Below, piece after piece: positions 1-64,000 of a stretch of 64,000 nucleotides of DNA. The notes under the pieces were generated by a model that worked only from the letters and a program-made list of their open reading frames with translations, was not told where the DNA came from and ran no database searches. The DNA comes from Alienimonas californiensis (GTDB lineage Bacteria > Planctomycetota > Planctomycetia > Planctomycetales > Planctomycetaceae). Numbering within the stretch: the first letter of the stretch is position 1; each line of letters starts with the position of its first letter. Both the position numbers and the translations under genes were made by a program. The stretch is from assembly GCF_007743815.1 (NCBI RefSeq), contig NZ_CP036265.1, positions 4,149,059 through 4,213,058 of the forward strand, read 5' to 3'.

Positions 1-426
1 CCGTTCGAAGGCCGTCAGGTCGGCCCGGGGCAGCAGGCGGACGCCGGGCTCCGGGTACGGCAGGCTAGCGCTCTTCCAGTGACTCACCGCCGCGTGCCGC
101 ACCTTGGCGGCGGCCCGCAGGGCCGGATGCTTCGTATCCAGCAGCTTCTTGCTGGCGGACAGGCTGCCGGACTCGGCGTCGAAGGGGCTGGCGGCGTCCT
201 CCTTCTGTTCGGCGGACAGCGTCCGCCGCAGGCCGGGCCAGGAGACGTGCAGCCGGACCGCGGCAGCGTCGCTCCGCAGGCGATCGGCGGGCGCCTGCTC
301 ACGGTGATCCCGCTCCTCCTCGAGGACGGTGATCTCTGCGGCGCCCTGGTCGGTCTCGGCGTCGGGCAGGTCCGGGTCGTCTGTGCGGGTACGCCCGCGT
401 CGCGGCGGGCCGATCAGCAGGGTCAT
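1..426 (-). CDS. Hypothetical protein, 5' portion only (start ATG at 426-424, continues beyond the left edge; 142 codons visible, no stop)
   Basis: Manual reverse-complement translation gives MTLLIGPPRRGRTRTDDPDLPDAETDQGAAEITVLEEERDHREQAPADRLRSDAAAVRLHVSWPGLRRTLSAEQKEDAASPFDAESGSLSASKKLLDTKHPALRAAAKVRHAAVSHWKSASLPYPEPGVRLLPRADLTAFER. Balanced amino-acid composition. GAGGAA Shine-Dalgarno about 8 nt upstream. Begins immediately after the intrinsic terminator of the upstream AAA ATPase gene. Not in the ORF track because it lacks a stop inside the window. Confidence 0.45.
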   Translation of the reverse strand, partial: MTLLIGPPRRGRTRTDDPDLPDAETDQGAAEITVLEEERDHREQAPADRLRSDAAAVRLHVSWPGLRRTLSAEQKEDAASPFDAESGSLSASKKLLDTKHPALRAAAKVRHAAVSHWKSASLPYPEPGVRLLPRADLTAFER

Positions 427-443
427 GGGCTTGTTCCTCAGGA

Positions 444-480
444 GGGGGAAAAGAAAACGCCCCGGCGAAGAGCCGGGGCG
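444..480 (-). terminator. Intrinsic terminator downstream of the AAA ATPase gene (minus-strand stem GCCCCGGC-loop-GCCGGGGC followed by UUUUCUUUUCCCCC)
   Basis: Plus strand reads gggggaaaagaaaacgccccggcgaagagccggggcg; on the minus strand a GC-rich hairpin is followed by a T-rich run, 30 nt after the stop at 511. Confidence 0.6.
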
Positions 481-510
481 TGGTGAAGGAGTTGCCGGTG
501 AAGACCGGCG

Positions 511-2076
511 TCAGTTCAGCGAGTGGTTCTGCTTCGCGGGCCGGCTGGTCCGCCGGCGGGGGGCGTCGGGCGACTGCGAATCGTCGCCGGGGCGAAACAC
601 CCCGCCGGCCTCGGCGTCCAGGCAGCGGCCGCTGGCCCACCGCCGCAACTTCGCCAGCGGCTCCGCCGCGGAGACGCTCACCGGCACCACGTGCGTCGCC
701 GCCTCGGCCAGGCTCACGCCCAGCAGGGCGCTCAACCGGCAACAGGATTCGATCTCGGCCCCGGTCCAGCCGACGTCCGCGGGCGTGGATTCGCCCGCGG
801 CGATCCCGTAGCGCTCGCGGTACGTCTCCCAAATGCCCGCCCGCTGCTCGTCTCCGGGCAGGTCCAGGAAGAAGGTCGCGTCGAACCGCCCGCTGCGGGT
901 CAGCTCCGGGGGCAGGCGGGAGGCGTCGTTGGCCGTGCAGACCACAAACACCCCCGCCGGTCGGTCGGCGAGCCAACTCAGCAGCGTGCCGAGCAGACGG
1001 GCCGAGACGCCGGAGTCCTGGGCGCCGCCGGAGGTCCCGGCCAGCGCCCGCTCGACCTCGTCGACGAACAGCACGCAGGGGGCCATGGCCTCGACGGTCG
1101 CCAGCGCCCGGCGGGTGTTTTCTTCGGTGGCGCCGACGAGGCCGGCCATCAGGCCGCCCACGTCCAGCGTGAGCGTCGGGCGGTCGACTTCGCGGCCCAG
1201 CGCCCGGGCGAAGCTGCTCTTGCCGACCCCGCCGGGGCCGAGCAGCAGCACGCCCTTGGCCTCGGCCCGCGGGGAGCCGTTCGTCAGCGCCGTCCGGCAG
1301 AAGACCTTCAGGGCCTGCATGCCGCCGAGGGCGTCGAAGCCGACGCCGCCGCGATGCAGCGACAGCGGACCGCCCGCGGACAGCTGCTTCGCCTTGAGTT
1401 CCCACAGCGGCCCGGGATCGAGCCGGCCGTGCCGCACGAGACTCAGGGCGAAGGCGTTCTCCGCCTCGCCGCGGGTCAGACCGGCGGCAGCGTCGAGGAC
1501 CGGCGTGAGCGGCTCGGGCAGTTCGCCGGCCTCCGTGGCGACGCCCCGGGCGACGGCCTCCAGCTCGTCCCGGTCCGGCAGCGGGTGGGCGACGGTCGCG
1601 AAGTCCCGTCGCAGCTCCGGGGGCAGCTCTCCGGTCGGCTGGATCAGAATCAGGTGCGTCCGGCGGGTCTTGCCGGCGGCCAGCGCCGTCCGCACCGCGG
1701 CGAGCAGCTCCGGGCTGTTGAAGTACCGCTGCGGGTGCACCATGGCGAGCAGCGATGGCGTCTCGCCGTCGCCGGTGTTCGGCAGGGCGCTCACGGCGCT
1801 CTGCGGGTCGGTCGGACCGCCCTCGCAGTTTCCGTCGGCGGACCAGCTGACGAGGTTCCAGTTCCGCCCGCTGCACAGCCGGGCGAGGTCGCGGAGCACC
1901 TCGCCGGGCTCGTCGCTGGTCACCAGCACGCCGGGGAAGGCGGCGGCGATCAGCTCGGCCAACTTCCCGACCAGACCGGCGGCCGGGGCCGGCGGTGAGG
2001 AATCGGATCGGTCGCGGCGGGGACCGCGGTCTCGGCCTGGCTGCTGCGGGGACTGGCCCCGCGATCGACGCGGCAT
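511..2076 (-). CDS. AAA+ family ATPase (classic AAA module with an approximately 250-aa N-terminal domain of unknown function)
   Basis: Walker A GPGGVGKS, Walker B VLFVDEVERA, sensor/SRH region CTANDASRLPPELTRSGRFD. First gene downstream of the DUF1257 and DUF2997 genes on the same strand. Confidence 0.85.
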   Translation of the reverse strand: MPRRSRGQSPQQPGRDRGPRRDRSDSSPPAPAAGLVGKLAELIAAAFPGVLVTSDEPGEVLRDLARLCSGRNWNLVSWSADGNCEGGPTDPQSAVSALPNTGDGETPSLLAMVHPQRYFNSPELLAAVRTALAAGKTRRTHLILIQPTGELPPELRRDFATVAHPLPDRDELEAVARGVATEAGELPEPLTPVLDAAAGLTRGEAENAFALSLVRHGRLDPGPLWELKAKQLSAGGPLSLHRGGVGFDALGGMQALKVFCRTALTNGSPRAEAKGVLLLGPGGVGKSSFARALGREVDRPTLTLDVGGLMAGLVGATEENTRRALATVEAMAPCVLFVDEVERALAGTSGGAQDSGVSARLLGTLLSWLADRPAGVFVVCTANDASRLPPELTRSGRFDATFFLDLPGDEQRAGIWETYRERYGIAAGESTPADVGWTGAEIESCCRLSALLGVSLAEAATHVVPVSVSAAEPLAKLRRWASGRCLDAEAGGVFRPGDDSQSPDAPRRRTSRPAKQNHSLN

Positions 2077-2137
2077 CGGCGTCTCCTTCGTGTGGGTTGA
2101 GGGGATGTGAAAGAACGTGCAGCCGATCAGCGGGCGA

Positions 2138-2332
2138 TCAGGCCCGCTGCTCGACCGTTGGGGCGACAGACTCGGTCGCGTGGTACTCCGGGGTGAGCCA
2201 CTCGGCGGCCTTGGCTCCGAGCGCCTCCTCGTACGGCCGGCTGGCCGCCTTGCAGGCGGAACCGGCGAAGCCCTTGGTCTGGACGCTGGTCTCGCCCTCG
2301 GGCGTGACGGTGATCTCGATGCGGGGGGTCAT
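2138..2332 (-). CDS. DUF2997 family small protein
   Basis: MTPRIEITVTPEGETSVQTKGFAGSACKAASRPYEEALG matches the DUF2997 pattern (MPRIEI..P.G...V.TKGF.G..C). Its start overlaps the stop of the upstream DUF1257 gene (TGATG). Confidence 0.7.
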   Translation of the reverse strand: MTPRIEITVTPEGETSVQTKGFAGSACKAASRPYEEALGAKAAEWLTPEYHATESVAPTVEQRA

Positions 2333-2739
2333 CAGGCGGCCCCCCCGTAGATCTGGTGCGGCGTGCCGCCGAAGCCGGCGGCCCCGGCGGTGACGGTCAG
2401 CTTCACGCCGCCGTCGGGCAGCGAAGTCTCCGTGATCCGGTGCCCGCGGGCTTTGGCCTGCAGCTTGGCGGCCTCGACGGCGTACGCCTGCTTCAGGCGG
2501 CCGAGGAAGGCGTCGTCGCCCCAGCGGCCTTCGTAGGTATCGCAGCGAACGTTCCCGTCGGATTGCACCAGCACGGGGTAGACGAACCCCGGCGGGCGGA
2601 CGGCGATGCCGCGGTGCTCAGCGCCGTCGAAGAATTTGACGGTCTCCTGTCGCGGCTCCGGCAGTTTCAGCCGGACGCAGGCGGCATGGATCGCCGCGGG
2701 GTCTCTCAGTTTCGTCTCAATGGTGACGACGTGGCTCAT
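2332..2739 (-). CDS. DUF1257 (Ycf35-like) family protein
   Basis: N-terminal MSHVVTIETKLRD and the internal pattern W.DDAFLGRLKQAYAVEAAKLQA...DGGVKLTV are typical of DUF1257/Ycf35 proteins. First gene of a three-gene co-oriented module (DUF1257, DUF2997, AAA ATPase). Confidence 0.7.
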   Translation of the reverse strand: MSHVVTIETKLRDPAAIHAACVRLKLPEPRQETVKFFDGAEHRGIAVRPPGFVYPVLVQSDGNVRCDTYEGRWGDDAFLGRLKQAYAVEAAKLQAKARGHRITETSLPDGGVKLTVTAGAAGFGGTPHQIYGGAA

Positions 2740-2787
2740 GGGGCCGCGTCCTTTCGGGTAAGGGGATGGATGGAAATGCGGGATCTG

Positions 2788-3134
2788 CTATGGCAGCCGC
2801 AGCGGGCGGCGGAGCGGGTCCGGCGGGGGGCTGGTGTGTGTGGAAGGGACTTGCGGCGACGGACCGCGAAACCGGCCACGGCTGTCGCGGCGGGGACCGC
2901 GGTTCCGTTTGCGGTCGCCGCGGGGGCGCCGCTCGTCGTGCCGGGGTGGTGGGGGTTGGACGATCCACGCCCCCAGGGCGACCAGCGCCGCCCCGAGGGC
3001 GAGCAGCAGCACGGCGGGGAACAGGTCGTTCGCCCAGGGGCCGGACGTCGGTACGGGCTCGGCGAAGGCGAGCGGCTGGACTGTCAGGGGTGTCAGGGGC
3101 AGTCGAGTGGCCGCTGCGGGCGGCGGGTCGGGCA
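2788..3134 (-). CDS. Possible small membrane protein (one predicted TM helix, LFPAVLLLALGAALVALGAWIV); the C-terminus is Arg-rich and may be spurious
   Basis: ATG at 3134 with one hydrophobic helix. No recognisable family. It lies between the DUF1257 gene and the integrase fragment. Confidence 0.2.
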
Positions 3135-3242
3135 TTTGTTCTTCCGACTGGGGAGGGGGGCCGGCGGGTATTCCGCGGGGTCGTCCTACAGTGCGGCGCT
3201 CCGGCTCCCCGTTTAGCACGCCGGAGCCGACGGCGTTCAGAC

Positions 3243-3641
3243 TCACCCCACCTCCCGCATCACCCGCTCGGCGGCGGCGAGGTCGCGTTCGGCGTAGATC
3301 TCGCTGGCGCCGGTGTCGCTGTGCCCCGGCACGGTGCGGGTCAGCTCGATGCCGTACTTCGCCCGCAGCTGGGTCGCCCGGGTGTGACGGAGCTGGTTCG
3401 GGGACCAGCGACATGCAGCCCGATGCTCCTTCACCTTCGCCTTCACGGCGGAGCGTTCGGCGTTCGGCAACGTCTGAATGCCGACGTGCTTCGCGGCGAG
3501 ATCCGCGGGAAGGGGGATGGCGTTCTCAGCGGCGCTGCACGCACCGGCGGTAGCTGGTCGTCGTGTACCGATGGCCGACGGACCGGACCGGTTCCTTTCT
3601 GCGGTTGGTCCCGACGCGACTGCCACAGGACTCAGAAGCAA
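3243..3641 (-). pseudogene. Tyrosine recombinase C-terminal fragment, out of frame with the upstream integrase-like gene (frameshifted tail or remnant of a second integrase)
   Basis: RSAVKAKVKEHRAACRWSPNQLRHTRATQLRAKYGIELTRTVPGHSDTGASEIYAERD carries the canonical HxxR...GHS...Y catalytic-end motifs of phage-type integrases. Only about 75 aa are conserved and the first ~50 aa of the ORF look non-coding. Confidence 0.55.
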
Positions 3642-3707
3642 TCCGAGCAGCGGTCGCGGCGCCGCGGCGGGTCGCCTCCTTGGGTCGTACCCAGCAATGG
3701 TTCTCCG

Positions 3708-5405
3708 CTACTGTTCCCGAAGCGGGCAAGTGTTTGGCAATGAAGCGTCCAACTCGGCGAGAGCGGGTCGCAGGTGCCGTCCGTACCGCTCGACCGCCTC
3801 GAACGCCGCTGACCACGGCCGGGACGAGTAATGGCGGAACAGCAGTGGACCCGAGGGGTGCGGGCTGCCGTGGCAGAGGACCGTGTCGTTGACCTCGGCG
3901 GGCACGCCCGCCTTGGTCGCCCAGCCGCTGAACTGCTTGCGGACCGTGCCGAACGGGAGCCTCGGGACAGCGCCGCCGGCCTTTTCGCAGCGGGTACGCT
4001 GGGCCGACCAACGCTTCGCCACGAGGGACTGGGCGTTCTTCAGGGCCGTCCTGCCGCTGCCGCCGTCCCGGTAGAGCGGTCCCGAGTCGACGACCAGGAC
4101 CCGCGATCCGTCGGCCGGTGGCGACCCGTTGCGTACTGTTTCGGATTCTCGCCATCCGTTCAACAGGGCGGCGGTTTCCCGCCATAGCGGCCACCACCCC
4201 GCGACGCCCGATTTCGCACGTACGAACCCCGCCCACCCGTGCGACGAATCCGGCACGTCCAGTCCTTCGCCCGCCCATGGGTGCGGCCCCGGCGGGTACA
4301 GATGGCCCCAGGTCAGACGGCCGACTTCCGCCGCCCCGCCGGCGAGGTTCAGGCCGAGGACCAGCATGAGCTGGTCCAGAGCGTCTCCGTGGCGGAGCAG
4401 CTTCGCGAGTTCGTCGTTTGTGAACGTTCGAACAACACCGGTGCCAGTGGCGGCCCGCTCGGCGGGGGTATCGGCGTCGACCTTTCGGTTGAGGCGGGGC
4501 AGGTCGGCGGGTTCCCGCCACCCGCACTCCCCGTCGAGGTGCATCCAATTCAGAGCCAGCATCAGTTCGGCGACCATCTGCCGGGCCCGCTTCACCGTGT
4601 ACCGCCCACCGCGTCGGCTCTCGGGGCGGGCCCGCCAGAAGTCGATCATTGCCCGGCACGCATCGAGGTCCAAGGCCGCCAGCGGCGTGTCCGGGTGCCG
4701 GGCGATCAGCTGCCGGACTTTCGCGTGCCGGTCCGACGCTCCGCGAGCCTCCGCCTGCACGGCGGCGAGGTAGCGGTTGAACTGCTCGTGCAGGGTGCCG
4801 GGTACTGAGACGGGAGCAGCCGGATTCTTCACCACCGACGCCGCTCCCATCACAACCGCCGCCGCCGGGGCGAGGTCGTTCGGCGGGGGCGGGACCTGTT
4901 CGCCGAGTTCGACCAGTTTCGCCGCCGACTGGTATCCCGCCTTCACGCCCATCTTCAGCCGACGAACGACCCCTGCTCGATCACCGCCTGGCCGGTCGGC
5001 CTCGTGTAGCAGCAGGTCGGCGGGAATGTGTCGGGCCAGTCGGCTACGCACCGCCGCCCGCACCTGGGCCTCCCGGGGCTTCGACAGGACGTCCGGCGGC
5101 GCTCCGTCAGGGACTGGACCGAACGGATTGCCGGCGGCCCGATACGCGGCGGGACTGACGTCGATCAGCTCCCCCTGCCGCACGGACTCGGCGATTTCGA
5201 CCGCCAGCGGGCTCCACTCGCCGAATGCTTCGTGGACCGTTCGCAACACGTCCCGCCGCCGGGCCGCTTCAACCTGCGAGACCTCCCGCGGGAACGTGAA
5301 CTTCCGCCGCGATCCTGCCGGTCCCACCGAGACCTGACAGCGGCCTCTGGAGTCCGGCTTGGGCAGCCCCGTCTTGCGGGAAGCGGCGGGTTTCGGAGCA
5401 GCCAT
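3708..5405 (-). CDS. Tyrosine-type site-specific recombinase/integrase-like protein (about 566 aa, atypical)
   Basis: N-terminal MAAPKPAASRKTGLPKPDSRGR... from the ATG near 5405. Contains core-like segments (AEVGRLTWGHL, FVRAKSGVAGWWPLWRETAALL). The C-terminal segment VRKQFSGWATKAGVPAEVNDTVLCHGSPHPSGPLLFRHYS loosely aligns to the HxLRHTFAT...LGH...Y region but is degenerate (H of HxxR absent). Lies immediately 3' of ssrA, the classic island integration site. The ORF-track start at 5549 is probably upstream of the true start. Confidence 0.6.
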   Translation of the reverse strand: MAAPKPAASRKTGLPKPDSRGRCQVSVGPAGSRRKFTFPREVSQVEAARRRDVLRTVHEAFGEWSPLAVEIAESVRQGELIDVSPAAYRAAGNPFGPVPDGAPPDVLSKPREAQVRAAVRSRLARHIPADLLLHEADRPGGDRAGVVRRLKMGVKAGYQSAAKLVELGEQVPPPPNDLAPAAAVVMGAASVVKNPAAPVSVPGTLHEQFNRYLAAVQAEARGASDRHAKVRQLIARHPDTPLAALDLDACRAMIDFWRARPESRRGGRYTVKRARQMVAELMLALNWMHLDGECGWREPADLPRLNRKVDADTPAERAATGTGVVRTFTNDELAKLLRHGDALDQLMLVLGLNLAGGAAEVGRLTWGHLYPPGPHPWAGEGLDVPDSSHGWAGFVRAKSGVAGWWPLWRETAALLNGWRESETVRNGSPPADGSRVLVVDSGPLYRDGGSGRTALKNAQSLVAKRWSAQRTRCEKAGGAVPRLPFGTVRKQFSGWATKAGVPAEVNDTVLCHGSPHPSGPLLFRHYSSRPWSAAFEAVERYGRHLRPALAELDASLPNTCPLREQ

Positions 5406-5573
5406 CAACGGGTTGGGAGGCGGAGGCGAGGGAGGCGCTCGGGACCGACTATGCCACCCGATATTCGCCCTTATGCCACCCACTATGCCACCCAGTCGTT
5501 CCTTTCGCGAGTCACAGGGAGCCCGCCAGGACCTCGGTGCGTTCTGCAATCCTTTGTCGGCAAAGCAGATACG

Positions 5574-5603
5574 AAAAAACCCGCCCCGGCGGACCGGGGC
5601 GGG
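5574..5603 (-). terminator. Intrinsic terminator of ssrA (minus-strand stem CCCGCCCCGG/CCGGGGCGGG followed by U6)
   Basis: Plus strand reads aaaaaacccgccccggcggaccggggcggg, directly abutting the tmRNA 3' end at 5611. Confidence 0.65.
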
Positions 5604-5610
5604 TCAGTGG

Positions 5611-5965
5611 AGGCGGGGGGAATTGAACCCCCGTCCTGCGAACGCTGAGCCGAAGCCTCTACGTGCGTAGTCCTTTGATTGATCTTACGTCGGCCGGTTC
5701 ATCGGACAAAACCGGTTCGACGCCAGCCCACCACGGGGTTCGCTTCATCAGTAGCGGGCGCTGGGATGAAGCTAGTCGGATTTGTGACCGACTTTCAGGC
5801 GCCTCCGACGTGGCCCCTTCAGTCGGCACGGTCTAGGGTTACTAGGCCGCGAGGGAGAACTGCGGTTTGGCAGTCATCGTTGTGATCGGCTTTTTACGAG
5901 GCCAACCGATCAACCTCGGCACGCCACCCCGACCCGAGACGGACCAGTCGAATCCGATCGCCCCC
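5611..5965 (-). ncRNA. ssrA: Transfer-messenger RNA (tmRNA, SsrA), about 355 nt
   Basis: On the minus strand the 5' end is GGGGGCGAUCGGAUUCGACUGG and the 3' end is ...GGGGGUUCAAUUCCCCCCGCCUCCA (T-arm GGGGG-UUCAAUU-CCCCC). The 7-bp acceptor stem GGGGGCG/CGCCUCC has a G3:U70 wobble, the alanine identity element. An internal tag reading frame ends ...GCC AAA CCG CAG UUC UCC CUC GCG GCC UAG UAA, i.e. ...AKPQFSLAA followed by a double stop. CCA is not genome-encoded. Confidence 0.85.
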
Positions 5966-6098
5966 GGTACGGCGTGACCCGGAACCGCCCGCGACGTTCG
6001 CACGCGGCTCCGAACACGTCCCTATTATCGCACAGCACGCAGCATCGTCAAGAGGGGAACGCGGAGGCCCGGCCGGGCCTCCGCGATACGAACCTGAC

Positions 6099-7206
6099 TT
6101 AGCCGTTGGAGTTCTTCTTCACCGTGTATTGGTGGTTCCGCTTGGAGACCACCTCGGCGTTCTGGATCTCGTCGCCGATCTGCAGGCTGTCCACGACTTC
6201 CTGTCCTTCGATCACCCGGCCGTAGACGGTGTGCTTGCCGTTGAGGTGCGGGGTGGGCAGGTGGGTCAGGAAGAACTGGCTGCCGGCCGTGTTCGGACCG
6301 CTGTTCGCCGCGGACAGGGTGCCGCGGAAGTGCTTGCGGGCGCCGGGGTTATTGAACTCGCTGTCGATCGCGTAGCCGGGGCCGCCGCGGCCGTCGTCGG
6401 TGGGGTCGTCGTTCTTGGAGTTCGGGTCGCCGCCCTGAGCCATGAAGTTCGGGATGACGCGGTGGAACTTCACGCCGTCGTAGAAGCCGCTCTCCACCAG
6501 CGTGATCATGTTCGCGACGGCGTTAGGGGCTTCCTCTTCGAACAGTTCCAGGGTGACGTCGCCCTTGGTGGTCTTGAAGACGACGCGGGGCAGATTCATC
6601 GAGGCCTGCTTCTGGCGGGTCGCCTGCTCCTGGGCCCAGAACTGGGCGTACTCCGGGGCGGCCTCGGCGAAGCTGGCGAACTGGGGGAGCAGCACGCCGG
6701 CGGCCTCGGCCTTGGCGAAGTTCTGCTGCGCCTCAGTGAACTTCTGCAGGGCGAACTGCGACGCCGGCAGCAGGTTCAGGCCGATGCGGTTCTGCGGGGC
6801 GGTGGCGAGCAGCTTCTTGGAGAACTGCTCCGCGTTGGCGTAGTCGTTCTCGCCGAAGGCGTTGGTGGCGGCCCAGACGGCGACCGACTCGCTGAGCTGC
6901 GGGGCGGCCTGGGCGGCGGTCATCAGCGCGTTCCGCTGCTGGACCACGTTTGTCTGGAAGTCCTTGAAGAGCTGCTCGCCCTCCGCCTCGATCTGCTTCT
7001 TCCGGGCCTCGTCGGCGTCGCGGTACTGCGTCTGCAGTTCGACGACCTTCTCGTCCAGGGCCGTCTCGCGGGCTCGGATCGCTTCGAGTTGGGCGTCAAG
7101 ATTGCCCTGGGCGAACGCCGTCGGGGCCGGGAGGCCGGCGACGCAGACGGCGAGCAGCGCCGCGGTCAGCAGTCGGCGAGAGCGCGGCTGGAAGGAGAAA
7201 CGCATG
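6099..7206 (-). CDS. Peptidyl-prolyl cis-trans isomerase, cyclophilin type, with signal peptide and coiled-coil N-domain
   Basis: C-terminal FHRVIPNFMAQGGDP...GRVIEG cyclophilin signature. Signal peptide MRFSFQPRSRRLLTAALLAVCVAGLPAPTAFAQ. Start ATG mapped at 7206-7204; the longer track ORF 6099..7310 has an implausible N-terminus. Confidence 0.85.
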
Positions 7207-7334
7207 AGCGGTTTGGATCGGTCGAGAGGTTCGGGGGGATTCGGTGGCCGATGCTGACCGCCGACCCGGGCTCCGTCAACGGGGCGGACCCGATGGTCTC
7301 CCGCCAACACTGGGGGACGCCGCCGGATCGCCGG

Positions 7335-8507
7335 TCAGAACCGGGCGACTTGCCGCAGCGTAATCAAGCCCCAGGCGCCGATCAGCAGGTTGCCGACCCA
7401 CACCGTCCAGCGGGGGTCGGCGTCCCCGTGCTTCGCCAGGTTCAGCATCCCCAACGTGATCGGGTAGTACACCAGCAGGATCGGCACGAAGCAGATCATG
7501 AAGGTGGTTAGGAAGCTGCTCCGGCCCAGCTTGATGCTGAACGTGCCGCCGATCAGGGCGAAGAACAGGCAGCTCGCCGCCATCGCCGGCCGGGAGTAGA
7601 TCTCCGTGAGCACCTTGTATTCGGGGATGCGCACCTTCGTCGGCGCCGGCGGGGAGGGCGCCAGTCGGTCCGGCCGGGGGAGTTCGCCGAGCATGAGGTC
7701 CAGCGTGGCGACCGCCGCGGCGTGTCGCTCCCGGGCGGCGGTGTTCTCCCGCAACAGATCGAGTTGGCGGAACAGGTCGGTGGTCGTCCGGTGGCGGGGC
7801 TTCGTCTCCTCCTCGGAGTTGCCCAGCGGGAAGGAACGCACCTCCCGTTCAAAGTAGCCGTTGACCCGCCCGCCGGATTGGAGCAGGCCGTGGTGCATCT
7901 CCACCCGCACCACGTTCTCCTCCAAATCGAACGAGACGTTGGCCCGCTCCGCGGTGACGGTGACGGGGCTGCGGCCGGCCGGGGCGTAGCGGAACTGCGG
8001 GCCGATCAGCGTCTTGCCCTCCACCGCCCGGGCGGTGATCATCAGGCCGCGCTCCGGGTCGCTGAAGCGATTGGTCGTGCGGAGGAAGTCCAGGAACAGA
8101 TCCTCCATCGCGTCGGAAACGATCTTCTGGATATTCGCCATCGCCCACGGGATGACGCGGTCGGTCAGCACGAAGCTGGAGATGCTGAGCGCCGCGGCCA
8201 GCAGGAACGCCGGGGCGAGCAGCGTGAAGACGTGGGCGCCCGCGGCCTTCGCGGCGATCACCTCCTGATCGCCCCCCATCCGGCCGTACACGATGCAGAC
8301 GCTCAGCAGCAGCGTCGCCGGGATCGTGAATGGCATCAGCGACGGCACGATGTACGGCAGAATCTGTGCGATCTGCTCCGCCCCCAATCCTTCCTCGCTG
8401 GCCCGCTGGGCGACCCCCACGAACACCAGCAGGATCGTCAGCACCGCTAGCAGGAAGCCGAACACCCGCAGCAGTTCCCACAGAATCGCCCGTTGGATCA
8501 ATCGCAA
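7335..8507 (-). CDS. LptF/LptG family LPS export permease (YjgP/YjgQ)
   Basis: N-terminal LRLIQRAILWELLRVFGF is the typical LptF/G start. Six hydrophobic segments around a large periplasmic domain. Start assumed to be the TTG near 8507; the upstream part of track ORF 7335..9011 is Arg/Pro-rich and non-coding-like. Confidence 0.75.
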   Translation of the reverse strand: MRLIQRAILWELLRVFGFLLAVLTILLVFVGVAQRASEEGLGAEQIAQILPYIVPSLMPFTIPATLLLSVCIVYGRMGGDQEVIAAKAAGAHVFTLLAPAFLLAAALSISSFVLTDRVIPWAMANIQKIVSDAMEDLFLDFLRTTNRFSDPERGLMITARAVEGKTLIGPQFRYAPAGRSPVTVTAERANVSFDLEENVVRVEMHHGLLQSGGRVNGYFEREVRSFPLGNSEEETKPRHRTTTDLFRQLDLLRENTAARERHAAAVATLDLMLGELPRPDRLAPSPPAPTKVRIPEYKVLTEIYSRPAMAASCLFFALIGGTFSIKLGRSSFLTTFMICFVPILLVYYPITLGMLNLAKHGDADPRWTVWVGNLLIGAWGLITLRQVARF

Positions 8508-8838
8508 GGCGGCGTCTCCGGGGGCGGGCGAACGGGAACGACGGGAATGATAGCGACCGGACCGCAGGCGTGGCGGCCGAGCCTGGACGGCGGAACTCGG
8601 TTGTCGGTCGCGGAACGCGCCGAGGTCAATCCCGCACGGGCACCTACCCTCACGGGCCAGCGCACGAAGCCGCACGGGCCCGCATAAGGCGCTCGGCGGG
8701 GCTGACGGCCCGCACGGCCCGGACGTTCGGGCGGTTTCCGAGCGGGGCGCCCCCGGATTCGCTCGGAAACGGGTTGCCAGCGACGGGGCGGGGCGGTCCG
8801 ATGCGGGAGTTCTCACGCCTCCCGATCCCTCCACCGCA

Positions 8839-9339
8839 GTGCCCGTCGTGTCGAATCGTCCGCGTCCCTTTCGCTCCCTCGGCCTTCGTACGCTGGCGCT
8901 GGGGGCGCTCCTCGCCGCGGCGTTCACGGCGGGCCGACTGTCCGACGGACCCCTCCTGCCGGTCGCCGGGGCGCAGCAGGACCCGGTCGACGATGCAATC
9001 GTCATCCGCATGAAGCAGGGCTACGAGGCGCTGCGGCGGGCACAACTCGCCCTGGAGCAGTCCGGCCACTACGTGCCCGCCGCCAACGGCGTGAACGCCT
9101 TCGTGACGTTCGCCGGCGGATACGACGTGCTGACCTCGCTGGAGAACGGCCGCGGCGTCGACCCGGAGACCTATGCCGCCCTCGAAGCCGGCTTCGCCCC
9201 CCAAGCCGTGCTGAGCGAACTGGGCCGCGACGGCTCCGGGCGCCTCACCTACAAGAATCGTCTCGTGCGGCTGCTCCCGAAGGAAACGCTGCGGGCGATG
9301 TACCTGCGGCGGGCCGAGGTGCTGGGCGAATCGCTCTGA
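8839..9339 (+). CDS. Hypothetical secreted protein (signal peptide LRTLALGALLAAAFTAG)
   Basis: ORF with an N-terminal signal-like segment and balanced composition. No family recognised. Confidence 0.4.
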   Translation: MPVVSNRPRPFRSLGLRTLALGALLAAAFTAGRLSDGPLLPVAGAQQDPVDDAIVIRMKQGYEALRRAQLALEQSGHYVPAANGVNAFVTFAGGYDVLTSLENGRGVDPETYAALEAGFAPQAVLSELGRDGSGRLTYKNRLVRLLPKETLRAMYLRRAEVLGESL

Positions 9340-9665
9340 CCGCGGGCCGAGCCGGCGCCGCCGGGCGTCGTCGGCAGAACCGGCGCGACCTGTGCGTTCC
9401 TCGGGCGGATGCGGTCGGCGCGTCGTTCAGGTCGAAGTCAGAGAGCACGGCCCGGTCGCCCCGACCGTCCCCGCCGTTTCTGAAAAATCGAGCCCCGCGG
9501 GGCGCTTCGGCTGGAGCGTTCGCACAACCCGCCCGACTGGGCGAACCGGCTTGACTTTTCGGACCCGCCGCCGGATTCGATTGCCCGCTCGGGCGCTCCC
9601 GTCCGGTAGACTGGCAGCCGCCGGACCTCACTCGCCCCTTTCGCCTTACCCCGGGAGACGCCCCC

Positions 9666-11267
9666 ATGTCGCTCCGCTCTCGCCGCCCGCTCCCGGGCCT
9701 GTCGTCTCCGGTATTCGGCCTGCCGCGATTGGTTCGCCGAGCCCTGCCGCTGGCCTTCGCCGCCGCCGTCGTCGCCCTCCCCGCCGCCTCCGGGCAGGAC
9801 GGGCTGGCCGCCCCGCTGGAGCAGCAGGAACTCGAGGCTGAGTTGGGCGACACCGATCAGACGGACGAAATCTTCGACGACGGCAAGGAACGGGACGTTC
9901 CCAACGTCACCGGCACCCTGGGCGATCCGGCATCCGAGGACCGGTTCTCCGGCGACCCGCAAACCGCCCAGGACGCCGACGTCGACCTGATCACCCGCGA
10001 CGCCTCGGCCGCCCGCGACATCGTCGCTCAGTCCTTCGATCGGCAGGTGGTCCGCACGGAGCAACTGGCGACGGCGGTCGGGCAGGCGATCGACGCCACC
10101 CGCACCTACGCGGCCCGCAACCCGGATCTGGCGATCGTCGAACTGAAGCAGGCCCTGCTGAGCGTTCAAACCGCCGAGGACGTCAACCCGGTCGTGCGGG
10201 CGCAGCTGGAACGCCAGTTGGAAGCCGAGATCCAGCAGTCCCGCAACCTGTCGATCCAGGCCGCCGAGAATCGGTTGCTGGTTCAGGTGCGGGAATCCGA
10301 GGAGATCGCCGCCCTCCGCGCCCTCGAGGCGCTGCGGACCGAAGAGGAAAACCTCGAACAGCTGATCGATCAGGTGCGGGCCTCGATCGACGACGCGGTG
10401 CACGGCGACGACTTCGCCTACGAGGAAGCGGAAGACTTCGCCCGGGCCGCGGTGAACCTGCGTCCCGGCAACATGCCGGCGACCGCGGCGGTGTTCACGT
10501 CCGAGGCGGCCGGTCAGCTCAACAAGGCGTTCCGCCTGCGGAGCATCCGCAACGACCGCTTCCTTGAAACGCTGTACCAGGTCGAACTGAGCCACGTGCC
10601 GTTCCCGGACGAGCCGCCCGTGCGGTTCCCGGCGGCGTCGGTGTGGGAGGAACTCTCCCGTCGCCGGAAGGCCCGCTACAGCGCGGTGAGCCTGCAGGCG
10701 GACAGCGCCGCCGAGGAGCGGATCCGGTCGGCGCTCGATCAGCCGACCAGCCTCGCCGGCCTGCGGCCGGGCGACACCCTCGCCGAGGCCCTCGACACCC
10801 TCGCCGGCATCCACGAGATCACAATCCTCCCGGACACCCCGCGGCTGGAGCTGGAAGGCGTCGACCTGCGGGACCTGCCGCTTGAGAACCCGCCGGTGCT
10901 CGAAGGGGTGAAGCTGAAAAGCGCCCTCAAGTTGCTGCTGGAGTCCGTCACGGACGTCCCTCTGACCTACATCGTCGAGGATGAGGTGATGAAGATCACC
11001 ACCGTCGACTATGCGGAGGAGAAGCTGTTCACCCGCGTCTACCCGGTCGGCGACCTGGTCATCCCGATCATCTCCGGCGGCCTCGGCGGCGGCCTGGGGC
11101 AAGCTGTGGGCGGCGGCATGGGCGGCCAGGGCGGCGGCATGGGCGGCCAGGGCGGCGGCGGCTTCGGCGGCCAGGGCGGCGGCGGCTTCGGCGGCGGCGC
11201 CTTCAGCCTGCCCCCGGAGAATCTGCGGACCCAAGACGGCGCCGACGCGGAAAAAAAAAGCCGCTGA
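9666..11267 (+). CDS. Secreted protein: long acidic coiled-coil region, an STN-like (secretin/TonB short N-terminal type) domain, and a C-terminal Gly-rich tail (GGLGGGLGQAVGGGMGGQGGGMGGQGGGGFGGQGGGGFGGG)
   Basis: Signal peptide RRALPLAFAAAVVALPAASG. The segment LAEALDTLAGIHEITILPDTPRLELEGVDLRDLPLENPPVLEGVKLKSALKLLLESVTDVPLTYIVEDEVMKIT resembles the STN domain consensus. The ORF stops just after an A9 tract at 11251-11259. Confidence 0.6.
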   Translation: MSLRSRRPLPGLSSPVFGLPRLVRRALPLAFAAAVVALPAASGQDGLAAPLEQQELEAELGDTDQTDEIFDDGKERDVPNVTGTLGDPASEDRFSGDPQTAQDADVDLITRDASAARDIVAQSFDRQVVRTEQLATAVGQAIDATRTYAARNPDLAIVELKQALLSVQTAEDVNPVVRAQLERQLEAEIQQSRNLSIQAAENRLLVQVRESEEIAALRALEALRTEEENLEQLIDQVRASIDDAVHGDDFAYEEAEDFARAAVNLRPGNMPATAAVFTSEAAGQLNKAFRLRSIRNDRFLETLYQVELSHVPFPDEPPVRFPAASVWEELSRRRKARYSAVSLQADSAAEERIRSALDQPTSLAGLRPGDTLAEALDTLAGIHEITILPDTPRLELEGVDLRDLPLENPPVLEGVKLKSALKLLLESVTDVPLTYIVEDEVMKITTVDYAEEKLFTRVYPVGDLVIPIISGGLGGGLGQAVGGGMGGQGGGMGGQGGGGFGGQGGGGFGGGAFSLPPENLRTQDGADAEKKSR

Positions 11268-11368
11268 CCGACGCTGAGGCGACCCCAGACGACGACCGCC
11301 CGGTCGGGACCCCCTCCCGCCCGGGCGGTTCCGCGTCTGCGGCGCCCGGGTCCGAAGGAGGGGGGACC

Positions 11369-12700
11369 GTGGCCCCGGCCGCTCTGCCGGACGGCATGGC
11401 GGAGGGACTGGAGATCGACCGCAAGTTCTCTCGCCAGATCCGCCAGCTCAGCCGGGCGGGCGAGAACGAGACGGTGATCCGCCTGCTCCGCGAACGGATC
11501 GACGCCGGCGAGGCCCGCCCCTGGATGTTCGAGGTGCTCGGCCTGACGTTGCAGTTGACGGGCGCCGACGAGGAGGAGGTCGCCGACGCGGTGCTCGGCG
11601 GGTTCAGTCCGGAGGCCGCCGACCCCCCGGCACTGCTGGCCGCGGCGACCTACATGCACCAGTTGGGCCTGGATCGTCGGGCCGTCGAACTGTGTCAGCA
11701 GGCCTCCGAGGCGGCCCCGGACGCCGCCAAGCCCTACGGGATGGCGTTGGAGATGGTCGCGCCGGACCAGCGTCCACTGGACGCGATCTGGGCCGCCGCC
11801 GGCGTGTTGCGCACCGCCTGGGGCACCCGGGCGGAGCCGGCCCGGGAGCGGGCGGAGTTGATCGCGGTCTCCGCGTTGCGGGAGCTGCGTCGCCGCGGCG
11901 ACGCAGCGGCGTTGGCCTCGGCGAACGCCCAACTAGCCGACGCCCAGCGGGCCGACCTGATCGTCCGCGTCCGCTGGAGCGGCGACGCGGACGTGGATCT
12001 CACCGTGACCGAACCCCCCGGCACCGTGACCGGGCCGACCGTCCGTCGCAGCGCCGCCGGCGGCGTGCTGGTGCGGGACGGCTTCGGCCCCGACCGAGCG
12101 ACCGCCGTCGAGGAGTACCGCGCCCCGGTGGCGTTCAGCGGGGTCTATCTGCTCGATCTCGGCCTGACGACCGGGGAGCCGGTCGGCCAACGGGTGCGGG
12201 TGGAGGTCGTGCGGCACTTCGGCTCGCCCTCCGAGAGCGTGGAGGAGTTCACGGTGCCGTTGAAGGCCGTGCACACGCCCGCCCTGATCACCCTCCGCGG
12301 CGGACGGCGGGTGAGCCTGACCAGTGTCGACGCCGACGCCCCGCCGCCGCGGGCCCGCCGCCTGCGGCTGGCCGACCTGACCGATCAGGGCGCCGGCGTG
12401 GCCAGCGGCCGCGGCTTCGGCCCGCCGCCCGGGGTGAACAACCAGATCACCGCGGGGGGCGGTTCGGTGGGCTATCAGCCGAACGTGCAGCTGATTTCCG
12501 AGGGCATCGCCAGTTCGGCGACCGCCGTCGTCAGCGCCGACCGCCGTTACGTGCGGCTGTCGCTGGCCCCGCAGTTCACGAACGTGATCGACGTATTCAA
12601 CTTCACCTTCGCCGGCACGAACACCGGCGTGAGCGGCGGCGGCGGAGGCGGCTTCCCCCCCGCCGGCGGCGGCTTCGGCGGCCCCACCCCGGGCAACTGA
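11369..12700 (+). CDS. Hypothetical protein with helical N-region and a Gly-rich tail (GGGGGGFPPAGGGFGG); probably the second half of a split gene (see the A9 finding)
   Basis: GTG start at 11369. The C-terminal region contains VGYQPNVQLISEGIASSATAVVSADRRYVRLSLAPQFTNVIDVFNFTF. It is in the +1 frame relative to the upstream ORF, with no stop between 11252 and 11369 in that frame. Confidence 0.5.
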   Translation: MAPAALPDGMAEGLEIDRKFSRQIRQLSRAGENETVIRLLRERIDAGEARPWMFEVLGLTLQLTGADEEEVADAVLGGFSPEAADPPALLAAATYMHQLGLDRRAVELCQQASEAAPDAAKPYGMALEMVAPDQRPLDAIWAAAGVLRTAWGTRAEPARERAELIAVSALRELRRRGDAAALASANAQLADAQRADLIVRVRWSGDADVDLTVTEPPGTVTGPTVRRSAAGGVLVRDGFGPDRATAVEEYRAPVAFSGVYLLDLGLTTGEPVGQRVRVEVVRHFGSPSESVEEFTVPLKAVHTPALITLRGGRRVSLTSVDADAPPPRARRLRLADLTDQGAGVASGRGFGPPPGVNNQITAGGGSVGYQPNVQLISEGIASSATAVVSADRRYVRLSLAPQFTNVIDVFNFTFAGTNTGVSGGGGGGFPPAGGGFGGPTPGN

Positions 12701-12708
12701 GCGGGCTG

Positions 12709-12811
12709 GGCGAGCGGGAGACGTCAGTCCCCTGAGCGAACGCCGCGTTCGTTTACGCTGTGGCTCAAAGCGAATCCGGGGCACTCAGGGGGCTGACGCC
12801 CCCCGCTCGCC
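12709..12811. repeat. Family-1 palindromic element, inverted pair (MITE-like): arm GGCGAGCGGGAGACGTCAGTCCCCTGAGCG, about 43-bp spacer, arm CACTCAGGGGGCTGACGCCCCCCGCTCGCC
   Basis: Lies in the intergenic region between the 11369..12700 ORF and tsaD. Same core as about 20 other copies in the window. Confidence 0.8.
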
Positions 12812-12819
12812 TTGGGCGT

Positions 12820-13905
12820 TCAGGCTCGCACCAGTCCCGGCGTCACGTCGCAGTCCAACGGGGCGAACTCGCCGCGTTCGAAGCTCTCCCACGCCAGGCC
12901 GGCCATGGCGGCGTTGTCGACGCACAGCTCCATCGGGGCGATGCACAGCCGCACGCCGCGGCGCTCGCACAGGTCCGTCAGGCCGACCCGCAGCGCCCGG
13001 TTGGCGGCCACGCCGCCGCCGACCAGCAGCGTCGGGCGACCGGTCTGCTTCAACGCGAGATCGCACTTGCCGACGAGCACGTCCACCGCCGCGGCCTGAA
13101 ACGACGCCGCCAGATCGGCGATCCGCCGTTCGCCCAGCGGCGGGGCGGGAACCTCCGGCGAGTTCGGATTGCCCAGCGCCGCGTACCGCACCGCCGTCTT
13201 CAACCCGCTGAAGCTGACGGCCAACTCCGGCCGGTTCATCATCGGCCGGGGCAGGGGGACGGCCGTCGGATCGCCGTGCTCCGCGGCCTGCTGCACGCTG
13301 GGGCCGCCGGGGTAAGGCAGGCCCAGCAGCCGGGCGACCTTGTCGAACGCCTCGCCGGCGGCGTCGTCGATCGTGCTGCCGATCAGCGTGGCGCGCACGG
13401 CGTCCGGGCAGTCGTACCAGTTCGTGTGTCCGCCGGAGACCACCAGCCCGCAGGCCGGAAAGGCCTCCTCCCCGTAGGCGATCCGGCAGGCGTAGAGGTG
13501 CGCCCGCAGGTGATCGACGGCGATCAGCGGGAGGTCCCAAACGGCCGCCAGCGTCTTCGCCGCGGTCACGCCGACCAGCAGCGAACCGACCAGCCCCGGA
13601 TGGGTGACGACCGCGATCGCGGACAGGTCCGTCGGCGTCACGTTTGCCTCGGCCAGAGCCTCGCGAATGACGGGCAGGATGCGTTCGACATGCGCCCGGG
13701 AAGCGATCTCCGGCACGACGCCGCCGAACCGCTCGTGCAGCGCCGCCTGCGAACTGACGACGCTACTGAGCACCGACCGATCCGCCGCGATCACCGCGGC
13801 GGCGGTCTCGTCGCAACTCGATTCGATCGCCAGCAGCGGGCCCGGCGAGCGGGGGGCGTCAGCCCCCGGAGCGTGGGGTTCTGCGTCGAGAGAACTCACG
13901 GGTTC
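12820..13905 (-). CDS. tsaD: tRNA N6-adenosine threonylcarbamoyltransferase TsaD (Kae1/YgjD family)
   Basis: [17 protein letters not shown]... HLYACRI..., GVAANRALR and [13 protein letters not shown] are hallmark TsaD motifs. The start is uncertain: the in-frame upstream stretch ...[15 protein letters not shown] is encoded by a family-1 repeat at 13845-13872. Confidence 0.85.
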
Positions 13906-15398
13906 GAAGACTCGTCTTCGTCTTCCGTGAGGACCTTCAGCGCCGCGGCGATGTGGGGGTCCTCCGTCGGCTCGTACTCCTCGTCCTGCTCCGGCGCCAC
14001 GGCGCCGGCGGGGCGGTCGCGGACGATGCGGTCGATGTTCAGGTTGCGCCGCTGCGGCAGGGTGAGGGGGATGCGGTAGCCCTCGTTCGGCGTGACGCCC
14101 CACTCGCCGTCCTCGTCCGACTGGCGGGCCGGGCGGTTGATCGGGCCGGGACGCTGAATGTTGGCCCCGCTCGGCCGCAGGTAGGCCGCGGTGGTGAGCT
14201 TCAACGCCGTGCGGCCGCCGCCGAGGTTGATGACCGTCTGCACGCTGCCCTTACCCCAGGTGCGTTCGCCGATCACCACCGCCCGGTTGGCGTCCTGCAA
14301 CGCGGCGGAGACGATTTCACTGGCGCTGGCGCTGAACCGATCGACCAGCACGGCGACCTTCAGCCCTTCCGCCGGGCCGCCCGGCAGGGCGTCGAACGAC
14401 TGCGACGCGACGTTGCGGCCGGCGGTGGAGACGATGCGGCCTTCCTTGAGGAACAGGTCCGCCACCGCGACCGCCTGATCGAGCAGCCCGCCCGGGTTAC
14501 CGCGAAGATCGAGGATCACGCCCTCCGCCCCGGCCTCCTTCAACTGGAGGAGGGCTTCGGTCAGTTCGCGGTCGGTGCCGGCGCCGAACCGGGTGACCCG
14601 CAGCAGGCCGATCTTCGGCTCGCCTTCCTCGCCCCCATCTGAGTTTTTGGAGGGCAGCAGGTAGTCCCAAGAGCCGTCGGCCCGGCGGGACTCGCCCAGC
14701 ACCGTCGGCACCCGCACGTCCGCCCGGACGACGGTGATCTCCAGCGGTTCCTCCTGCCCGGGCCGCATCAGGCCGAGTTTCACCGGCTCGCCCTCCGGCC
14801 CCTTGATGCGGGCGGTGACCGCGGAGGGGTCGAGACCGTCCACGCTTTCGCCGTCCACCTTCACGATCATGTCGCCGGCCCGCACGCCGGCCTCGGCGGC
14901 GGGGGTGCCGGGCAGCGGGGCGGTGATCGTGAGGCGGCCGGTCTCCGTGTCCGGCAGGATCTGCACGCCGATGCCGATGAACTGGCCCTCCACCTCCCGG
15001 GTGAACAGGCCGACCTCCTCGTCGTCCAGATAGGTGCTGTAGGGGTCGAGCTTGGCCACCATCCCGTCGATCGCCGCTTCGAGCAGCTCCTCGCGGCTGA
15101 CTTCGGAGACGTAGTTGCGTTCGATCTGTTCGAAGGAATCCGCGAACTCCCGCATCAGACGGAGCAGTTCCTCCCGATCCTCCCGCGGATCGACGGCCTT
15201 TTCGTCGGCGAGCGGCGGGGCGTCAGCCCCCCGTGCGGGTTCTTCCTGGACAGGCTCTTCCCGAGCGGGTTTCTCCTGAGCAGGTTCTTCCTGAGCCCAC
15301 GCCACGCCGACGCCCGGCAGGGCGTCGGACCCCGTGAAGGCCAGCGAACCGGCGAGCAGTCCCGCGGACAGAGACCGAAGGCGGCGGGAGCGGGGCAC
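13896..15398 (-). CDS. ctpA: C-terminal processing peptidase, S41 family (CtpA-like), with PDZ domain and signal peptide
   Basis: Signal peptide [19 protein letters not shown]...AWA-QEE. PDZ segment GIGVQI...[10 protein letters not shown]41 catalytic region [12 protein letters not shown]...[16 protein letters not shown]...[11 protein letters not shown] start mapped at about 15398. A family-1 repeat is in-frame inside the N-terminal linker (RGADAPPLA). Confidence 0.85.
15207..15235. repeat. Family-1 palindromic element (single arm) inserted in-frame within ctpA
   Basis: ggcgagcggcggggcgtcagccccccgtg; encodes ...[11 protein letters not shown]... on the minus strand between the signal peptide and the catalytic domain. 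Confidence 0.75.
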
Positions 15399-15540
15399 GG
15401 GGCGATTCTCCGGGCGGGCGGGGGGAACGCCGGACTGGACCGGCGCACGGAACGGACGGCAGTGTAGGCCGCCCGCCGCCGTGCCGTACACTGGCCGCGT
15501 GCACCTGCCGTTTCCCGATCTCGAACTGGCGCCTCCCCCG

Positions 15541-15598
15541 GGGGCCGACGCTCCCGGCTCGCCTGCTCCGGGGGCTCACGCCCCCGGCTCGCCCGGCG
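15541..15598. repeat. Two tandem partial family-1 elements (gctcccggctcgcc / gctccgggggctcacgcccccggctcgcc)
   Basis: Located at or upstream of the AddB-like gene start; in the long track ORF they encode [19 protein letters not shown]. Confidence 0.75.
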
Positions 15599-15606
15599 GG
15601 GGGACG

Positions 15607-18600
15607 GTGCGTTTGCTGTGCGGCACGCCGCGGGGCGGGAAGACCGGGGCCCTGCTGGCCGAGTACGCCGCCGCCCTGCAGGCCGCGTGGGCCGAGGGCC
15701 GCACCGGGGCCTGCCTGTGGCTCACCCCGAACCGCCTTAGCCGGGCGGCGGTGCAAAGCGATCTGGCCCGCGAGATCGGCGGGCCGTTGCTCGAGCCGGG
15801 GGTGCGAACCTTCGAAAACCTGACGGACGAACTGCTCTCCGACGGCCGGCTGTGGCACGCCCTCGACGCGGCCCAGGGCGCCCCGTCACGAGAACCGGCG
15901 GGGGGCGAGGGTCGCCGCTACCGCGTGCTCTCCGGAGTCTCCCGCCGACGGGTGTTGCGGGCGGTGATCGACGCGGAGGCCGCCGCCGGCCGGCTGTCGC
16001 ACTTTGCCCGCATCGCCGGGGCCGGCGGGTTCCTCACGCTGCTCGAACGCCAGGTGCGGGCCTGGAAGTACGCGGAGGTCTGGCCGGACGATCCCACCCT
16101 GCAATCCGGCGGCGCGGCCCGGCGGGACCTGGTGCGGCTGTACGCGGCCTATCAGGATCGCCTGCAGAACCCGCCGGACGGCGGCCCGCCGCTGTTCGAC
16201 GCCGAGGGCCGCGTCTGGGTCGCCCGCAATCTGCTGTGCGGCGCCGGGGCGGCGCTCGGCTCCGACGGGTCGGGAAACGGGCGGCGGCTCGATCTGCTGG
16301 TCGCCGACGGCTTCACGAGTTTCACCGCCACCCAGCGCGACCTGCTGGCCGCGCTGGCGGCCTCCGCGAACGCGGCCGTGATCGCCCTGCCGCTGGAGCA
16401 GGGCTCCGGCATGTCGGCCAAACCCCGACCCGGCGTCCCGTACCGGCCGGACCTGTTCGAGCCGGTCTGGCGGACCGTCGACGAACTCTCCGACCCGCTC
16501 GCGGAGCAGGGCGGCGAGTCGATCTACCAGTGGCACGCCCCCCGCCGGCCGGACGACGCGTTGGGGCATCTCGCGGCGTGGCTGTTCGACGAATCCGCCG
16601 AACCGGCCCCGCGGCGGACCGTCGCCAAGGGCGTCACCCTGTACGCCGCCGGGCGGATCGAGGACGAGGCGCGGGCGACGGTCGCCGCGGTGAAGGGCCT
16701 GCTGATGCGGGGCGAACCGGCGGAGCGGGTGGTTGTCACGGCCCGGGACGTGGGGACTTACGCCGAGGAATTCTTCCGCCTCTGCGACGCCGGCGGGGTG
16801 CCGGTGGACGCGGACCGCCCGCTGCCGCTGGCCGGTCGGCCGGCGGTGCGGGCGCTGCTGGCCCCGTGGCGGGTCGAGGCCTCCGGCTGGGGGCTGCGGG
16901 GACTGCTGGGCGTGCTCCGCGACCCCTCGTTCGGCTTCCCCGCCGACGCCGCCACCGCGACGGCCCGCGTCCTGCGGTTTGCCAACGTGGGGGAGGACCG
17001 CCGCACGGCGCTCAAGGCAGTGCGCACCTTCGCCCCCGCTGCCGAGGGCGAGGAACCGAAACCGCCCGACCGCGACGCCCCCCCGGAGGCTGATCGCCGG
17101 CTGACGGCGGCCGCCGTGGAGGCGTTGAACGCCGCACTCGAACCGACCCGCACCGCGACGGACCCGGCCGGCTGGGTGGCGCGGTTGCGCACCCTCATCG
17201 AGACCCTGGGGTTCAATCCTGCCGCCGCCGAGTTGCCGCGGGAGCCGTGGGAGGACGACGCCGCCGACCTCGACGCCGCCCTCCGCTGGCTGAGCGAAGC
17301 CGCCGCCGAGCACGCCGCCGACGCGGACCCAAACCACCAGGCGGACGACGGGCTGCTCTCGCTGGGCGAGTTCCTGCACTGGGCGGACGAACTGCTGGCC
17401 GCGGCCCGCGTGCCGGGCCCGCCGGCGGCGGCGGGCGGCGTGGCATTCGTCGATGCCGAGACGGCCCGCACGGCGGGGTGCGATCACCTCTTTCTGCTTG
17501 GTCTGGGCGAGGGCCAGTTCCCCCGGCCGCCGAACCCCGCCGACCCGGCGCCGCCGCGGTCCGGGGAGGAGGCGGACGATCCCGCGGCCCTGGCCGACGC
17601 CAACGCCCGGGCGGAGATGCTGCTGTTCTACGGCGTCGTCACCCGGCCGACGAAATCGCTGACGCTCTCCTGGACGACCCGGGACGAGAAGGGCCGCGAA
17701 CGCTTCGCCGGGCCGTTCGTGGAGGCGGTCCGCGATCTGTTCGCCCCGGATACGTTCCCGGAGCCGAAGACCGCCAGCCTCTCGCCGATCCCGGCGCTCG
17801 ACCGCGCGCTGACCGCCGCGGACGCCCGGGCGCTGGCCGTGTCGGAGCTACGCACCGGCGGGCAGGCGGGGCCGCTGGCCCGGTTGCTCGTCACTCCGGG
17901 AGAGGCCCCGGCCGCCCGCTGCGTGCTGGGCGCCGCGACGATGCTCTCCGCCCGCAGTCGGACGAAGGGGCCGACGGCGTTCGACGGGCGGCTCTCGACG
18001 CGGTCCCAAGTCCATTGGGCGAAGCGGCGACCGGTCGGCTACCAGTTCAGCGCCAGCGAACTCGAAACGTTCGCCGCGAACCCGTTCCGCTACTTCCTCG
18101 ACCGCGTGTTGCGGGTGGAACGGCCCGACCCGCCGGGGCTGCGGGAGGATCGGATGAACCGCGGCACCGCCATGCACGCGGCCCTCTCCCGGGCCTACCG
18201 GCGGGCGTTGGAGCAGTCCGAGGACGCTCCGACCGTGGAGCTGCTCCAGGAAGAAATCGCCGCCCTGAAGCCGCGGTCTCGCTCGCTGGCCCGCTGGCAC
18301 GACGGGCTGTGGGAGACGGAACGCGCCCTGCTGGCGGCGTGGTCCGAGGCGTTCCCCACGCAGGCGGCCGCCTACGCCGGGACCTTCGCCGCCGGCTGGG
18401 CCGAGGGGCCGACGGTGCATCGGCTCGAAGCCGCCTTCGGCCGCCGCACCCCGGAGGAGGAGGACGACACGGAGGACCTGTCGCAGCGCCCCCCAGCCGC
18501 CCGCTTCCCGAACGACCCCGGCGGGGTGCCCGTCACCGGCCGCATCGACCGGCTGGACTTCGGGTTCGTGACGTTGGAGTCCGGGGAGACTGTCCCGGCG

Positions 18601-19047
18601 TACAACATCGTGGACTACAAGACGGGTTCGTCCGTGCCCAAGTTCACCGCGGAGCGGGTCGCCGCGGGGGCGTCCCTACAGTTGGCCCTCTACGCCGTCG
18701 CTGCCCGCCGCTGCGGGCTGACGCCCCCGGACGCGGAGCCGCACATGCTGGTGTATTGGGGTGTGAAGACGGAGGGGCCGCGGAACGGCATCTCCCGCGG
18801 CGGCAAGAAGTGCGTCGCCGAGTTGCTGCCCACCTTAGAGGAGGACCTCGACGCCGTGGTGCCCCTGCTGGCGGGGGCGATCCGCAGCGGGGTCTTCCCG
18901 ATCTGCCCGGAGAAGGGCGAGACGCAGACGTTCTCCGATCACGCCCGCGTCGGCCGAGCCGCGGAGGTGCGGGCCGTCGCGGAGCGGCTCGAAAAGTGGC
19001 CCCCGCCGTGGCGGACCGGCCCGGTTGTGGGGGACGAGGATGAGTGA
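15607..19047 (+). CDS. AddB-like PD-(D/E)XK nuclease family protein (helicase-nuclease complex subunit B-like)
   Basis: Degenerate N-terminal P-loop LLCGTPRGGKTG. C-terminal nuclease motif NIVDYKTG...QLALY with Cys residues (CPEKGETQTF). Immediately followed by and co-oriented with a UvrD-type AddA-like helicase. Start tentatively the GTG at 15607, downstream of the repeats. Confidence 0.7.
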   Translation: MRLLCGTPRGGKTGALLAEYAAALQAAWAEGRTGACLWLTPNRLSRAAVQSDLAREIGGPLLEPGVRTFENLTDELLSDGRLWHALDAAQGAPSREPAGGEGRRYRVLSGVSRRRVLRAVIDAEAAAGRLSHFARIAGAGGFLTLLERQVRAWKYAEVWPDDPTLQSGGAARRDLVRLYAAYQDRLQNPPDGGPPLFDAEGRVWVARNLLCGAGAALGSDGSGNGRRLDLLVADGFTSFTATQRDLLAALAASANAAVIALPLEQGSGMSAKPRPGVPYRPDLFEPVWRTVDELSDPLAEQGGESIYQWHAPRRPDDALGHLAAWLFDESAEPAPRRTVAKGVTLYAAGRIEDEARATVAAVKGLLMRGEPAERVVVTARDVGTYAEEFFRLCDAGGVPVDADRPLPLAGRPAVRALLAPWRVEASGWGLRGLLGVLRDPSFGFPADAATATARVLRFANVGEDRRTALKAVRTFAPAAEGEEPKPPDRDAPPEADRRLTAAAVEALNAALEPTRTATDPAGWVARLRTLIETLGFNPAAAELPREPWEDDAADLDAALRWLSEAAAEHAADADPNHQADDGLLSLGEFLHWADELLAAARVPGPPAAAGGVAFVDAETARTAGCDHLFLLGLGEGQFPRPPNPADPAPPRSGEEADDPAALADANARAEMLLFYGVVTRPTKSLTLSWTTRDEKGRERFAGPFVEAVRDLFAPDTFPEPKTASLSPIPALDRALTAADARALAVSELRTGGQAGPLARLLVTPGEAPAARCVLGAATMLSARSRTKGPTAFDGRLSTRSQVHWAKRRPVGYQFSASELETFAANPFRYFLDRVLRVERPDPPGLREDRMNRGTAMHAALSRAYRRALEQSEDAPTVELLQEEIAALKPRSRSLARWHDGLWETERALLAAWSEAFPTQAAAYAGTFAAGWAEGPTVHRLEAAFGRRTPEEEDDTEDLSQRPPAARFPNDPGGVPVTGRIDRLDFGFVTLESGETVPAYNIVDYKTGSSVPKFTAERVAAGASLQLALYAVAARRCGLTPPDAEPHMLVYWGVKTEGPRNGISRGGKKCVAELLPTLEEDLDAVVPLLAGAIRSGVFPICPEKGETQTFSDHARVGRAAEVRAVAERLEKWPPPWRTGPVVGDEDE

Positions 19048-19060
19048 ATTGCTCGCACCC

Positions 19061-19089
19061 GCTCCGGGGGCTCACGCCCCCGGCTCGCC
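19061..19089. repeat. Family-1 palindromic element (gctccgggggctcacgcccccggctcgcc) between the AddB-like stop and the AddA-like start
   Basis: Lies in the 55-nt gap between the two genes; encodes PGAHAPGSP in the long track ORF upstream of the likely true start. Confidence 0.75.
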
Positions 19090-19102
19090 GGCCGCTCCGC
19101 GG

Positions 19103-22100
19103 ATGCACCCGCAGCAGGAGGCGGCGGTCTTTCATTCCGGTTCGTCCGTCGGCCTGAGTGCCGGGGCCGGGTGCGGGAAGACGTTCGTGCTGATCGAACG
19201 GTTCCTGCACGAACTCGACCCGGCCCGGGAGCAGGACAGTCCCGGCCCCTACGGCCTGCCGGCGGTGGTGGCGATCACCTTCACGGAGAAGGCCACCGCG
19301 GAGATGGTCTCCCGGGTGCGGCGGGAGGTCGGTCGCCGGCTCCGCGACCCGGCTCGAACGGAGCAGCGGGTCTGGTGGCGCACGATCCAGCGCCGGCTGG
19401 ACACCGCCCGCATCAGCACGATCCACGGGTTCTGCACGGCCCTGCTGAAGGAGAACGCCGCCGCCGCGGACCTCGATCCGGCCTTCCGTACCGTCGAGGC
19501 CACCGAGGAGGCCGACCTGCGGACCGACGCCGTCGACGCCGTGCTCAAAACCGCCCTGGCCCGCGACCCGGCGAAGCACGACGACCCGGAGGCGCTGTCC
19601 CCCCGCGACCTCGTCACCCGCTGCGGGCTGACGGCGGTGCGGGGCGTGTTGCTCAACCTGCTCGACACCGACCGCGAACTGCTCGAGAAGCCGTGGACGA
19701 CCGCGGACCTCGTCGCCGCCCGGGCCGGGGCGTGGGCGCGGGAACTGATCGACCCGCAGTTCGACGCCCTGCGGGACTCGGCCGACTGGGCGGCCCTGCG
19801 GCCGGTGCTGCAACGGAACCTGACGACCACCCCGGCGAAGGCCGCCGACCGGCGCACGCTGCTGACCGAGCTGGAACTGCTCCTCACCGGCCCGCCGCCG
19901 ACGCCGGATCGGCTGCGGGACCGGCTGGCGGACCTGCGACCGCTGGCCCTCACCGGCAAGCTGGGGCAGTCGAAGAAGATGTGGGAGGGCGACGACTACG
20001 GGGTGATCCAAGCCCACCTCGCCCCGTTCCGCGGCGCGATCGACGGTCTGCTCAAGACGCTGGGCGACAGTCCGCCGGACTTCGCCGCGGCCCTGCCGAC
20101 CGTGCGGGCCTACCTACCGCTGGCCGCCGCCGCGGCGAAGCGGTACGAACGCAGCAAGCGGGACACCGCCCGGCTGGACTTCGGCGATCAACTGCGGCTC
20201 GCCGCCCGGCTGCTCCGCGACGACGCGGTGCGGGAGAAGGTCGCCCGGTCGATCCGGCTGCTGATGGTCGATGAGTTCCAGGACACCAGCCCCGTCCAGG
20301 CGGAGTTGGTCCGCCAGATCGCCGGGCTCGCCGCGGGGGAGGACGCCGGCAAGCTGTTCCTCGTGGGGGACTCGAAGCAGAGCATCTACCGCTTCACCGG
20401 GGCGGACCCGGAGGTCTTCGGCCGGATGCGGGGCGAACTGGCGCCCGCCGGGCGGTTGCCGCTGACGAAGAATTTTCGCAGCCGGCCGGAGATCCTGCGG
20501 TTCGTCAACGCCCTGTTCGATCCGGTGATGCCGGCTTACGAACCGCTGGAATCGCCGCCGGTGGAGGGCGGGGGCGTCGGGGATCTGGAATCCGGCGGCG
20601 GGCCGCACGTGGAGTTCCTTCTGCCGACCGTCCCTGCCGGCCCGGACGGTAAGAGGGCGACGGCCGCGGCCTGCCGGGAGGTGGAGGCGAAATGGGTGGC
20701 CGCCCGCATCCGCGAACTGCTCGACGGCAGGCCGTGCGTGCGAGTCAAAGGGGCAGCGGACCGCCCGCCCAAGCCGGGCGACGTCTGTCTGCTGTTCCGA
20801 ACGTTGGGCGACGTGAAGCTCTACGAGGACGCGCTGCGGGAGGTGGGCGTGGACGCCTACGTCGCCGGCGGCAAATCATTCTTCGCCCAGCAGGAAGTGC
20901 AGGATCTGGTGCACCTCCTCCTCTGGCTGGACGACCCGGACGACACCCTCTCGCTGGCCGGCGTGTTGCGGAGTCCGCTGTGCGGCCTATCGGATGACAC
21001 TTTGTTCACTCTTACCGACGCCGAGGCGGTGGGGGAACGGCGATCCGCCCAAGCCGTTCAAGCCGTTCACCCCCCGGGGGCGGTCATCTTGGACGCCTTG
21101 GACGCCTCGGGGGAGAGTGTCTCCGAAAATCATCGGGGCAGTGTCGCATCGGTGCGACAGGCTCCGCTGGCCGCCGCCGTTCTTGATGACACCCCGTTCT
21201 CTCTGCTGGAGGATCAGGCGGAGCGTTTGGCCCATGCTCGGGTCGTGCTGCGGGATTTGCTGGCCTGCCGGTCGCGGCTCGGGCCGGGCGGGTTGTTGGA
21301 GCGGGCGGTGCAGGCCTTTGGGTACGACGGCTCCGTCATGTTGGAGTTCCTGGGCGAACGCAAGCTGGCGAACCTGCAAAAGCTCCTGCGCATGGCCCGC
21401 AACGCCGACGCCGCCCCCGAGGGCGGCCTCCGCGGCTTCGCGGCCCGGCTGCTGGAGAGCGTCAAGGAAACCCTCACCGAGGACGAAGCCGCCACCGTCA
21501 CGCAGGACGAAAACGTCGTCACCCTGATGACCGTGCACGGCTCGAAGGGGCTGGAGTTCCCCGTGGTGGTCGCCTGCGATCTGGACCGCAAGCCGCCGTC
21601 GGTCTCGGTCTCCGGCACCTTCGACCCGGAACTGGGCCCGATCGTGCCGCTCTCCTGCCAGCACGGAGAAGACCTGATCGACCACGGGGCGGAGATCTGG
21701 AAGGCCCGGGAGCAGGTCGCCGAGGAGGCCGAAAGCGTGCGGGTCTTCTACGTCGCCGCCACCCGGGCGGCGGACCGGCTGATCCTCTCGGCCGCCCGAC
21801 CGCTGGCGAAGGACGAGGCGCCCGGCGGCGCCGCGGACGCCCCGACGGGCGTGCCGCTCAAAACGCTGGACGCCGTGTTCGACCTCACCACCGGCAAGCC
21901 GCGGGAGGACCGCTCCGCGGGCGATCCGCTGTTCTTCGCTCCGCAGGTCCTGGTGCACCACGACAAGCCGGCCGGGACCGGCAAAGCCCTGCCGGGGCCG
22001 AAGCGGGGCACGCCGCCGGAAAAGTTCGCGGACGTGCTGCGGTCCACGGAACCCTGCGAACCCTACGACCTCCGCCGCCCGCTGCCGTCGCCGCGACCCT

Positions 22101-22714
22101 CCGCCGTGCATGTCGCCGAACTGGCGGAGCGTCTGGCGAGCAATGAAGAGCGGGACGAACTCGCCCGGTTCCCCATCGCCGAGCCGGGGGCGTCTGTCCC
22201 CGGGGAGGCGAGCGACGACCCGGTCAACTCGGAGACCGTGAGCGATCCCCTCGCCGACGCCCGCGGTCGATTAGCGGACGCACTGCAACTATCGCGTCGC
22301 GTCGAACAGCGGCGGGGGCTCGACTATCACATTCCTCCGCTGGCCGACGTGCTGCCTGCAGTGACGGGACGAATCGAACGGTTGATCCTGCCGGCGGCGC
22401 CGAACGGGGGCCGAACAGGTCAAGGCGTCCAAGGCGTTCACCCCCCGGGGCCGGACGCCTTGAACGCCTTGGGCATGTCGGCGGGCGTGGCGGCGGCGAC
22501 GGCCGCGGAGGTGGCCGGGGTCGGGCTGCCGGATCGGCTCGTCCCGCGGTTATGGGCGGAGCGAACCGCGTTGGCGCCGCTGGGAGGAGGGGAGGCGGCC
22601 CTGCTGCTGGTCGCCGCGGACGGTGCGACCCGGCTCGTGCGCACGGAAGAACTGCCGGCGGGGGCCTGTTCCGACGACCGCGTCGCCGAGCTACTGCGGG
22701 GGGCCCTCCTGTGA
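19103..22714 (+). CDS. AddA-like ATP-dependent DNA helicase (UvrD/REP superfamily 1)
   Basis: Motif I GAGCGKTF, Ia AITFTEKATAEM, II LMVDEFQDTSPVQAEL, IV NFRSRPEIL, VI LMTVHGSKGLEFPVVV. Start ATG at 19103 downstream of a family-1 repeat. Contains two in-frame family-2 palindromic repeats. Confidence 0.85.
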   Translation: MHPQQEAAVFHSGSSVGLSAGAGCGKTFVLIERFLHELDPAREQDSPGPYGLPAVVAITFTEKATAEMVSRVRREVGRRLRDPARTEQRVWWRTIQRRLDTARISTIHGFCTALLKENAAAADLDPAFRTVEATEEADLRTDAVDAVLKTALARDPAKHDDPEALSPRDLVTRCGLTAVRGVLLNLLDTDRELLEKPWTTADLVAARAGAWARELIDPQFDALRDSADWAALRPVLQRNLTTTPAKAADRRTLLTELELLLTGPPPTPDRLRDRLADLRPLALTGKLGQSKKMWEGDDYGVIQAHLAPFRGAIDGLLKTLGDSPPDFAAALPTVRAYLPLAAAAAKRYERSKRDTARLDFGDQLRLAARLLRDDAVREKVARSIRLLMVDEFQDTSPVQAELVRQIAGLAAGEDAGKLFLVGDSKQSIYRFTGADPEVFGRMRGELAPAGRLPLTKNFRSRPEILRFVNALFDPVMPAYEPLESPPVEGGGVGDLESGGGPHVEFLLPTVPAGPDGKRATAAACREVEAKWVAARIRELLDGRPCVRVKGAADRPPKPGDVCLLFRTLGDVKLYEDALREVGVDAYVAGGKSFFAQQEVQDLVHLLLWLDDPDDTLSLAGVLRSPLCGLSDDTLFTLTDAEAVGERRSAQAVQAVHPPGAVILDALDASGESVSENHRGSVASVRQAPLAAAVLDDTPFSLLEDQAERLAHARVVLRDLLACRSRLGPGGLLERAVQAFGYDGSVMLEFLGERKLANLQKLLRMARNADAAPEGGLRGFAARLLESVKETLTEDEAATVTQDENVVTLMTVHGSKGLEFPVVVACDLDRKPPSVSVSGTFDPELGPIVPLSCQHGEDLIDHGAEIWKAREQVAEEAESVRVFYVAATRAADRLILSAARPLAKDEAPGGAADAPTGVPLKTLDAVFDLTTGKPREDRSAGDPLFFAPQVLVHHDKPAGTGKALPGPKRGTPPEKFADVLRSTEPCEPYDLRRPLPSPRPSAVHVAELAERLASNEERDELARFPIAEPGASVPGEASDDPVNSETVSDPLADARGRLADALQLSRRVEQRRGLDYHIPPLADVLPAVTGRIERLILPAAPNGGRTGQGVQGVHPPGPDALNALGMSAGVAAATAAEVAGVGLPDRLVPRLWAERTALAPLGGGEAALLLVAADGATRLVRTEELPAGACSDDRVAELLRGALL
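21036..21095. repeat. Family-2 palindromic element (CAAGCCGTTCAAGCCGTTCACCCCCCGGGGGCGGTCATCTTGGACGCCTTGGACGCCTCGG), in-frame within the AddA-like gene
   Basis: Inverted arms CAAGGCGTTCAAGGCG / CGCCTTGAACGCCTTG with slight degeneracy; encodes AQAVQAVHPPGAVILDALDASG. Confidence 0.7.
22418..22470. repeat. Family-2 palindromic element (CAAGGCGTCCAAGGCGTTCACCCCCCGGGGCCGGACGCCTTGAACGCCTTG), in-frame within the AddA-like gene
   Basis: Encodes GQGVQGVHPPGPDALNALG near the AddA C-terminus. Confidence 0.7.
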
Positions 22715-23988
22715 TGTCGCCCGATGCTCGTTCGACTCAGGGGGCTGACGCCCCCCGCTCGCCAGGGCCGCCGCTGTCCGACGTGCGGTGGTTGGAGTAC
22801 CTCCGCGAGCGCCCCGATCTCGTCGCGGCGGCCGCCGAGCGGGGGAACGCCCCGGCGGAGCAGGCTGCCTTGCGGAAGGAGCACCCCGCGGAGGCCGTCG
22901 CCGCGGCCCTCACGCTGGCCGAACTCCGAGGCCGGGCCGTCGAAAAGTTTCGCCTCGGCGACCGCATGTGGTTCGACCGGGTCCGGCTCGAACAGGCCAC
23001 CGGCGAAGCCGTCGCCCGGCACAAGGCCCGCCGGTTCGCCGCACGAATGAACGCAGGCGAGCCGGGGGCGTCAGCCCCCGGAGGGAACGGCTCGCCGGTG
23101 TTGGACCTCTGCGGCGGGCTGGGCGGGGACGCGATCGCTCTGGCGGAGTTCGTCCCCGTCCGCACCGTGGACCGCGACCCCGTCGCCGGCTGGATGGCGA
23201 CGCAGAACGCCGCCCTCCACGGCGTGTCCGACCGGGTGACGGCGGAAACGGCGTCCGCGGAGGAGGTGAACGTGTCCGGGGCGTTCGTGCACCTCGACCC
23301 GGACCGCCGCCCCGGCGGGGAACGTGGGGCCAAACGGCGGGAGAAGCGGCTCGAAGATTACGCCCCGGACCTGTCGTTCATGCGGTCCCTCGCCGCGTCG
23401 GCGGCCGGCGGGGCGATCAAGGTCAGCCCGGCCTCGAACTGGGGCGGCAAGTTCCCCGACTGCGAAATCGAGCTGATCTCCCACGGCGGCGAGTGCCGCG
23501 AGGCGACCGTCTGGTTCGGTTCCCTCGCCGACCCCGGCGTGCACCGGGCGACTGTGTTGCTGGACGACGACACGCACACCCTCGCCGCCGACCCGTTCGC
23601 CGCGATTCCGACCGTCGGGCCGATCGCGGACTACCTCTACGACCCCGACCCGTCGGTCGTGCGGGCCGGGCTGGTGGACGAGCTGTGCGAACGGACCGGC
23701 CTTCAACGGCTGGACGACGCGGAGGAGTACCTCACCGGACCGCGGGTCGAGACCCCGTTCGCCACCGCGTTTCGGGTGCTGGCGGTCTGCCCGAACAACG
23801 CCCGCCGCTACCGGGCCGCGATCGGCGAGACGGGGGCCGGCGACGTGGAGGTGAAATGTCGCCACCTGCCGACCGACGCCGCCGCCGTCCGCCGCAAACT
23901 GCCGCTCACGCCGGGCGGGCCGCGGCGGACGCTGATCTTCGCCAAGCTCGAAGGCAAAGCCGCCGCGGTGGTGTGCGAGCGGGCGTGA
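22714..23988 (+). CDS. Class I SAM-dependent methyltransferase (GxGxG fold; the C-terminal region may be THUMP-like)
   Basis: SAM-binding motif VLDLCGGLGGDAIALAE. ATG overlaps the AddA stop (TGATG). A family-1 repeat at 22737-22764 lies in-frame near the N-terminus ([12 protein letters not shown]); an alternative GTG start sits just downstream at about 22779. Confidence 0.6.
   Translation: MSPDARSTQGADAPRSPGPPLSDVRWLEYLRERPDLVAAAAERGNAPAEQAALRKEHPAEAVAAALTLAELRGRAVEKFRLGDRMWFDRVRLEQATGEAVARHKARRFAARMNAGEPGASAPGGNGSPVLDLCGGLGGDAIALAEFVPVRTVDRDPVAGWMATQNAALHGVSDRVTAETASAEEVNVSGAFVHLDPDRRPGGERGAKRREKRLEDYAPDLSFMRSLAASAAGGAIKVSPASNWGGKFPDCEIELISHGGECREATVWFGSLADPGVHRATVLLDDDTHTLAADPFAAIPTVGPIADYLYDPDPSVVRAGLVDELCERTGLQRLDDAEEYLTGPRVETPFATAFRVLAVCPNNARRYRAAIGETGAGDVEVKCRHLPTDAAAVRRKLPLTPGGPRRTLIFAKLEGKAAAVVCERA
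23056..23083. repeat. Family-1 palindromic element inside the methyltransferase gene (ggcgagccgggggcgtcagcccccggag), in-frame (GEPGASAPGG)
   Basis: Same core hairpin GGGGGC-GTCA-GCCCCC. Confidence 0.7.
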
Positions 23989-24066
23989 GGCGAGCGAGGG
24001 GCGTGAGCCCCCCGTGTTCTCGCACGCGTCCCGTCGCACGGCGGGCTGACGCCCCCTCGCTCGCCC
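23989..24066. repeat. Family-1 inverted pair (arms GGCGAGCGAGGGGCGTGAGCCCCCCGTG and GCGGGCTGACGCCCCCTCGCTCGCCC), intergenic
   Basis: Immediately follows the methyltransferase stop at 23988. Convergent gene ends are on either side. Confidence 0.75.
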
Positions 24067-24076
24067 TCAAACGTCC

Positions 24077-24541
24077 TTACTGCATGGCCGCTTTGAAGTT
24101 GAACTTGCCGGCCGGGACGAGGGGGAACTGGCGGCCGCTGCCGTCCGGGATGCCGTAGGCGACGACCACGCCGCTGCGGTTCTCGGCGATGTAGATGACG
24201 CCGGCGCCGTTGTCGGTGCTGCCGGCGACGACGGCGTACTCGGCCAGGCCGGCCCGGTCGCCAAAGTCCGCGGCGATGCTGCGGGCGTAGCTGGTGTTGA
24301 ACCCGCCGTTGCCCAGCACCCCGCCGACCAGCGTGCCGGTCGTGCTGTCCAGCACGAACACCGCCTCGCCCGGCCGGCCGATCGACAGCGGGCTGGTGAA
24401 CACCGCCATCTTCTCGTTCCGGTCGACCGCCTCGGCCTTCAGCGAGGCCGGCGAGAGCACGGCGGTCCCGACGGACCCGGCCACGGCCCCGACGGCCAGG
24501 AGAGCGAGGGGCGCCAGCGAACGGCGGGGAGACAGCGACAT
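24077..24541 (-). CDS. Hypothetical secreted protein (signal peptide LAPLALLAVGAVAGSVGTAVLSPAS)
   Basis: ORF with an N-terminal signal peptide and Gly/Val-rich beta-like composition. No family recognised. Confidence 0.5.
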   Translation of the reverse strand: MSLSPRRSLAPLALLAVGAVAGSVGTAVLSPASLKAEAVDRNEKMAVFTSPLSIGRPGEAVFVLDSTTGTLVGGVLGNGGFNTSYARSIAADFGDRAGLAEYAVVAGSTDNGAGVIYIAENRSGVVVAYGIPDGSGRQFPLVPAGKFNFKAAMQ

Positions 24542-24625
24542 GGGTTCGGCTTTCGGGAGACGGCCCGCGACCGCGGGCGACGGTGAGGGGAACGCCCGCA
24601 GTCTACCGACGCCCGACAGCCCGAG

Positions 24626-24707
24626 GCGAGCGGGGGCGTAAGCCCCCTGAGTTCTCCCAGCGGGGCCATCACGAATCGCACGGGGGGCTCACGCCCCCAC
24701 GCTCGCC
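24626..24707. repeat. Family-1 inverted pair (GGCGAGCGGGGGCGTAAGCCCCCTGAG ... CACGGGGGGCTCACGCCCCCACGCTCGCC), intergenic
   Basis: Lies between the minus-strand hypothetical gene and the plus-strand oxidoreductase gene. Confidence 0.75.
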
Positions 24708-24805
24708 TCAGCCCCCGGTCGCTTTGCACCGGCGCCCGCCTGCCGGCTAGCCTGCCCCCTGTCTCGACCGTCGTTCGCCCGTCTCCTCGTCTCCCCCCCG
24801 CCGCG

Positions 24806-26044
24806 ATGCCCGCCCAACCGTCCGACGACTACCCGACCACCAACGGCAGCCTGAACCGCAAGCTGCGGATGGCCCTGGTCGGCGGCGGCAGCGGGTCGTT
24901 CATCGGCCGGGTGCACGCCACCGGCGCCCTACTGGACAACCGGGCCGAATTGGTCGCCGGCGCCCTCTCCAGCAACCCGGAGCGGGCCAAAAAGAGCGCC
25001 CCCAGCTACGCCATCCCCGAGGACCGGGCCTACACCAGCATCCACGAACTGGTGGAGAAGGAACTCGCCCGGCCGGAGGACGACCGGATCGACTTCGTCT
25101 CGATCGCGACCCCGAATCACACCCACTTCGAGATCGCCAAGACGGCCGCCGAGGCGGGCTTCAACGTCGTCTGCGACAAGCCGATGACCTTCGACCTCCC
25201 CCAGGCCGAGGAGCTGGTCAAGGTGGTCGAGAACACCCCCGGCGTGTTCGCCCTGATGCACAACTACACCGGCTACCCGCTGATCCGGCAGGCCCGGGAG
25301 ATGTGCTTGAACGGGGACCTCGGCGAGATCAACGCGATCCGCAGCAACTACATCCAGGGCTGGCTGCGGGAGCCGCTGGAGGAGACCGGCCAGAAGCAGG
25401 CCAGCTGGCGGGCCGACCCCGGCAAGAGCGGCGCTGCGGGGGCGTTCGGCGACATCGCCACGCACGCCTACAACATCGGCCGGTTCATGACGGGCTGTCT
25501 GCCGGAGGAGCTGTCCTGCAACCTGAAGTCCTTCGTGGAGGGCCGCAAGCTGGACGACTACGGCCACGCCGTCGTCCGGTATCAGAACGGGGCGCTGGGC
25601 ACGGTGACGGCCTCCCAAATCTCCCACGGCCACGAGAACAACCTGTACGTGGAGATCGACGGCACGAAGGCCTCGCTGGTTTGGCGGCAGGAGAACCCCA
25701 ACGAGATGTGGGTCCGCCAGAACGGCCAGCCGGCAAAGCTTTACACCCGCGACCCGAACGCCGCGTACCTCTCGGACCTCGCCCGCAACAGCTGCCGCCT
25801 GCCCAGCGGGCACCCGGAGGGCTTCTTCGAAGCCTTCGGCAACGTCTACCGGGCCGCCTACGACGCCATGATCGCCCGCTCCGAGGGGACCAGCTTCCAA
25901 GGCCGCTCCGAGACGACCCGCGACACCCTCTACCCCAACGTCTACGACGGGGCCGAGGGCATGTTGTTCGTCACCAAGTCCGTCGAGAGCAGCGAACAGA
26001 ACGGTGCCTGGGTCAGCCTGAAGACCGACTACGCCCGGCGGTAA
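24806..26044 (+). CDS. Gfo/Idh/MocA family oxidoreductase
   Basis: N-terminal Rossmann segment [19 protein letters not shown] and [30 protein letters not shown] are typical of the family. Confidence 0.85.
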
Positions 26045-26057
26045 TCGGGCGGGATCA

Positions 26058-26125
26058 GTCCCAAGGCGTTCAAGGCGATCACCCTCCGGGGGCGGACGCC
26101 TTGAACGCCTTGCCGGTCCGGCTCA
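26058..26125. repeat. Family-2 palindromic element (CAAGGCGTTCAAGGCGATCACCCTCCGGGGGCGGACGCCTTGAACGCCTTG), intergenic
   Basis: Between convergent genes (oxidoreductase stop 26044 and cyclase stop 26135). Confidence 0.7.
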
Positions 26126-26134
26126 TCCGGGCGG

Positions 26135-27983
26135 TTATTTCTCGTCCACTCGAATCACGCCGTCCCAGCCGGGGGGGGCGGTGCGGTGGCCTTCGGCGAG
26201 GCGGACCCGCAGGAAGTCCTGGGCGAGGTCGAAGGCGGGGTGGTCCTGCAGCACCTCGGCGGCCCGCGGCCAGTCGCCGGCGGTGAAGGCGGCGACGGCC
26301 TCGGCGTAGCGGGCGAGGTCCCGGTCGGTCAGCGGGGAGCCCTCCGGTGCCGGGCCGTGAGGCGGGAGCAGTTCGCTGACCCGCACCGCCCGCTGCATTT
26401 TCGCCGGCCGCACCGTCCCCAGCGGCCGCACCCGCAGCGGGACGTCGCCGGCGCTGGCCCCCTGTGCGGCGAGCACCGCGTCCGCCGTCGCCGCGTCGCA
26501 GACGACCGGCACCCGCAGCGGGCCGCACAGGCCTTCCAAACGGCTGGCGAGGTTCGCCGTCGGGCCGAACACGGTGATCTTCGCCTGGTCCTCCGTCCCG
26601 ATCCGCCCCGCGACCGCGGGACCCGTCGCGACCCCCACCCCCACCCGGAAGCCGGCCAGCGGATCGCCGGGGTCGCGGCGGGCGGCGAAATCCCCGGCGA
26701 TGCGAACCGCGGCGGTCGCGGCCTTGAGCGGGGCGGTCGGGTCCGTGGTCGGCCAGCCCCAGAAGGCGAGGGCGGCGTCGCCGAGGAAATCGCCCGTCAC
26801 CCCGCCGGCCTCGCGGATGCGGTGCGTCATCACGCTCAGCGCCGCCGACACCCGGGCCAGCAGCGCCGGTAGGTCGGCGGAGAGTTCTTCGCTGGTTCGG
26901 CTGAACCCTCGCAGGTCGCAGAACACCACGCTGGCGGTGCACTCCGCCGGGGCCAACGCCGCCGGGTCCGGGGACTCGCCCAGCGCCTCCAGCACGCGGG
27001 GGGGGAGGAAGGGCCGCAGCGTCGCCGCCTGCCGTTCGAGCCGACCGCTGCGATCGGCGGCGGAGACGATCTCCGCGACCAGCGAGACGAACCGCACATC
27101 GGCGGCCCGCTCCGCCGGCCCGGCGGCGTTGGACCCGAGCACCAACAGGCCGCGGTCGGCCGGGGCGGTGCCCGATCCTTCGGACTGGGCGTCGGCGATC
27201 GGCACCACAAACGCCCACCCGCCGACGGACGGGCTGAGGATCGCCTCGCCGGCGTTCAGGGAGGCCGTGATCAACTCCTGGGGGACCTGCGGCGGACCGT
27301 TCAACTCGTTGCGGCCGGACCAGCTTCGCAACTGCACCGCGTGCGCTCCGGGGACGGACGCCCCCGGCTCGCCCTGTTTGACGCGGGCGACGACGGCGAC
27401 GGCTTCGGCGTCCTGCACGCCGGCCAGCAGCAGGCCGCAGAGCGCGGGCAGGCGGCGGGCGTCGTCCGGCGTGCGGAGCACCTCCGGCAGGCGGGCGACG
27501 GCCTCGAAGCGGCGATCCGGCCGGGTGACGGCCACGCCGGCGAGGGTGCGGGCGTCGAAGGTGAGGGCGCCTTCCGACAGCGTGCCGACGGCACTGGAGC
27601 CGGGGGCGTCGTCGCCCGGGAAGCCGTCCTCCCCGGGGAAGACGGTCCCCTCGTCCTCCGCGGCGGCGGGCGGGCGGACCCGAAAACGGGTGCGGCCGGC
27701 GGCGAGCCGGGCGGCGTCCTGGAGATGGACCGTGCCGTGCACCCGCTCGCCGTTGCAAAACAGCGGGTTGCGGCCGTCGGTCCCGTCGCGGATCGTCAGC
27801 GTATCCGCGTCGCCGACGGAGACGCGAAAATGCACCCGCGAGAGCCGGGGATCGCTCGGCACCCGCAGATCGCAGAGGGCGGAGCGGCCGATCGAACGGG
27901 ATTCGCCCGGCCGCACGGTCAGCGAACGCCCGCCGTCGACGGCGATCGTCCAGCCGTCCGCTTCCCCGGGCTCCCCGCTCACG
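26135..27983 (-). CDS. FHA domain-containing adenylate/guanylate cyclase (class III nucleotidyl cyclase)
   Basis: FHA segment GRSALCDLRVPSDPRLSRVHFRV...LTIRDGTDGRNPLFCNGERV. Cyclase catalytic domain VVFCDLRGFSRTSEEL...GDFLGDAALAFWGWP...GVGVATGPAVAGRIG...FGPTANLASRLEGL. GTG start overlaps the kinase stop (GTGA) at 27979-27983. The N-terminal ~295 aa of track ORF 26135..28867 are Arg-rich and rejected. Confidence 0.8.
27336..27364. repeat. Family-1 palindromic element in-frame within the cyclase gene (gctccggggacggacgcccccggctcgcc)
   Basis: Encodes KQGEPGASVPGAH in the linker between the FHA and cyclase domains. Confidence 0.7.
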
Positions 27984-30195
27984 CCCCGGCCCGATCGCGG
28001 GTAAACCAATACAGTAGGCCGCCCAGCGTCAACACGAGGCCGCCGACGACGAACGCCCCGACCAGCCGCAACCTTTCGCCCAAGCCTTCCATCAATCGCA
28101 GGGCATCGTCCCGAGGTTCCTGCACGACAACGACCCAGTCCGTCCCCCCGACCGGGGCGAACGCGGAGATCCACATCCCGGCGAAGGCCTGCCCGCCGTC
28201 GACCGCCGCCGTCGGATCGAGGTGCCGATCGGTGCGGAAGCTGCCGCGGCCGTCGGCGAGGGCGGCGTCGATGGCCTGCCGTTCCCCGTCCGGCAACTCG
28301 ACGACGATCCTGGTGTCGGGGCGTTTGGCGAGCCAGGGATGGTCCAGCAGGCGGCCCGACTGCCGTTCGTACAGGGCGATCACCCGGGTGTAGCGGACGG
28401 CGTCGTCGCCCGCCTGCCCCTCGTGGGTCACGGTGCGTTTCGTGGAGTCGTATTCGGACAGCAACGCGTCCAGGAGCGCCGTGCGGGCCAGCAGGGCAAC
28501 GATGTTGCCCTCGGCGTCGCGGATCGGGGTGGTGATGGCGAGCTTCCACTCCTCCGTGCTGGTCGAGCGGTACGACAGGGAGACGTGCGTGCGGTCGACC
28601 GGCGGGATCGAGCCGACCGGCGTGTCTGGGGGAAGGTGCTTGCCCTGCCCGTGGAAGTAGTCCCGCCAGACGAAGCTGTGGTCGACCACTTCGTCGTCGG
28701 GCGGGTTCCGCCACCGGGTCATGCCGGTCGCGTCCTGCAGGAACCAACTGAGGTCGGTGGCGCCGTCCGCGGTCGCGGCGGCCTGTTCCTCCTGTTCCTC
28801 GACCACCGCGGGCGTGACGAGCGAGAGGTAGGAGAACAGCGTCGACCGGGCCGCCCCCTCCTCCCACCCGGCGGCGGTCGCGTCGGCGATCAGGTCAGCG
28901 AGGCGGGGATCGGCGGCGATCTGTTCCAGTTCGACCCGCTGGCGATTCACCACCTGTTCGAGGCTGTGGGCGACGAGGCCGGCGGAGAGGGCGTTCGCCT
29001 CCATCGCCCGCTCCACGACCTGACCTCGCCCGGCCTCCAGGGTGCGGCCGACGAGCAGCGTGCCCACGACCAGCAGCGCCGCCGCGACCGCCGCCGGGCC
29101 GAGCAGTGCCCAGCGGGCCCGCGAGCGGCGGGCGGCGTCCTCGGAGCGTTGCCGCAGGGCGGTGCGGACCGCCTGGGCGTTCGGGTAGCGCTGGGTACAG
29201 TCGGGGTTCAGGCAACGATCGACGATCCGCACCAGGGCCGCGTCGATGCCGCGGACCTTCAGGTGCTCCGTGGGGCGGGGGGCGTCCTTCACCTCCTTGG
29301 CGTAGACGGCCAGCCGTTCGCCGGGGGAGCACCGCTTGAGGCGTTCGGACAGTTCGTCTGTCCGGTGCGGCGGGTGGCCGGTGAGCATCTCGTAGAGGAC
29401 GGCGCCAAGGGCGTACACGTCCCAGCGGGCGTCCGGGGCGGCGTCCGGGGCGACCTGCTCCGGGGGCATGTAGAACAGCGTGCCCAGCGGCCGGCCGCCG
29501 GTGCGGGACTCCGAGGCGGAATCGTCCGCGGTGCCGCCGCCGTCGCCCGCGCCCACGCCGCGGGCCTGCCCGAAGTCGCACAGCCGCGGCCCGCCGTCGC
29601 GGTCCAGCAGGACGTTCCCCGGCTTCAGATCGCAGTGCAGGATGCCGCTGCCGTGGGCGTGCACCAGCCCCGCGGCGATGCCCTCCGCCAGTTCCGCGGC
29701 CCGTGCCGGAGGAAGCGGCGCCGCGGTGTCGAGCAGATCCGCCAGCGAGCCGTCCGGCAGGTACTCCATCACGTAGTACGGCGGGTCCGCCTCCCAGCCG
29801 ACGCCCAGCAACTGGACGACGTGCCGACTGGCGTCCAGCGCTGCGAGCTTCTCCACTTCCCGGGTCAGCAGCGGCCAGTCGAGGGCCCGGACGTGGCGAA
29901 ACGTCTTCACCGCGACCTGTTTTCCGGTCGCCGATTCCGTCGCCAGCCAGACGGCCCCGAACCCCCCGCGGCCCAGCAGGTGCCGGAGGCGGTAGCCGGG
30001 CGGATCGGCCGGTTTCGGCTCCGCCCGGCGGGCGCCGGGGCGGCTAAGCTGCCGGGTGACCGCCACGTCCGCGGGGCTCGGGCGAACCGTTTCCGCCAGC
30101 GGATCGAAGCCGGAGTACCCCTCGCCGCCGCTGGCCGGTCGCGGCTCGGCGGGGGCGTTGCGGGCGTCCTGCGGCGGGGCGGGGGCGGTGGGCAT
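27979..30195 (-). CDS. Serine/threonine protein kinase with C-terminal transmembrane segment and large extracytoplasmic sensor-like domain
   Basis: Kinase subdomains GRGGFGAVWLA...VAVK, HCDLKPGNVLL, DFGQAR, PPE. TM segment ALLGPAAVAAALLVVGTLLV and a second C-terminal TM. ATG at 30195, downstream of a family-1 repeat remnant at 30347-30363. Confidence 0.85.
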   Translation of the reverse strand: MPTAPAPPQDARNAPAEPRPASGGEGYSGFDPLAETVRPSPADVAVTRQLSRPGARRAEPKPADPPGYRLRHLLGRGGFGAVWLATESATGKQVAVKTFRHVRALDWPLLTREVEKLAALDASRHVVQLLGVGWEADPPYYVMEYLPDGSLADLLDTAAPLPPARAAELAEGIAAGLVHAHGSGILHCDLKPGNVLLDRDGGPRLCDFGQARGVGAGDGGGTADDSASESRTGGRPLGTLFYMPPEQVAPDAAPDARWDVYALGAVLYEMLTGHPPHRTDELSERLKRCSPGERLAVYAKEVKDAPRPTEHLKVRGIDAALVRIVDRCLNPDCTQRYPNAQAVRTALRQRSEDAARRSRARWALLGPAAVAAALLVVGTLLVGRTLEAGRGQVVERAMEANALSAGLVAHSLEQVVNRQRVELEQIAADPRLADLIADATAAGWEEGAARSTLFSYLSLVTPAVVEEQEEQAAATADGATDLSWFLQDATGMTRWRNPPDDEVVDHSFVWRDYFHGQGKHLPPDTPVGSIPPVDRTHVSLSYRSTSTEEWKLAITTPIRDAEGNIVALLARTALLDALLSEYDSTKRTVTHEGQAGDDAVRYTRVIALYERQSGRLLDHPWLAKRPDTRIVVELPDGERQAIDAALADGRGSFRTDRHLDPTAAVDGGQAFAGMWISAFAPVGGTDWVVVVQEPRDDALRLMEGLGERLRLVGAFVVGGLVLTLGGLLYWFTRDRAGA

Positions 30196-30469
30196 GGGGC
30201 TGGGATGGTACCCGGGCGGGCGTTCGGAGCGCAGACCACATTCTCGGCGGTCGCGGGGATCGACAATGCGTGCACAGATTGCAACGTCGCTCGTCAGGTC
30301 GGGGCGGAGCAGCCGGCATGCCGGAACGGTAGGGTGCGGCGTGGCGGCGCCCCCCGCTCGCCTCGGTCTCCGCTCAAGTTGTCGTGAACCGGCGGGCCGC
30401 GTTCGTCGTTCGCCTCCGGGAGCTGACGACCCCGGCTCGACATTCCCCCGCACCGGAGGAGCCTTCGCG

Positions 30470-31069
30470 ATGTTCACCGTTTACACCGTCCTCGCCCTCG
30501 CCGGCGGCACGCTGCTGCTCTGCCAAGTCGTGGCCACGCTGCTGGGCCTCGGGGGAGATTTCGAGGCCGACTTCGACGCCGACACCCCGGACTTCGACAC
30601 GCCCGACCTGGACGTGCCGGACGCCGACGCCGGCGATCAGGGCGGCGACCACAGCGGGCACGGCAGCTTCGTGGGCGCGCTGTCGCTGCGGGCCCTCACC
30701 GCGGCGGCGACGTTCGCCGGACTGTTCGGGCTGATCGGCTCCGAACTGCGGTGGGCCGGATGGCTGACGGCGCTCGCGGCCCTGCTGGGCGGCGCCGCGG
30801 GGCTGGTCGCTGTCAGTTGGGTGATGCGGCAGCTCCACCGGCTCGGGGCCGACGGCACGGTGACCACCGAAGGCGTCGCCGGTTGCTACGGCACGGTTTA
30901 CGTCCGCGTGCCGGCCGACCGCTCCGGCGTCGGCAAGGTGCTGCTGGAGTACGCCGGCCGGACCGTGGAGATGGCCGCCGTCACCGACGGCCCGGAGCTG
31001 CCCAGCGGCACGAAGATCGTCGTCCGGGACCTCGCCGGACCGAACACCGCCGACGTCGCGGCGATTTGA
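30470..31069 (+). CDS. NfeD-like membrane protein (N-terminal TM helices plus C-terminal beta/OB-like domain)
   Basis: MFTVYTVLALAGGTLLLCQVVATLLGL. C-terminal GTVYVRV...GVGKVLLEYAGRTVEMAAVTDGPELPSGTKIVVRDL is typical of NfeD short homologues. Immediately upstream of a flotillin gene. Confidence 0.6.
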   Translation: MFTVYTVLALAGGTLLLCQVVATLLGLGGDFEADFDADTPDFDTPDLDVPDADAGDQGGDHSGHGSFVGALSLRALTAAATFAGLFGLIGSELRWAGWLTALAALLGGAAGLVAVSWVMRQLHRLGADGTVTTEGVAGCYGTVYVRVPADRSGVGKVLLEYAGRTVEMAAVTDGPELPSGTKIVVRDLAGPNTADVAAI

Positions 31070-31148
31070 GACCTAGTTTTGATTCCCCCTCGACTCAGGG
31101 ACTCTCGCCCCCCTCGCCGTTCGCCCCCTCCGCTCAGGACTTTACGCC

Positions 31149-32852
31149 ATGTTTCTCCCGCCGCTCGCCCAGTTTGAGGGCGAATCGAACGCGATGCTGT
31201 ACGTCGGCTTCGCGGTCGTCGCCGCCGCCCTCGTCGCCTTCACCCTGCTGATGTTGGTGGTGAAGCGCTATAAACGCTGCCCGTCGAACCGCGTGCTGGT
31301 GATCTACGGCAAGACCGGCGGCGCCGCCGAAGAGGGCCAGGGGCAGGCCGTGAAGTGTCTGCACGGCGGGGCGAGCTTCGTCTGGCCGCTGATTCAGGAC
31401 CACGACTACCTCTCGCTGGACCCGATCCAGATCGAGATCCCCCTCCGCGGGGCGCTCTCGATGGAAAACATCCGGGTCAACGTGCCCAGCGTGTTCACGG
31501 TGGCCGTCGGCACGACGCCGGAACTGATGACCAACGCCGCCATCCGCCTGCTGGGGCTCGGCACCGAGGAGATCAAATCGCAGGCCCAGGAGATCATCTT
31601 CGGCCAACTCCGGCAGGTGATCGCTTCGATGCGAATCGAGGACATCAACCGCGACCGGGACACGTTCCTCTCCCACGTGCAGAACAGCGTGGAGCCGGAG
31701 CTGCGCAAGATCGGCCTGGTGCTAATTAACGTCAATATCACGGACATTCAGGACGAGTCCGGCTACATCGACGCCATCGGCAAGAAGGCCGCCTCGCAGG
31801 CGGTGCAGACGGCCCGCGGCGACGTGGCGGATCAGGAGAAGCTCGGCGAGGTCCGCGTCGCCGAGGCCCAGCGGGAGCGGGAGATCGCCGTCGCCGTGGC
31901 GAACAAAGAGCGGGAACTGGGCACCCGCGGGGCCTCCCGCGACCAGGCGATCGGCGTGGCGGACTACGAGCGCGATCAGGCCGTCGGCGAACAGCGGGCC
32001 CAGTTCGAACGCGACGTGCAGGTCAAGGAAGCGGAGCGCGAGAAGCGGATCAAGAACGCCCAGGCCGACGCCGCAGCCGTCGCGGGCGAGAACGAAGCCG
32101 CCGCCCTCGTCGCCGCCTCCCGTGCCACACTGGGCGTGAAGAACGCCGAGGCGTACCAGCTCGCCGAGACCCGCAAGCGAGAGGCCGAGGCCGCCGTGCA
32201 GGAGGCCGCCTTCCGGGCGATGACGAAGGCCGCCCTCGCCGAGGCGGAGAAGGTCGAAGCGGAGCAGCGGGCCGAGCTGGAGGCCCACGCCAAGGCCCAG
32301 AAGGCGAAGCGGATTGTCGACGCCGAGGCCGCCGGCGAGCAGCGCCGCATCGAAGCCGACGCCGAGGCCCACGCGATCTTCGCCAAGTTCGAGGCCGAGG
32401 CCCGCGGTCAGTACGAGATCATGGCCAAGAAGGCCGAGGGTCTGGAGCGGATCGTGGCGGCCTGCGGCGGCAGCGACAAGGCCTTCCAGATGTTGATGCT
32501 CGAACACCTGGACGCCCTCACGGAGGCGTCCGCGAAGGCGATTTCGAACATCAAGTTCGACAAGGTGGTCGTCTGGGAGGGCGGCGGGAAGAACGGCCAG
32601 AGCAGCACCGCCGGTTTCCTGCAGAACATGGCCCGCACGCTGCCGCCGATGATGGAGGTGATGCGCGACGTCGCCGGCATCGAACTGCCGGAGACGCTCG
32701 TGAAGCTGGCCGAGGACCGCGACGAAGCGGCGCAGAAGGGCGCCGACAAAGCAACCCAGCGAGCGACCGCCGGCCCGCCGCCGCCGTCGAAGAACGGCCC
32801 GGCGAAGGCGGAGCCGACTCCTCAGCCGCAGTCGAAGCACGGCGACGGTTAG
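31149..32852 (+). CDS. Flotillin / SPFH (band 7) family protein with long Ala/Glu-rich coiled coil (YqiK-like)
   Basis: N-terminal TM, SPFH region VIYGKTGG...VKCLHGGASFVWPLIQDHDYLSLDPIQIEIPLRGALSMENIRVNV, then an extended EA-rich flotillin coiled coil. Alternative start at about 31194 (MLYVGF). Confidence 0.85.
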   Translation: MFLPPLAQFEGESNAMLYVGFAVVAAALVAFTLLMLVVKRYKRCPSNRVLVIYGKTGGAAEEGQGQAVKCLHGGASFVWPLIQDHDYLSLDPIQIEIPLRGALSMENIRVNVPSVFTVAVGTTPELMTNAAIRLLGLGTEEIKSQAQEIIFGQLRQVIASMRIEDINRDRDTFLSHVQNSVEPELRKIGLVLINVNITDIQDESGYIDAIGKKAASQAVQTARGDVADQEKLGEVRVAEAQREREIAVAVANKERELGTRGASRDQAIGVADYERDQAVGEQRAQFERDVQVKEAEREKRIKNAQADAAAVAGENEAAALVAASRATLGVKNAEAYQLAETRKREAEAAVQEAAFRAMTKAALAEAEKVEAEQRAELEAHAKAQKAKRIVDAEAAGEQRRIEADAEAHAIFAKFEAEARGQYEIMAKKAEGLERIVAACGGSDKAFQMLMLEHLDALTEASAKAISNIKFDKVVVWEGGGKNGQSSTAGFLQNMARTLPPMMEVMRDVAGIELPETLVKLAEDRDEAAQKGADKATQRATAGPPPPSKNGPAKAEPTPQPQSKHGDG

Positions 32853-32906
32853 CGCCGCCCGGGGCAGGCGGTCTGCACGGGACACAACCCGTGCAGAGCC
32901 CCCGCC

Positions 32907-33629
32907 ATGCGCATGCCGGCCGTCCGCGGCGTGATCGATCGCCGCATCCTGGTGAACTACCGCGTCGACCCGGCGGTCGCCGCGGCGGCGCTGCCGGCGC
33001 CGTTTCGGCCGCAGTTGGTGAACGGGGCGGCGATGGCGGGCATCTGTCTGATCCGGCTGAAGCAAATCCGGCCGGCGTTCCTGCCGCTGCCGGTCGGGAT
33101 CGGGTCGGAGAACGCCGCCCACCGCGTCGCCGTCGAGTGGGACGCCGACGGCGAGCGCCGCACCGGCGTGTTCATCCCCCGCCGCGACACCAGTTCCCGG
33201 CTGAACGCCCTCGTCGGCGGGCGTGTGTTTCCGGGCGTTCATCACCATGCCCGGTTCGAGGTGCACGAGTCGGGCGACCGTCTCTCCGTCGCCTTCCGGA
33301 GCGACGACGGCGCCGCCTCGATCGCCGTGACGGTCCGCCCGGGGAAGGAGCTGCCGGCGGACTCCGCGTTCGCCTCGGCGGCGGAGGCGTCCGCGTTCTT
33401 CGAGGCCGGTTCGCTGGGCTACTCCGCGACGGCCGAGCCGACGCGGTTCGACGGGCTGGAACTGTGCTGCGACGGCTGGGCGGTGGAGCCGCTGGCGGTG
33501 GAGAGCGTTCGAAGCGCCTACTTCGAGGACGAAACCCGCTTTCCGCCCGGCTCGGTGGCGTTCGACCACGCCCTGCTGATGCGGGGCGTGCCGCACAGTT
33601 GGCACGGTCGCGCGGACGTCCGCGGATAG
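32907..33629 (+). CDS. DUF2071 family protein
   Basis: N-terminal MRMPAVRGVIDRRILVNYRVDPAVAAAALPAPFRP matches the characteristic DUF2071 start (M.MP...G.I.RRILVNYRVDP). Confidence 0.6.
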   Translation: MRMPAVRGVIDRRILVNYRVDPAVAAAALPAPFRPQLVNGAAMAGICLIRLKQIRPAFLPLPVGIGSENAAHRVAVEWDADGERRTGVFIPRRDTSSRLNALVGGRVFPGVHHHARFEVHESGDRLSVAFRSDDGAASIAVTVRPGKELPADSAFASAAEASAFFEAGSLGYSATAEPTRFDGLELCCDGWAVEPLAVESVRSAYFEDETRFPPGSVAFDHALLMRGVPHSWHGRADVRG

Positions 33630-33659
33630 CGGGAGCCGGGCGAGCCGATCGCCGCCCCG

Positions 33660-34739
33660 TCAGTCGACGCCGAGGGACTTCAGGCGGTCGGTCGCCTGCC
33701 TACGCGCCTTCTTCATGACGTCCTCCAGGGCGACGGACGCGCCGCCTTGGCGTTTGCTCTCGTCCGCAGCTTCCATGAAAGCGTAAATCTCGAGGGTCTC
33801 CTCCTCGGAGACGGGGGGCTGTTCGGTGCGGAAAAAGCGGACGATCTCCACCAGCAGCGGGCGGTAGCCGCCGTACTCGCCGATCGCCGCATTGCCGGTC
33901 GTGCCGAACGCCTGTCCGCCGTAGCCCCGCTTTCCTTCCCGAATGCCGCGGAACGTCCCGATTCGGCCGCCGTCCCACACGCCGACAACGACGTCGCACT
34001 CGGGCGTGTGGGTGCGGGAGACCGACTCGCAACCGGTTCCCATGACGGTGAACAACGTTTCCACGCCGTGGATGCCGTACCAGTACAGGTCCGGGTGGGT
34101 GGGCTCCAAGGCCGCCGGGCTGTACGCGTCGCAGCCGAGGATCTCGCCGATCTTGCCGTGACGGAGCGCCTGGGCGCCCTCCGCGTAGCGTAGCGAGGAG
34201 GCGGAAAAGATCGGGACCTCATACTTCTCCGCCGCGGCGAAGATCGCCACGGCGTCGGTCAGCGAGCCGGCGATCGGCTTGTCCACGAAGACGGGTTTGC
34301 CCGCACGCAGCGCCGGGAGGATTTGTTCGAGGTGCGGTCGGCCGTCGTTCGATTCCAGCAGGATCACGTCGACCTTCGCCACCAGGGCGTCGATCGAGTC
34401 CACGATTTCCACGCCCATTTCACGGACCTGCTCCGTGTATCCCGGGACCCGCATGACGCTGGACTCGATGTCCGGACTGCCTTGCGGATACGCCGCGACC
34501 ACGCGGCAGCCGGCCAACTCTGGGGACGGATCCTCCGCGTTCAGCAGTTTCGTGAAGGCCGTCACGTGGGACGTATCCAAGCCGATGATTCCGACCCGCA
34601 GTTCGGTCCGGTGCGTGGAGGGCTGATCCGCAGCCGCTGCGTCCGGCGCCGGAGGGTCGGGCAGATTCGCCCGAAGCGGACTCGTCCCTCCGGCGGAGCA
34701 GATGAACGCCAGGATGAGCGGCAGCGAAACGTGGCGCAT
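33660..34739 (-). CDS. Gfo/Idh/MocA family oxidoreductase with signal peptide
   Basis: MRHVSLPLILAFICSAGG signal peptide; LRVGIIGLDTSHVTAF Rossmann start; VFVDKP motif. ATG mapped at 34739-34737. The upstream 95 aa of the track ORF are rejected. Confidence 0.8.
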   Translation of the reverse strand: MRHVSLPLILAFICSAGGTSPLRANLPDPPAPDAAAADQPSTHRTELRVGIIGLDTSHVTAFTKLLNAEDPSPELAGCRVVAAYPQGSPDIESSVMRVPGYTEQVREMGVEIVDSIDALVAKVDVILLESNDGRPHLEQILPALRAGKPVFVDKPIAGSLTDAVAIFAAAEKYEVPIFSASSLRYAEGAQALRHGKIGEILGCDAYSPAALEPTHPDLYWYGIHGVETLFTVMGTGCESVSRTHTPECDVVVGVWDGGRIGTFRGIREGKRGYGGQAFGTTGNAAIGEYGGYRPLLVEIVRFFRTEQPPVSEEETLEIYAFMEAADESKRQGGASVALEDVMKKARRQATDRLKSLGVD

Positions 34740-35107
34740 GGAACTGGAGAGCTTGAGGAGGGGAGGGCGCGAGTCTGACGGCGCCGCCGCCAAGGTCAAG
34801 AACTGCCGCGTCGATGGGTTCAGCCGACGCGGCGGACCGGCCTGGAACCCGGTGACGCCCACCGGCGTTCCCCCACCGGCGTTCCCCCAGCGACGCACCG
34901 AGCCGGGGGGCGCCGCAAACCGCCTAGCGGTCGGCTCCTTCCGGGCGGCGGTTCGTCCTGTCGGCAGGGCGACTCGCGCGATGCGGGCGGTCGTGAGAAT
35001 GATGACACGGGTTTCGCGTCGCAAGCCGTTGTCGCCGTTGAGGTTTGCGGCCCCGGCGGTAGAATGAGGAACTGAGTCGCTTCACCTCTTCTATCCGAGC
35101 CGTCGCA

Positions 35108-37963
35108 TTGGCTGACGAGACCCCCGAGAGTTCACAGGACGCCCTGACCGGGGACGAGATCGTCGAGCCGCGTCCCGACCCCGCCGCCGGCGGGAACGTC
35201 GGCAAGGTGCGGCCCCTGGACATCCAGGACGAGATGCGGACCAGCTATCTGACGTACGCCATGAGCGTGATCGTCAGTCGGGCGCTGCCGGACGTGCGGG
35301 ACGGGCTCAAGCCCTCCCAGCGCCGGATTCTCGTGGCGATGCGGGACCTGAACCTCAGCCCCGGCGGCAGCACGACCAAGTGCGCCGGCATCGTCGGGGA
35401 GACCATGAAGCGGTATCACCCGCACGGCGACGGGGCGATCTATCCCACGCTGGCCCGCATGGCCCAGCCGTGGGTCATGCGGGGCGAGCTGATCGCCAAA
35501 CAGGGCAACTTCGGCTCCCTCGCCGGCCTGCCGCCGGCCCAGATGCGGTACACCGAGGCGAAGCTCGCCCCGCTGGCCACGGAGATGCTGCGGGACCTCG
35601 ATAAGGACACCGTCGATTTCGCCGACAACTACGACGGCAAGTACGAGGAACCGACGGTTCTGCCAAGCCGGTATCCGAACCTGCTGGTCAACGGCAGCAC
35701 GGGCATTGCCGTCGGCATGGCGACCAGTATCCCCCCGCACAACCTCGGCGAGGTCTGCCGGGCCGTGGCGGCGCTGATCGACGATCCGGACCTAGCCGCC
35801 GAGGCGCTGATGGAATACGTCCCCGGCCCGGACTTCCCCACCGGCGGGGTGATCTGCGGCCGCATGGGCATCCTGCAGGGCTACAAGACCGGCCGCAGCA
35901 CCCTCACCCTGCGGGCCCGTACGAAGTTCGAAACGAAGGGGCGGCAGGAGACGATCGTCGTCACCGAGATTCCCTACATGGAGACCCGCGACCGCATCCG
36001 CGAGAAGCTGGAGCAGGTCGCCAAAGAGGGCCGCGTCGAGGGCATCAGCCGCGTCACGGACTACACCGACCGCAAAACGCCGCCGTGGCGGGCCGAGATT
36101 CACATCGACCTGAAGCGGGACGCGGACCGCGACGTCGTCCTCAATCAGCTGTTCAAGTACAGCCCGCTGCAAACCACGGTCTCCGTGATCCTGCTGGCCC
36201 TCGTCGGCCAGCGGCCGCGGACGCTGGGCCTGCGGGAGATCCTGCTGGAGTTCGTCCGGCACCGGGTCGACGTGACCCGCCGGCGGACGGAGTACCAGCT
36301 CGCCGCCGATAAGGCCCGCAAGCACACCGTCGAGGGCCTGCTGGTCGCCCAGGTGGACATCGACGAGATCATCCGCACCATCCGGGCCTCGCCCAGCCGG
36401 GAGGAAGCCCGCAACCGCCTCCAGGAGATCCAGGTCGCCAGCGAACTGATCGAACGGGCGCTGGGCGACGGGTTCGACCTGTTCCAGGAGGAGAAGGGCG
36501 TCGCGGAAACGTATTCGCTGTCCCGCAAGCAGGCGGACGCGATCGTCTCCATGCAGCTCGGCAGCCTGGCGAACCTCGAACGGGAGCAGCTCGGCGGGGA
36601 ATACGCGGAGCTGATTCAGAACATCCGCGAGTACCTCCGCCTGCTCTCCGACGAGGCCAATCTGCGGGCCGTCGTGCGGGCGGACATGGTCGAACTCGCC
36701 GAGAAATTCGGCGACGAACGCCGCACGGAGATCGACCCGAACGAATTGGGCAACGTCGACATCGGCGATCTGATCGCCGAGGAGCCGATGGTCGTGACCA
36801 TCTCCGCCCGCGGCTACGTGAAGCGGACCCCGCTCTCCGTCTATCAGGCCCAGAACCGCGGCGGGAAGGGGATCAAGGGGGCCAAGACCGACGAGGAGGA
36901 CCCTGTCGAGCACCTGTTCGTCTCCAGCACCCACGACTGGCTGCTGTTCTTCACCGACAAGGGCAAGGTCTACTGGCGGAAGGTCTACGACCTGCCGTTC
37001 GGCTCGCGGATCGCCAAGGGCCGGGCGCTGGTCAACCTGCTCCAGCTGTCCGACGCCGGGGAACAGGTCGCCAACTGCCTCGCCGTGGGCCAGTTCCCGG
37101 ACGATCAGTACCTCATCATGGCGACCCGCAACGGGACAGTGAAAAAGACCGCCCTGAGTGCCTACGGCCGCCCGCTGCGGGGCGGGATCATCGCCATCAA
37201 CCTCGACGAGGGCGACGAGCTGATCGACGTCCGCATCGTCGGCGGGAAGGGGGCGACCGCGGACGACGTGGTCCTCGCTACCAAGACCGGCATGAGCATT
37301 CGGTTCTCCCACGAGGACGCCCGCCCGATGGGCCGGGCCACCCGCGGCGTGCGGGGCATCAACCTGTCGAAGGACGACGAGGTCGTCGGGCTGGTCGTCG
37401 CCGAACCGGACCTGCGATTGCTGACGCTCTCCGAGAAGGGCCTCGGCAAACGCACGCCCTTCGGCCTGGGCGAGCTGCCGGACGCGGACGACGTGGACGA
37501 ACCGGACGCCGACGACGTGACCGCCGAAGCCGTGGACGACGCCGAGGACGCCCCCGCCACCAGCGGCAACGCCCGCTACCGTCGCCAGAAGCGGGGCGGC
37601 AAGGGGCTGCGAGACCTGCGGGTAACGGAGAAGACCGGCCCGGTGATGGCCGTCGCCGCCGTCGCCGACGACGACGAGGTGCTGATGATGACCTCCGCCG
37701 GAAAGATCCAACGCATCCGGGCCCGCGACATTCGCGAAACCGGCCGCAACGCCCAGGGCGTGCGGTGCATCCGGCTGGACGCCGGCGACACCCTCGCCTC
37801 CGTCGCCCGCATCCCGGCGGACCTGGTCGAGCCGGAACTGGCCGACGCCGAGGCCGCCGCCGAGGAGGGCGGCGTGGTCGAGCCGGCTCTGGAGCAACCC
37901 GTCGGCGAGCCGATCCCGGTGCCGCCCGAGTTCCCCACGGACGACGGTAAGCCGGGGGCGTGA
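35108..37963 (+). CDS. gyrA: DNA gyrase subunit A
   Basis: [42 protein letters not shown] and the repeated C-terminal beta-pinwheel blades; active-site Tyr region present. TTG start at 35108. Confidence 0.95.
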
Positions 37964-38020
37964 GCCCCCGTAGCGAACGATGCCGGGGTGTCGCCCTCAG
38001 GGGATGACGCCGCCGTGCTC
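37951..38020. repeat. Family-1 degenerate inverted pair overlapping the gyrA stop (GCCGGGGGCGTGAGCCCCCGTAGCGAACG ... CCCTCAGGGGATGACGCCGCCGTGCTC)
   Basis: The gyrA C-terminal residues ...KPGA* are encoded by the left arm. Confidence 0.6.
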
Positions 38021-38135
38021 TCCTCGCGTCGTCTGCGCCCGTTGAAGGCCTGATTGCACTTCCCTGCCGCCCCGGCGAGAGTGCCCCCGCAAACCGAATT
38101 CCTCTGACCGCCGCGGCTCCGCGGCTTGATGCGCC

Positions 38136-39446
38136 GTGAAAATTGCGATGATCGGGACCGGCTACGTCGGCCTCGTCACGGGCACCTGTTTCGCCGAGAG
38201 CGGCAACGGCGTGACCTGTCTGGACATCGATGAGAAGAAGGTCGCGGGCCTGAACCAGGGCGTCATCCCGATCTACGAGCCCGGCCTGACGGAACTGGTC
38301 AAGCGGAACCACGCCGCCGGTCGGCTGAAGTTCACCACCGATCCCGACGCCGCCATTCCAACGGCGAAGTGCGTGTTCATCGGCGTTGGCACCCCGCAGG
38401 GGGACGACGGCCGGGCGAACCTGTCCGCCCTGTTCGGCTGCGTCGAGACCATCGCCCCGCGGCTGGCGAAGGACGCGATCGTCGTGATCAAGTCGACGGT
38501 GCCTGTCGGCACGAACCGTAAGGTCGCCGCCCGCCTGAAGGAGCTGACCGGCCGCGACGTGGATGTCGCCAGCAACCCGGAGTTCCTGAAGGAAGGAGCC
38601 GCCGTCGACGACTTCACCAAGCCGGACCGCGTGGTCGTCGGCACATTGCGGCCCGAGGTGACGGAGGTCCTGCACGACCTCTACCGCCCCTTCCTCCGCA
38701 CCGAACGGCCCTTCCTGTCCATGGGTTGGGAGAGCGCGGAGATGACCAAGTACGTCGCCAACTGCCTGCTGGCGACGAAGATCAGCTTCATCAACGAGAT
38801 GGCGAACCTCTGCGAACGCGTCGGCGCCGACGTGAACAGCGTCCGCCGGGGCATCGGACACGATCAGCGGATCGGGTTCTCTTTCCTGTTCCCCGGCGTC
38901 GGCTACGGCGGGAGCTGCTTCCCCAAGGACGTGCGGGCCCTGATGCGGGTCGCCGAGGACACCGGCGTGGAGCCCCGCATCCTCGCCGCGGTGGACGAAG
39001 TGAACGACCGCCAGAAGCATGTCCTGTTCGAGAAGGTGAAGCGGCATCTCGGCGACGACCTGTCCGGTAAGACCGTCGCCGTGTGGGGCCTCGCCTTCAA
39101 ACCCCGCACCGACGATATCCGCGAGGCCCCGGCGCTGGTGCTGATCGACGCACTGCTGAAGGCCGGCGCCACCGTGCAGGTGCACGACCCGGTCGCCGAG
39201 GAGAACGTGCGGGAGCAGTACGGCGACAAGCTGATCTACGGCGAGCACCACTACGACGCCGCCCGCGGCGCCGACCTGCTCTGCATCTGCACGGAGTGGA
39301 ACGAGTTCCGCAACCCGGACCTCGACTTCCTCAAGCACACGATGAACGCCCCGGTGATCCTCGACGGCCGGAACCTATTCGACCCCGCCGACATGGCCGA
39401 AGCCGGCTTCACCTACGAGGGCATCGGCCTGTCCGCCGGGGGGTGA
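38136..39446 (+). CDS. ugd: UDP-glucose 6-dehydrogenase family (nucleotide-sugar dehydrogenase)
   Basis: [23 protein letters not shown]-binding start; GGSCFPKDV catalytic Cys motif; full three-domain length. GTG start. Confidence 0.9.
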
Positions 39447-39562
39447 GGGAATGGCGGATAGGCAATTTCGGAGGTGGGATGTTTGAGCGCCGGACTGGAC
39501 CTTCGCGGGTCGGCGCCGGATTCTGCTCGTCTCCATTCAACATCCCCCATCCGAAATCCCAA

Positions 39563-40676
39563 ATGGACCAGGACCTCTCCGCCCGCGCCGACGCGGTGTT
39601 CGCTCGCATTACCAACTTGAAGGACTCTCTTTGACCACGCGGCCCTGACCGCGTCCGTCGAAGAGATCAATGCGGAGATGTCGGCCCCGACCTTCTGGGA
39701 CGACCAGGAGTCGGCACAGAAGGTCGTCAAACGGCTGTCGAACGTGCAGGGCGTGCTCAAGCCCCTGGACGAACTGCTGGCGTTGCGCGGCGACGCGGAG
39801 GCGTACCTCGAACTCGCCGCGGAGGACCCGGCCGAGGCCAAAGCCCTCGCCGGCGACCTGCGGAACATGATCGCCGAGATGGAGCGGAAGCTCGACGCGA
39901 TGGAGCTTCGGCAGGTGATGAGCGCCCCGGAGGACCGCTGCGACGCCTTCGTCCAAATCCAGGCCGGCGAGGGCGGCACCGACGCCGCCGACTGGGCCGC
40001 GATGCTGCTGCGCATGTACCAGCGCTGGGGCGAGCGCGAGGACTATAAGGTCGAGCTGGTGGAGTCTTCCGAGGCGGAAGAAGCTGGCATCCGCAGCGCC
40101 ACGCTCCGCATCGTCGGCGATCACGCCTTCGGGTACCTGAAGGGGGAAAGCGGCCAGCACCGGCTGATCCGCATCAGCCCGTTCGACGGCGCCGGCCGTC
40201 GGCAGACCAGCTTCGCCGCCGTGGACGTCACCCCGGACCTCGGCGACGAAATCCTGATCGAGGTCGACTACGCCAAGGACGTGCGTGAGGACACGATGCG
40301 TTCCAGCGGGGCCGGCGGCCAGCACGTCAACAAGACCGAATCCGCGATTCGCCTGACGCACCTCCCCACCGGCGTGGTGACGCAGTGCCAAAGCCAACGC
40401 AGTCAGCACCAGAACCGGGCCCAGGCTCGCAAGATGCTGGAATCGAAGCTGTACCAGATCCAAGTCGAAAAGCGGGAAGCCGACAACGCCGCCCGCCGCG
40501 GCGAGAAGAGCAAGATCGGCTTCGGCGGCGAAACGATCCGCAACTACGTCCTGCACCCGGACCGCTTCGCCAAGGACACCCGCACCAACTACCGGTCCAC
40601 CAACCCGGACGCGGTGATCGACGGCGACCTGCAACCCTTCATCGATTCCTACCTGCGTTGGAGCATTGGGGAATGA
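39563..40676 (+). CDS. prfB: Peptide chain release factor 2, requiring the programmed +1 frameshift (join 39563..39631, 39633..40676)
   Basis: Frame 0 gives [23 protein letters not shown] then UGA within CUU UGA C at 39629-39635. The +1 frame continues [16 protein letters not shown]... through the SPF motif ([18 protein letters not shown]) and GGQ ([13 protein letters not shown]). Confidence 0.9.
39620..39640 (+). promoter_or_regulatory. RF2 autoregulatory +1 frameshift site (AAGGAC UCU CUU UGA C)
   Basis: CUU UGA C shifty codon/stop context with a weak internal SD-like AAGGA a few nt upstream, as in the canonical prfB site. Confidence 0.8.
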
Positions 40677-41560
40677 CCATTTCTCTCAGAGGCACGACCC
40701 TCGCTTGCGGTTTCGCGGGCGCCCTGTTGTTCACCCTCGCCGGCTGCGGCGTGGAGCGGGAAGAGACTGTCTCGATCGTCGCTGAACCGTCGGAGGAGCC
40801 GGACGACGCCCCGATCTTCGAGCCGGTCGAAGCCCCCGAAGCCGCGGGCTCGGAGATCGATCGGGTGTTGGCCGCCGAGCAGACGCCGCTGCCCGCGGAC
40901 GCCGACGGGATCGTGCAGCCGGTCCCCGAGGCCGCGATCGCCGAAGGCGCCGTGGCCGTGCTGAAGGATGGGGATGTGATCGAGTTTCGCCCCGAACCAA
41001 CCCCCCTCGACCTCGCCTCCTTCACCCCCGTTGACGGCAGCAAAGCCGAGACGACGCTCGAGGACGGCGTGCTCCGCATCAAGGGCGGGCTGGGCTTCAT
41101 GCGGAGCGAAAAGCAGTACGGCGACTTCATCCTGCAGGCCGAGGTGAAGCTGAACTCGCCGGACAGTAACTCCGGCATCTTCTTCCGCACGATGGAGCCG
41201 ACCGCGGAGGCGCCGTCCAACGGCTACGAGATGCAGCTGCAAAACACCCTCGGCCCTGGCGGCCGCACCGACCCGGACGACTACGGCGACGGCTTCGGCA
41301 CCGGCGGCATCTTCCGTCAGCAGGCCGCCCGCTACGTCAACGCGAACGACGGCGAGTGGTTCCACGTGACCCTCGTGGTGGTCGGCAACCGAATGGCGAC
41401 CTGGGTGAACGGCCTGCAGGTCACGGACTTCACCGACGAACGCGACCCGGACCCCAACCCCCGCAAAGGCCGCCGGGACGACGCCGGCTACCTCGTGTTG
41501 CAGGGCCACGACCCGACGACGGACGTCAGCTTCCGGAACCTGCGGATCCAGGAACTCTGA
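40673..41560 (+). CDS. DUF1080 (3-keto-disaccharide hydrolase-like) domain lipoprotein
   Basis: Lipobox LFTLAGCG. C-terminal [25 protein letters not shown]...GNSGIFFR...GYEMQL...[19 protein letters not shown]...GYLVLQGHD...VSFRNLRI is typical of DUF1080. ATG overlaps the prfB stop (ATGA). Confidence 0.75.
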
Positions 41561-42233
41561 GCCTAGGCGAGCGGGAGACGAGGTCCCACACGACCTCCGG
41601 CGGGTCCCACTTTCGCACGGTTGTTCCCAAGACGGACGCGTGCGTCCGGCTTGGGCTGGCGAAACCTGTCACGCCCACTCGCACCCGGTGCGGCGCCCGC
41701 AGCCGGGAGCGGGTGAGGGCCGCGTCCCGCCGGGCGTCCCAGGCGTCGAGGTCCCACAGTTCCCACTCGGGCCCGTCGCTCCCGCCGAGCAGGGTCTGCA
41801 CGGCCTCCCGGTAGGCCGCATCCGGGCTGAACGCCGCCAGCGGGCCGACGCCCGGCGGGGGGCAGGGCGCCGGGCGATCGTCCGCCAGCGGCCCCGGCGT
41901 CGGTTCTCCCCGGACGGCGACCAGAACCCGCCGGGCCGCCTCCGCCTCGCCGCAGCGGAGCGCGGCCGGCCACGGCGAGCCGGTCCGGGCCCCGCCGTTC
42001 GCCCACGCTCCACAGGCGACGACCCACGCCGACAGCGGAAATCGATCCAGCAGGCCCCGCACCGCCGCGGCGGACCATTCTTCCGGGAAACGCTCCACGG
42101 CGACGCAGACCGCCGGTTCCGCCCCCTCGCCGAGCCCCGCCACGAACCGCACCGCTTCCGAACGCCGCGCCGCCGCCCAGCGCCGCACGGCCCGCTCCGT
42201 GCCGAACACGGGAACGTCGACAGGTTCAGGCAT
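41526..42233 (-). CDS. Hypothetical protein
   Basis: ORF with moderately balanced composition; start lies just downstream of a family-1 repeat (42250-42278). No family recognised; the C-terminal third may be read-through. Confidence 0.3.
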   Translation of the reverse strand: MPEPVDVPVFGTERAVRRWAAARRSEAVRFVAGLGEGAEPAVCVAVERFPEEWSAAAVRGLLDRFPLSAWVVACGAWANGGARTGSPWPAALRCGEAEAARRVLVAVRGEPTPGPLADDRPAPCPPPGVGPLAAFSPDAAYREAVQTLLGGSDGPEWELWDLDAWDARRDAALTRSRLRAPHRVRVGVTGFASPSRTHASVLGTTVRKWDPPEVVWDLVSRSPRLRVPGSAGSGS

Positions 42234-42249
42234 GCGGAGCGGGGAACGA

Positions 42250-42278
42250 GGCGAGCGGGGGTATCAGCCCCCTGAGCG
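42250..42278. repeat. Family-1 palindromic element (ggcgagcgggggtatcagccccctgagcg), intergenic
   Basis: Lies between divergent gene starts. Confidence 0.7.
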
Positions 42279-42377
42279 TTGCGAGGGGCCAACGCCCGTT
42301 CCACCACGGGGCGGCCCGCCGGTCAAGGCGGGATTCGGTCTGGCCGGGGAGACCCTTCGGGTGCGAAAACCCGGTTC

Positions 42378-43574
42378 ATGCCGGCTCCCCCGCCCGAACT
42401 GGCCGCCCGTCTCGCCGCCCTCGACCGGCGTCTGGTCGAGCGTGCCCGGCGACTGGGCGGAGCGGTCCGCCGGTTGTCCGAGGTGCCGGCGGGGGACCTG
42501 CTCTGGCTCGACCGCCTGCACGCGGCCGGCGCCCTGACGGATTATCAGGTCGCCGCGCTGATCGAGGGCCGCGACGCCGAACTGCGGGTGGGCGAGTTCG
42601 TCGTGGCCGGGTCCCTCGGCGCCCGCACCCGCACGGCCGTCGGGGCTGCCGGCCCGGCTGTGCTGAAGCGGTGCGGAGTGCGAACGGAGGCGCTGGATCA
42701 CCTCGGCCGGGTGGCGGTCCCGCACGCGGCGATCGTCGTGCCGCACGCGGTGACGGGCGGCGCCGGGGAGGGCCAATGGGTCTGGACGCTGTCGGCGCCG
42801 GCGGCAGGGGGAACGCTCGCGGCTCGGCTTTCAGCCCGGGGGCGATTCACGGGGGAGGAGGCGTTGGCGCTGGCCCGCACGCTCGCCGGGGGGCTCGCCG
42901 CGGCGGAGGCGGCGGGGCTGATTCATGGGGAGATTCATGCCAAAAACGTGCGGCTGGGGCCGGCGGGGCCGGTCCTGGTCGACTGCGGCCTCGCCCCGCT
43001 ACTGCCGCCCCGCACGGCCGGCGACGGGGCCGGCGACGTCTCCCGCGGCGGTTGGGCGGAGCCGACGGACGGCCCGCCGACGTTCGGCACTGACGAAGAT
43101 CTGCGCGCGTTCGCCGCCCTGCTGTGGGGCGCCCTGACCGGTCGCCCGCCCTTCCTGCTGGCCCCGCGGCGGTTCGGCACCGTCGGCCTCGGCGGGCCGC
43201 CGCTGCCCCCGGTCGGCGATCTGGCCCCGGACGCCCCGGCGCCGCTGGTCGACCTAATCGACCGCCTCCTCGGCCACCTGTCCGCCGATGCCCGCTGGGA
43301 CGGACCGCCGGCCTCCTTCGCGGAGGTCGTGGAACGATTGCGGCCCGTGCGTCCGGCCTTCTCCCCAGTGCGGACCGCCGGCTGGGCGACCGCCTGCGGG
43401 TTCGCTCTGGCGGGCATCGTGGGCGCCGCGAGCGTCCCGGACCCGGCGGCGTCGCCGTCCGGACCGGCCGATGCGCCGGCGCCGATCGTGACGACCGAAC
43501 CGGCCGAATCGACGGCGCCGCCGTCGCCGGAGATCGACGCCGTTCCCCCCGTCCGCCGGGTCGCGGTTCCTTAG
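42378..43574 (+). CDS. Protein-kinase-like (probably catalytically degenerate) domain protein
   Basis: [27 protein letters not shown] resembles the kinase catalytic loop/DFG region (HRDxKxxN...DFGLA) but lacks the catalytic Asp and [15 protein letters not shown] resembles subdomain IX. Pro/Ala-rich C-terminus. Confidence 0.4.
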
Positions 43575-43596
43575 ATCGGCCGGTAACGTCCGCGGC

Positions 43597-44598
43597 GTGC
43601 CGGACGCCTCGCCCACCGCAGCCGCTCCGGGGGCTCACGCCCCCGGCTCGCCCCTCGCCCCCGGTTCGCTTGCACCGCATGCGGAGCCGTGGGACCGGCG
43701 GCACCTCGTGGGGCTGGCGGGGATGAGCGGGGCGGAGATCACCGAGTTGCTCGATCAGGCGGTGGAGTTCCGCCGGCTCAGCGAAGCCCGGGACCTGCCG
43801 GCGCCGCTGGCGGGGGCGACCGTTGGCAATCTGTTCTTCGAAAACTCCACCCGCACCCGCAACAGTTTTCGCCTCGCAGCAAAGCGGTTGGGGGCGGAGA
43901 CAGTCGAGTTCACCGAGGTCGGCTCCAGCGTCGCCAAGGGGGAAACCGTCGCGGACACCGTCCGTACGATCGAGGCGTTGGGCGTCGATCTGATGGTCAT
44001 CCGCCACGGTTCCCCCGGGGTGCCGCACCGGCTCCGGGAGTTCGTCACCTGCGGCCTGCTGAACGCCGGCGACGGCACTCACGAACACCCCACCCAGGCC
44101 CTGATCGACCTGCTGAGCCTGCGGGATGAGATGGGGGATCTGGCGGGCAAGACCGTCACGGTCGTCGGCGACATCCTGCACAGCCGGGTGGCCCGGTCGA
44201 ACATCCACGGCCTGCGGGCCCTGGGCGCCCGGGTACTCGTCTGCGGGCCGTCCACCCTGCTGCCCCGCCATCTGCCGGGGGCGGAGTTCTTCACCGACCT
44301 CGACGAGGCCCTCGCCCAGAGCGACGCGGTGAACCTACTGCGGGTGCAGTTCGAGCGGCAACGCGGCGCGTTCTTCCCCAGCCCGGCGGAGTACTACCGC
44401 CTGTTCGGCATGACCCAGACGCGGCTGGACCGCAGCGGCCGCGACCCGTGGGTGCTGGCCCCGGGGCCGATCAACCGCGGCATCGAACTGAGCAGCGAGG
44501 TGGCCGACGGCCCACGCTCGCTGATTCTGAAGCAGGTCGCCAACGGCGTGTTCATCCGCATGGCCTGCTTGGCGACGCTGATGGAGGCACGGCGATGA
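43597..44598 (+). CDS. pyrB: Aspartate carbamoyltransferase catalytic subunit
   Basis: STRTR (carbamoyl-phosphate binding) and HPTQ motifs; [14 protein letters not shown]...HSRV. Start uncertain: a family-1 repeat (43625-43653) lies in-frame at the N-terminus ([15 protein letters not shown]), and conserved PyrB sequence begins at [18 protein letters not shown]. Confidence 0.85.
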
Positions 44599-45896
44599 GT
44601 TCCTCCCCGGCGAGCGGGGGGCGTCAGCCCCCCGAGTCCCCCGTCCTCCTCATCCGCGGCGGCCGGGTCATCGATCCCGCGTCGGGAACGGACGAGGTCC
44701 GTGACCTGTGGATCCGAGACGGTCACCTTGTCGACCCGCCGGGCGGCACGGCGGACGACACATTGAATGCGGCGGGGCTCGTCGTCTGCCCCGGGTTCGT
44801 CGAACCGCACGCGATCGCTCCCACGGCGGGCGTCGATCTGCGATTCGCCCGGCAGGCGTTGGCGGGCGGGTACACGACCGTCGCCGCGTTCGGCACCGCC
44901 CGCCGGGCGCGGGATTTCGGCGGGGCCTGTCCGCGACTGCTGCGGATTGCTCCACTAACGGTATCGGGCACCCGACGGCTGGCGGAACTGGGCGACGCCG
45001 CGGAGGTCGGCGCCGTGGCGTTCGGCGACGGGCCGGAGCCGCACGGCGATGCGGAACTACTCCGTCGCGGCCTGCTGTACGCCGCGATGCTGGACCGGCC
45101 GGTGTTCGACCTGCCGCGGGACGCGGCGCTGAGCGAGGGCGGCGTCGCCGCGGCGGGACAGGTCGCGGCGGAGCAGGGGCTGTTCGGCGTACCCGCGGCG
45201 GCGGAGCGGATCGCGGTGCACCGCGGCATCGAGCTGGCCCGGGCGACCGGCGGCCGACTGCATTTCACGGCTCTCTCGGACGGCGGAGCCGCGATCACGG
45301 TCGAGGCGTTCCGCGAGGAATCGCTCCAGCAACCGCCGCAGGTCTCCGCCGCGATCGTCACGGCCCATCTGCTCTGCGACGAACGGTCGCTCCGCGGGTT
45401 CGATCCCGCCGGGCGTGTGGATCCCCCGTTCCGCAGCGACGCGGACCGGCAGGTTCTGGTCGAACTGGCCCTGAATCAGGGAGTCGAAGGGCCGACGATC
45501 ACCGCCCTGACGGCCGGGCACCGGCCCGACCCGGGGCTGCTGGATCCGGTGGATCTGTTGGTCGCCCCGCCGGGGTTCGAAGCGTTCGAGACCGCCTTCG
45601 CCGCCGCGCTGACGGCGCTGGGCGTCGGCAGCCTGTCGGCACTGATCGAGCGGTTCACCACGGGGCCCGCGGCGATCCTGGGGCAGCCGGAGCCGGCGCT
45701 CGCCGTCGGGGCACCCGCCGATCTGGCGCTGTTCGATCCCGACGTGGAGGGCGTCTGCGATCCGGCGACGCTCGCCGTGCCGGTGGCCCGGACGCCGCTG
45801 GCCGGCCGCACGCTGCGGGGGCGGGTGACGCACACGATTCTGGGCGGCCGCGTGGTCTTCGAACGCGGCGGCTTTCCTGCCCCGCCGACTCGTTGA
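44595..45896 (+). CDS. Dihydroorotase-like amidohydrolase (PyrC'-type partner of PyrB)
   Basis: [15 protein letters not shown]...[16 protein letters not shown] pattern of the dihydroorotase/amidohydrolase N-terminus. ATG overlaps the pyrB stop (ATGA). A family-1 repeat is in-frame at residues about 5-14 ([10 protein letters not shown]). Confidence 0.7.
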
Positions 45897-45948
45897 TCCC
45901 GGGCCGTCGACCCCTCCGGACCCGTCCGCCGGTTGACCCGCCGCGGGC

Positions 45949-46782
45949 TTGAGGCGGATGATCGCCGTTCCCCTCTCCCGTTTCGGTCGGCCCCGCATGC
46001 GCGTTCCCTGTGGTCTCCTGTTGGTTCTCGCCGCGGCGGGGTGCGGCGACGCCGAGTATCTGGCGGACTTCAAAGGCAACACGGTGCCGTATTACGCCCA
46101 GCGGCAGGCGCTGGACGCGGCGTTGGCGGCGCCGTGGCAGTACGCGGGGATCTCCCTGCGGACGCCGCGGGGGTTCTCCGCGGTCTCCCCGCCGCCCAAA
46201 CCGACCAAGGAGCAGTTGGAGGACGAGTTCTTCATCCCGCCGCCGGACCCGCGGCAGCCGACCTACCTGCTCGATCCGCTGCCGGGCCTGAAGGGGGCGT
46301 GGAAGGGGCCGCTGCCCCCGGCCGGTGAACAGGCCGGCCAACGGTGGCTGTACGTGCTGGACTCCCGCAATCTGGACGACGACCCGGTCGCCCCCAACCT
46401 GGACCCGGACCAGTTTGTGGAAGAGATCACGGATCGATTCGCCCGGGCGATGAACCTGCGCACGCCAGAGCCGCAGTCGTTCCAGTCGATGCCGTTTCCT
46501 CGGTCAGCGGCACCGTTCGCCCGGCCGGTGCAGTACAGCACTCCGCCAAAGCCGTTGATCGGCGAGTTCGGCGACGAGCAGATCCACCGCGTGGAGCTGT
46601 ACGTCTACGACTCGGGCGGCCGGAAAGTGATCGTGGCGCTGGTGATGCCGGAGGAGGCCATGATCGGCCCGGAGCTCGGCGAACCGCGCGACCTGATGCT
46701 GCAAACCCTCGAAGTGGGCATGCCCTCGGCGACGCCGCAGCCCGGCGGCGGCGGCGCCCCGGCCGGCGGCCCCGTCTTCTGA
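45949..46782 (+). CDS. Hypothetical lipoprotein (lipobox LVLAAAGCG)
   Basis: Signal peptide/lipobox and balanced composition. Alternative start at about 45997 (MRVPCGLLLVLAAAGC). Confidence 0.5.
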   Translation: MRRMIAVPLSRFGRPRMRVPCGLLLVLAAAGCGDAEYLADFKGNTVPYYAQRQALDAALAAPWQYAGISLRTPRGFSAVSPPPKPTKEQLEDEFFIPPPDPRQPTYLLDPLPGLKGAWKGPLPPAGEQAGQRWLYVLDSRNLDDDPVAPNLDPDQFVEEITDRFARAMNLRTPEPQSFQSMPFPRSAAPFARPVQYSTPPKPLIGEFGDEQIHRVELYVYDSGGRKVIVALVMPEEAMIGPELGEPRDLMLQTLEVGMPSATPQPGGGGAPAGGPVF

Positions 46783-46795
46783 GGACGCTCGAGCG

Positions 46796-46889
46796 GCGAG
46801 CCGGGGGCGTCAGCCCCCGGAGCGAACGGGCGTTTGACCTCGGAGCGAAACAGGGCGCGACCTCGGGGGGCTGACGCCCCCCGCTCGCC
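46796..46889. repeat. Family-1 inverted pair (GGCGAGCCGGGGGCGTCAGCCCCCGGAGCG ... CCTCGGGGGGCTGACGCCCCCCGCTCGCC), intergenic
   Basis: Between convergent gene ends (46782 and 46911). Confidence 0.8.
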
Positions 46890-46910
46890 TTAGCTTCGCT
46901 CGCCGTGGCC

Positions 46911-49900
46911 TCAGTCGCCGCCGCCGGAGCGGCTGATGCTGCGGCGGTAGGTCTGATAGAGATCCTCGAACTCCGGCGGCACCGGCAGGTCGCGCGGGCC
47001 GATCTCGCCCTGATCGGTGCCCTCGATCTGCGAACCTTCCCGCAACGCCTGCGCGTTGCGGCGGCGGTTGCCGAGCGATTCGAGGAGGGCGTCGAACTGC
47101 TTCTGCCGAGCGGCCTCCCGCGGGTCGGCGGGCTGCTGCGGGGCGTTGAGGCGCTCGCCGAGGCGGTCGGCAAACCGGCGCATCTGGTCCTCGGTCCAGC
47201 CGAGTTCCTTCAGCAGTTCCGGGTCGACCTCGCCGCGGTCGAGTTGGTCCCGCAGCTTGTCGAGGGCCAGCGAGGTGGCCCGCCGGGCGTAGTCGCGGTT
47301 GGCTTCGTCGACGGGCGTGTCCACGGAGGACCCGTCGGACGGATTCGCCCCGTTCGGTCCGCCGTTCGGGCTGCCGCCGCCGTTCCCCCCGCTCCCGGCC
47401 CCGGCGCCCTCGCCGGGCTGAGCTCCCTGACCCGGCTGCTCGCCGGCGCCCGGCTGCTGGCCCTGACCGGGCTGCTGGCCCTGACCGGGCTGCTGGCCCT
47501 GACCGGGCTGCTGGCCCTGACCGGGCTGCTGGCCCTGGCCCGGTTGGTTGCCCTGACCCGGTTGGTTGCCCTGACCCGGTTGGTTGCCCTGACCCGGTTG
47601 GTTGCCCTGTCCGGGCTGCTCGCCGGGCCCGGGCTGTTCGCCCTGGCCCGGTTCATTACCGCCCGGCTGGTCGCCCTCGCCGGGTTGTTCACCGCCGGGT
47701 TGTTGGCCGCCCGGCATACCGTCCTCGGAACGTTCACCTTCCGGCGGGCCGCCCTCAGGCGGGTCAGTTGGCTGACGTTCGCCGTCCTGCATCGAACGCT
47801 CGTTCGGCTCTTCGCCGGAGTCTGTGCCCTCGCCTGGCTGCGGTTCACCGGGCCGCCGCTCGCCCGGTTGCGGTTGGCCCGGTTGCGGTTGGCCCGGTTG
47901 CCGCTCACCGGGCTGTTCGGAGCCGCCGGGTTCGCCGGGGGCATTTTGGTTGCCGGCGGGGTCTCCGGGGGGCGGGTTGCCGGAGGGCGGCTGGTTCATC
48001 TCGCCGGCTGGCTCCCCCGGGTCGGTCCCTGAAGGGGGAGCACCCTCGCCGGGGGCGGCGTCCGCGGCGTCGGCCGGGTCGCCGGCGGTGCGGTCCGCGC
48101 CCTGTTCGCCGGCACCGTCGGCGGGGTCGGCGTTCGGGTTGTCGCCGCGGGGCTGATCGCCGGCGGGGCGTTGCTCGCCGGGCGCGCCGGGGTCGCCGGC
48201 GTTGGGATCGGCGCCCTCCGCGGTGGGGTTGCCGGCGTCACGGTTCTCGCCGGCCGGGCCGTTCTGGTCGGCGCCGGCGCCCATTTCGTTGGGGGCCTCG
48301 TCACCGGCCGAGCCCCCCGGGGCGGACTCGCCGCCGGGGCCGGCACCGCGTTCGTTCTCGGGCTGATCGCCGGGTTCGTTCATGCCGCCGCCGGCCTCCT
48401 GTTCTCCGCGTTCCTCGGCAGGGGAGGGGGCGTTCCCGTCCGCCTCACGCTCTCCCGAAGGCTGCTGGCCGCGCGGGGAATCGCCGGCGCCCGGCTGATT
48501 TTCGCCGCGATCTTCACCAGCACTGTCTTCGCCGGCCTCGGGGCGCTCGCCCGGTTGCGGTTGTTGGCCGCCCTCTTCGCCGGGCTGCCGCTCGCCGGGC
48601 TGCGGCTGTCCGTCCTGCGGCTCTTTGCCGAGCTGCTCGAGCATTTTTTCGAGGGCTTTGTCGTCCTCGGAGCCGTCCGCCCTGACCCGTTCGCCGGCCG
48701 AATCGCCTTGCTCGCCGGAGCGGTCGCCGCCGGGCTGCGCGTCCGCGTTCTGGTCGCCCTCGGCGTTGCCTTCGGCGCCGTTCTCGCCGGCGGCGCCCAT
48801 CTGGTTCTCGCCTTCGCCCTCGCCGTTTTCGCCGGCCTCGCCCTCGGCGCCCTGCTCGCCCTCGCCCTGCTCGCCCTCGCCCTGCTCGCCCTCGCCCTGC
48901 TCGCCCTCGCCCTGCTCGCCCTCGCCCTGCTCGCCCTCGCCCTGCTCGCCCTCGCCCTGCTCGCCGGGTTCCTGTTCCTGCTCTTCGCCCGGCTTGGGCG
49001 GCTCGTTCTCGTCGGCGTTCTCCGGGCGGTCTTGGCGTTCCTGCTCCGCCTGGCGTTCGCGGTCCTGTTTGAGCTGTTCCTCGGCCTGCTCCTCGGAGAC
49101 CGGCTCCGTGATCGTGATCGTCAGCCGCGGGGTGTTGCGGTGGTTGAAGAGCGGCGTTTGATTGTCGAGGGCCTCGATCCAGTAGGTGAGGACGTCGCCG
49201 GCTTCGACCTGCTCGTCGGTCAGATCCCAGTCGTGGGTGAGGGAGACGGCGCGCTCGGAACCTTCCCACAGCGGGATCTCCATCGCGGTCGGCTGGCCGT
49301 TCTTCTCCCGCCGCAAGGCGAGGGAGCTGAGCCGGAAGTCCGGGTCGCGGGCGGTGATTTTCAGCGGGACGGTCGCGTTCGCCGGGCGGGTGATGTCGCC
49401 TTCCGGGTCCAGCAGCGTGACCTCCGGGGCCTCGTCCGGGCGGACCGTGATCGGGTGGACGGTGGGGCGAGGATCTTTGAAGCCCTCGGCGTCAGTCACT
49501 TCGATCCGGTAGAAGGCCGGGGCGCTGCCGTCCCGACGCCGGGTGAGCGTCCAGGCGCCGGTGAGCGTCTTGCCGTCCTCGGAGACGGTCATCGTCGCCC
49601 TCTCGTCGGGGGCGTCGAAGGCGGCGTCGTCGGCGAAAGCGAGCGTCGCCCGCTTCACCGGCAGGGCGGCGGTCGCGGTGAACGTGGCGACCGTGCCCTC
49701 GACGGCGTCCACCGCGCCGGTCGACTGGGTGAAGGGTTCCAGCCGGGTGTATTCCGGGAAGGTCAGCGAAACCGACTGCAACTCCGCGTGCGGGGCGGGG
49801 GAGACGGTCACACGGAACGGCCCGGCCTCAGCGTCGCCGGCGGTGACGGTATAGGTCAGCGGGCCGGTCAGGCCGCGGCCCTCGGGTCCGGCGATGACGC

Positions 49901-50681
49901 CTTCAAAGGTGAGTTCGTCGCCGGCCTCCCGCAGCACCACGGGCGCCCCGACGGCCCGGCTGTCGTCGGTCGTGTAGGTGACGAGCACCTCCTTCGGGAT
50001 CTCCCCGCCGACCACCGCGGTGACGGTCAGCATCTCGCCGGCCAACACGTTGGCGTTGCCGGGCTCGACCCGCAGCAGACGGGTGCGGGTGACCGGGGCG
50101 ATAGGGGCACTTGGCAGCAGGGCCCGAGCTAGGGAATCGCCGATCGCCTTCGGGCTGAGCAGCGCGTAGCCGCAGGCGAACACCACCAGCACGAGCAGGG
50201 CGGTGGAAAACCGAATCAGCGCGCGGCGGTCGACGGCGTCGTCCACGTCCGTCTTCTGCAACGCCGCGGCGGCCCGCTTCTGCATGGCGGAGCGGACCTG
50301 CCCGTTCGCCCCGCCGGGGCCGTCGAGGAGGTTCATCAAACCGCCGCGGAGCGTGGGGTCGTGCCGTTCGATCTGATCGGCGGCGTACAGCCGGTTGATG
50401 CGTCGCATCGCCGGCCGCACCACCTTGAAGCCCAGCCAAACGGCCGCCGCCAGCGCGACGGCGCCCAGCAGCAGACCGCGCATCAGCGGGCTGAACCCGC
50501 CGGGGATCACCCAGTGATCCAGCACGACAAACGCGCTGAGGTAAGCCAGCACGAGCACCGCCAGGCCCACCGCCGCCGTCAGCAGATCCGCCCAGCGAAT
50601 GCCGGTGCGGGCTTTGTCGACCTGGGCCTCGATGAACTCATCGAAGGTCAGGTACTGCCGGGACGGGGCGTCGGCGCTCAT
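46911..50681 (-). CDS. Large membrane-anchored protein with N-terminal TM helices, Ig-like/beta-rich central region and about 650 aa of acidic Gly/Pro/Gln/Glu low-complexity repeats (possibly DUF4175-like); last gene of the ApbE/BatA-like/vWA operon
   Basis: N-terminal TMs (LLTAAVGLAVLVLAYLSAFVVL, LLLGAVALAAAVWLGF, LIRFSTALLVLVVFACGYALL). Repeat blocks GEQGEGEQ x8 and QPGQGNQ/QPGQGQQ x10 encoded by 18-nt tandem DNA repeats. Conserved non-repetitive C-terminal about 120 aa. Confidence 0.65.
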   Translation of the reverse strand: MSADAPSRQYLTFDEFIEAQVDKARTGIRWADLLTAAVGLAVLVLAYLSAFVVLDHWVIPGGFSPLMRGLLLGAVALAAAVWLGFKVVRPAMRRINRLYAADQIERHDPTLRGGLMNLLDGPGGANGQVRSAMQKRAAAALQKTDVDDAVDRRALIRFSTALLVLVVFACGYALLSPKAIGDSLARALLPSAPIAPVTRTRLLRVEPGNANVLAGEMLTVTAVVGGEIPKEVLVTYTTDDSRAVGAPVVLREAGDELTFEGVIAGPEGRGLTGPLTYTVTAGDAEAGPFRVTVSPAPHAELQSVSLTFPEYTRLEPFTQSTGAVDAVEGTVATFTATAALPVKRATLAFADDAAFDAPDERATMTVSEDGKTLTGAWTLTRRRDGSAPAFYRIEVTDAEGFKDPRPTVHPITVRPDEAPEVTLLDPEGDITRPANATVPLKITARDPDFRLSSLALRREKNGQPTAMEIPLWEGSERAVSLTHDWDLTDEQVEAGDVLTYWIEALDNQTPLFNHRNTPRLTITITEPVSEEQAEEQLKQDRERQAEQERQDRPENADENEPPKPGEEQEQEPGEQGEGEQGEGEQGEGEQGEGEQGEGEQGEGEQGEGEQGAEGEAGENGEGEGENQMGAAGENGAEGNAEGDQNADAQPGGDRSGEQGDSAGERVRADGSEDDKALEKMLEQLGKEPQDGQPQPGERQPGEEGGQQPQPGERPEAGEDSAGEDRGENQPGAGDSPRGQQPSGEREADGNAPSPAEERGEQEAGGGMNEPGDQPENERGAGPGGESAPGGSAGDEAPNEMGAGADQNGPAGENRDAGNPTAEGADPNAGDPGAPGEQRPAGDQPRGDNPNADPADGAGEQGADRTAGDPADAADAAPGEGAPPSGTDPGEPAGEMNQPPSGNPPPGDPAGNQNAPGEPGGSEQPGERQPGQPQPGQPQPGERRPGEPQPGEGTDSGEEPNERSMQDGERQPTDPPEGGPPEGERSEDGMPGGQQPGGEQPGEGDQPGGNEPGQGEQPGPGEQPGQGNQPGQGNQPGQGNQPGQGNQPGQGQQPGQGQQPGQGQQPGQGQQPGQGQQPGAGEQPGQGAQPGEGAGAGSGGNGGGSPNGGPNGANPSDGSSVDTPVDEANRDYARRATSLALDKLRDQLDRGEVDPELLKELGWTEDQMRRFADRLGERLNAPQQPADPREAARQKQFDALLESLGNRRRNAQALREGSQIEGTDQGEIGPRDLPVPPEFEDLYQTYRRSISRSGGGD
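47455..47625. repeat. 18-nt tandem repeats (ctgaccgggctgctggcc x5 then ctgacccggttggttgcc x4) inside the large gene, encoding the QPGQGQ/QPGQGN repeats
   Basis: Direct reading of sequence lines 47461-47620. Confidence 0.85.
48851..48965. repeat. 18-nt tandem repeat (gccctgctcgccctcgcc, about 6.5 copies) inside the large gene, encoding GEQGEGEQ repeats
   Basis: Direct reading of sequence lines 48841-48965. Confidence 0.85.
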
Positions 50682-50777
50682 GAAACACTCTTCGGTCGGG
50701 AACGACTTATCTTATCGGTCCCGTCGACCGCGGGGGCGTTAAACTCCCGAACGACCGGCGCCTTCCGGTCGACAGGC

Positions 50778-53225
50778 TCAGACCAACCCCCGCTTTTTGC
50801 GGAGGTACCACTCCGTGCCCATCAGGCCGACGAAGAGCAGCGGGACCCACCACTGGTCGTACAGCGGGGTGCGGGCGACGACGGTGCTCTCGGCGGCGGC
50901 GGGCGGTTCCTCGGCCCAGCGGGCGAGGAAGGCGGGCAGTTCCTCCGGCGGCACGACGCTGCCGCCGGTCATTCGGGCCAGATCCGCCAGCAGGGCCGGG
51001 TCGGCGGCGGGGTTGTCCAGTTCCAAGTCCCGCGGATCGACGATGAACCGAGTCACGGCGTCCGGCCCCAGCAGCGCGCCCGCTCCGTCGCCGGAGGCGG
51101 CGGTCGCCCGCACCCGCACCCAGTAGTCGCCGGGGACGTCGGTGTCGGCGGCGTCGGCCCGGAACTGCCCCGGGGAGGCCGGACCGGCGGCGCGGGGGGA
51201 GAGCATGGAGACCTCGCCGTCCGGGGCGGTCACCTCGACGGTGAACTGGGCGTCCTCCACCGGGTTCCCCTCCGCGTCGCGGGCGCCGAACCGCAACCGG
51301 GCCGGGCGGCCGGGCACGACGTTCCGGGGTTCGGCGACGACGAAGACCGGGCCGTCGGTGTCCTGTTCCTTCCGCGTCAGCCAGAGCACGACCTGCCGCC
51401 AGAACCGGGCGTGCTCCGCCTCGAAGCCGGAGAGCGGCCACAGCCAGGTGGTGTCCCCCGCGAAGGCCAGCACGCGACTGCGGCCGTACTCGGAGGCGAT
51501 CAGCAGCGGCACGTCGTCCGGCCCGACGGCCAGCACGTCCGCGGGCACGTTTCGCTTCAGTTCCAGCCGGTTCGCCCCCTCGAGCGGCGGCAGGTTCCGC
51601 CAGACGTCGGCGTTCGCTTGGGGGTCGGCGAGCAGCATGACGTAACTCTGGGCGCCCTGCCGGGTGGGGGTCATCGGGACTTCGCCGGCGATCTGGGTGC
51701 GGGGGTCGAAGTCGTCGACGGCCCCGCCGCGGGGCAGCTCGACCGGCAACACGTTCCGCAGCGCCGTACGGTCCCAGCCGCCGGGGCCGAAGCTGTTCAG
51801 GCCGCCAGTCATCATGAGACCGGCGCCGTCCTCCACCCGGGCGGCGAGGTTGTCGAGGAAGTCGACGTTCCCCTCCTGAAAGGCCTCCGCCGCCACGTCG
51901 CCGATGATGAAGGCGTCGTACCGGCCGGGCTCGAACAGGGCCGCTTCCAACCGCAGGCCCGGCGAGAGGGCGTTCGGGTTCGCCGGCAGTTCGACGTAGT
52001 CGAGCTGAATCTTGTTGGACAGGTTCACCCGCCGCAGGGCGTTCACCTCCGGCCGCAGGCGGTCGAAGTACAGCACGCGGATGCCGCCCTTGCGGACGCT
52101 GAGCACGGTGGCCCGCTGGTTGTTCGTCTGCTTGAGTTCGCCCTCGACCGGCTCGATCTGCAGGGCGAGCTTCATCTCCCCAGCGATCTGCGGGACGAAG
52201 GTGAGTTCGATCGGGATCTCCTCGCTGCCGGTCGTGGGGCGGACGACGACCACGGGGCGGGCGTCGGCGGCGGGTTCGACCGGAGCCAGTTGCGTCTCGT
52301 CGCCGGGGCCGCGGGCGGGGGGGGATTCAGTCAGCAGACGAACGGTGAACTCGCGGCCGGCGCCGCCGACGATCCGCACCACGCCGGAGACCGGCACGAG
52401 TTTCTTCTCGAAGACGACGGGATCGACCCGCAGGTCCTCCACGGAGAGGTCCAGCCCCGCGGTGGGCGCCCCGTCGCTGCCGAACGGCACCCCGAAGATC
52501 CGCACGCCGGACTCCGCCAGCAGGGCGCCGGCGGCCCGGGGGTCGGCGTCGTCCGGCGGCAGGGCCCGCTGGGCGCCGTCGGTCAGCAGCACCACGCTGC
52601 TGAGGTCCACGCCGGTCCGCACCAGTTCCCCCAGCACCACCCCCAACGCCGTGCGGTCGCCGGTCGGTTCCTCCGGCAGCGCGGCCAGCGGGTCCGGCGA
52701 TTCGCCCTCGGCCGCGGCGTTCTCGGGCTCCGGCGGCGGGTTGCGGGCGGCGTCGAAGGTGGCGACGAGCACCTCCAGATCCTCGCCCAGCTCCGCCAGC
52801 GCCGGGGCGGAGGCCGCCAGCACGGAGCGCATCGATTCGAACCGCGTCGCCCCGCCGGGTTCGTCAGCGATGGTCATGCTGCGCGAGACGTCCGCCAGCA
52901 CCAGGATCGCGGGGCGTTCCGTTTCGGTCTCCTCCCGCCGCAGTTCCGGGCGGAGCAGGGCGAGCGTGAGCAGCGCCGCCCCCGCCAGTCGCAGGCCCAG
53001 CAGCGTCCGCCGCACGCCCGGCGAGAGGTGCCGCACCCGCGGCGGGTAGGTCCACAACACCAGCCCGACCAGCGCCGCCCCGCAGAGCAGCGTCAGCGTG
53101 AGGGACCAGGCGGGGTTGAGGGCCAGGGACAGCGGAGCGTGGCTCGAAAAGATTGAGGCGAGCGTGGGGGCGTCAGCCCCCCGTGGACGCGACCGCGGGA
53201 GCGGGCGCGGGGGCGGATTGTTCAC
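50778..53225 (-). CDS. von Willebrand factor A domain membrane protein (BatA/BatB-like) with C-terminal class-I glutamine-amidotransferase-like region
   Basis: N-terminal TMs; vWA MIDAS motif ILVLADVSRSM. Start uncertain: the track start at 53225 overlaps the upstream gene by 53 nt and runs through a family-1 repeat (RGADAPTLAS). Confidence 0.65.
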   Translation of the reverse strand: MNNPPPRPLPRSRPRGADAPTLASIFSSHAPLSLALNPAWSLTLTLLCGAALVGLVLWTYPPRVRHLSPGVRRTLLGLRLAGAALLTLALLRPELRREETETERPAILVLADVSRSMTIADEPGGATRFESMRSVLAASAPALAELGEDLEVLVATFDAARNPPPEPENAAAEGESPDPLAALPEEPTGDRTALGVVLGELVRTGVDLSSVVLLTDGAQRALPPDDADPRAAGALLAESGVRIFGVPFGSDGAPTAGLDLSVEDLRVDPVVFEKKLVPVSGVVRIVGGAGREFTVRLLTESPPARGPGDETQLAPVEPAADARPVVVVRPTTGSEEIPIELTFVPQIAGEMKLALQIEPVEGELKQTNNQRATVLSVRKGGIRVLYFDRLRPEVNALRRVNLSNKIQLDYVELPANPNALSPGLRLEAALFEPGRYDAFIIGDVAAEAFQEGNVDFLDNLAARVEDGAGLMMTGGLNSFGPGGWDRTALRNVLPVELPRGGAVDDFDPRTQIAGEVPMTPTRQGAQSYVMLLADPQANADVWRNLPPLEGANRLELKRNVPADVLAVGPDDVPLLIASEYGRSRVLAFAGDTTWLWPLSGFEAEHARFWRQVVLWLTRKEQDTDGPVFVVAEPRNVVPGRPARLRFGARDAEGNPVEDAQFTVEVTAPDGEVSMLSPRAAGPASPGQFRADAADTDVPGDYWVRVRATAASGDGAGALLGPDAVTRFIVDPRDLELDNPAADPALLADLARMTGGSVVPPEELPAFLARWAEEPPAAAESTVVARTPLYDQWWVPLLFVGLMGTEWYLRKKRGLV
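53157..53185. repeat. Family-1 palindromic element (ggcgagcgtgggggcgtcagccccccgtg); its loop TGA is the stop codon of the upstream BatA-like gene
   Basis: Minus strand reads ...GTC GCG TCC ACG GGG GGC TGA = ...VASTGG*. Confidence 0.75.
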
Positions 53226-55731
53226 TTTCGTAGAAGCGATTACCCACGATCAGCTCCCCGGCGAACACGGCCATCAACAGGGCGAGCAAATAGGGGAACA
53301 TCTCCTCGCCCAGCCGGCCGCGGACGGTGGTGAGGTCCAGCTCCTCCGCGGTGCGGCTGAGCGTGTAGCGGCCCTCGCCGAGGCGGGCGTCGAGTTCGTC
53401 CGTGGTGATCGCGGTCAGGTCGCTCTCCTCCTCCGGCAGGTTCACGCTGAAGGCGCCCAGCAGGGCGGGGCCGGCGGCGTTGCGGCCTTGGGCGGTGGGG
53501 CCGTCGGGGGCCTGCGGGCGGGCGATGGAGTACCGCCCGGGGGCGTCGGCGCCGGTGACGGCGACCTGGTCGGCGTCCGCGGGGATGGACAACCGCCGCT
53601 GGGACAGGTCCGGCCGCCGCAGCACCGCCGGCACGTCGGCCCCGCCCTCCGCCGCGTCCGTGCCGGTGACCGGGACGACCAACGTATCGGCGGCGCGGAA
53701 GTTGAACTGCTGTTCGCTCCGGCCGCTGAGGTGCCGGGTGAGGAACTTCACGAAGGCCAGGTAGCTCCAGCCGGCGTCCGGCAGGTCGCTCCAGTCCCCG
53801 TCGTCGACGATCAACGCCGTGGTGAACAGCGCGACACGGCCGGCGCCCACGCTGTGGGTCAGCAGGGCCGGCGGGCGCTTTTGCGGGTCGGTGAGAACGG
53901 CGGGCACGGCGACCTCCGGCTTCGGTTCCACGACGAAGTACCGCCGCACGTCCCGGCTCTCTAGCGCCCCGGTCCCGCCCAGCGGATCGAACGGGGCGAA
54001 GACCGGATGGTTCGGGTCGGAAACGATCATCCGCTCCGGCACGCCGAAGCCGAGCGGACCGACCAGCTCCGCCGGCATCCACTCCGCCGCCGGGCCGACG
54101 TTATAGGCCAGCACGTCCGCCCCGCTGCCCAGCACGACCCCCAGACCCCCGCCGGCCTTGGCGAAGGCGCCGAGCTTCGCCATGCCCGCGGCGTCCGGCG
54201 CACGGGCGTTCAACAGGTAGATCACGTCGAAGGCAGCCGTGTCCAACGCCGCCAAGTCGCCGGTGCGGACGGTCGTGACGACGGCGGGCTTGCGGTCTGC
54301 CGGCAGCAGGCTGGGGGCGAGAGCCTCGCTGAACGCCCGGGCGTCCGACAGACGATCCGACACCACCGCCACCCTCAGGGGGCTTTCGGCCCGGATCGTG
54401 AAGGTGCGGCGGTCGTCGAAGGCCAGCGGGTCGGAGCCGGTCAGAGCGAGTTCCCCCTCGACCGCCCCGGCAGCGTCGATCGGCACGGAGAACGACACCT
54501 CCGCCGCCCCGCCCGGCGGCAGGGTGACCGACTGCCGCCCGCGAGCCGCCAACTCCTCGCCGACGCCGCCGGTTCGCAGTTCGACCTCGATCGGGAGCGG
54601 ACCGCGGTCCTCGATCTGCCCGTCGGAATCGGCAAAGAGCGGAGCCCGGGAGACGCCGGCCCGCACCGTGACCGTGCCGCCGACCGGGCCGCTCTGCCGC
54701 GACGGGCGGGGCACGCCGAGCGCGACGTTCTCCGGCCCCTCGACCCCCACGTCCACCAGGAAGGCCTGCACCCGCTCCCGGGCGGCCAGCGTGTTCGCCA
54801 ACTCACTGCGTCCGCCCGGTCCCCAGGCGCTGCGGGCCAGATCGGTGAAGACGTAAACGGCCCGGACGTAGGCGTCGGCGTCCTCGTTGTCGGCAGACGG
54901 GTCGCCCAATCCCAGCTCAGCGGCGACCTGCTGCCGATCGCGTTCGTGCAGGTCGATCGCGGCGGCGAGGCGGCCGTCCAGCGGCACGGTCACGGGGCGG
55001 ACCTCAAGCTGCTGCATGCGGGTCTTCGCTCCGAACAGATCCGGGGCGAAGCGCGGGGCCTCGCCGGGGGCGGTCGTCATGACCGCCAGCTTGCTGCCGG
55101 GGGGGAAGCCGTCGGCGTGTTCCGCGGCGAGGTCCAGGGCCGCTTCCAAACGGTTCTCCCCGGCTCGCACCAGCCCCATGCTGGAAGAGGTGTCGAAGAG
55201 GAACACCGCGGCGACCGGCTGATCTTCCGTCACCGCCTGCACGGGGGCCCGCACCTCCGCGGCGACCCGCCGGCCGTACGGCCAGAGCACCAGCAACGCG
55301 GCCAGCAGGAACGCCCCCGCGGTGGAGCCCGCCCGCAACAGCGTGCGGCGGTACAGCAGATCGTGCCGGGCCAGATCCCCCCGCCGCTGCTGGGACCGCC
55401 AGCGGGCCAGCAGGATCTGATAGGCAATCAGAACCGCAGCGACGACGGCCGCCAGCGTGATCCACTCCGCGGTGGTGAAGCTGTAGTTCGCCGCCGGCAG
55501 GCTCGGCCGCACCACGGCGAGTACCAGCAACACGATCGCCAGAACCCGGAGCAGCAGGAGCCAGAGATGCCGCAGTTTGAGCCGGCGACTGTTCGACTTC
55601 CGCCGATCGCGGATCAGCCGCAGGGCCGGGAAGGGGAACTTCTTCGGCTTCGGCTTGAGCAGAAAGTGCAGCGCCACCGGCACCGCGGCGAGGCCCAGCA
55701 GGGCGAGCAGTCCGGGGTGGAGGAGGGACAC
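53173..55731 (-). CDS. BatA-like membrane protein (aerotolerance-regulator N-terminal double-TM domain plus vWA-like domain)
   Basis: N-terminal MSLLHPGLLALLGLAAVPVALHFLLKP is typical of BatA_N. Second TM pair. DxSxS-like motif AVFLFDTSSSM. GTG start at 55731. The stop is donated by the family-1 repeat. Confidence 0.7.
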   Translation of the reverse strand: MSLLHPGLLALLGLAAVPVALHFLLKPKPKKFPFPALRLIRDRRKSNSRRLKLRHLWLLLLRVLAIVLLVLAVVRPSLPAANYSFTTAEWITLAAVVAAVLIAYQILLARWRSQQRRGDLARHDLLYRRTLLRAGSTAGAFLLAALLVLWPYGRRVAAEVRAPVQAVTEDQPVAAVFLFDTSSSMGLVRAGENRLEAALDLAAEHADGFPPGSKLAVMTTAPGEAPRFAPDLFGAKTRMQQLEVRPVTVPLDGRLAAAIDLHERDRQQVAAELGLGDPSADNEDADAYVRAVYVFTDLARSAWGPGGRSELANTLAARERVQAFLVDVGVEGPENVALGVPRPSRQSGPVGGTVTVRAGVSRAPLFADSDGQIEDRGPLPIEVELRTGGVGEELAARGRQSVTLPPGGAAEVSFSVPIDAAGAVEGELALTGSDPLAFDDRRTFTIRAESPLRVAVVSDRLSDARAFSEALAPSLLPADRKPAVVTTVRTGDLAALDTAAFDVIYLLNARAPDAAGMAKLGAFAKAGGGLGVVLGSGADVLAYNVGPAAEWMPAELVGPLGFGVPERMIVSDPNHPVFAPFDPLGGTGALESRDVRRYFVVEPKPEVAVPAVLTDPQKRPPALLTHSVGAGRVALFTTALIVDDGDWSDLPDAGWSYLAFVKFLTRHLSGRSEQQFNFRAADTLVVPVTGTDAAEGGADVPAVLRRPDLSQRRLSIPADADQVAVTGADAPGRYSIARPQAPDGPTAQGRNAAGPALLGAFSVNLPEEESDLTAITTDELDARLGEGRYTLSRTAEELDLTTVRGRLGEEMFPYLLALLMAVFAGELIVGNRFYESEQSAPAPAPAVASTGG

Positions 55732-55763
55732 GGCGTGAGTTTAGTCAACCGCGTGCGCGCCGC

Positions 55764-56789
55764 CTATCGGCGACGGCCGGGGTCTCCCAGTGACAGGGGG
55801 AACGCGTGAGAGTCCGTCGTCCCCGCCTCGTTCGTCGCACGCCCCTCCACGTTGGGCGTGCGGTTCAGCAGAGCGACGCCGGCTTCTGGCCCCAGCACGC
55901 TGACGGCGGAGGCGTACGCGTCCGCCGTCATGCCGTTCGGGCCGATCACGGTCACGGTGGAGCGGTCGGTCAGGCCCAAGCCGGTGCGGGGGTCGACGAG
56001 GTGCGAATAGCGGACGCCGTCGATTTCCGTGTGCTTGAAGGCGTCGCCGCTGGTGGCGACGGCAGCGTGGGCGAGCGTGAGGAACTCCGTCGGCGGGGCG
56101 TCGGCGTCCCGCGGGTCCGGCAGGCCGATCGCCCAACCCGCTTCGCCGGGGGGCGGATCGCCGGCGAGCAGATCGCCGCCGGCGTCGATCAGGAACCGCG
56201 TGATCCCCTGTTCCCGCAGCACGCGGCCGGCCTCGTCGGCGGCGTAGCCCTTAGCGATCCCGCCGAGGTCCAGCCGCACGCCGGGCTTGTGGATCGTGAC
56301 CGTGCCGGCTGCGTTGTCGACCGTCACCGCCTGCCAGTCGACCCGCTCCCGCAGGGCCGCCAGTTCCTCCGGCGGGGGCAGTTCGCCGGTGCGGCGGACC
56401 CGGCGCCACCGCTTCACCAGCGGACCGACCGTCACGTCGAACGCCCCGCCGGACGCCGCGGAGACCTCCCGCGCCCGCGAGAGCGCCCGCCGCAGGTCAG
56501 ATGAGGCTGGAACCGGCGTACCTGCGACGTAATTGTCGCACAATCGGTTCAGTTCGCTCGCGTCATGATAGTCGGACAGGGCGGCGGTCAGTTCCTTGAC
56601 GCTGCGGCCGGCGTCGCGGCAGGCGTTCTTTGCGGCCCCTTCGGACCGTGCGTAGCATGTGAACACAAACGGCGAGCCCATCTGGACCTGCTCCACACGC
56701 ACCCGGCTCCAGGTCGGGGCCGTGGCCTCGCCCGCCGGTTCCTCGATCAGCCCTGCCGCCACGACCGCCGTCAGAATGAAACTGCCCAT
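55764..56789 (-). CDS. apbE: FAD:protein FMN transferase (ApbE family)
   Basis: MGSPFVFT..., [28 protein letters not shown] and DPRTGLG are ApbE hallmarks. Confidence 0.85.
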
Positions 56790-57909
56790 GCGTCCGCTCG
56801 CTTTTGGATTGCTCGCTGCATCGTACGCCCTCAGTCAGGGCGCCGTCGCGGTGGCTCAGGAGGAAACGGGGGACGGCGCCCCCCCGGTCGTCGCGGACAT
56901 GCCCAAGACCGCGGAGCCGGGCGAGTACGCCCAGACCGCGGCGGAGATGAAGGCTTACACCGAGGAGATCGGCGGCACCGACCTCACCTTTAAGATGGTC
57001 CCGATCCCCGGCGGCGAGTTCACCATCGGCTCGCCGGAGGACGAGGAGGGCCGCGGCGAGGGCGAGGGGCCGCAGCGGCGGGTCTCCGTCAGTCCGTTCT
57101 GGATGGCGGATAAAGAGGTGACCTGGGACGAGTACGAGGTCTTCCTGCTCAAGCGGGACGAACAGCGCCGCAAGCTCGCCGGGATCAAGCCCAGCCAGTA
57201 CGACCTGAAGGCCGACGCCGTCACCCGCCCAACCAAGGCCTACACGGACATGACCTTCGACATGGGCCACGACGGCTTCCCGGCGATCTGCATGACGCAC
57301 CTGTCGGCGAAGATGTACTGCAAGTGGCTCTCCGAAAAGACCGGCCACTTCTACCGCCTGCCGACCGAAGCCGAGTGGGAGTTCGCCGCCCGGGCCGGCA
57401 GCCAGACCGCCTACCACTTCGGCGACGACGCCGAAAAGCTCGACGAGTACGCGTGGAGCGACGACAACGCGGAGTGGACCTACCACCCGGTCGGCATGAA
57501 GAAGCCGAACGCCTTCGGCCTGTACGACATGCACGGCAACGTCAACGAATGGACGCTGGACCAGTACGACCCGAACTTCTACGCCACCTTCCCCGCCGAC
57601 AAGGTGACGAAGGATCCGTACAACATTCCCAAGACGATCTACCCCCGCACCGTCCGCGGGGGTTCCTGGGATCAGTACCCGGAGGAACTGCGGTCGGCCG
57701 CCCGGATGCCCAGCACCAACGACTGGAAGAGCGACGACCCGCAGATTCCGCAGTCGATCTGGTGGATGACGAACTCCACGCACGTCGGCTTCCGCGTCAT
57801 GCGGCCGCTGCACGAACCGACCGAGGAGGAAAAGCTCGCCCAGCAACTGATCCCGCGGCCCGAGGACGTGCCGGAATGGGGTCTGCGTGAAGGCTTTATC
57901 GACGACTAA
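56776..57909 (+). CDS. Formylglycine-generating enzyme family protein (SUMF1/FGE-sulfatase domain) with signal peptide
   Basis: Signal peptide [30 protein letters not shown]-domain motifs [36 protein letters not shown]-type (RTVRGGSWD). Start at 56776 (or 56788) diverges from, and slightly overlaps, the apbE start. Confidence 0.85.
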
Positions 57910-58006
57910 GCCCTCGTCGCTTCGGACGCATCGGCCGACGCATTTGCGACGGCCGGCGCCTCCTCGTTACGCTCGCCCTGTTCGCCCGTTCCTTCGGAAT
58001 CTTCTT

Positions 58007-59392
58007 ATGTCGACCCCCCGTCGTTCCTTTCTGAAAACGACCGCCGCCGCCAGTGCCGCCGCGTCGCTCACCGCCGCCGCGGCGCCGGCCGCCAAGCTGC
58101 GGGCCGCCCACCAGGAAGACGTGATCCGCGTCGGCGTGATCGGTTGCGGCGGGCGGGGCAGCGGCGCCGTCGGCGACGCGATCAACGCGGCCCGCGAAGC
58201 CGGCACCTCGCCGGTGAAGCTCGTCGCGATGGCCGACGTCTTCGAGGATCACGTCAAGGGCAAGCACGACGCCCTGAAGCGGCAGTTCGGCGAGCAGATC
58301 GACGTGCCGGAAGACGCCCGGTACGTGGGCTTCGACGCCTACAAGAAGGTGCTGGAGCACGACCTCGACTACGTGATCATCGCCACGCCCCCGGGCTTCC
58401 GGCCGGATCACTTCGCCGCCGCGGTGGAGAAGGGCGTCCACATCTTCTGCGAAAAGCCCGTCGCCACGGACGCCCCGGGCGTTCGCAAGTTCCTCGCCGC
58501 GGTTGAGAAGTCCAAGGAAAAGAGCCTGAAGGTCGGCGTCGGTCTCCAGCGCCACCACCAGGGCAACTACCTCGCCATCGCGGACCAGATTCGCGACGGG
58601 GCGATCGGCGACATCATCGCCATGAAGGTGTACTGGAACGGCGGCGGCGTCTGGGATCCCCGCAAGTCGCGGGACCAGGTCTCCGGCGAAATGGAGTACC
58701 AGATGCGCAACTGGTACTACTACTGTTGGCTCTGCGGCGACCAGATCGTCGAGCAGCACATCCACAACCTGGACGTCGGCAACTGGTGGGCCGGCATCAA
58801 GGCCAACGGCAGCGACCCCGTCTTCCCCGTCGTCTGCCGCGGCATGGGCGGACGCGAGGTCCGGACCGACAAGAAGTACGGCAACATCTTCGATCACACC
58901 GCCTGCCAGTACGAATACGCCGACGGCACGCAGATGATCTCCGAAGGCCGGCACCAGCCCGGTTGCTGGAACAGCGTTTCCGAGATCGCCCACGGCACCA
59001 AGGGCAACGTCAGCACGCAGGGCCGGACCCGCATCTATCACATGGAGAAGAAGGACGACGGCTCCTACGCGGAGAAAATCGACTGGGCCTACCGCGGCCG
59101 CAACGACAAGAGCCCCTACGTCCAGGAGCACATCGACCTCCAGGCCGCCATGCGGGACGGCAACGACTACAACGAGGGCTACTACGGCGGCATGTCCACG
59201 ATGACGGCGATCCTCGGCCGGATGGCCTGCTACTCCGGCAAGGAACTGACGATGGACGACGCCCTCAAGAACGGCCGCCAGCTGTTCCCGTACGACCAGG
59301 AACTCTCCTGGGACGCCAAACCGCCGGTCCTGCCTGGCGAAGACGGCGCCTACGAGGTGCCCACCCCGGGCGTCACCAACGTGCTGAGCTAA
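58007..59392 (+). CDS. Gfo/Idh/MocA family oxidoreductase with twin-arginine (Tat) signal peptide
   Basis: Tat motif TPRRSFLKTTAAASAAASL. Rossmann start IRVGVIGCGGRGSG and the IFCEKP motif. Start ATG at about 58007 (+/- 2 nt); the upstream 40 codons of the track ORF are rejected. Confidence 0.85.
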   Translation: MSTPRRSFLKTTAAASAAASLTAAAAPAAKLRAAHQEDVIRVGVIGCGGRGSGAVGDAINAAREAGTSPVKLVAMADVFEDHVKGKHDALKRQFGEQIDVPEDARYVGFDAYKKVLEHDLDYVIIATPPGFRPDHFAAAVEKGVHIFCEKPVATDAPGVRKFLAAVEKSKEKSLKVGVGLQRHHQGNYLAIADQIRDGAIGDIIAMKVYWNGGGVWDPRKSRDQVSGEMEYQMRNWYYYCWLCGDQIVEQHIHNLDVGNWWAGIKANGSDPVFPVVCRGMGGREVRTDKKYGNIFDHTACQYEYADGTQMISEGRHQPGCWNSVSEIAHGTKGNVSTQGRTRIYHMEKKDDGSYAEKIDWAYRGRNDKSPYVQEHIDLQAAMRDGNDYNEGYYGGMSTMTAILGRMACYSGKELTMDDALKNGRQLFPYDQELSWDAKPPVLPGEDGAYEVPTPGVTNVLS

Positions 59393-59397
59393 CGCCG

Positions 59398-59532
59398 GCG
59401 AGCGAGGGGGCGTTCGCCCCCCGTGCCGTCGTCGATCGGAACCGCAGCGTCCCGGACCTTGGGAGGGTCCGGGACGCTGTTTTGGTGTCGTGGCGTCGTG
59501 AGAACACGGGGGGCGAACGCCCCCCGCTCGCC
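59398..59532. repeat. Family-1 inverted pair (GGCGAGCGAGGGGGCGTTCGCCCCCCGTG ... CACGGGGGGCGAACGCCCCCCGCTCGCC) enclosing a terminator hairpin
   Basis: Between convergent gene ends (59392 and 59535). Confidence 0.8.
59444..59484 (+). terminator. Intrinsic terminator (stem CAGCGTCCCGGACC / GGTCCGGGACGCTG, then UUUUGG) for the plus-strand oxidoreductase gene; the same hairpin could also pause minus-strand transcripts
   Basis: Direct reading of cagcgtcccggaccttgggagggtccgggacgctgttttgg. Confidence 0.65.
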
Positions 59533-59534
59533 TG

Positions 59535-60446
59535 TCAGGCGCTTTCCAGGCCGAGGACGGCGTTCATGCGGTTCGCCACGTCGGTGAGGCGGTCGAGATC
59601 GCCGCCGCGGACCTCCGCGGTCGCCCAGCCGCGATAGCCGATCGTCTCCAGCGCCGCCCGCACGGCGTCCCAGTCGACGCTGCCCTCGCCCAGTTCCACG
59701 CCGAAACCTTTGTAGAGGCCGTCGCTCTGCTGGAGCTTGCGGCTGTATTCCTTCACGTCCAGCTTGCGGATGCGGTCGCCCAACACGGCGATCCACTGTT
59801 CCGGCCAGCCGATGCGGACCACGTTGCCGACGTCGAAATACGCGCCGACGGCCGGGGAGTCGAAGCCGTCGATGAACCGGGCGAACTCCAACGGGCTGAG
59901 CAGGAAGTTGTTCCAGACGTTCTCGAACAGCACGTCGACGCCGGTCTCCTCCGCCACGGGCAGGGCTTTGGCGATCTCCAGTTCGGCGCGGGCGTAGGCG
60001 TCGGCGTAGCCGGTGTCCTCGTCGACCACACCGGGGATCACCAGCACCGAGGAGCCGCCGAGTTGTTCGCAGTCTCGCAACGCCTGCTGGAGCCCGGCGA
60101 CGGCCCGGGCCCGCACGGCGGCGTCCGCCGCGGAGAAGCGATCCTTCCAACTGTCGCCGTACACCACGCCGTGGATCGGCAACCCGACGGCGTCACGGGC
60201 GGCCAGCAACGCCGACACGTCGCGGGCGGAGCTGTCGATCTCGATTCCCGCGAACCCGGCCGCCTTGGCGATCGCGAACTTCTCCTCCAGCGAGCCTTCG
60301 CCGCTGATCATGGACAGCTTCACCGCCTTGCGGTAGCGGGCGGCGTCCTCCGGGAACTCGGTGACGGCGGCGGGCGGGGCGGCCCGCAGCGTTGAGGCGG
60401 CGGCGAGGGCGGCGGCGGAGCCGGCCAGAAAAGTGCGACGCTGCAT
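59535..60446 (-). CDS. Sugar phosphate isomerase/epimerase (xylose-isomerase-like TIM barrel) with Tat signal peptide
   Basis: Tat motif MQRRTFLAGSAAALAAAS. Segments GFAGIEI, VLFENVWNNFL and AYFDVGN are typical of the AP-endonuclease 2/xylose isomerase-like fold. Confidence 0.8.
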   Translation of the reverse strand: MQRRTFLAGSAAALAAASTLRAAPPAAVTEFPEDAARYRKAVKLSMISGEGSLEEKFAIAKAAGFAGIEIDSSARDVSALLAARDAVGLPIHGVVYGDSWKDRFSAADAAVRARAVAGLQQALRDCEQLGGSSVLVIPGVVDEDTGYADAYARAELEIAKALPVAEETGVDVLFENVWNNFLLSPLEFARFIDGFDSPAVGAYFDVGNVVRIGWPEQWIAVLGDRIRKLDVKEYSRKLQQSDGLYKGFGVELGEGSVDWDAVRAALETIGYRGWATAEVRGGDLDRLTDVANRMNAVLGLESA

Positions 60447-60638
60447 CGAAAAACGCTCGGGCGGAAGGCGGACGACGGAGTGTGACGCGGGGTCTCGGAC
60501 CCCGCCAGCCGGCGGACCGCCGCCACGGCATCGGGGCGAACCGCCCGCGGCCCGGTCTCACGCCGCCGTCCCGCCGTTGACCGATCCCGCCCGGCGGACC
60601 TACCGTCCCGAATCCGACGGACCGGCGGCGACAGGATC

Positions 60639-61535
60639 ATGCGGACTCTTCGACACTGCCGTCGCTCGAACGCGGACCCGGCCGCCCCGGCGTTGACGAT
60701 TCACGCCCCGGCCAAGCTGAACCTCACGCTGGACGTGCTCGGCAAGCGGGCGGACGGGTTCCATGAGCTGGAATCGCTGATGGTCACCGTCGGCTGGTAC
60801 GACACGCTGACCTTCGCCCCGGCGGAACGGTTCGCCCTCGCCGTCACCGGCGCCGCCGGCGTGCCCTGCGACGAACGCAACCTCGTCACGCGGGCGGCGA
60901 CGGCCCTGTCGGCGGCCATCGGCCGCGACCCGGGCGCCGCGATCACGCTGCACAAACGCATTCCCCACGAAGCCGGGCTCGGCGGCGGGTCCAGCGACGC
61001 GGCGGCGACCCTGCTGGGGCTGAACGAACTGTGGGACTGCGGGCTGTCCCGGGCGGAACTGTCCGAATTAGGCGCGACGATCGGCAGCGACGTGCCGTTC
61101 TTCCTCTGCGGATCGCCCGCCGGCGTGGTGCGGGGCCGGGGCGAACGCGTGGAACCGCTGAACCCCGGTCCGCCGCGGTGGGCGGCGCTCGCCAAGCCGC
61201 CGATCGGCCTGTCCACCGCCGCGGTGTTCGCCGCCTGGGGCGGTCGGACCTCCGCTCAGGCCACCTCCCGGGCGGCGGGGGCGTACGCCGCCGCCGGCTC
61301 CGCGCTCGCCGCGGCGACGACCAACGATCTCGACGGCCCGGCGACGGAGCTGGAGCCGACCCTCGCCGCAGAGCGGGACGCGTTCGCCTCGCTCGGGTTC
61401 GAGCGGTCCTGCCTGTCGGGCAGCGGGACGAGCCGGTTCGCCCTCTGCCGCTCCGCCGCGTCCGCCCGGTCCGCCGCCGCGGCGCTGCGTCGCCTCCGCC
61501 CCGGCCCGGTCGCCGCCGTGCCGCTGGCGGTCTGA
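60639..61535 (+). CDS. ispE: 4-(cytidine 5'-diphospho)-2-C-methyl-D-erythritol kinase
   Basis: APAKLNLTLDVLGKRADGFHEL start and GHMP-kinase ATP motif IPHEAGLGGGSSDAAATL. Confidence 0.85.
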   Translation: MRTLRHCRRSNADPAAPALTIHAPAKLNLTLDVLGKRADGFHELESLMVTVGWYDTLTFAPAERFALAVTGAAGVPCDERNLVTRAATALSAAIGRDPGAAITLHKRIPHEAGLGGGSSDAAATLLGLNELWDCGLSRAELSELGATIGSDVPFFLCGSPAGVVRGRGERVEPLNPGPPRWAALAKPPIGLSTAAVFAAWGGRTSAQATSRAAGAYAAAGSALAAATTNDLDGPATELEPTLAAERDAFASLGFERSCLSGSGTSRFALCRSAASARSAAAALRRLRPGPVAAVPLAV

Positions 61536-61588
61536 AGACTCGCCCAAGTGTTCCTCACCCCGATTGCCCCTCCTCGACAGCCGTTGCC

Positions 61589-62209
61589 GTGAAGATCACC
61601 GACGTCCGCGTGAAACTCGCCCCCGGCGCCGACGCCGCCGGCGGGGAGGCCGGTCGACTGCTCGCCTTCTGCTCGATCACCCTCGACGGGTGCTTCGTGG
61701 TGCGGGACCTGAAGCTGATCCGCGGGGAGCAGGGGGCGTTCGTCGCCATGCCCAGCCGCAAGATCACCGCCCGCTGCGAGGCCTGCGGCGGGAAGAACCC
61801 GTTGCGGGCGAACTATTGCGGGGACTGCGGAGCGGCACGCAACGACGCCGAGGAGGCCGCCGCCGCGGACGCCCGGCCGAAGCTGTACGCGGACATCGCT
61901 CACCCCATCAACGCGGCCTGCCGGTCGGAGTTGGAGACCTGCGTCGTCGCCGCCTGGGAGCGGGAGCGGGTGCTGGCGACCTCGCCGGACTACGTCTGCC
62001 GGTACGACGAGTGCGACATCGGCGAATCGTTCCCCCCGCACACGCTGAGCCGAGCCGAATCAGTGCCGCGGTCGCTGCCGAACGTGCCGGGCGTCACCCG
62101 CCGGATCGACGACGCCGCGATCGGCCGGACGGGCCGGCCGCCGGTTCGCAGTCCGCTGCGGGCGGCCCGGCGGAACGAGCCGGCGGGAGCCTTCGGCGAC
62201 GGGCTGTGA
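61589..62209 (+). CDS. spoVG: SpoVG family protein with an unusual about 100-aa C-terminal extension carrying a CxxC...CxxC zinc-ribbon-like motif
   Basis: N-terminal VKITDVRVKL...LLAFCSITLDGCFVVRDLKLIRGEQGAFVAMPSRK matches SpoVG closely. Extension CEACGGKNPLRANYCGDCG. GTG start at 61589. The overlapping Arg-rich track ORF 61564..62265 is rejected. Confidence 0.75.
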   Translation: MKITDVRVKLAPGADAAGGEAGRLLAFCSITLDGCFVVRDLKLIRGEQGAFVAMPSRKITARCEACGGKNPLRANYCGDCGAARNDAEEAAAADARPKLYADIAHPINAACRSELETCVVAAWERERVLATSPDYVCRYDECDIGESFPPHTLSRAESVPRSLPNVPGVTRRIDDAAIGRTGRPPVRSPLRAARRNEPAGAFGDGL

Positions 62210-62311
62210 GGATTCGACTGGCGGAAGCGGTTCGACCGGCGGGGACGGTTCTGCGCGGCCGATAAGTACGGAGACGCCGCCCCTTCCCCGAATCGCTGGA
62301 GTCCGCCGCCC

Positions 62312-63124
62312 GTGGGCATGTTCCGCGAACACGTCGCCGTCAGCGGGACCTGCGGCGCCGCACTGGCCGCGGGGATGTGGGTCGCCACCCCCATTGACGG
62401 GGTGCAGGCCGGCGTGGCCTTCACCCTGGTCGGCGTCGGCGGGGCGCTGCCGGACCTCGACAGCGACCGCGGCCGGCCGATTCAGGAACTCACGGCGCTG
62501 CTGGGCGCCGCGGTGCCCTTCGTGCTCGTCCGGCGGTTCGCGGAGGTCGCCCGCAGCTTCGACGCGATCGTCGGGCTGGGCATCCTCACCTACCTCCTCG
62601 TGCGGTACGGCGGCGGCTGGCTGCTGCGCAAGACCACGGTGCACCGGGGGATGTTTCACAGCCTGCCGGCGATGATGATCAGCGGGCTGCTGACCTATCT
62701 GGCCTACAAGAGCCCCGAGCCGGGCATCCGTCTGCTGATGGCGACCGCCGTCATGACCGGATTCGCCTCCCACCTGATGCTGGACGAATGGTGCAGCGTC
62801 GACTGGCGCGGCCTGCGGCCGCGGCTCAAAAAGTCGGCCGGCACGGCGATCAAATGGGCCGGCGATTACCCGTCCGCCACGGTCGCCTGCTACTCGCTGC
62901 TGGGCGTCTGCCTGTACGCCACGGCGATCGACAGCGATCTGATTGAGGTGAACCGCGTCGGCGTGCCGCAACGGGTGGCGGACCTGCCCCGCGAGGCCGG
63001 ACCTTGGATGGCCGTCTCCCCGGAGACCGGGGAGCGGGTCATGGTTGAGGGCCAAGCCAACCGCGAATTTGGCGACGACCCCGTACGCACGGTGGAGCGC
63101 AGCGGGGCGATCGTCGTGCGGTAG
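62312..63124 (+). CDS. Membrane-bound metal-dependent hydrolase (DUF457/YdjM-like)
   Basis: Multiple TM segments with conserved LPDLD and HRG..HS motifs. Confidence 0.65.
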   Translation: MGMFREHVAVSGTCGAALAAGMWVATPIDGVQAGVAFTLVGVGGALPDLDSDRGRPIQELTALLGAAVPFVLVRRFAEVARSFDAIVGLGILTYLLVRYGGGWLLRKTTVHRGMFHSLPAMMISGLLTYLAYKSPEPGIRLLMATAVMTGFASHLMLDEWCSVDWRGLRPRLKKSAGTAIKWAGDYPSATVACYSLLGVCLYATAIDSDLIEVNRVGVPQRVADLPREAGPWMAVSPETGERVMVEGQANREFGDDPVRTVERSGAIVVR

Positions 63125-63195
63125 CCGAGCGGGGGGCGTCTGTCCCCTGAGCGAATCCGTGTACGCCCTCAGGGGGCTGACGCCCCCCGCTCGCC
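63125..63195. repeat. Family-1 inverted pair (GCCGAGCGGGGGGCGTCTGTCCCCTGAGCG ... CCCTCAGGGGGCTGACGCCCCCCGCTCGCC), intergenic
   Basis: Between convergent gene ends (63124 and 63215). Confidence 0.8.
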
Positions 63196-63214
63196 TGTCG
63201 CCCCCTCGCTCGCC

Positions 63215-63997
63215 CTACGCCAGGCGGCGGAGGACGTCGTCCTTCAGGGCCGCGTTGACGCTGATGCCGTCGCCGCCGTCGGCCCGTTCCTCGCCGTACC
63301 AGGTGACGAACGTCCCGCCGGCTTCCTTGACGATCGGCAGCAGGGCGGCGGCGTCCCAGAGGCTCATGATCGGGTCGATCATCACCTCGGCCCGGCCGGT
63401 CGCGACCAGCATGTGGCCGTAGCAGTCCGCCCAGGTGCGGGTCAGGCGGTAGTCCTTGTTGAAACTCTCGAACGCCGGCTTCATGCCGCGGTCCTCCCAC
63501 CGCCGCGGGTTGGCGGTGCAGAGCAACGCGGCGTCCGGCAAATCGACCGCGGACACCTTCGCCCGCCGCTTCGAACCGTCGTTCCGAACCCACCAGGCGC
63601 CCAGCCCCTCGGCGCCGTAGACGACTTCGTTCAGCCCCGGGAACCGCGAGACGCCCAGCACGCAGCGGCCGTCCCGTTCCAGCCCGATCAGCGTCCCGAA
63701 CAGCGGCACGCCGCGGACGAACGGCTTGGTGCCGTCGATCGGGTCCAGCACCCAGCGGTAGCTGTTCGATCCGGGCACCTCCTCGAACTCCTCGCCGAGG
63801 ATGCCGTCGTCCGGAAACTTCGCGGCGATGGCGTCGCGGATGCGTTCCTCAGCGCCTTTGTCGGCGACGGTGACGGGGCTGTCGTCGCCTTTGCGGATGA
63901 CTTCGAGGTCCGGGTTCTGGAAGTGCTCCAGAATAAACGGCTGCACATCGAGCGCAGCCTGGTTGGCGAAATCGAGGCGTTCTTGCAGATCGGACAT
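63215..63997 (-). CDS. Inositol monophosphatase family protein (possibly histidinol-phosphatase HisN-like)
   Basis: WVLDPIDGT motif with downstream GEE and DPI residues and WDAAA near the C-terminus. Confidence 0.85.
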   Translation of the reverse strand: MSDLQERLDFANQAALDVQPFILEHFQNPDLEVIRKGDDSPVTVADKGAEERIRDAIAAKFPDDGILGEEFEEVPGSNSYRWVLDPIDGTKPFVRGVPLFGTLIGLERDGRCVLGVSRFPGLNEVVYGAEGLGAWWVRNDGSKRRAKVSAVDLPDAALLCTANPRRWEDRGMKPAFESFNKDYRLTRTWADCYGHMLVATGRAEVMIDPIMSLWDAAALLPIVKEAGGTFVTWYGEERADGGDGISVNAALKDDVLRRLA

Positions 63998-64000
63998 GCG

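Follow-up and report, generated by a model that had tools for sequence, protein, structure and literature searches.

A genomic island beside ssrA in Alienimonas californiensis carries a phage-type gene cassette with a predicted protein-unfolding ATPase

The window analysed here is a 64-kb stretch of Alienimonas californiensis contig NZ_CP036265.1 (positions 4,149,059 to 4,213,058), and it opens inside a genomic island integrated at the ssrA 3' end. The open reading frames of this part all lie on the minus strand (5405..3708, 3641..3243, 3135..2788, 2739..2332, 2332..2138, 2076..511 and 426..<1), as an initial annotation of the locus had described in placing co-oriented cargo to the left of an integrase gene. 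The following features were identified:

5605..5965, minus strand: ssrA (tmRNA; Rfam RF00023, 150 bits, E 7.5e-60, full model 1-374)
5578..5605, minus strand: strong terminator directly 3' of the tmRNA (terminator scan)
5568..5632, minus strand: att-like block made of the last 28 nt of ssrA and the downstream terminator hairpin (from its recurrence in loci L082 and L085)
5448..5493, minus strand: three direct repeats of GGGTGGCATA(GT/AG) upstream of the integrase start (read from the sequence)
3708..5405, minus strand: divergent tyrosine recombinase of 565 aa, intact, with predicted specificity for the ssrA 3' end
3243..3452, minus strand: remnant of a canonical tyrosine integrase, its C-terminal ~70 residues (HxxR ... 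GHS ... Y), inside ORF 3641..3243
3188..3216, minus strand: left cassette boundary, CTAAAC-N16-GCACTGT (alignment of 13 cassette copies)
2788..3135, minus strand: small predicted membrane protein of 115 aa with one hydrophobic helix and an Arg-rich tail
2332..2739, minus strand: divergent DUF1257 (Ycf35-like) protein of 135 aa (Pfam DUF1257 and relatives)
2138..2332, minus strand: DUF2997 protein of 64 aa with a GFxGxxC motif (Pfam PF11211)
511..2076, minus strand: classic-clade AAA+ ATPase of the Ycf46 family, 521 aa (PF00004, E 3.1e-24)
457..481, minus strand: hairpin conserved among cassette copies, ACGCCCCGGC-loop-GCCGGGGCGT and then a T-run, in the gap from the ATPase gene to the DUF3150 gene (terminator scan)
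1..426, minus strand: N-terminal 142 residues of a protein of the DUF3150 family, cut by the window edge (relatives are ~346 aa)

The tmRNA gene encodes the tag peptide AKPQFSLAA (ARAGORN, in agreement with Rfam), and a sigma70-like promoter at 6051..6024 is positioned consistently with its 5' end. The 3' end of ssrA is a target of tyrosine-integrase islands and prophages, e.g. E. coli CP4-57 and the Vibrio VPI. As in those islands, the integrase gene stands straight after the tmRNA 3' end, the cargo differs at the same site among related genomes, relatives of the element show tandem att copies, and the element brings a copy of the ssrA 3' end so that the gene is regenerated. The integrase relatives adjoin either ssrA itself or a duplicate of the final 28 nt of that gene (L082-L085). 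In L083 and L084 the homologue follows tmRNA immediately on its 3' side, and the cargo is a reverse transcriptase in L083 and BREX in L084, at the position that the cassette occupies in the window; a primase is also among the cargo of integrase relatives. The core synteny LptFG - PPIase - tmRNA upstream is common to the window and L083. In L082 and L085 the full tmRNA gene is absent, and a copy of its 3' end and terminator, a block of 63-65 nt with 94-98% identity, lies directly upstream of the integrase homologue (9771-9835 and 9282-9344, respectively). An exact 25-nt core of the block is also matched among contigs, each of these two loci has a second, degenerate copy of the tmRNA 3'-end block, and L082 repeats the order of the window (integrase, remnant, cassette). 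The proposal of an island at ssrA thus stands. No second ssrA 3'-end copy was found in the window, whose left edge the island crosses; judging from relatives, A. californiensis probably also has the island's far end and the final 3.3 kb of the cassette. A comparison of GC and codon usage, which had been proposed as a check, does not set the island apart: G+C content is 71.7% for 1-5600 vs 71.5% for the remaining window, and GC3 is 0.89-0.93 in the cassette vs a background of 0.885, being lower only in the integrase (0.814) and the remnant (0.789).

The integrase had been thought degenerate. Its reading frame is unbroken, with 48-76% identity to full-length relatives, and profile matches place it in a family of 7 close and 560 distant representative clusters. 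Searches with the protein gave no Pfam match at E<=10 (including PF00589) and no NCBIfam match, and a 7-sequence profile gave no PDB sequence match; a 97-sequence profile weakly matched the lambda Int core-binding domain (E 0.02). A core-binding plus catalytic-domain fold was recognized in a structure model of low confidence. The catalytic set R-K-H-R-H/W-Y was mapped by eye, not from a reliable structure. K398, R489, H512 and Y526 are invariant or near-invariant; where the box-I Arg is expected, close relatives have Gly357 and the family as a whole 'NCGFG'. The Arg is missing throughout the family rather than through a local lesion, and the invariant R396 and near-invariant R345 could serve as substitutes; given the lack of the canonical residue and the low-confidence model, present recombinase activity is putative. 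Unlike the recombinases of CP4-57/VPI-type elements, this one matches no integrase profile, has 'NCGFG' or 'LAGGA' in place of the box I 'TGLR', and carries a long N-terminal region. The triple repeats upstream of its start are candidate arm-type or operator sites, and other triple repeats occupy the same place in relatives (GGGTGCGATA x3 in L084; CCGGACACA x3 plus inverted copies in L083/L085).

A separate integrase C-terminal fragment had also been reported, and it proved to be a true remnant, at about 3452..3243, that derives from an older canonical integrase. Its matches are weak, to Phage_integrase (E 0.014, profile positions 112-168 of 172) and to the XerA, XerS, XerC and IntI models (E 0.008-0.09). 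The same remnant is found at the same place, more decayed, in L082, and L011 has a 51-aa match to it.

The cargo had been described as a three-gene module followed by an unrelated unknown gene. It is instead a cassette of ~6.5 kb and nine genes, of which the first 3.2 kb falls within the window, shared as a block with two sharp ends by 14 loci. In order, the genes encode the small membrane protein, the DUF1257 protein, the DUF2997 protein, the Cdc48-like AAA+ ATPase (Ycf46 family), the DUF3150 protein, two small proteins, a diverged beta sliding clamp and one small protein, and all cassette ORFs of the window are intact. In copies with the membrane-protein gene, homology starts exactly at 3188..3216 (13-copy alignment), where CTAAAC-N16-GCACTGT is promoter-like and may act as such. 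The membrane protein is the first gene in most copies; it had no family match in profile searches, is 75-92% conserved in L008, L013, L014 and L082, and was found in 10 loci by jackhmmer.

Profile searches placed the ATPase and the DUF2997 protein above the Pfam cut-offs, as the first reading had expected, and left the DUF1257 assignment below its own. The DUF2997 match is full-length (1-47 of 47; E 6e-14, 52.1 bits vs a cut-off of 24.1), with a further match to phrog_23133 (E 3.6e-6). The 135-aa protein scores 14.5 bits against DUF1257 (PF06868; E 0.044, cut-off 22.2), although 27 of its 46 aligned relatives match the family at E<=0.01 (best 2.8e-10) and the L022 homologue passes at 24.1 bits; it also matches phrog_20456 (E 7e-4). 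The TGATG start/stop overlap described for the module joins the DUF1257-like and DUF2997 genes, while the ATPase gene stands 61 nt from DUF2997. A strong terminator was correctly placed past the ATPase gene (481..457): its stem is nearly constant and its loop variable in 14/14 cassette copies examined, and in two of these a single C-to-T change keeps the pairing. As for the supposed unknown gene at 426..<1, it belongs to DUF3150, a partner of the ATPase across phyla. The 142-aa fragment itself had no match in the Pfam search; membership comes through homologues, by both profile and fold. The fragment is 82-91% identical to full-length relatives, some of them UniRef-named DUF3150, jackhmmer ties it to proteins that pass Pfam DUF3150 (PF11348; 46.8 and 44.4 bits), and the AF2 model of an 89%-identical relative (pLDDT 83.6) resembles a phage DUF3150 protein (Foldseek E 1.4e-14, TM 0.67-0.78).

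The ATPase consists of a ~270-aa N-domain with no known fold relative and a Cdc48/VCP D2-like ATPase domain, and it falls within AAA/Ycf46 (PF00004, 86.3 bits vs a cut-off of 21.2). Its best PDB matches, covering residues 272-453 only, are VCP-like ATPase, Cdc48 and p97 (8e-34), and it matches phrog_8638 over 136-487 (E 2.3e-68). Relatives at 49-54% identity are named ycf46 in UniRef, by annotation alone, and identity to cyanobacterial relatives is ~34%. Like Cdc48/p97/VCP and the proteasome-activating unfoldases, its closest solved structures, it has a Walker A motif (GPGGVGKS), a Walker B motif (VLFVDEVE) and a second region of homology, all read from the sequence. It differs from Cdc48/p97/VCP in its single ATPase ring, its N-domain and its pore loop, which is S/G-L-V-G rather than aromatic-hydrophobic-Gly, with Leu where most unfoldases carry an aromatic residue; no protease or ubiquitin-like partner was identified with it, unlike Cdc48 and the proteasome-activating unfoldases. 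The ATPase domain (residues 273-447) also matches IetA/IteA (PADLOC 2.6e-17; NCBIfam IteA 6.6e-17), and the SGI1 antitoxin (SgiAT) has been described as SpoVK/Ycf46/Vps4-like (PMC10954446). The likeness to IetAS and SgiAT, which pair an AAA+ ATPase with an S8 subtilisin-like protease, is limited to this domain; the partner genes are wholly different, and the IetAS anti-phage system was rejected, no protease being present in the window or the cassette copies searched. Against PADLOC-DB v2, six of the seven window proteins had no match at E<=0.01 and the ATPase matched the component models IetA and TRIP13 through its AAA domain alone; no system of that database is matched.

The beta clamp lies in the part of the cassette beyond the window. 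This protein of 470-510 aa has profile matches in the PDB to beta clamps alone (38 chains, best 3.6e-12), spanning domains II-III (residues 34-369 in one case), and as a single sequence it has no Pfam match. Unlike DnaN, it has an extra C-terminal tail of ~130 aa, is multi-copy and does not adjoin dnaA or recF; a loader-type AAA+ is absent from its setting, the neighbouring ATPase being of the classic clade.

Alienimonas genomes carry from 3 to 6 or more diverged copies of the cassette (at least five in A. californiensis, six in one MAG and at least six in strain DA493), with 70-90% protein identity among them. None of the other copies lies near a tRNA or tmRNA gene, and their flanks hold no further element genes in common. 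These flanks abound in restriction genes (types I, IIG and IV), in DISARM-like and CRISPR-Cas genes and in transposases, with DDE_5, DDE_3 and IS110 recurring among the last; restriction and CRISPR genes adjoin the majority of the cassette copies that were inspected. Type I R-M adjoins the cassette in L001 and type I CRISPR-Cas in L130; L129 is flanked by HEPN/DUF499, DUF1156 and SNF2 and, at its opposite end, by McrBC; FRG, MazG and TCAD9 lie past the cassette in L082; and restriction and DISARM-like families occur among 51 flank ORFs from 11 further loci, which were counted as one pool rather than locus by locus or against a statistical background. The suggestion that the cargo is conflict-related is consistent with these neighbourhoods.

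Beyond Alienimonas, the genes for AAA, DUF1257, DUF2997 and DUF3150, often joined by an 85-aa protein, make up a conserved core module that phages, plasmids and islands carry in many phyla. Conservation and neighbourhoods of the triad, marked earlier for checking, were examined across genomes, and the order AAA-DUF1257-DUF2997-DUF3150 was found in 14 non-planctomycete loci. Among 41 IMG/VR contigs with an ATPase relative, 32 have at least one partner gene and 13 have all four. The module occurs in two isolated phages, Rhizobium phage L338C (next to DnaB) and Tunturiibacter phage Tunturi_3, and a Manganitrophus plasmid has genes annotated AAA, DUF1257, DUF2997 and DUF3150. ArdC-N, RadC/JAB and Fic genes are neighbours in Desulfobacterota and on that plasmid, and a PD-(D/E)XK nuclease, a HerA-like ATPase and Pol III beta recur beside the module.

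As far as sequence comparison can tell, the cassette would best be read as a conflict module based on a protein-unfolding ATPase. The ATPase would form a hexameric protein unfoldase, in line with its VCP/Cdc48 D2 matches and with an Hsp70-GrpE linkage on a Pseudanabaena plasmid. DUF3150 and the two small proteins, DUF1257 and DUF2997, would be its adaptors, regulators or substrates, and the complex would remodel or extract a DNA-associated protein in the conflict of host and invading DNA, with the target in Alienimonas perhaps tied to the cassette's own sliding clamp. We consider the explanation as a whole, an ssrA island bearing a phage-type cassette whose unfoldase acts in such a conflict, to be reasonably probable, and for the chromosomal Alienimonas copies we lean slightly toward defence over counter-defence or establishment. 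A more ambitious and speculative version, which we regard as unlikely, is a new kind of conflict system in which the unfoldase, DUF1257, DUF2997, DUF3150 and the clamp paralogue would monitor or dismantle protein-DNA complexes on foreign or unmodified self DNA, perhaps in concert with restriction or CRISPR systems nearby, e.g. by licensing or alleviating restriction; if it were true, the ycf35 and ycf46 genes of plastids and cyanobacteria would be relatives of this adaptor-unfoldase pair that have been domesticated.

Among the other explanations, it is possible, though doubtful, that the module serves the mobile element as an early phage or plasmid function aiding establishment or replication of incoming DNA. 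It could unfold host proteins, such as restriction enzymes, nucleoid proteins or clamp-bound factors, or strip them off DNA, and the chromosomal Alienimonas copies could be leftovers of elements that came to lie in defence islands. Carriage by phages beside replication genes (DnaB, Pol III beta, PD-(D/E)XK nuclease), and the ArdC and RadC neighbours in Desulfobacterota, suit such a role no less well than they do host defence, and the clamp within the cassette, the HerA-like ATPase and the Fic neighbours also favour it. Defence systems also ride on phages, however, which makes phage carriage indecisive, and the diverged Alienimonas copies speak for host retention and against decay, being intact, multi-copy and without other common element genes in their flanks. 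Decay is also the premise of a further account, an old, fixed island with a pseudogene integrase and inert cargo. The remnant at ~3452..3243, the missing box-I Arg, the fully ameliorated composition and the frameshifts in some MAG copies (possibly long-read sequencing errors) agree with that account, yet the 565-aa frame is conserved across its family, which lacks the Arg as a whole, and every cassette ORF of the window is intact, so that we hold it to be improbable.

We think it unlikely that the cassette is itself a small non-autonomous mobile unit, or a site-specifically recombined cassette, that spreads within genomes and is merely a passenger of the tmRNA island. Copies begin and end at the same nucleotides (GCTAAAC on the left and TTTAGC on the right, a 6-nt inverted pair), there are several per genome, and the same transposases recur in the flanks. 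Against this, no target-site duplication was seen and the cassette holds no recombinase, the copies are old by their protein identity, the inverted match is weak, and ends formed by a promoter-like motif and a terminator would also be seen in a duplicated operon. It is very improbable that the triad is a housekeeping stress operon that lies near ssrA by chance, like cyanobacterial ycf46/ycf35. The ycf46 names on relatives and the unremarkable composition would suit such an operon, as would the location of cyanobacterial ycf46 within a strongly stress-induced three-gene operon (PMC7496141; bioRxiv 10.1101/2025.07.21.665879) and the conserved DUF2997-ycf35-fed7 cluster of cyanobacteria (PMC4284462). 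This possibility is largely refuted by copy number and context, namely several diverged copies per genome in differing settings and a module found on phages and plasmids, and the picocyanobacterial ycf46 loci examined have no DUF1257 or DUF2997 neighbours.

The cassette genes share the Pfam families AAA, DUF1257 and DUF2997 with cyanobacterial and plastid Ycf46 (slr0374 / Synpcc7942_0417) and Ycf35. The cyanobacterial genes are single-copy core genes, whereas those of Alienimonas are multi-copy on mobile DNA, and ycf35 clusters in cyanobacteria with DUF2997 and the ferredoxin Fed7 rather than with ycf46, in contrast to the single operon of the cassette that includes DUF3150 and the clamp. In freshwater red-algal plastids ycf35 and ycf46 were lost together (PMC5940233), which matches their operon linkage in the cassette.

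An island on the minus strand occupies the left end of the window, next to the tmRNA gene, with the following features:

6051..6024, minus strand: sigma70-like promoter of the tmRNA gene
5965..5605, minus strand: ssrA (tmRNA; Rfam 150 bits, E 7.5e-60)
5605..5578, minus strand: strong terminator at the tmRNA 3' end
5405..3708, minus strand: 565-aa ORF (integrase)
3641..3243, minus strand: 132-aa ORF holding an integrase remnant (~3452..3243)
3135..2788, minus strand: 115-aa hydrophobic protein, the small membrane protein of the cassette
2739..2332, minus strand: 135-aa DUF1257-like protein
2332..2138, minus strand: 64-aa DUF2997 protein, whose start overlaps the stop of the DUF1257-like gene as TGATG
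2076..511, minus strand: 521-aa AAA ATPase
481..457, minus strand: second strong terminator, after the ATPase gene
426..<1, minus strand: DUF3150 ORF, running off the window

The tmRNA gene, integrase-like ORF, co-oriented cargo and terminator described in the initial annotation are largely real, as judged by Rfam, ORF calls and a terminator scan. The promoter fits the tmRNA start called by Rfam (5965); ARAGORN sets the 5' end about 115 nt further 5', at 6082 (window 5605..6082).

The reading of the region as an integrative island at ssrA holds, with integrase homologues lying directly 3' of the tmRNA gene in two metagenomic Alienimonas-like contigs, L083 and L084. The window and L083 share the upstream synteny LptFG - PPIase - tmRNA, and the island cargo consists of a reverse transcriptase and unknowns in L083 and of BREX genes (PglZ, BrxL) in L084. 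The L083 cargo at this same tmRNA site (8396-11415) comprises a 573-aa reverse transcriptase (RVT_1) and then a 433-aa unknown protein, which together may be a defence-type RT system. Two related contigs fetched for comparison, L082 and L085, carry just upstream of the integrase a 63-65 nt copy (94-98% identity) of the last 28 nt of ssrA and its terminator hairpin, preceded by a second, degenerate ssrA-end copy and an RPA-ParA-ParB block, as would be expected if islands lay in tandem. The ssrA 3'-end/att block (28-65 nt) begins GGGGGTTCAATTCCCCCCGCCTCCACTGACCCGCCCCGG, and repeat and pattern searches of the 64-kb window found one copy of its core and no second. The window gene order of integrase, remnant and cassette is repeated in L082.

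The block at L082 1-9514 and L085 1-9026 is 83-93% identical and ends at the degenerate ssrA 3'-end copy. It encodes two unknown proteins, a cupin, the plasmid replication protein RPA (PF10134), ParA and ParB, and resembles a plasmid-like element that has integrated at the tmRNA site also used by the integrase-led islands. It is better interpreted as a separate element in a tandem array than as the backbone of the integrase-led element, because two att copies stand between the parts and the cargo downstream is not the same.

In each element, the stretch from the att block to the integrase start contains three short direct repeats (9-12 nt): GGGTGGCATA in the window (5448..5493, minus strand), GGGTGCGATA in L084 (about 9900-9960), and CCGGACACA in L083 (about 6110-6190) and L085 (about 9440-9520). 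That the repeat sequence differs with the integrase lineage suggests co-evolving protein-binding sites, and the repeats are candidate arm-type or operator sites. Composition, raised initially as a possible island signal, shows none beyond a mild GC3 drop in the integrase: G+C is 71.7% on the island side vs 71.5% in the rest of the window, and the cassette deviates in neither GC nor codon usage. The island is thus an ordinary, ssrA-integrating kind of element with an unusual integrase.

That integrase, initially described as degenerate-looking, is instead an intact and conserved protein of an atypical family with putative activity: it has seven close homologues of full length (48-76% identical), and its profile matches 560 representative clusters at E<=1e-3 in an exhaustive HMMER search. 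The Lys, second Arg, His and Tyr mapped by eye to the active site are conserved in the family. The canonical box-I Arg is not conserved (in place of the expected TGLR, the family has NCGFG and close relatives have LAGGA). The protein is 100% identical to an A. californiensis 'hypothetical protein' encoded on the 5.48-Mb chromosome and has no match to Pfam, NCBIfam or PDB sequence profiles; no sequence profile identified it even with 97 sequences, and fold comparison alone worked. The family comprises at least several hundred clusters missed by standard integrase profiles, and routine searches will overlook the islands that it bounds. The separate integrase C-terminal fragment noticed earlier gives weak but consistent Xer and integron-integrase matches at ~3452..3243 and is a true remnant of the C-terminal end of a canonical integrase; it also occurs in L082 at the same position, further decayed.

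The cargo, initially seen as a three-gene module plus an unknown gene, belongs to a multi-copy, phage-related cassette of nine genes, of which the window contains the first 3.2 kb. The only stretch common to 14 Alienimonas-clade loci is a block of about 6.5 kb, with the constant order membrane protein, DUF1257, DUF2997, ATPase and DUF3150, then proteins of 85-88 aa, 68 aa, 470-510 aa and 140-165 aa; the small membrane protein gene is absent from some copies. Pfam confirmed two of the proposed families, AAA in the 521-aa protein (E 3.1e-24) and DUF2997 in the 64-aa protein (E 6e-14), whereas the 135-aa protein scored 14.5 bits against DUF1257, below the threshold of 22.2. Its assignment comes through 46 aligned homologues of planctomycete, Desulfobacterota, archaeal and phage origin, of which 27 match DUF1257 (best 2.8e-10), so that it is a divergent member. 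The DUF1257 profile had no match in PDB. Across the 46 sequences, from planctomycetes to phages and archaea, an N-terminal Met-Ser-His is at least 90% conserved and may be a functional N-terminus; Y54, D67, Y86 and G99 (window numbering) are also conserved. The gene at 426..<1 encodes a DUF3150 protein: its 142-residue window fragment is 82-91% identical to full-length 346-aa relatives, some of them named DUF3150 in UniRef, the Pfam DUF3150 threshold is passed by homologues from Desulfosarcina and an archaeon, and a close relative modelled with AlphaFold (pLDDT 83.6) matches a phage DUF3150 protein (Foldseek E 1.4e-14). The 470-510 aa protein is a diverged DnaN paralogue, because its profile matches solely beta sliding clamps in PDB (38 chains, best 3.6e-12); it has an extra tail of about 130 aa.

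Cassette homology starts at CTAAAC-N16-GCACTGT (window 3216..3188) and stops just past a GC-rich hairpin terminator followed by TTAGC. A 6-nt inverted pair lies at these limits, with GCTAAAC on the left (window 3211..3216) and TTTAGC on the right (about 15470 in the related locus L011 and about 18540 in L082). No target duplication was seen at the cassette ends, and no tRNA or tmRNA gene was found near the other copies. Between the ATPase and DUF3150 genes (457..481, minus strand) lies a hairpin, ACGCCCCGGC-NNNN-GCCGGGGCGT with a T-run, whose stem is almost unchanged in 14/14 copies (two have a single C-to-T change that keeps pairing) while the four loop nucleotides vary freely. The residues at the C-terminus of the ATPase (N-x-S/T/A-L-N) are conserved too. 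ATPase paralogues number at least five in A. californiensis, six in one MAG and at least six in strain DA493. Protein identity between cassette copies is 70-90%, and the copies are therefore old.

Restriction or CRISPR genes occur in most examined flanks of the Alienimonas copies. Among the comparison loci with Pfam-annotated gene calls, the cassette abuts a type I R-M system (L001), a type I CRISPR-Cas locus that includes a WYL regulator (L130), and FRG, MazG and TCAD9 genes (L082); in L129 it lies between McrBC on one side and HEPN/DUF499, DUF1156 and an SNF2 helicase on the other. In 51 flank ORFs pooled from 11 further loci, as raw counts with no statistical background, the commonest families were ResIII, SNF2 helicases, N6 methylases, MmeI-type enzymes, PLD nucleases, Cas3-like proteins and DUF1156, together with DDE and IS110 transposases; PADLOC models matched there were DrmMI, DrmD, HmaA, PbeA, and type I and type IIG restriction.

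The order AAA-DUF1257-DUF2997-DUF3150 also occurs in 14 loci of Desulfobacterota, Bacteroidales, Pseudomonadota and an archaeon; in Desulfosarcina it is flanked by ArdC-N, RadC/JAB, MerR and VIT-vWA genes. Among 41 IMG/VR viral contigs that encode an ATPase relative, one or more partner genes occur in 32 and all four in 13. The module lies just ahead of the DnaB helicase in Rhizobium phage L338C and is present in Tunturiibacter phage Tunturi_3, and Corndog-like mycobacteriophages probably have an ATPase-DUF3150 pair. Independent annotation of a Manganitrophus plasmid reads JAB - AAA - DUF1257 - DUF2997 - DUF3150 - Fic, and a Pseudanabaena plasmid carries GrpE - Hsp70 - DUF1257 - ATP-binding protein - DUF2997 - AAA. 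Also recurrent beside the module are a PD-(D/E)XK nuclease, a HerA-like ATPase and Pol III beta. AAA, DUF1257, DUF2997 and DUF3150, often with the 85-aa protein, form a widespread, conserved, uncharacterised module of phages, plasmids and islands; it is found in planctomycetes, Desulfobacterota, Nitrospirota, Bacteroidota, cyanobacteria, archaea and Acidobacteria hosts. Almost no literature was found on the function of DUF3150 or of DUF1257/DUF2997.

The ATPase domain matches IetA/IteA models; membership in IetAS was rejected because neither the window nor the cassette copies carry a protease partner. Among the window proteins searched with PADLOC v2, no model matches a cassette protein other than the ATPase. 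The ATPase and DUF1257 belong to the same families as plastid and cyanobacterial Ycf46 and Ycf35. Cyanobacterial ycf46 lies in a strongly stress-induced operon (PMC7496141; bioRxiv 10.1101/2025.07.21.665879), cyanobacterial ycf35 clusters with DUF2997 and the ferredoxin Fed7 (PMC4284462), and ycf35 and ycf46 were lost together in red-algal plastids (PMC5940233), which agrees with the functional link implied by the operons found here. The picocyanobacterial ycf46 loci examined have no DUF1257 or DUF2997 neighbours. The operon linkage predicts that Ycf35 (DUF1257) is one partner of the ATPase Ycf46, which offers a hypothesis for two long-known plastid ORFs.

The D2 domain of VCP/Cdc48/p97 is the closest match to the ATPase domain (8e-34), in which the Walker motifs are intact; this points to a ring-shaped protein unfoldase or segregase. 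The pore loop is S/G-L-V-G across the family; the 270-aa N-domain is without a known relative. DUF1257 and DUF2997, two very small proteins, and DUF3150 could serve as adaptors, regulators or substrates of the unfoldase, because their pairing with it is constant and Hsp70/GrpE is linked. A DNA-bound target is suggested by the clamp paralogue and by the neighbours with roles in DNA metabolism, and the cassette is proposed to be a conflict module that would remodel a protein on DNA or extract it.

With its amplification in Alienimonas, the gained clamp paralogue, and restriction or CRISPR genes in most examined flanks, the cassette is a concrete defence or counter-defence candidate. The chromosomal, amplified Alienimonas copies sit among defence genes, and for them we lean towards a role in host defence or control of restriction; that the phage and plasmid copies serve the element that carries them fits equally well.

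Elsewhere in the window, the extreme AT skew at 47-49 kb (-0.49, -0.69) is due to a 1256-aa ORF (46911..50681, minus strand) that has hydrophobic helices near its N-terminus and an acidic low-complexity tract of about 600 aa, rich in Gly/Glu/Gln/Pro, with tandem GEQGE and QPGQG units. The tRNA-Arg(tcg) called by ARAGORN at 32772..32867 (minus strand) is 96 nt, far above standard tRNA length, has no obvious cloverleaf, and is probably a false positive.

Follow-up and report, generated by a model that had tools for sequence, protein, structure and literature searches.

A conserved run of nine adenines as a probable programmed recoding site in an envelope protein gene of Planctomycetaceae

A run of exactly nine adenines (A9) interrupts a gene of Alienimonas californiensis and its orthologues, and it is very likely a programmed recoding site through which one gene gives a short and a long protein; this is inferred from comparison, without RNA or protein evidence. 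The mechanism that we favour, with a probability of about 0.66, is programmed slippage of RNA polymerase, by which A9 would become A10 in some of the transcripts, resulting in two isoforms; here, too, no RNA or protein evidence is available. An earlier note, made from the sequence alone, had left four explanations open (phase variation, transcriptional slippage, a recent pseudogenising frameshift and an assembly error), and the comparison of orthologous loci, which was run here, tells them apart.

The A9 tract and the two reading frames

The window, that is, the whole 64-kb stretch of DNA analysed, has a GC content of about 71%, and the A9 tract (11251-11259, + strand) is its sole A run of 7 or more. 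The next longest A run is A6, all T runs are of 6 or fewer, and the number of A8 matches expected in shuffles of the window is 0.05. In the six genes around the tract, with the run itself left out, lysine is encoded by AAG 39 times versus AAA 4 times. ORF1 (0 frame, 9666-11267, + strand, 533 aa), which would be the short isoform in the slippage reading, ends with GAA AAA AAA AGC CGC TGA, and its TGA stop (11265-11267, + strand) begins 6 nt 3' of A9. The putative slippage site lies in the 0-frame phase G AA AAA AAA A GC and contains the heptamer A_AAA_AAA (11252-11258) in the same phase.

The downstream frame is -1 (equivalent to +2) relative to ORF1. The -1-frame extension (11261-12700, + strand) has 479 codons plus a stop and would be joined to ORF1 by an extra A or by a -1 ribosomal shift. 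Within it, a mechanically listed ORF occupies 11369-12700; its frame has been open since 10985, and there is no stop from A9 to 11369. Changing A9 to A10 joins both ORFs (...DAEKKKPLTDAEATPDDDRPVGTPSRPGG...), and the fusion has 1011 aa. Most of what the earlier note had read at this site held: the position of A9 with the ORF1 stop 6 nt later, the oddity of such an A run in a genome of roughly 70% GC, the absence of a stop between the run and 11369 in the downstream frame, and the repair by inserting one A or deleting two, with the joined translation exactly as it was written there. Its length of ~980 aa and its label of '+1 frame' failed.

Conservation of the tract across Planctomycetaceae

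Exactly A9 was found at the junction in 73 of 74 syntenic orthologous loci from different GTDB species representatives of Planctomycetaceae (Alienimonas, Gimesia, Schlesneria, Fuerstiella, Maioricimonas and MAGs), as well as in the window and in contigs from several marine metagenome samples. Overall, 76 of 77 sequences had A9, and besides one A10 there was no A8, A11 or other length. These loci have diverged deeply: over the 220 aa of the core that are best conserved, pairwise identity has a median of 55% and a minimum of 41%. The orthologous loci form 21 clusters at 70% identity, and the genomes carrying the A9 junction range from 45 to 71% GC. The common gene order is LptF/G, a ~170-aa ORF, the gene, TsaD and a Ctp S41 protease. 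Within Alienimonas, at dS of 0.4-0.7, A9 is invariant and its flanks have changed. In 897 kb of related loci, 74 A9/T9 runs were at the junction versus 3 elsewhere; the latter (L024, L026 and L069) were rejected as further sites, with no frame junction at any of them.

Phase variation, in which replication slippage would toggle the tract within populations between an 'off' state (A9, short product) and an 'on' state (A10, full length), is very unlikely in view of this constancy and was rejected. In its favour, a homopolymer in the gene of an exported or surface protein is the classic signature of a contingency locus, and a related in-clade contig (L005, protein P0001) has A10 and an uninterrupted ORF of 1394 aa. 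However, this sole A10 comes from a contig whose name gives 4x long-read coverage, and one A fewer would restore AAC TGA and the canonical layout. A search of 5.8 billion proteins yielded only one genuinely uninterrupted in-clade protein; P0002, considered as a second 'fused' protein, was rejected as a gene-model artefact, in which a eukaryotic gene model had spliced the tract out. Contingency loci differ in length from strain to strain and do not stay conserved down to ~50% protein identity. When metagenomes were scanned by pattern for other run lengths in the marine L001 population, only two contigs turned up; both were A9, and two are too few to measure polymorphism. The tract hardly varies in length across the sequences, which disfavours the phase-variable contingency locus.

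Coding from the run onward

In the orthologues, a 0-frame stop follows 1-17 nt past the run, and 70 of 71 loci have their downstream part in the -1 frame. Many loci also have a -1-frame stop 0-19 nt upstream of the run or overlapping its first A's, and the shift is therefore pinned to the run. Between the run and the conserved core (mean 274 nt), 68 of 69 loci have no stop in the -1 frame, which totals 4 stops, against 188 and 236 in the other two frames, which are stop-free in 0 and 1 of the 69 loci. The dN/dS ratio of the window versus two Alienimonas species was 0.19-0.23 for ORF1 and 0.20-0.22 for the extension, and indels in the linker come in multiples of 3 within Alienimonas. We conclude that the -1 frame is coding continuously from the run and that both halves are under purifying selection. 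As for irregular loci, L008 and L070 are locally canonical, with an extra frame change and a scaffold gap upstream, respectively, and L078 is full of frame changes.

These results bear on the explanation that the gene has suffered a recent pseudogenising frameshift or that the homopolymer length is an assembly error, which is what the window alone, with its gene broken at a homopolymer, would show. Both are all but excluded, because the run is exactly A9 in the window, in metagenomes and in 73 of 74 species representatives, among them two other Alienimonas isolates and ~70 further species sequenced by different groups on various platforms. In addition, a pseudogene does not fit with an extension whose dN/dS of ~0.2 equals that of the upstream part, with triplet indels and with a -1 frame free of stops in nearly all loci.

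Another explanation is that there are two separate genes, the downstream ORF being translated on its own (from GTG 11369 or by re-initiation) and A9 being kept for another reason, for example a KKK motif. This is very unlikely, although three points support it: AAGGAGG is present 7 nt upstream of GTG 11369 in the window (11355-11371 together, + strand), gene callers annotate two genes in relatives, and one lineage (L083) is truly split. Against it, AAGGAGG and GTG are both unconserved even within the genus, in Alienimonas sp. DA493 and A. chondri, and GTG 11369 is probably not a genuine start. The first possible start in the -1 frame varies from 7 to 339 nt past the run, the first ATG of the downstream part is often beyond the start of the conserved core, and the -1 frame is already coding at the run itself. 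The downstream part has neither a conserved start codon nor a signal peptide, though the homologous region belongs to an exported protein. The split locus L083, the one orthologue without the run, has gained one: its downstream part has its own Met and a hydrophobic signal-like N-terminus, unlike the downstream part of the A9 loci. Finally, a KKK motif in a 71% GC genome would use mostly AAG, and the run is not always in the KKK phase.

Domain architecture and the ancestral protein

Domain assignments were taken from homologues and structure models, because Pfam and NCBIfam searches of both window ORFs gave no significant match, STN included. From its N-terminal signal/anchor helix, ORF1 runs through an acidic disordered stretch and a long helical bundle into an STN-like alpha/beta domain, and it ends in a Gly-rich tail. 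The helical, coiled-coil-like region (9993-10685, + strand, aa 110-340) lies within the conserved 'ORF1 core'. The STN-like domain (10707-11030, + strand, aa 348-455) is closed by an invariant VYPVGDLVIPI motif; the structure model has a small alpha/beta domain at this position, where the STN family PF07660 matched 13 of the 36 family members in the alignment. The STN-like domain claimed in the earlier note thus held in part, with support at the level of the family only. The Gly-rich low-complexity linker (11076-11201, + strand), with GGxGGQGGGGFGG repeats, is predicted to be disordered and is found in every family member.

The extension harbors a TPR-like helical repeat domain (11396-11944, + strand, model residues 46-228) and a beta-sandwich domain (11951-12295, + strand, model residues 231-345, pLDDT >90). 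They are followed by a conserved C-terminal beta-hairpin motif (VSADRRYVRL...F.F) and a second Gly-rich tail (12503-12697, + strand), according to alignment and model; R428, R429, Y430, V431 and P437 of the C-terminal motif are invariant in the family alignment. A match of the beta-sandwich to DUF2135 was weak and sub-threshold.

In distant relatives, the Pirellulales, one uninterrupted protein of ~1350 aa (~1300-1400 aa) without an A run spans both halves. Homology to this planctomycetal 'VWA domain-containing protein' family, whose architecture is VWA_3, helical, STN, Gly-rich, TPR and beta-sandwich, is collinear over the helical/STN core and the TPR/beta-sandwich/C-terminal part. Single HSPs span up to 88% of the fused query (e.g., P0003, P0007 and P0010), with E-values down to 1e-161. 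Since distant homologues span both halves and coding in the -1 frame runs on from the tract, the two ORFs are one ancestral protein split at A9. The core claim of the earlier note, one protein split at A9 and rejoined by a single-base slip, held. The N-terminal VWA_3 domain (PF13768) is present in 34 of 36 aligned relatives; in the window protein there was no Pfam match to VWA_3, and the VWA part of P0001 and P0108, used as tblastn query, had no match in the window, L006 or L007. The protein of Alienimonas is a variant without VWA. L017, L025, L040 and L042 are paralogues, and L042 has the same core with a secretin domain at its end.

Possible mechanisms: RNA polymerase slippage and ribosomal frameshifting

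Programmed transcriptional slippage, one of the four explanations named in the earlier note, is the best-fitting mechanism left. In this mechanism, the exactly nine A's that the gene carries (T9 on the template strand) match the RNA:DNA hybrid of RNA polymerase in length. Most transcripts would be A9, and ribosomes would stop 6 nt later to give the 533-aa short isoform with the signal peptide, helical bundle, STN-like domain and Gly-rich tail. In some transcripts, the nascent RNA would slip back by one position and acquire an extra A, and ordinary translation of this A10 mRNA into the -1 frame would give the 1011-aa long isoform, which would gain the linker, TPR-like domain, beta-sandwich and conserved C-terminal hairpin. 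Selection would keep the tract at A9, so that both forms are always made at a set ratio. The slip at transcription rather than translation, the product ratio and the need for both isoforms are all inferred.

Bacterial RNA polymerase slips efficiently in vivo on 9 A or T, and its hybrid is 9-10 bp (PMC5009743). On A/T runs, single-base insertions dominate and rise exponentially with run length (PMC5574713). In E. coli reporters, poly-A cassettes of Mg-chelatase gave 10% (A7), 40% (A9) and 63% (A11) of shifted product (PMC3711429). Those features of a slippage site that can be read from sequence are present here: a run of about 9 or more at the junction, conserved regardless of phase and against codon bias, with a downstream part that is coding without a start of its own. 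As a caveat, the slippage behaviour of planctomycete RNA polymerase is not known.

Programmed -1 ribosomal frameshifting remains a possible alternative. In this case, the mRNA would stay A9, and some ribosomes, with tRNA-Lys in both the P and A sites, would move back by one base on A_AAA_AAA (11252-11258) and read on in the -1 frame to give the same isoforms. It is supported by the -1 relation in 70 of 71 loci; by an A_AAA_AAA that is correctly phased at every locus, since a run of nine A's provides it whatever the phase; by the status of A_AAA_AAA and A_AAA_AAG as established bacterial shift sites (PMC3711429; PMC4066793); and by a strong GC hairpin downstream of the run in the window (11286-11339; z -2.85 for a 141-nt stretch). 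However, the constraint exceeds a 7-nt motif: 7 bases suffice, yet the run stays at 9 in each of the three codon phases (53, 8 and 12 loci). In phases 1 and 2 (20 loci), two A's are superfluous to an X_XXY_YYZ heptamer, and in the phase 0 loci G is never the last base, so that A_AAA_AAG, the best E. coli-type variant, is never seen.

The search for stimulators in 73 loci found no conserved hairpin around the run (mean z of -0.06 upstream and -0.74 downstream), including none at 5-9 nt, and no SD-like element or other conserved motif flanking it. The window hairpin was rejected as a shared stimulator, because it is kept within Alienimonas only and starts 27 nt past the run, too far downstream for the usual spacing of 5-9 nt. 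Some proven -1 frameshift sites have no known stimulators, and the missing conserved stimulator weakens -1 ribosomal frameshifting but does not exclude it. There is no tRNA-Lys gene in the window, and the tRNA argument used for Thermus is not applicable. Because nine A's occur in all phases with spare A's and without a conserved hairpin or SD-like element, it is the run length rather than the heptamer that is likely under selection.

One locus (L064) has A9 with its downstream part in the +1 frame and requires A8 or A11, a +1/-2 change. It favours slippage, because slippage can supply A8 or A11 whereas -1 frameshifting cannot; L064 may also be a MAG error instead of a real +1 variant. A -1 ribosomal shift on A9 would yield a protein identical to that from slippage, and it is possible that both mechanisms contribute.

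Comparison with known systems

The closest parallels are cellular genes with poly-A transcriptional frameshifting, such as tssM1 of Citrobacter rodentium and tssM of Yersinia pseudotuberculosis for the membrane complex of the T6SS (PMC4256274). As in tssM, the gene of an envelope protein is seemingly interrupted, and slippage adding A's gives truncated and full-length products, which is proven for tssM and inferred here; for tssM1, both forms and their ratio are required for function (PMC4256274). On the other hand, the tssM tract is 11 A's in a few enterobacterial strains and in an unrelated protein family and is experimentally proven, whereas the A9 gene is conserved family-wide and its recoding is inferred from comparison only.

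Like dnaX of Thermus thermophilus, the A9 gene is a cellular non-mobile gene with a homopolymer of exactly 9 and two products, here inferred, sharing the N-terminus (PMC5009743; PMC3711429). In Thermus dnaX, the unslipped product is the long tau and the slipped one is the short gamma, whereas in the A9 gene the unslipped product would be short and the slipped one long; the former is cytoplasmic and serves replication, and the latter is an exported envelope protein. The type III secretion genes of Shigella flexneri (spa13, mxiE, spa33 and mxiA) are likewise genes of an envelope-spanning apparatus with slippage on A/T runs, which in spa13 gives a C-terminally extended product at 25-30% of output (PMC5009743). 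They are plasmid-borne virulence genes of one genus, and their tracts and families differ; only the STN-like domain and the secretin-bearing paralogue link the A9 gene to a secretion apparatus. The Mg-chelatase-like genes (a GeneTack cluster) are also non-mobile and have a conserved poly-A at a -1 junction (PMC3711429), but their runs vary (7, 9 and 11) whereas the A9 gene is fixed at 9, and the protein family and taxa differ.

In E. coli, dnaX is decoded by -1 programmed ribosomal frameshifting on A_AAA_AAG with an SD-like element and a hairpin. The A9 gene resembles it in the A-rich slippery sequence, the -1 direction and two products at a set ratio, the ratio being inferred for the A9 gene; it differs in that E. 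coli dnaX has a 7-nt motif with flanking stimulators and the A9 gene has 9 A's in any phase and no conserved stimulator.

Implications

No earlier description of the site in planctomycetes was found in the literature searched, and the GeneTack survey (PMC3711429), which included only 2 planctomycete genomes, did not report the gene. Programmed slippage sites in non-mobile, non-viral bacterial genes are few and mostly known from single species or strains. A9 fixed in more than 70 species that share ~50% protein identity is unusually clean comparative evidence of a 'broken' gene working as designed. Annotation is affected, in that pipelines call two hypothetical proteins or a pseudogene at this locus. 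The locus also offers a natural test system for RNA polymerase slippage in a phylum whose gene expression is little studied, and the fused, recoded and fully split arrangements across lineages open gene fission to direct study.

A bolder reading, which in our judgement is less likely than not, is that A9 has been an obligatory stoichiometry device since the common ancestor of the sampled Planctomycetaceae: slippage would fix the short:long ratio, and the isoforms would co-assemble in a planctomycete-specific envelope structure related to secretin systems. This reading leans on the paralogue L042 with the same core ending in a secretin domain. If it is true, few transcriptional slippage sites in cellular non-mobile bacterial genes would match this one in depth and strictness of conservation, and the isoform ratio might respond to ATP or NTP supply. 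For Planctomycetaceae, the finding singles out a large conserved envelope protein of unknown function, of which, by inference, both forms are likely needed.

A run of nine adenines at a frame junction

The upstream open reading frame (ORF1; 9666–11267, forward strand) encodes 533 aa and reads across a run of nine adenines (A9, 11251–11259) as GAA AAA AAA AGC CGC TGA. This is the sole A run of seven or more in the window; other A runs there reach A6 at most, and T runs are no longer than six. The GC content is ~71%, and shuffles of the window gave an expectation of 0.05 A8 matches. In six neighbouring genes, with the run excluded, lysine is encoded by AAG 39 times versus four times by AAA. The frame of the downstream ORF, listed as 11369–12700 (forward strand), is free of stop codons from 10985 onward, and addition of one A gave a 1011-aa product with the junction ...DAEKKKPLTDAE.... 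The earlier note had described, from sequence alone, an A9 tract, two ORFs and their joining by a one-base change, and this description held on re-reading of the window. Its length of ~980 aa for the fusion did not hold, nor did its label of +1 for the downstream frame, which is -1 (that is, +2).

The two ORFs are halves of one ancestral protein

With the fused sequence as query, a protein search returned 835 relatives, almost all of them from planctomycetes and most being single proteins of 1300–1400 aa. Their N-terminal part of ~450 aa with a VWA_3 domain is followed by a helical region and a small alpha/beta domain matching ORF1 residues ~120–470, then by a Gly-rich linker, and thereafter by a region that aligns with the downstream ORF. 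In several relatives, one continuous alignment covered up to 88% of the fused query. Because single proteins span both ORFs in one alignment, the two ORFs of the window are the two halves of a single ancestral protein. The ~450-aa VWA_3 region is absent from the Alienimonas orthologues, in the window at 9666–9992, as tblastn with this region gave no hit in the window or in L006 and L007, the related loci from Alienimonas. Closest to ORF1 are 14 proteins of 820–920 aa (46–51% identity) that end after the Gly-rich linker, all with a C-terminus of KKK or KKN plus 0–6 residues. The lysine run in the linker is absent from most of the more distant uninterrupted proteins.

Conservation of the run in Planctomycetaceae

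The DNA encoding one of these short proteins (P0108) came from four marine metagenome samples, has a GC content of 58% and shows the same neighbourhood as the window, with TsaD and a Ctp-type S41 protease downstream in both. In its loci (L001–L004), A9 lies 12 nt upstream of the stop codon and the downstream ORF is in the -1 frame. Upstream, LptF/G and an ORF of ~170 aa are common to the window and to L005, a related locus with an A10 tract. In the window this ORF (166 aa; 8839–9339, forward strand) lies between LptF/G and the putatively recoded gene and has no Pfam match; an unannotated 172-aa ORF occupies the equivalent position in L005. ARAGORN also called a tmRNA gene upstream of the locus (5607–6082, reverse strand; 476 nt; tag AKPQFSLAA) and, elsewhere in the window, a tRNA-Arg(TCG) (32772–32867, reverse strand) that at 96 nt is long for a tRNA.

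We scanned for orthologues using the alignment of the ORF1 core as a query, with one genome per species. The scan found 434 genomic relatives and yielded 80 loci, all of Planctomycetaceae. The named sources were Alienimonas sp. DA493 (92% identity), A. chondri (87%), and Gimesia, Schlesneria, Fuerstiella and Maioricimonas, which together with many metagenome-assembled genomes (MAGs) showed 41–51% identity. Exclusion of four paralogues and two contigs that ended too early left 74 orthologous loci reaching the junction, and 73 of them had exactly A9 there. A 0-frame stop codon lies 1–17 nt 3' of the run. Of the 71 loci that include the downstream part, 70 have it in the -1 frame. The A9 carriers are deeply diverged: over the best-conserved 220 residues their median pairwise identity is 55% and the minimum is 41%, clustering at 70% identity gives 21 groups, and the loci range in GC from 45% to 71%. 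The same 897 kb of loci contain only three other A9/T9 runs, none at a frame junction. The base directly after A9 is C in 79% of the loci, and position -2 is never A (73 loci).

Evidence for coding in the downstream frame from the A9 run

We analyzed the interval between the run and the downstream core in 69 non-redundant loci (mean 274 nt). A single error-ridden MAG accounted for all four stop codons seen in the -1 frame, which was open in the remaining 68 loci, whereas the two other frames had 188 and 236 stop codons. Compared with the two other Alienimonas species, all indels in the linker were multiples of three, and dN/dS was 0.20–0.22 for the downstream part and 0.19–0.23 for ORF1; dS was 0.4–0.7, and the run was nevertheless invariant. 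The downstream frame is thus protein-coding from the run itself. The closest -1-frame stop codon on the 5' side is, in many loci, 0–19 nt from the run or overlaps its first adenines, which confines the shift to the run.

No conserved start codon for the downstream part was found among the loci examined. The distance from the run to the first possible start downstream ranges from 7 to 339 nt, the first ATG is often within the conserved core, and neither of the other Alienimonas species keeps the AAGGAGG-GTG of the window (11355–11371). The linker after the run was never hydrophobic (mean maximum Kyte-Doolittle value 0.51), so that a downstream product made on its own would be without a signal peptide; the downstream part is homologous to a portion of an exported protein.

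The conservation of A9 in orthologues and the coding of the -1 frame from the run all but exclude an assembly error or a recent pseudogene as the origin of the interruption. Programmed recoding of either kind, transcriptional or translational, is very likely (probability about 0.9), on evidence that is not direct. In such recoding, termination after the run would give the short product, and a shift to the -1 frame would give the long one.

Exceptional loci and paralogues

Phase variation, in which the tract would change length, is very unlikely: A9 is present in 76 of 77 sequences, with no A8 or A11. The lone A10 (L005, 10667–10676) gives an uninterrupted ORF of 1394 aa (P0001), the only genuinely uninterrupted in-clade protein in a search of 5.8 billion proteins, and rests on a contig whose name indicates 4x long-read coverage. 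Removal of one A restores the canonical layout, AAC TGA. A second candidate for a natural fusion, P0002 (eukprot g22018.t1), was rejected, as its sequence jumps from GQAFAQ to GQPWMYD at residues ~860–870; a eukaryotic gene predictor probably placed an intron across the A9 frameshift in a contaminant planctomycete contig.

The sole orthologue without an A run is L083 (JBGSIP010000855, 1180–1700), in which ORF1 stops directly after FFSIP, just beyond the Gly-rich region. Its downstream part begins with a separate Met and an N-terminus that is hydrophobic and signal-like (MAGRWLISRTLAIPPGMVSVCFCCGLLIVTLAGLSVTAQAQ; score 2.59); the locus is a genuine case of gene fission. In L064 (WGME01000006, 7188–7196), A9 is present and a 4-nt difference just after the run puts the downstream part in the +1 frame; this could be either true variation or a MAG error.

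Four loci are paralogues that share the helical/STN core and Gly-rich linker and have other C-termini. That of L042 (4227–4807) is a partial Secretin domain (PF00263, E 2e-16) and that of L040 (6993–7634) is an unassigned domain of another kind. The genomes of L013 and L012 contain L017 and L025 as second copies, and these lack the downstream part.

Transcriptional slippage versus ribosomal frameshifting

RNA-polymerase slippage from A9 to A10 and -1 ribosomal frameshifting would yield the same protein. The run occurs in all three codon phases (53, 8 and 12 loci) and is nine long in each. Nine is the length of the RNA:DNA hybrid, and bacterial polymerase slips efficiently in vivo at this length (PMC5009743), with single-base insertions predominating in such runs (PMC5574713). 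For a -1 ribosomal shift, in contrast, seven bases suffice, yet two adenines lie outside the heptamer in 20 loci, and the variant A_AAA_AAG was never seen among the loci. L064 would need A8 or A11, which slippage could supply and -1 frameshifting could not, if its +1 relation is not a MAG error.

Neither a conserved hairpin nor an SD-like stimulator was found around the run in 73 loci. The window has a strong GC-rich hairpin (11286–11339, CCGCCCGG...CCGGGCGG) beginning 27 nt 3' of the run. The three Alienimonas sequences are nearly identical over this hairpin, for which other genera showed no equivalent, and the conserved peptide RPVGTPSRPGGSAS could by itself account for it. Given the phase-independent nine, the hybrid length, the lack of a conserved stimulator and L064, we consider slippage the likely mechanism, on indirect evidence only, and -1 ribosomal frameshifting, alone or contributing, unlikely.

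Protein architecture and evolution

In the structural model of ORF1, an N-terminal helix compatible with a signal peptide or anchor precedes an acidic stretch without order. A long helical bundle modelled with confidence (residues 110–340), a small alpha/beta domain (348–455) and a disordered Gly-rich tail follow. The extension was modelled as a disordered linker, a TPR-like domain, a beta-sandwich, a disordered stretch, and a conserved beta-hairpin (VSADRRYVR...) with a second Gly-rich tail. Fold searches with these models returned only generic helical and TPR matches. The STN domain named in the earlier note has no Pfam call in the window protein itself and was supported only at the family level (13 of 36 members), where Pfam also matched VWA_3 (34 of 36) and TPR. 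The protein probably belongs to the cell envelope, as suggested by its signal peptide, STN domain and gene neighbours and by the paralogue with a secretin domain; its function itself is unassigned.

We infer that the ancestral state was an uninterrupted gene, which persists in Pirellulales and others, and that the A9 tract and frame offset were gained in an ancestor of the sampled Planctomycetaceae. The tract would thereafter have been maintained by selection, with full gene fission in at least one lineage, where the downstream part would have gained its own signal peptide.

The nearest working parallel is tssM1 of Citrobacter rodentium, in which transcriptional slippage at a poly-A tract ahead of a premature stop codon gives a truncated and a full-length version of an envelope protein, both of them required (PMC4256274). 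Thermus dnaX, several Shigella type III secretion genes and poly-A Mg-chelatase genes are of the same kind. No prior description of the planctomycete A9 site was found in the literature searched, and the main systematic survey included just two planctomycete genomes (PMC3711429). With slippage as the likely mechanism, the window gene would join this known class, distinguished by the strictness and depth of its conservation and by its phylum.

Follow-up and report, generated by a model that had tools for sequence, protein, structure and literature searches.

The closest described relatives of the repeats reported here are the hairpins of class 3 TnpA-Y1 proteins, exemplified by Planctomyces limnophilus ADG69454.1 with its hairpins CACGAGCCGGAAGCGTGAGCGACGGGT (Quentin, Siguier, Chandler, and Fichant, 2018, PMC6006769). 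The repeats, which lie in a 64,000-nucleotide stretch of Alienimonas californiensis DNA (the window), share with this class an x-n-G-A-G foot directly abutting a stem that begins with CCG, a loop from the set GTCA, GTGA, GTAA, and GTTA, a Y1 protein of about 180 to 210 amino acids (aa) with HVH, W[T/S], and Y...Q motifs, several hairpins flanking its gene, a high copy number of hairpins in the host genome, and planctomycetes as the main host phylum. The P. limnophilus hairpin matches the window unit at 19 to 20 of 27 positions and has the same foot and loop set. The published stems differ from the perfect 8-bp G/C helix of the window in carrying an internal GA/AG bulge, and the first base of their foot is C instead of G; the density, coding share, and spread over planctomycete lineages described below are not in PMC6006769.

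The REP/REPIN sequences of Escherichia, Pseudomonas, and Stenotrophomonas, with their RAYT (TnpA-REP) enzymes, also resemble the window family. They too are short hairpins whose 5' foot is unpaired, they occur both singly and as inverted doublets (REPIN/BIME-like), they are enriched where neighboring genes are convergent or codirectional, and their Y1 gene is present in one copy with REPs of its own on either side. Occasional REP copies lie within genes or donate stop codons to neighbors (Di Nocera, 2013, PMC3733652), which is also true of the window units. Unlike canonical REPs, however, the window family has no GT[AG]G foot tag, its Y1 protein falls short of the NCBIfam RAYT cutoff (22.5 versus 80 bits), a far larger fraction of it is coding, and the same 24-mer occurs in dozens of species. 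Rickettsia palindromic elements (RPEs), about 100 to 150 bp long and restricted to Rickettsia, are also inserted in frame into still-functional genes, adding a peptide at tolerated sites; they have no known partner enzyme. The window units differ from RPEs in being 30 to 42 nt long, in having planctomycete hosts, and in the existence of a Y1 partner gene. We consider it likely, with a probability of about 0.8, that the window repeats are non-autonomous REP-type hairpins of a REPtron system with a Y1 partner. Since the same hairpins flank a single-copy Y1 gene in related genomes, they would constitute a new example of this known system.

The GGGGGC-N4-GCCCCC core (GGGGGCNNNNGCCCCC) occurs 17 times in the window, an excess over the 0.16 occurrences predicted by dinucleotide shuffles (none of 100 reached 17) that bears out the proposal of an initial annotation that this is an over-represented family of short palindromic dispersed repeats. 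The G+C content of the window is 71%. An nhmmer profile built from the 17 exact core copies detected 27 solid units, distributed over 20 sites that all lie within 12,709 to 63,196, with none at 1 to 12,700. This amounts to 27 units in 51 kb of A. californiensis, in place of the roughly 20 copies counted earlier. The unit is asymmetric and consists of an unpaired 5' foot (GGCGAG), an 8-bp G+C stem with the arms C[G/C]GGGGGC and GCCCCC[C/T/G]G, a loop of the form GTSA, and a short tail that varies from lineage to lineage. Folding returns the 8-bp stem and leaves the 6 nt of the foot free, the top strand folding better than its complement. Among 214 units, positions -1/+16 covary (G-T in 131, G-C in 49, and C-G in 18) and positions -2/+17 are C-G in 197. 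The core had been described as flanked symmetrically by GCGAGCG and CGCTCGC, but this symmetric 30-mer has no match as one unit in the window at up to three mismatches; GGCGAGC flanks the hairpin on a single side, and the symmetric appearance is confined to inverted pairs. No insertion target motif emerged, a point against the REPtron reading.

Six inverted pairs had been reported, and nhmmer and folding recovered all of them. The first, at 12709..12812 (12709-12742 on the + strand and 12779-12812 on the - strand), folds into one long hairpin (-71 kcal/mol) and fills the convergent gap between a gene at 11369-12700 (+) and tsaD at 12820-13899 (-). The pair at 23988..24065 (units 23988 and 24035) abuts the stop codon of a methyltransferase gene convergent with the gene at 24077-24541 (-), and that at 24624..24708 (units 24624 and 24673) lies between the latter and a divergent GFO/IDH oxidoreductase gene at 24806-26044 (+). 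The other three separate convergent genes: 46795..46890 (units 46795 and 46857) lies between 45949-46782 (+) and 46911-50681 (-), 59396..59533 (units 59396 and 59500; -115 kcal/mol, enclosing an unrelated palindrome at 59444-59480) between 57887-59392 (+) and 59535-60446 (-), and 63124..63196 (units 63126 and 63163) between 62312-63124 (+) and 63215-63997 (-). The near-identical inverted arms of the six pairs, their outward-facing GGCGAGC ends, and their total lengths of 72 to 138 nt would suit MITEs, shortened insertion sequences whose 28-nt arms would be the terminal inverted repeats recognized by a DDE transposase, the single units being deletion remnants. We regard this as very improbable, since none of the six pairs is surrounded by direct target duplications, the spacers are unrelated in sequence and unequal in length, the single units are clean insertions of 30 to 42 nt with no partner, and tandem arrays with periods of 33 and 45 nt are found in other genomes. 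Moreover, the window contains no transposase gene, and the gene that adjoins these hairpins encodes a Y1 HUH protein rather than a DDE enzyme. Of the REP-, RPE-, or MITE-like character first assigned to the family, with both intergenic and in-frame copies, the REP-like insertion is retained and the MITE part is dropped.

The Y1 gene was recognized in the sister species Alienimonas sp. DA493, in which an open reading frame (ORF; L121, 13102-13731) with HVH, WWT, and YVRDQ motifs has a Pfam Y1_Tnp score of 23.6 bits (cutoff, 23) and has units on both sides, at 13025 (+) and 13714 (-). The family profile also recognizes the hairpins flanking Y1 homologues in three further planctomycete genomes (L262, L263, and L264). 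The matches in L264 are weak (E values of 0.002 to 0.009) and represent a bulged-stem variant (AGGCGAGCCGGGAGCGTGAGCGACCGG) intermediate between the window unit and the P. limnophilus hairpin, while the homologue in L261 is flanked by a changed-stem variant that was found by eye and gives no match to the profile. The locus occupied by the Y1 gene in DA493 and L262 is empty of it in the window (26045-26134). A. californiensis nevertheless encodes, outside the window, a 199-aa homologue (P0250, "transposase [Alienimonas californiensis]") with a Y1_Tnp score of 26.2 bits; its residues H106, H108, WW, and Y165...Q169 are intact. A TnpA-REP Y1 transposase had been suggested earlier as something to look for; a Y1 (IS200-like) gene is present both in hairpin-flanked form in relatives and as a homologue in the source genome. 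P0250 is 58% identical to the DA493 Y1 protein, compared with 85 to 94% for housekeeping proteins; this and the empty locus in the window count against the REPtron reading.

The Y1 family profile matches the solved IS200/IS605 TnpA structures 2F4F, 2EC2, and 2XM3, in line with a common transposase fold and family (Pfam Y1_Tnp) and with hairpin DNA as the substrate. In contrast to IS200/IS605 elements, the homologue clusters comprise few sequences and contigs each, A. californiensis supplying one of 63 matches, no large ORF such as tnpB directly adjoins the Y1 gene in the gene neighborhoods that were read, and large numbers of hairpins lie scattered away from it. The partner would therefore be a single-copy HUH-Y1 (IS200-like) protein of about 200 aa whose gene is hairpin flanked in related planctomycetes, and it appears to be of the class 3 TnpA-Y1 kind, an assignment based on motifs and hairpin similarity. 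We infer that the units are moved by this enzyme. By analogy with IS200/IS605 TnpA and Escherichia coli TnpA-REP, it would recognize the folded hairpin with its foot on one strand, in single-stranded DNA, and would cut and rejoin that strand; the outcome would be the spread of single units (30 to 42 nt), tandem units, and inverted doublets lacking target duplications.

We then compared the window with the syntenic DNA of DA493, which is 83 to 92% identical. Ten sites were filled in the window only, six were common to both, and two copies were specific to DA493. This demonstrates recent gain and loss of units between sister species. With regard to the pairs, the right arm of 12709..12812 is common to DA493 (L121, 1-25), the site of 23988..24065 holds a different palindrome there, 24624..24708 is missing, and the left arm of 46795..46890 is in part present. 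Among sites outside genes, a degenerate unit at 30412..30439 (-) upstream of a Ser/Thr kinase gene (L121, 18016-18040) and a single unit at 42249..42279 (+) between divergent genes at 41526-42233 (-) and 42279-43574 (+) (L122, 8656-8679) are common to both species. Two tandem units at 15538..15593 (15538-15564 and 15565-15593; -) between the divergent ctpA and addB genes correspond to one degenerate unit in DA493, the window being 30 nt longer.

As the initial annotation had noted, pairs lie mostly between convergent genes (five of six). From this position, such doublets may act as two-way terminators or RNA stabilizers. A broader version, in which the motif is mainly a selected host signal (a two-way terminator, an RNA stability hairpin, or a protein-binding site) spread by recombination, with the Y1 protein incidental or domesticated for its upkeep, draws on the presence of a pair at five of the eight convergent junctions in the window and of another palindrome at a sixth, on the exact 24-mer in at least 61 Planctomycetota assemblies of 57 to 75% G+C, and on the GNNA-type loops and the stem covariation, whose G-T pairs favor one strand. 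We find it unlikely, because units face either way with respect to transcription and are read in five different frames within coding sequence, no T-run follows the hairpins of the window, Mu-like phage genomes also carry units (including the exact 24-mer), and a terminator 5 to 20 codons into the essential tsaD and pyrB genes would be harmful. Furthermore, most copies are dispensable, given that the sister species differ at 10 or more sites. The identity of the 24-mer across several orders is unusual for co-evolving, vertically inherited REP/RAYT pairs and counts against the REPtron reading.

About 40% of the units touch coding sequence and more than half are noncoding; the coding share is unusually high for "extragenic" REPs, which likewise counts against a REPtron. 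Coordinates and frames upheld the in-frame copies reported in ctpA, the pyrC'-like gene, the FHA-cyclase linker, and the methyltransferase. The ctpA unit (15207..15237, +) lies in an E/P-rich linker behind the signal peptide, and the FHA-cyclase unit (27340..27373, -) lies in the interdomain linker (GEPGASVPGAHA); both are missing in DA493. In the THUMP-like methyltransferase (start ATG 22714), the unit at 22733..22764 (-) covers codons 7 to 17, faces a clean 36-nt gap in DA493, and is missing in 14 of 14 aligned orthologues; that at 23055..23089 (+), directly before the SAM-binding motif (AGEPGASAPGGNG), faces a clean 30-nt gap and is missing from all aligned orthologues. The pyrC'-like amidohydrolase carries a unit in codons 5 to 15 (44608..44639, +; clean 36-nt gap in DA493); its ATG start, which overlaps the stop codon of pyrB, is conserved. 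Placement at N termini was correct for tsaD, pyrB, and addA (within the first 5 to 20 codons) but not for addB, whose start is most likely GTG 15607 (VRLLCGTPRGGKTG); the tandem units at 15538 and 15565 would lie upstream of it and are therefore probably noncoding. The tsaD unit (13843..13873, +; codons 9 to 19) is missing in DA493, whose TsaD has 348 aa compared with 359 aa in A. californiensis. The tsaD start codon (GTG 13899) and the ctpA stop overlap. In pyrB, the unit (43621..43652, -; codons 9 to 19, with a 22-nt extension to 43674) faces a clean 42-nt gap in DA493, and the 14-aa insertion is missing in 15 of 15 orthologues. At the addB/addA junction, the unit at 19057..19090 (-) covers addA codons 6 to 17 if the start is ATG 19040 and has a degenerate orthologous copy in DA493; a degenerate in-frame unit within addA (22180..22202, +; AEPGASVPG, about residue 1052) is better preserved in DA493.

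The clean in-frame insertions relative to DA493 (30, 36, 36, and 42 nt in the methyltransferase, pyrC', and pyrB genes), together with the distant orthologues, show that the in-frame segments are lineage-specific insertions rather than ancestral sequence, which answers the orthologue check proposed earlier. In two relatives, the alignments also revealed a GEPGASVPGG insertion of independent origin elsewhere in the methyltransferase. A unit is open in five of its six reading frames, all of which encode peptides rich in Gly, Ala, Pro, and Ser; 3n-length insertions would therefore persist in linkers and near the start (first 5 to 20 codons) of tightly packed operon genes. The location of these peptides in linkers and termini could suggest selection for Gly/Ala/Pro-rich linker peptides (PGADAPxSP-like) or a by-product of the high G+C content. 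This explanation is refuted by the composition-keeping shuffles and by the multiple reading frames, the same DNA being read in five frames on both strands to give unrelated peptides (for example, GLTPPAR); in addition, the noncoding units are the majority, and the motif is also present in genomes of 55 to 60% G+C.

In the closed frame, the TGA of the loop would become the stop codon of the host gene. The BatA stop (53173-53175), previously attributed to a copy, is indeed the reverse complement of the GTCA loop of the unit at 53156..53190 (+), which lies at the BatA/GATase1-like junction and also in frame in the N terminus of the next gene (start GTG 53225). The gyrA stop is likewise supplied by a copy: the unit at 37945..37980 (+) overlaps the 3' end of the gene, which reads GGT AAG CCG GGG GCG TGA at 37946-37963, its GTGA loop providing the TGA at 37961-37963. 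This unit is missing in DA493, in which the C-terminal tail of GyrA differs.

The initial annotation had staked its repeat family, beforehand, on an excess of the motif over shuffled sequence, and the excess is large. The core GGGGGC-N4-GCCCCC occurs 17 times in the window (67-76% G+C), while dinucleotide-preserving shuffles predict 0.16 copies and never yielded more than two. A profile built from the oriented core copies recovered 27 solid units, distributed over 20 sites within 12,709-63,196 (27 units in 51 kb), and none in the first 12.7 kb of the window; an independent repeat finder recovered the same family. The earlier count of about 20 copies thus agrees with the number of sites and falls short of the number of units. 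The unit reads GGCGAGC[G/C]-GGGGGC-GT[C/G]A-GCCCCC-[G/C/T]GAG, with a perfect 8-bp stem and the foot GGCGAG on one side only. The symmetric palindrome that had been proposed as a single unit, a hairpin framed by GCGAGCG and CGCTCGC, has no match in the window, even when 3 mismatches are allowed. We found no conserved GT[AG]G or CGTC tag at the unit ends, where positions -9 and -10 are variable. At gathering thresholds, no Rfam family covers the repeats, the sole match being the tmRNA, whose full-length gene lies at 5605-5965 on the minus strand (RF00023, 150 bits).

Two units stand face to face, feet pointing out, at six of the sites, and these doublets fold as long hairpins, with folding energies of -55 to -115 kcal/mol; one further site carries two tandem units. 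The doublet spacers are about 6-70 nt long and unrelated in sequence. The pairs had been called MITE-like, and their inverted arrangement could suggest elements moved by a DDE transposase. This reading is contradicted by three observations: no direct repeats of a target-site duplication surround any of the six pairs, the spacers have none of the conserved internal sequence and length of MITEs such as Correia/NEMIS, and units also insert singly. Doublets occupy five of the eight convergent gene junctions in the window. No T-run of the kind found in an intrinsic (Rho-independent) terminator follows the hairpins, the tails being GGAGCG, TGAG or CGAG. Judging from position, the doublets may owe their persistence at convergent gene ends to being harmless there, or to a role as two-way terminators or RNA stabilisers. 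A third palindrome (CAGCGTCCCGGACCTTGGGAGGGTCCGGGACGCTG, 59444-59480) lies inside the spacer that separates the two units of the doublet at 59396-59533, and a palindrome related to it, at about 11060-11100 in L121, a locus of the sister species Alienimonas sp. DA493 syntenic with the window, replaces the doublet 3' of the methyltransferase gene in that species. Units 43621 and 24673 have a common foot-side extension of about 22 nt (43653-43674 and 24709-24730; TGCAAGCGAACCGGGGGCGAG and TGCAAAGCGACCGGGGGCTGA), which may mark a longer subfamily or be part of a second unit.

Pfam scans upheld the gene calls (tsaD, ctpA, addB-like, addA-like, THUMP-like methyltransferase, GFO/IDH oxidoreductase, FHA-cyclase, Ser/Thr kinase, gyrA, UDP-glucose dehydrogenase, pyrB, pyrC'-like amidohydrolase, BatA, and GATase1-like) and detected no transposase in the window. 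The encoded methyltransferase and PyrB are 100% identical to those of Alienimonas californiensis (Planctomycetaceae), which identifies the source. About 10 of the 27 units are entirely coding, and one further unit, at the gyrA end, overlaps the stop codon. Start-codon analysis places units at codons 9-19 of tsaD (start GTG 13899, overlapping the ctpA stop), 6-17 of addA (ATG 19040, overlapping the addB end), 9-19 of pyrB, 5-15 of pyrC' (ATG overlapping the pyrB stop), and 12-24 of the GATase1-like gene. Another occupies codons 7-17 of the methyltransferase, whose start, ATG 22714, overlaps the addA stop and is identical in RefSeq. Internal in-frame units lie in ctpA after the signal peptide, in addA, in the methyltransferase right before the SAM motif, and in the FHA-cyclase linker. 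This analysis agrees with the in-frame single units reported initially for ctpA, pyrC', the FHA-cyclase linker, the methyltransferase, and the N termini of tsaD, pyrB, and addA, with the single exception of the copies assigned to the addB N terminus, where the tandem units most likely lie 5' of the true start, GTG 15607 (VRLLCGTPRGGKTG).

The stop codon of the BatA gene is indeed donated by a unit, as the reverse complement of its GTCA loop (53173-53175), and that of gyrA is likewise donated, by a forward GTGA loop (...GGT AAG CCG GGG GCG TGA). A GTCA unit leaves five of the six reading frames open. From their positions, copies may survive in genes because five frames are open, because the encoded G/A/P/S peptides are flexible, and because tails and linkers are the parts hit. 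The shuffles, together with the use of several frames, exclude selection on protein sequence and a composition artefact as sources of the repeats. The repeats also affect genome annotation: for pyrB (43597-44598), start-codon calls differ between public annotations (333 versus 291 aa) because the repeat sits in the N-terminal tail, and the MP[D/E] start conserved in the sequences of relatives favours the long form.

We then compared window segments 12.8-32.9 kb and 35-46.9 kb with their syntenic counterparts in DA493, two loci on one contig with a nucleotide identity of 83-92% to the window. In the base-level alignment, the sites at 13843, 15207, and 22733 and one of the tandem pair 15538/15565 are filled in the window only, as are those at 23055, 43621, and 44608, the 24624/24673 doublet, 27340, and 37945. 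The gaps in DA493 measure 36 nt at 22733, 30 nt at 23055, 42 nt at 43621, and 36 nt at 44608. Sites 12779, 19057, 22180, 30412, 42249, and 46795 are common to both species, some having decayed in one of them, and two copies are specific to DA493. No consistent insertion target motif was found across the window sites aligned with DA493. The direction of change was set by outgroup orthologues. Among 15 methyltransferase orthologues, the N-terminal and internal insertions are confined to A. californiensis; at a third site, an independent insertion, GEPGA(L/S)...PGG, is present in two other relatives. In an alignment of 16 orthologues of PyrB, conservation extends to the N-terminal tail (MP[D/E]...), and the extra 14 residues occur in A. 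californiensis only. The in-frame segments of these two proteins are therefore insertions, as the initial annotation had supposed, and not ancestral sequence. Taken with the sister species, the outgroups indicate that the units have been recently mobile and that the gene-internal insertions are multiples of three. Hairpin-plus-foot repeats thus occur far above chance, have been gained and lost between sister species, and enter as single units without target duplications. The tolerance of tsaD, pyrB, gyrA, addA, and the RNA methyltransferase for insertions of 10-14 aa near the start or in linkers bears on protein evolution.

A search for an associated Y1 transposase had been proposed, and such a gene, flanked by these hairpins, was found in relatives, with a homologue in the source genome. 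In DA493, an extra ORF flanked by inverted units was spotted in the synteny table. It encodes 209 aa, lies between the GFO gene and the FHA-cyclase gene, and carries LHVH, WWT, and YVRDQ motifs. It scores 23.6 bits against Pfam Y1_Tnp (cutoff, 23) and has weak NCBIfam matches to IS200 transposase and REP-associated tyrosine transposase alike. One unit stands on each side of the gene, in inverted orientation, and the 3' unit donates its stop codon. The gene with its hairpins spans 13025-13747 of L121, and the corresponding locus of the window, 26045-26134, contains only an unrelated palindrome. A homology search with the DA493 protein returned 63 relatives, many of which bear the JGI annotation "REP element-mobilizing transposase RayT." Among the 63 is P0250, a 199-aa "transposase [Alienimonas californiensis]" and thus an intact homologue in the source genome, encoded outside the window; its identity to the DA493 protein is only 58%, which suggests relocation or replacement of the Y1 gene. 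All 13 aligned members match Y1_Tnp, with His106, His108, Trp143/144, and Gln169 invariant and Tyr165 nearly so. A profile of 13 homologues matches solved IS200/IS605 TnpA structures; the DA493 sequence on its own, searched against the PDB, gave noise only. A regular-expression search for HUH-Y1 ORFs in 120 genome, 120 metagenome, and 13 viral loci returned none and was also blind to the DA493 gene, because its motif reads LHVH.

The palindrome at the empty locus belongs to a second, unrelated family (CAAGGCGTTCAAGGCGTTCACCCCCCGGGG...GACGCCTTGAACGCCTTG, about 70 nt), with copies at window positions 21041-21113, 22412-22484, and 26053-26125 and at about 9290-9345 in L121. Two copies lie in-frame in addA (e.g., GQGVQGVHPPGPDALNALG), and one fills the convergent GFO/FHA-cyclase gap, exactly the Y1 gene locus of relatives. 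DA493 addA holds a further 54-nt in-frame copy, adjoining the shared unit.

Hairpins also accompany the Y1 gene in four other planctomycete contexts. In an Alienimonas-like MAG (L262), the hairpin-flanked gene is at the DA493-equivalent locus, directly after the GFO gene. In L263, three units stand on each side, some within the 3' end of the gene; at 3531-3613 the C terminus of the Y1 protein (P0277) is encoded by its own hairpins, the repeats having spread into this part of the transposase gene. The hairpin of L261, seen by eye upstream and undetected by the profile, has an unchanged foot, loop, and tail and a compensated stem, GCCCGC/GCGGGC. In L264, the gene is flanked by a bulged variant, AGGCGAGCCGGGAGCGTGAGCGACCGG, with weak profile matches (E, 0.002-0.009).

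The closest published counterpart is class 3 of the HUH-Y1 proteins, a small group, mainly from Planctomycetes, whose genes have atypical flanking hairpins; the foot of these hairpins is CnGA, and they can be present in many copies (Quentin et al. 2018, PMC6006769). Their Table S1 lists hairpins of P. limnophilus (CACGAGCCGGAAGCGTGAGCGACGGGT), Legionella (CCGAGCCGCGACCGTAAGGGAGCGGA), and Solibacter (CAGAGCCGCGACCGTCAGGGAGCGATCG). Aligned without gaps, the P. limnophilus hairpin matches the unit at 19-20 of 27 positions and shares its foot, the start of its stem, and its loop set. The foot and loop are of the class 3 type, GCGAG + CCGGGGGC + GT[C/G/A/T]A here and ACGAG + CCGGAAGC + GTGA in P. 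limnophilus, and differ in the first base of the foot. The internal GA/AG stem bulge of class 3 is absent from the window units, whereas it is present beside the L264 Y1 gene; judged by its sequence, the L264 hairpin bridges the window unit and the P. limnophilus hairpin. On the protein side, compared by motifs alone, class 3 has NHVH, W[TA], and Y...Q, and the family described here has xHVH, WW[T/S], and YVRxQ. The Legionella class 3 hairpins are dispersed in the plasmid collection, with no Y1 gene nearby.

Other known systems resemble the family in part. Like REP/REPtron systems, it comprises many dispersed, short, imperfect palindromes (20-40 nt), a single-copy Y1 gene with flanking repeats (in DA493, L262, L263, and L264), and REPIN/BIME-like inverted doublets (the six of the window); in contrast to them, the foot is GGCGAG and the GT[AG]G or CGTC tag is absent. 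In-frame insertion into genes is shared with RPE, which measure about 100-150 bp, whereas the window units measure 30-42 nt, and the gene insertions (30, 36, 36, and 42 nt) are absent in orthologues. REP elements, Y1 partners, copies in genes, and donated stop codons were already known (Di Nocera 2013, PMC3733652), and one planctomycete already has a published hairpin of the class 3 type (Quentin et al. 2018, PMC6006769). Literature searches with the core sequence and for planctomycete REP or MITE elements found no description of this family, and we found no paper on its breadth among planctomycetes, the density seen here, recent activity in Alienimonas, or copies in Mu-like phages.

In a one-genome-per-species collection, the exact 24-mer GGCGAGCSGGGGGCGTSAGCCCCC occurs in at least 120 stretches from at least 61 assemblies of 55-76% G+C. 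Among the matches listed, the labels, which for MAGs are as deposited, are Gemmataceae, Fimbriiglobus, Zavarzinella, Planctomycetaceae, Pirellulaceae/Pirellulales, Isosphaeraceae, and one Alcaligenaceae MAG. The last (L045, CAZVZK010000018.1; 101 kb, 69% G+C) is the sole non-planctomycete label among these matches; it has one Alienimonas-type unit, and mis-binning of the contig or a coincidental match may explain it. In the metagenome collection, copies of the Alienimonas-type variant are abundant, and 7.3 Gb of plasmids gave no planctomycete match to the unit. The foot, stem, and loop (GTCA, GTGA, GTAA, or GTTA) of the 214 copies compared are near-invariant, and the 3' tail depends on lineage (TGAT, TGTT, CGGT, CGAG, TGAA, or GGAG). 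Positions -2/+17 are C-G in 197 of them, and positions -1/+16 covary (G-T, 131; G-C, 49; C-G, 18). With the frequent G-T pair, the foot-first strand folds better than its complement, which fits recognition of one strand. By a rough estimate from a crude filter on ORFs and G+C by codon position, about one-third of the copies found in other genomes are embedded 30 codons or more within CDS-like ORFs, in both orientations and all five open frames. Other genomes also have units arrayed in tandem and in frame, with periods of 33 and 45 nt.

The motif is present in 13 viral-contig stretches, two of which hold 8-9 units in 12-13 kb together with MuA- and MuB-like transposition proteins, terminase, head protease, and major head protein. 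The Mu-like phage contigs with units are L255 (MuA/MuB-like proteins and terminase), L249 (IMGVR_UViG_3300026516_000172), and L260 (IMGVR_UViG_3300004623_000022; head protease, major and minor head proteins), and some phage units are inside the terminase ORF. Such phages could be a vehicle for spread between lineages. The place of doublets at convergent gene ends might suggest a purely host-functional motif. Against this, the coding copies are independent of orientation, copies are dispensable between sister species, and phages carry them, which contradicts a purely host-functional motif; a secondary, acquired host role is possible.

The Y1 protein, if it works as IS200/IS605 TnpA and E. coli TnpA-REP do, would bind single-stranded DNA at the folded top strand and would cut and rejoin it adjacent to the foot, and this cutting and rejoining could spread units, tandems, and doublets. 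To our knowledge, class 3 HUH-Y1 proteins are little studied and have never been tested biochemically. An abundant, recently active planctomycete hairpin tied to this class, with a defined substrate and filled and empty sites in sister species, offers a tractable system. A wider reading, unlikely in our estimate, is that class 3 Y1 proteins and their hairpins have resided since ancient times in the planctomycete lineages sampled. The 24-nt hairpin would then owe its near-invariance across Gemmataceae, Planctomycetaceae, Pirellulaceae/Pirellulales, and Isosphaeraceae to use by the host, possibly for two-way termination at convergent gene ends or as an operon-junction hairpin tying downstream translation to the upstream gene. 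The frame-tolerant design would be a natural engine adding short flexible peptides to essential proteins, and Mu-like phages could carry the system between lineages. The repeats will also affect the assembly and binning of planctomycete MAGs.

Two other genes of the region are worth recording. The release factor 2 gene (39563-40676, plus strand) appears to contain the classic programmed +1 frameshift site CTC TTT GAC (CTTTGAC, 39629-39635); its long ORF starts only at 39678, and the DA493 annotation gives a 370-aa product. The ORF at 46911-50681 on the minus strand (1,256 aa, no Pfam match) contains in-frame tandem repeats at 47352-47669 and 48731-48995, with 18- and 15-nt periods, in a region of strong AT skew (-0.24 to -0.42).
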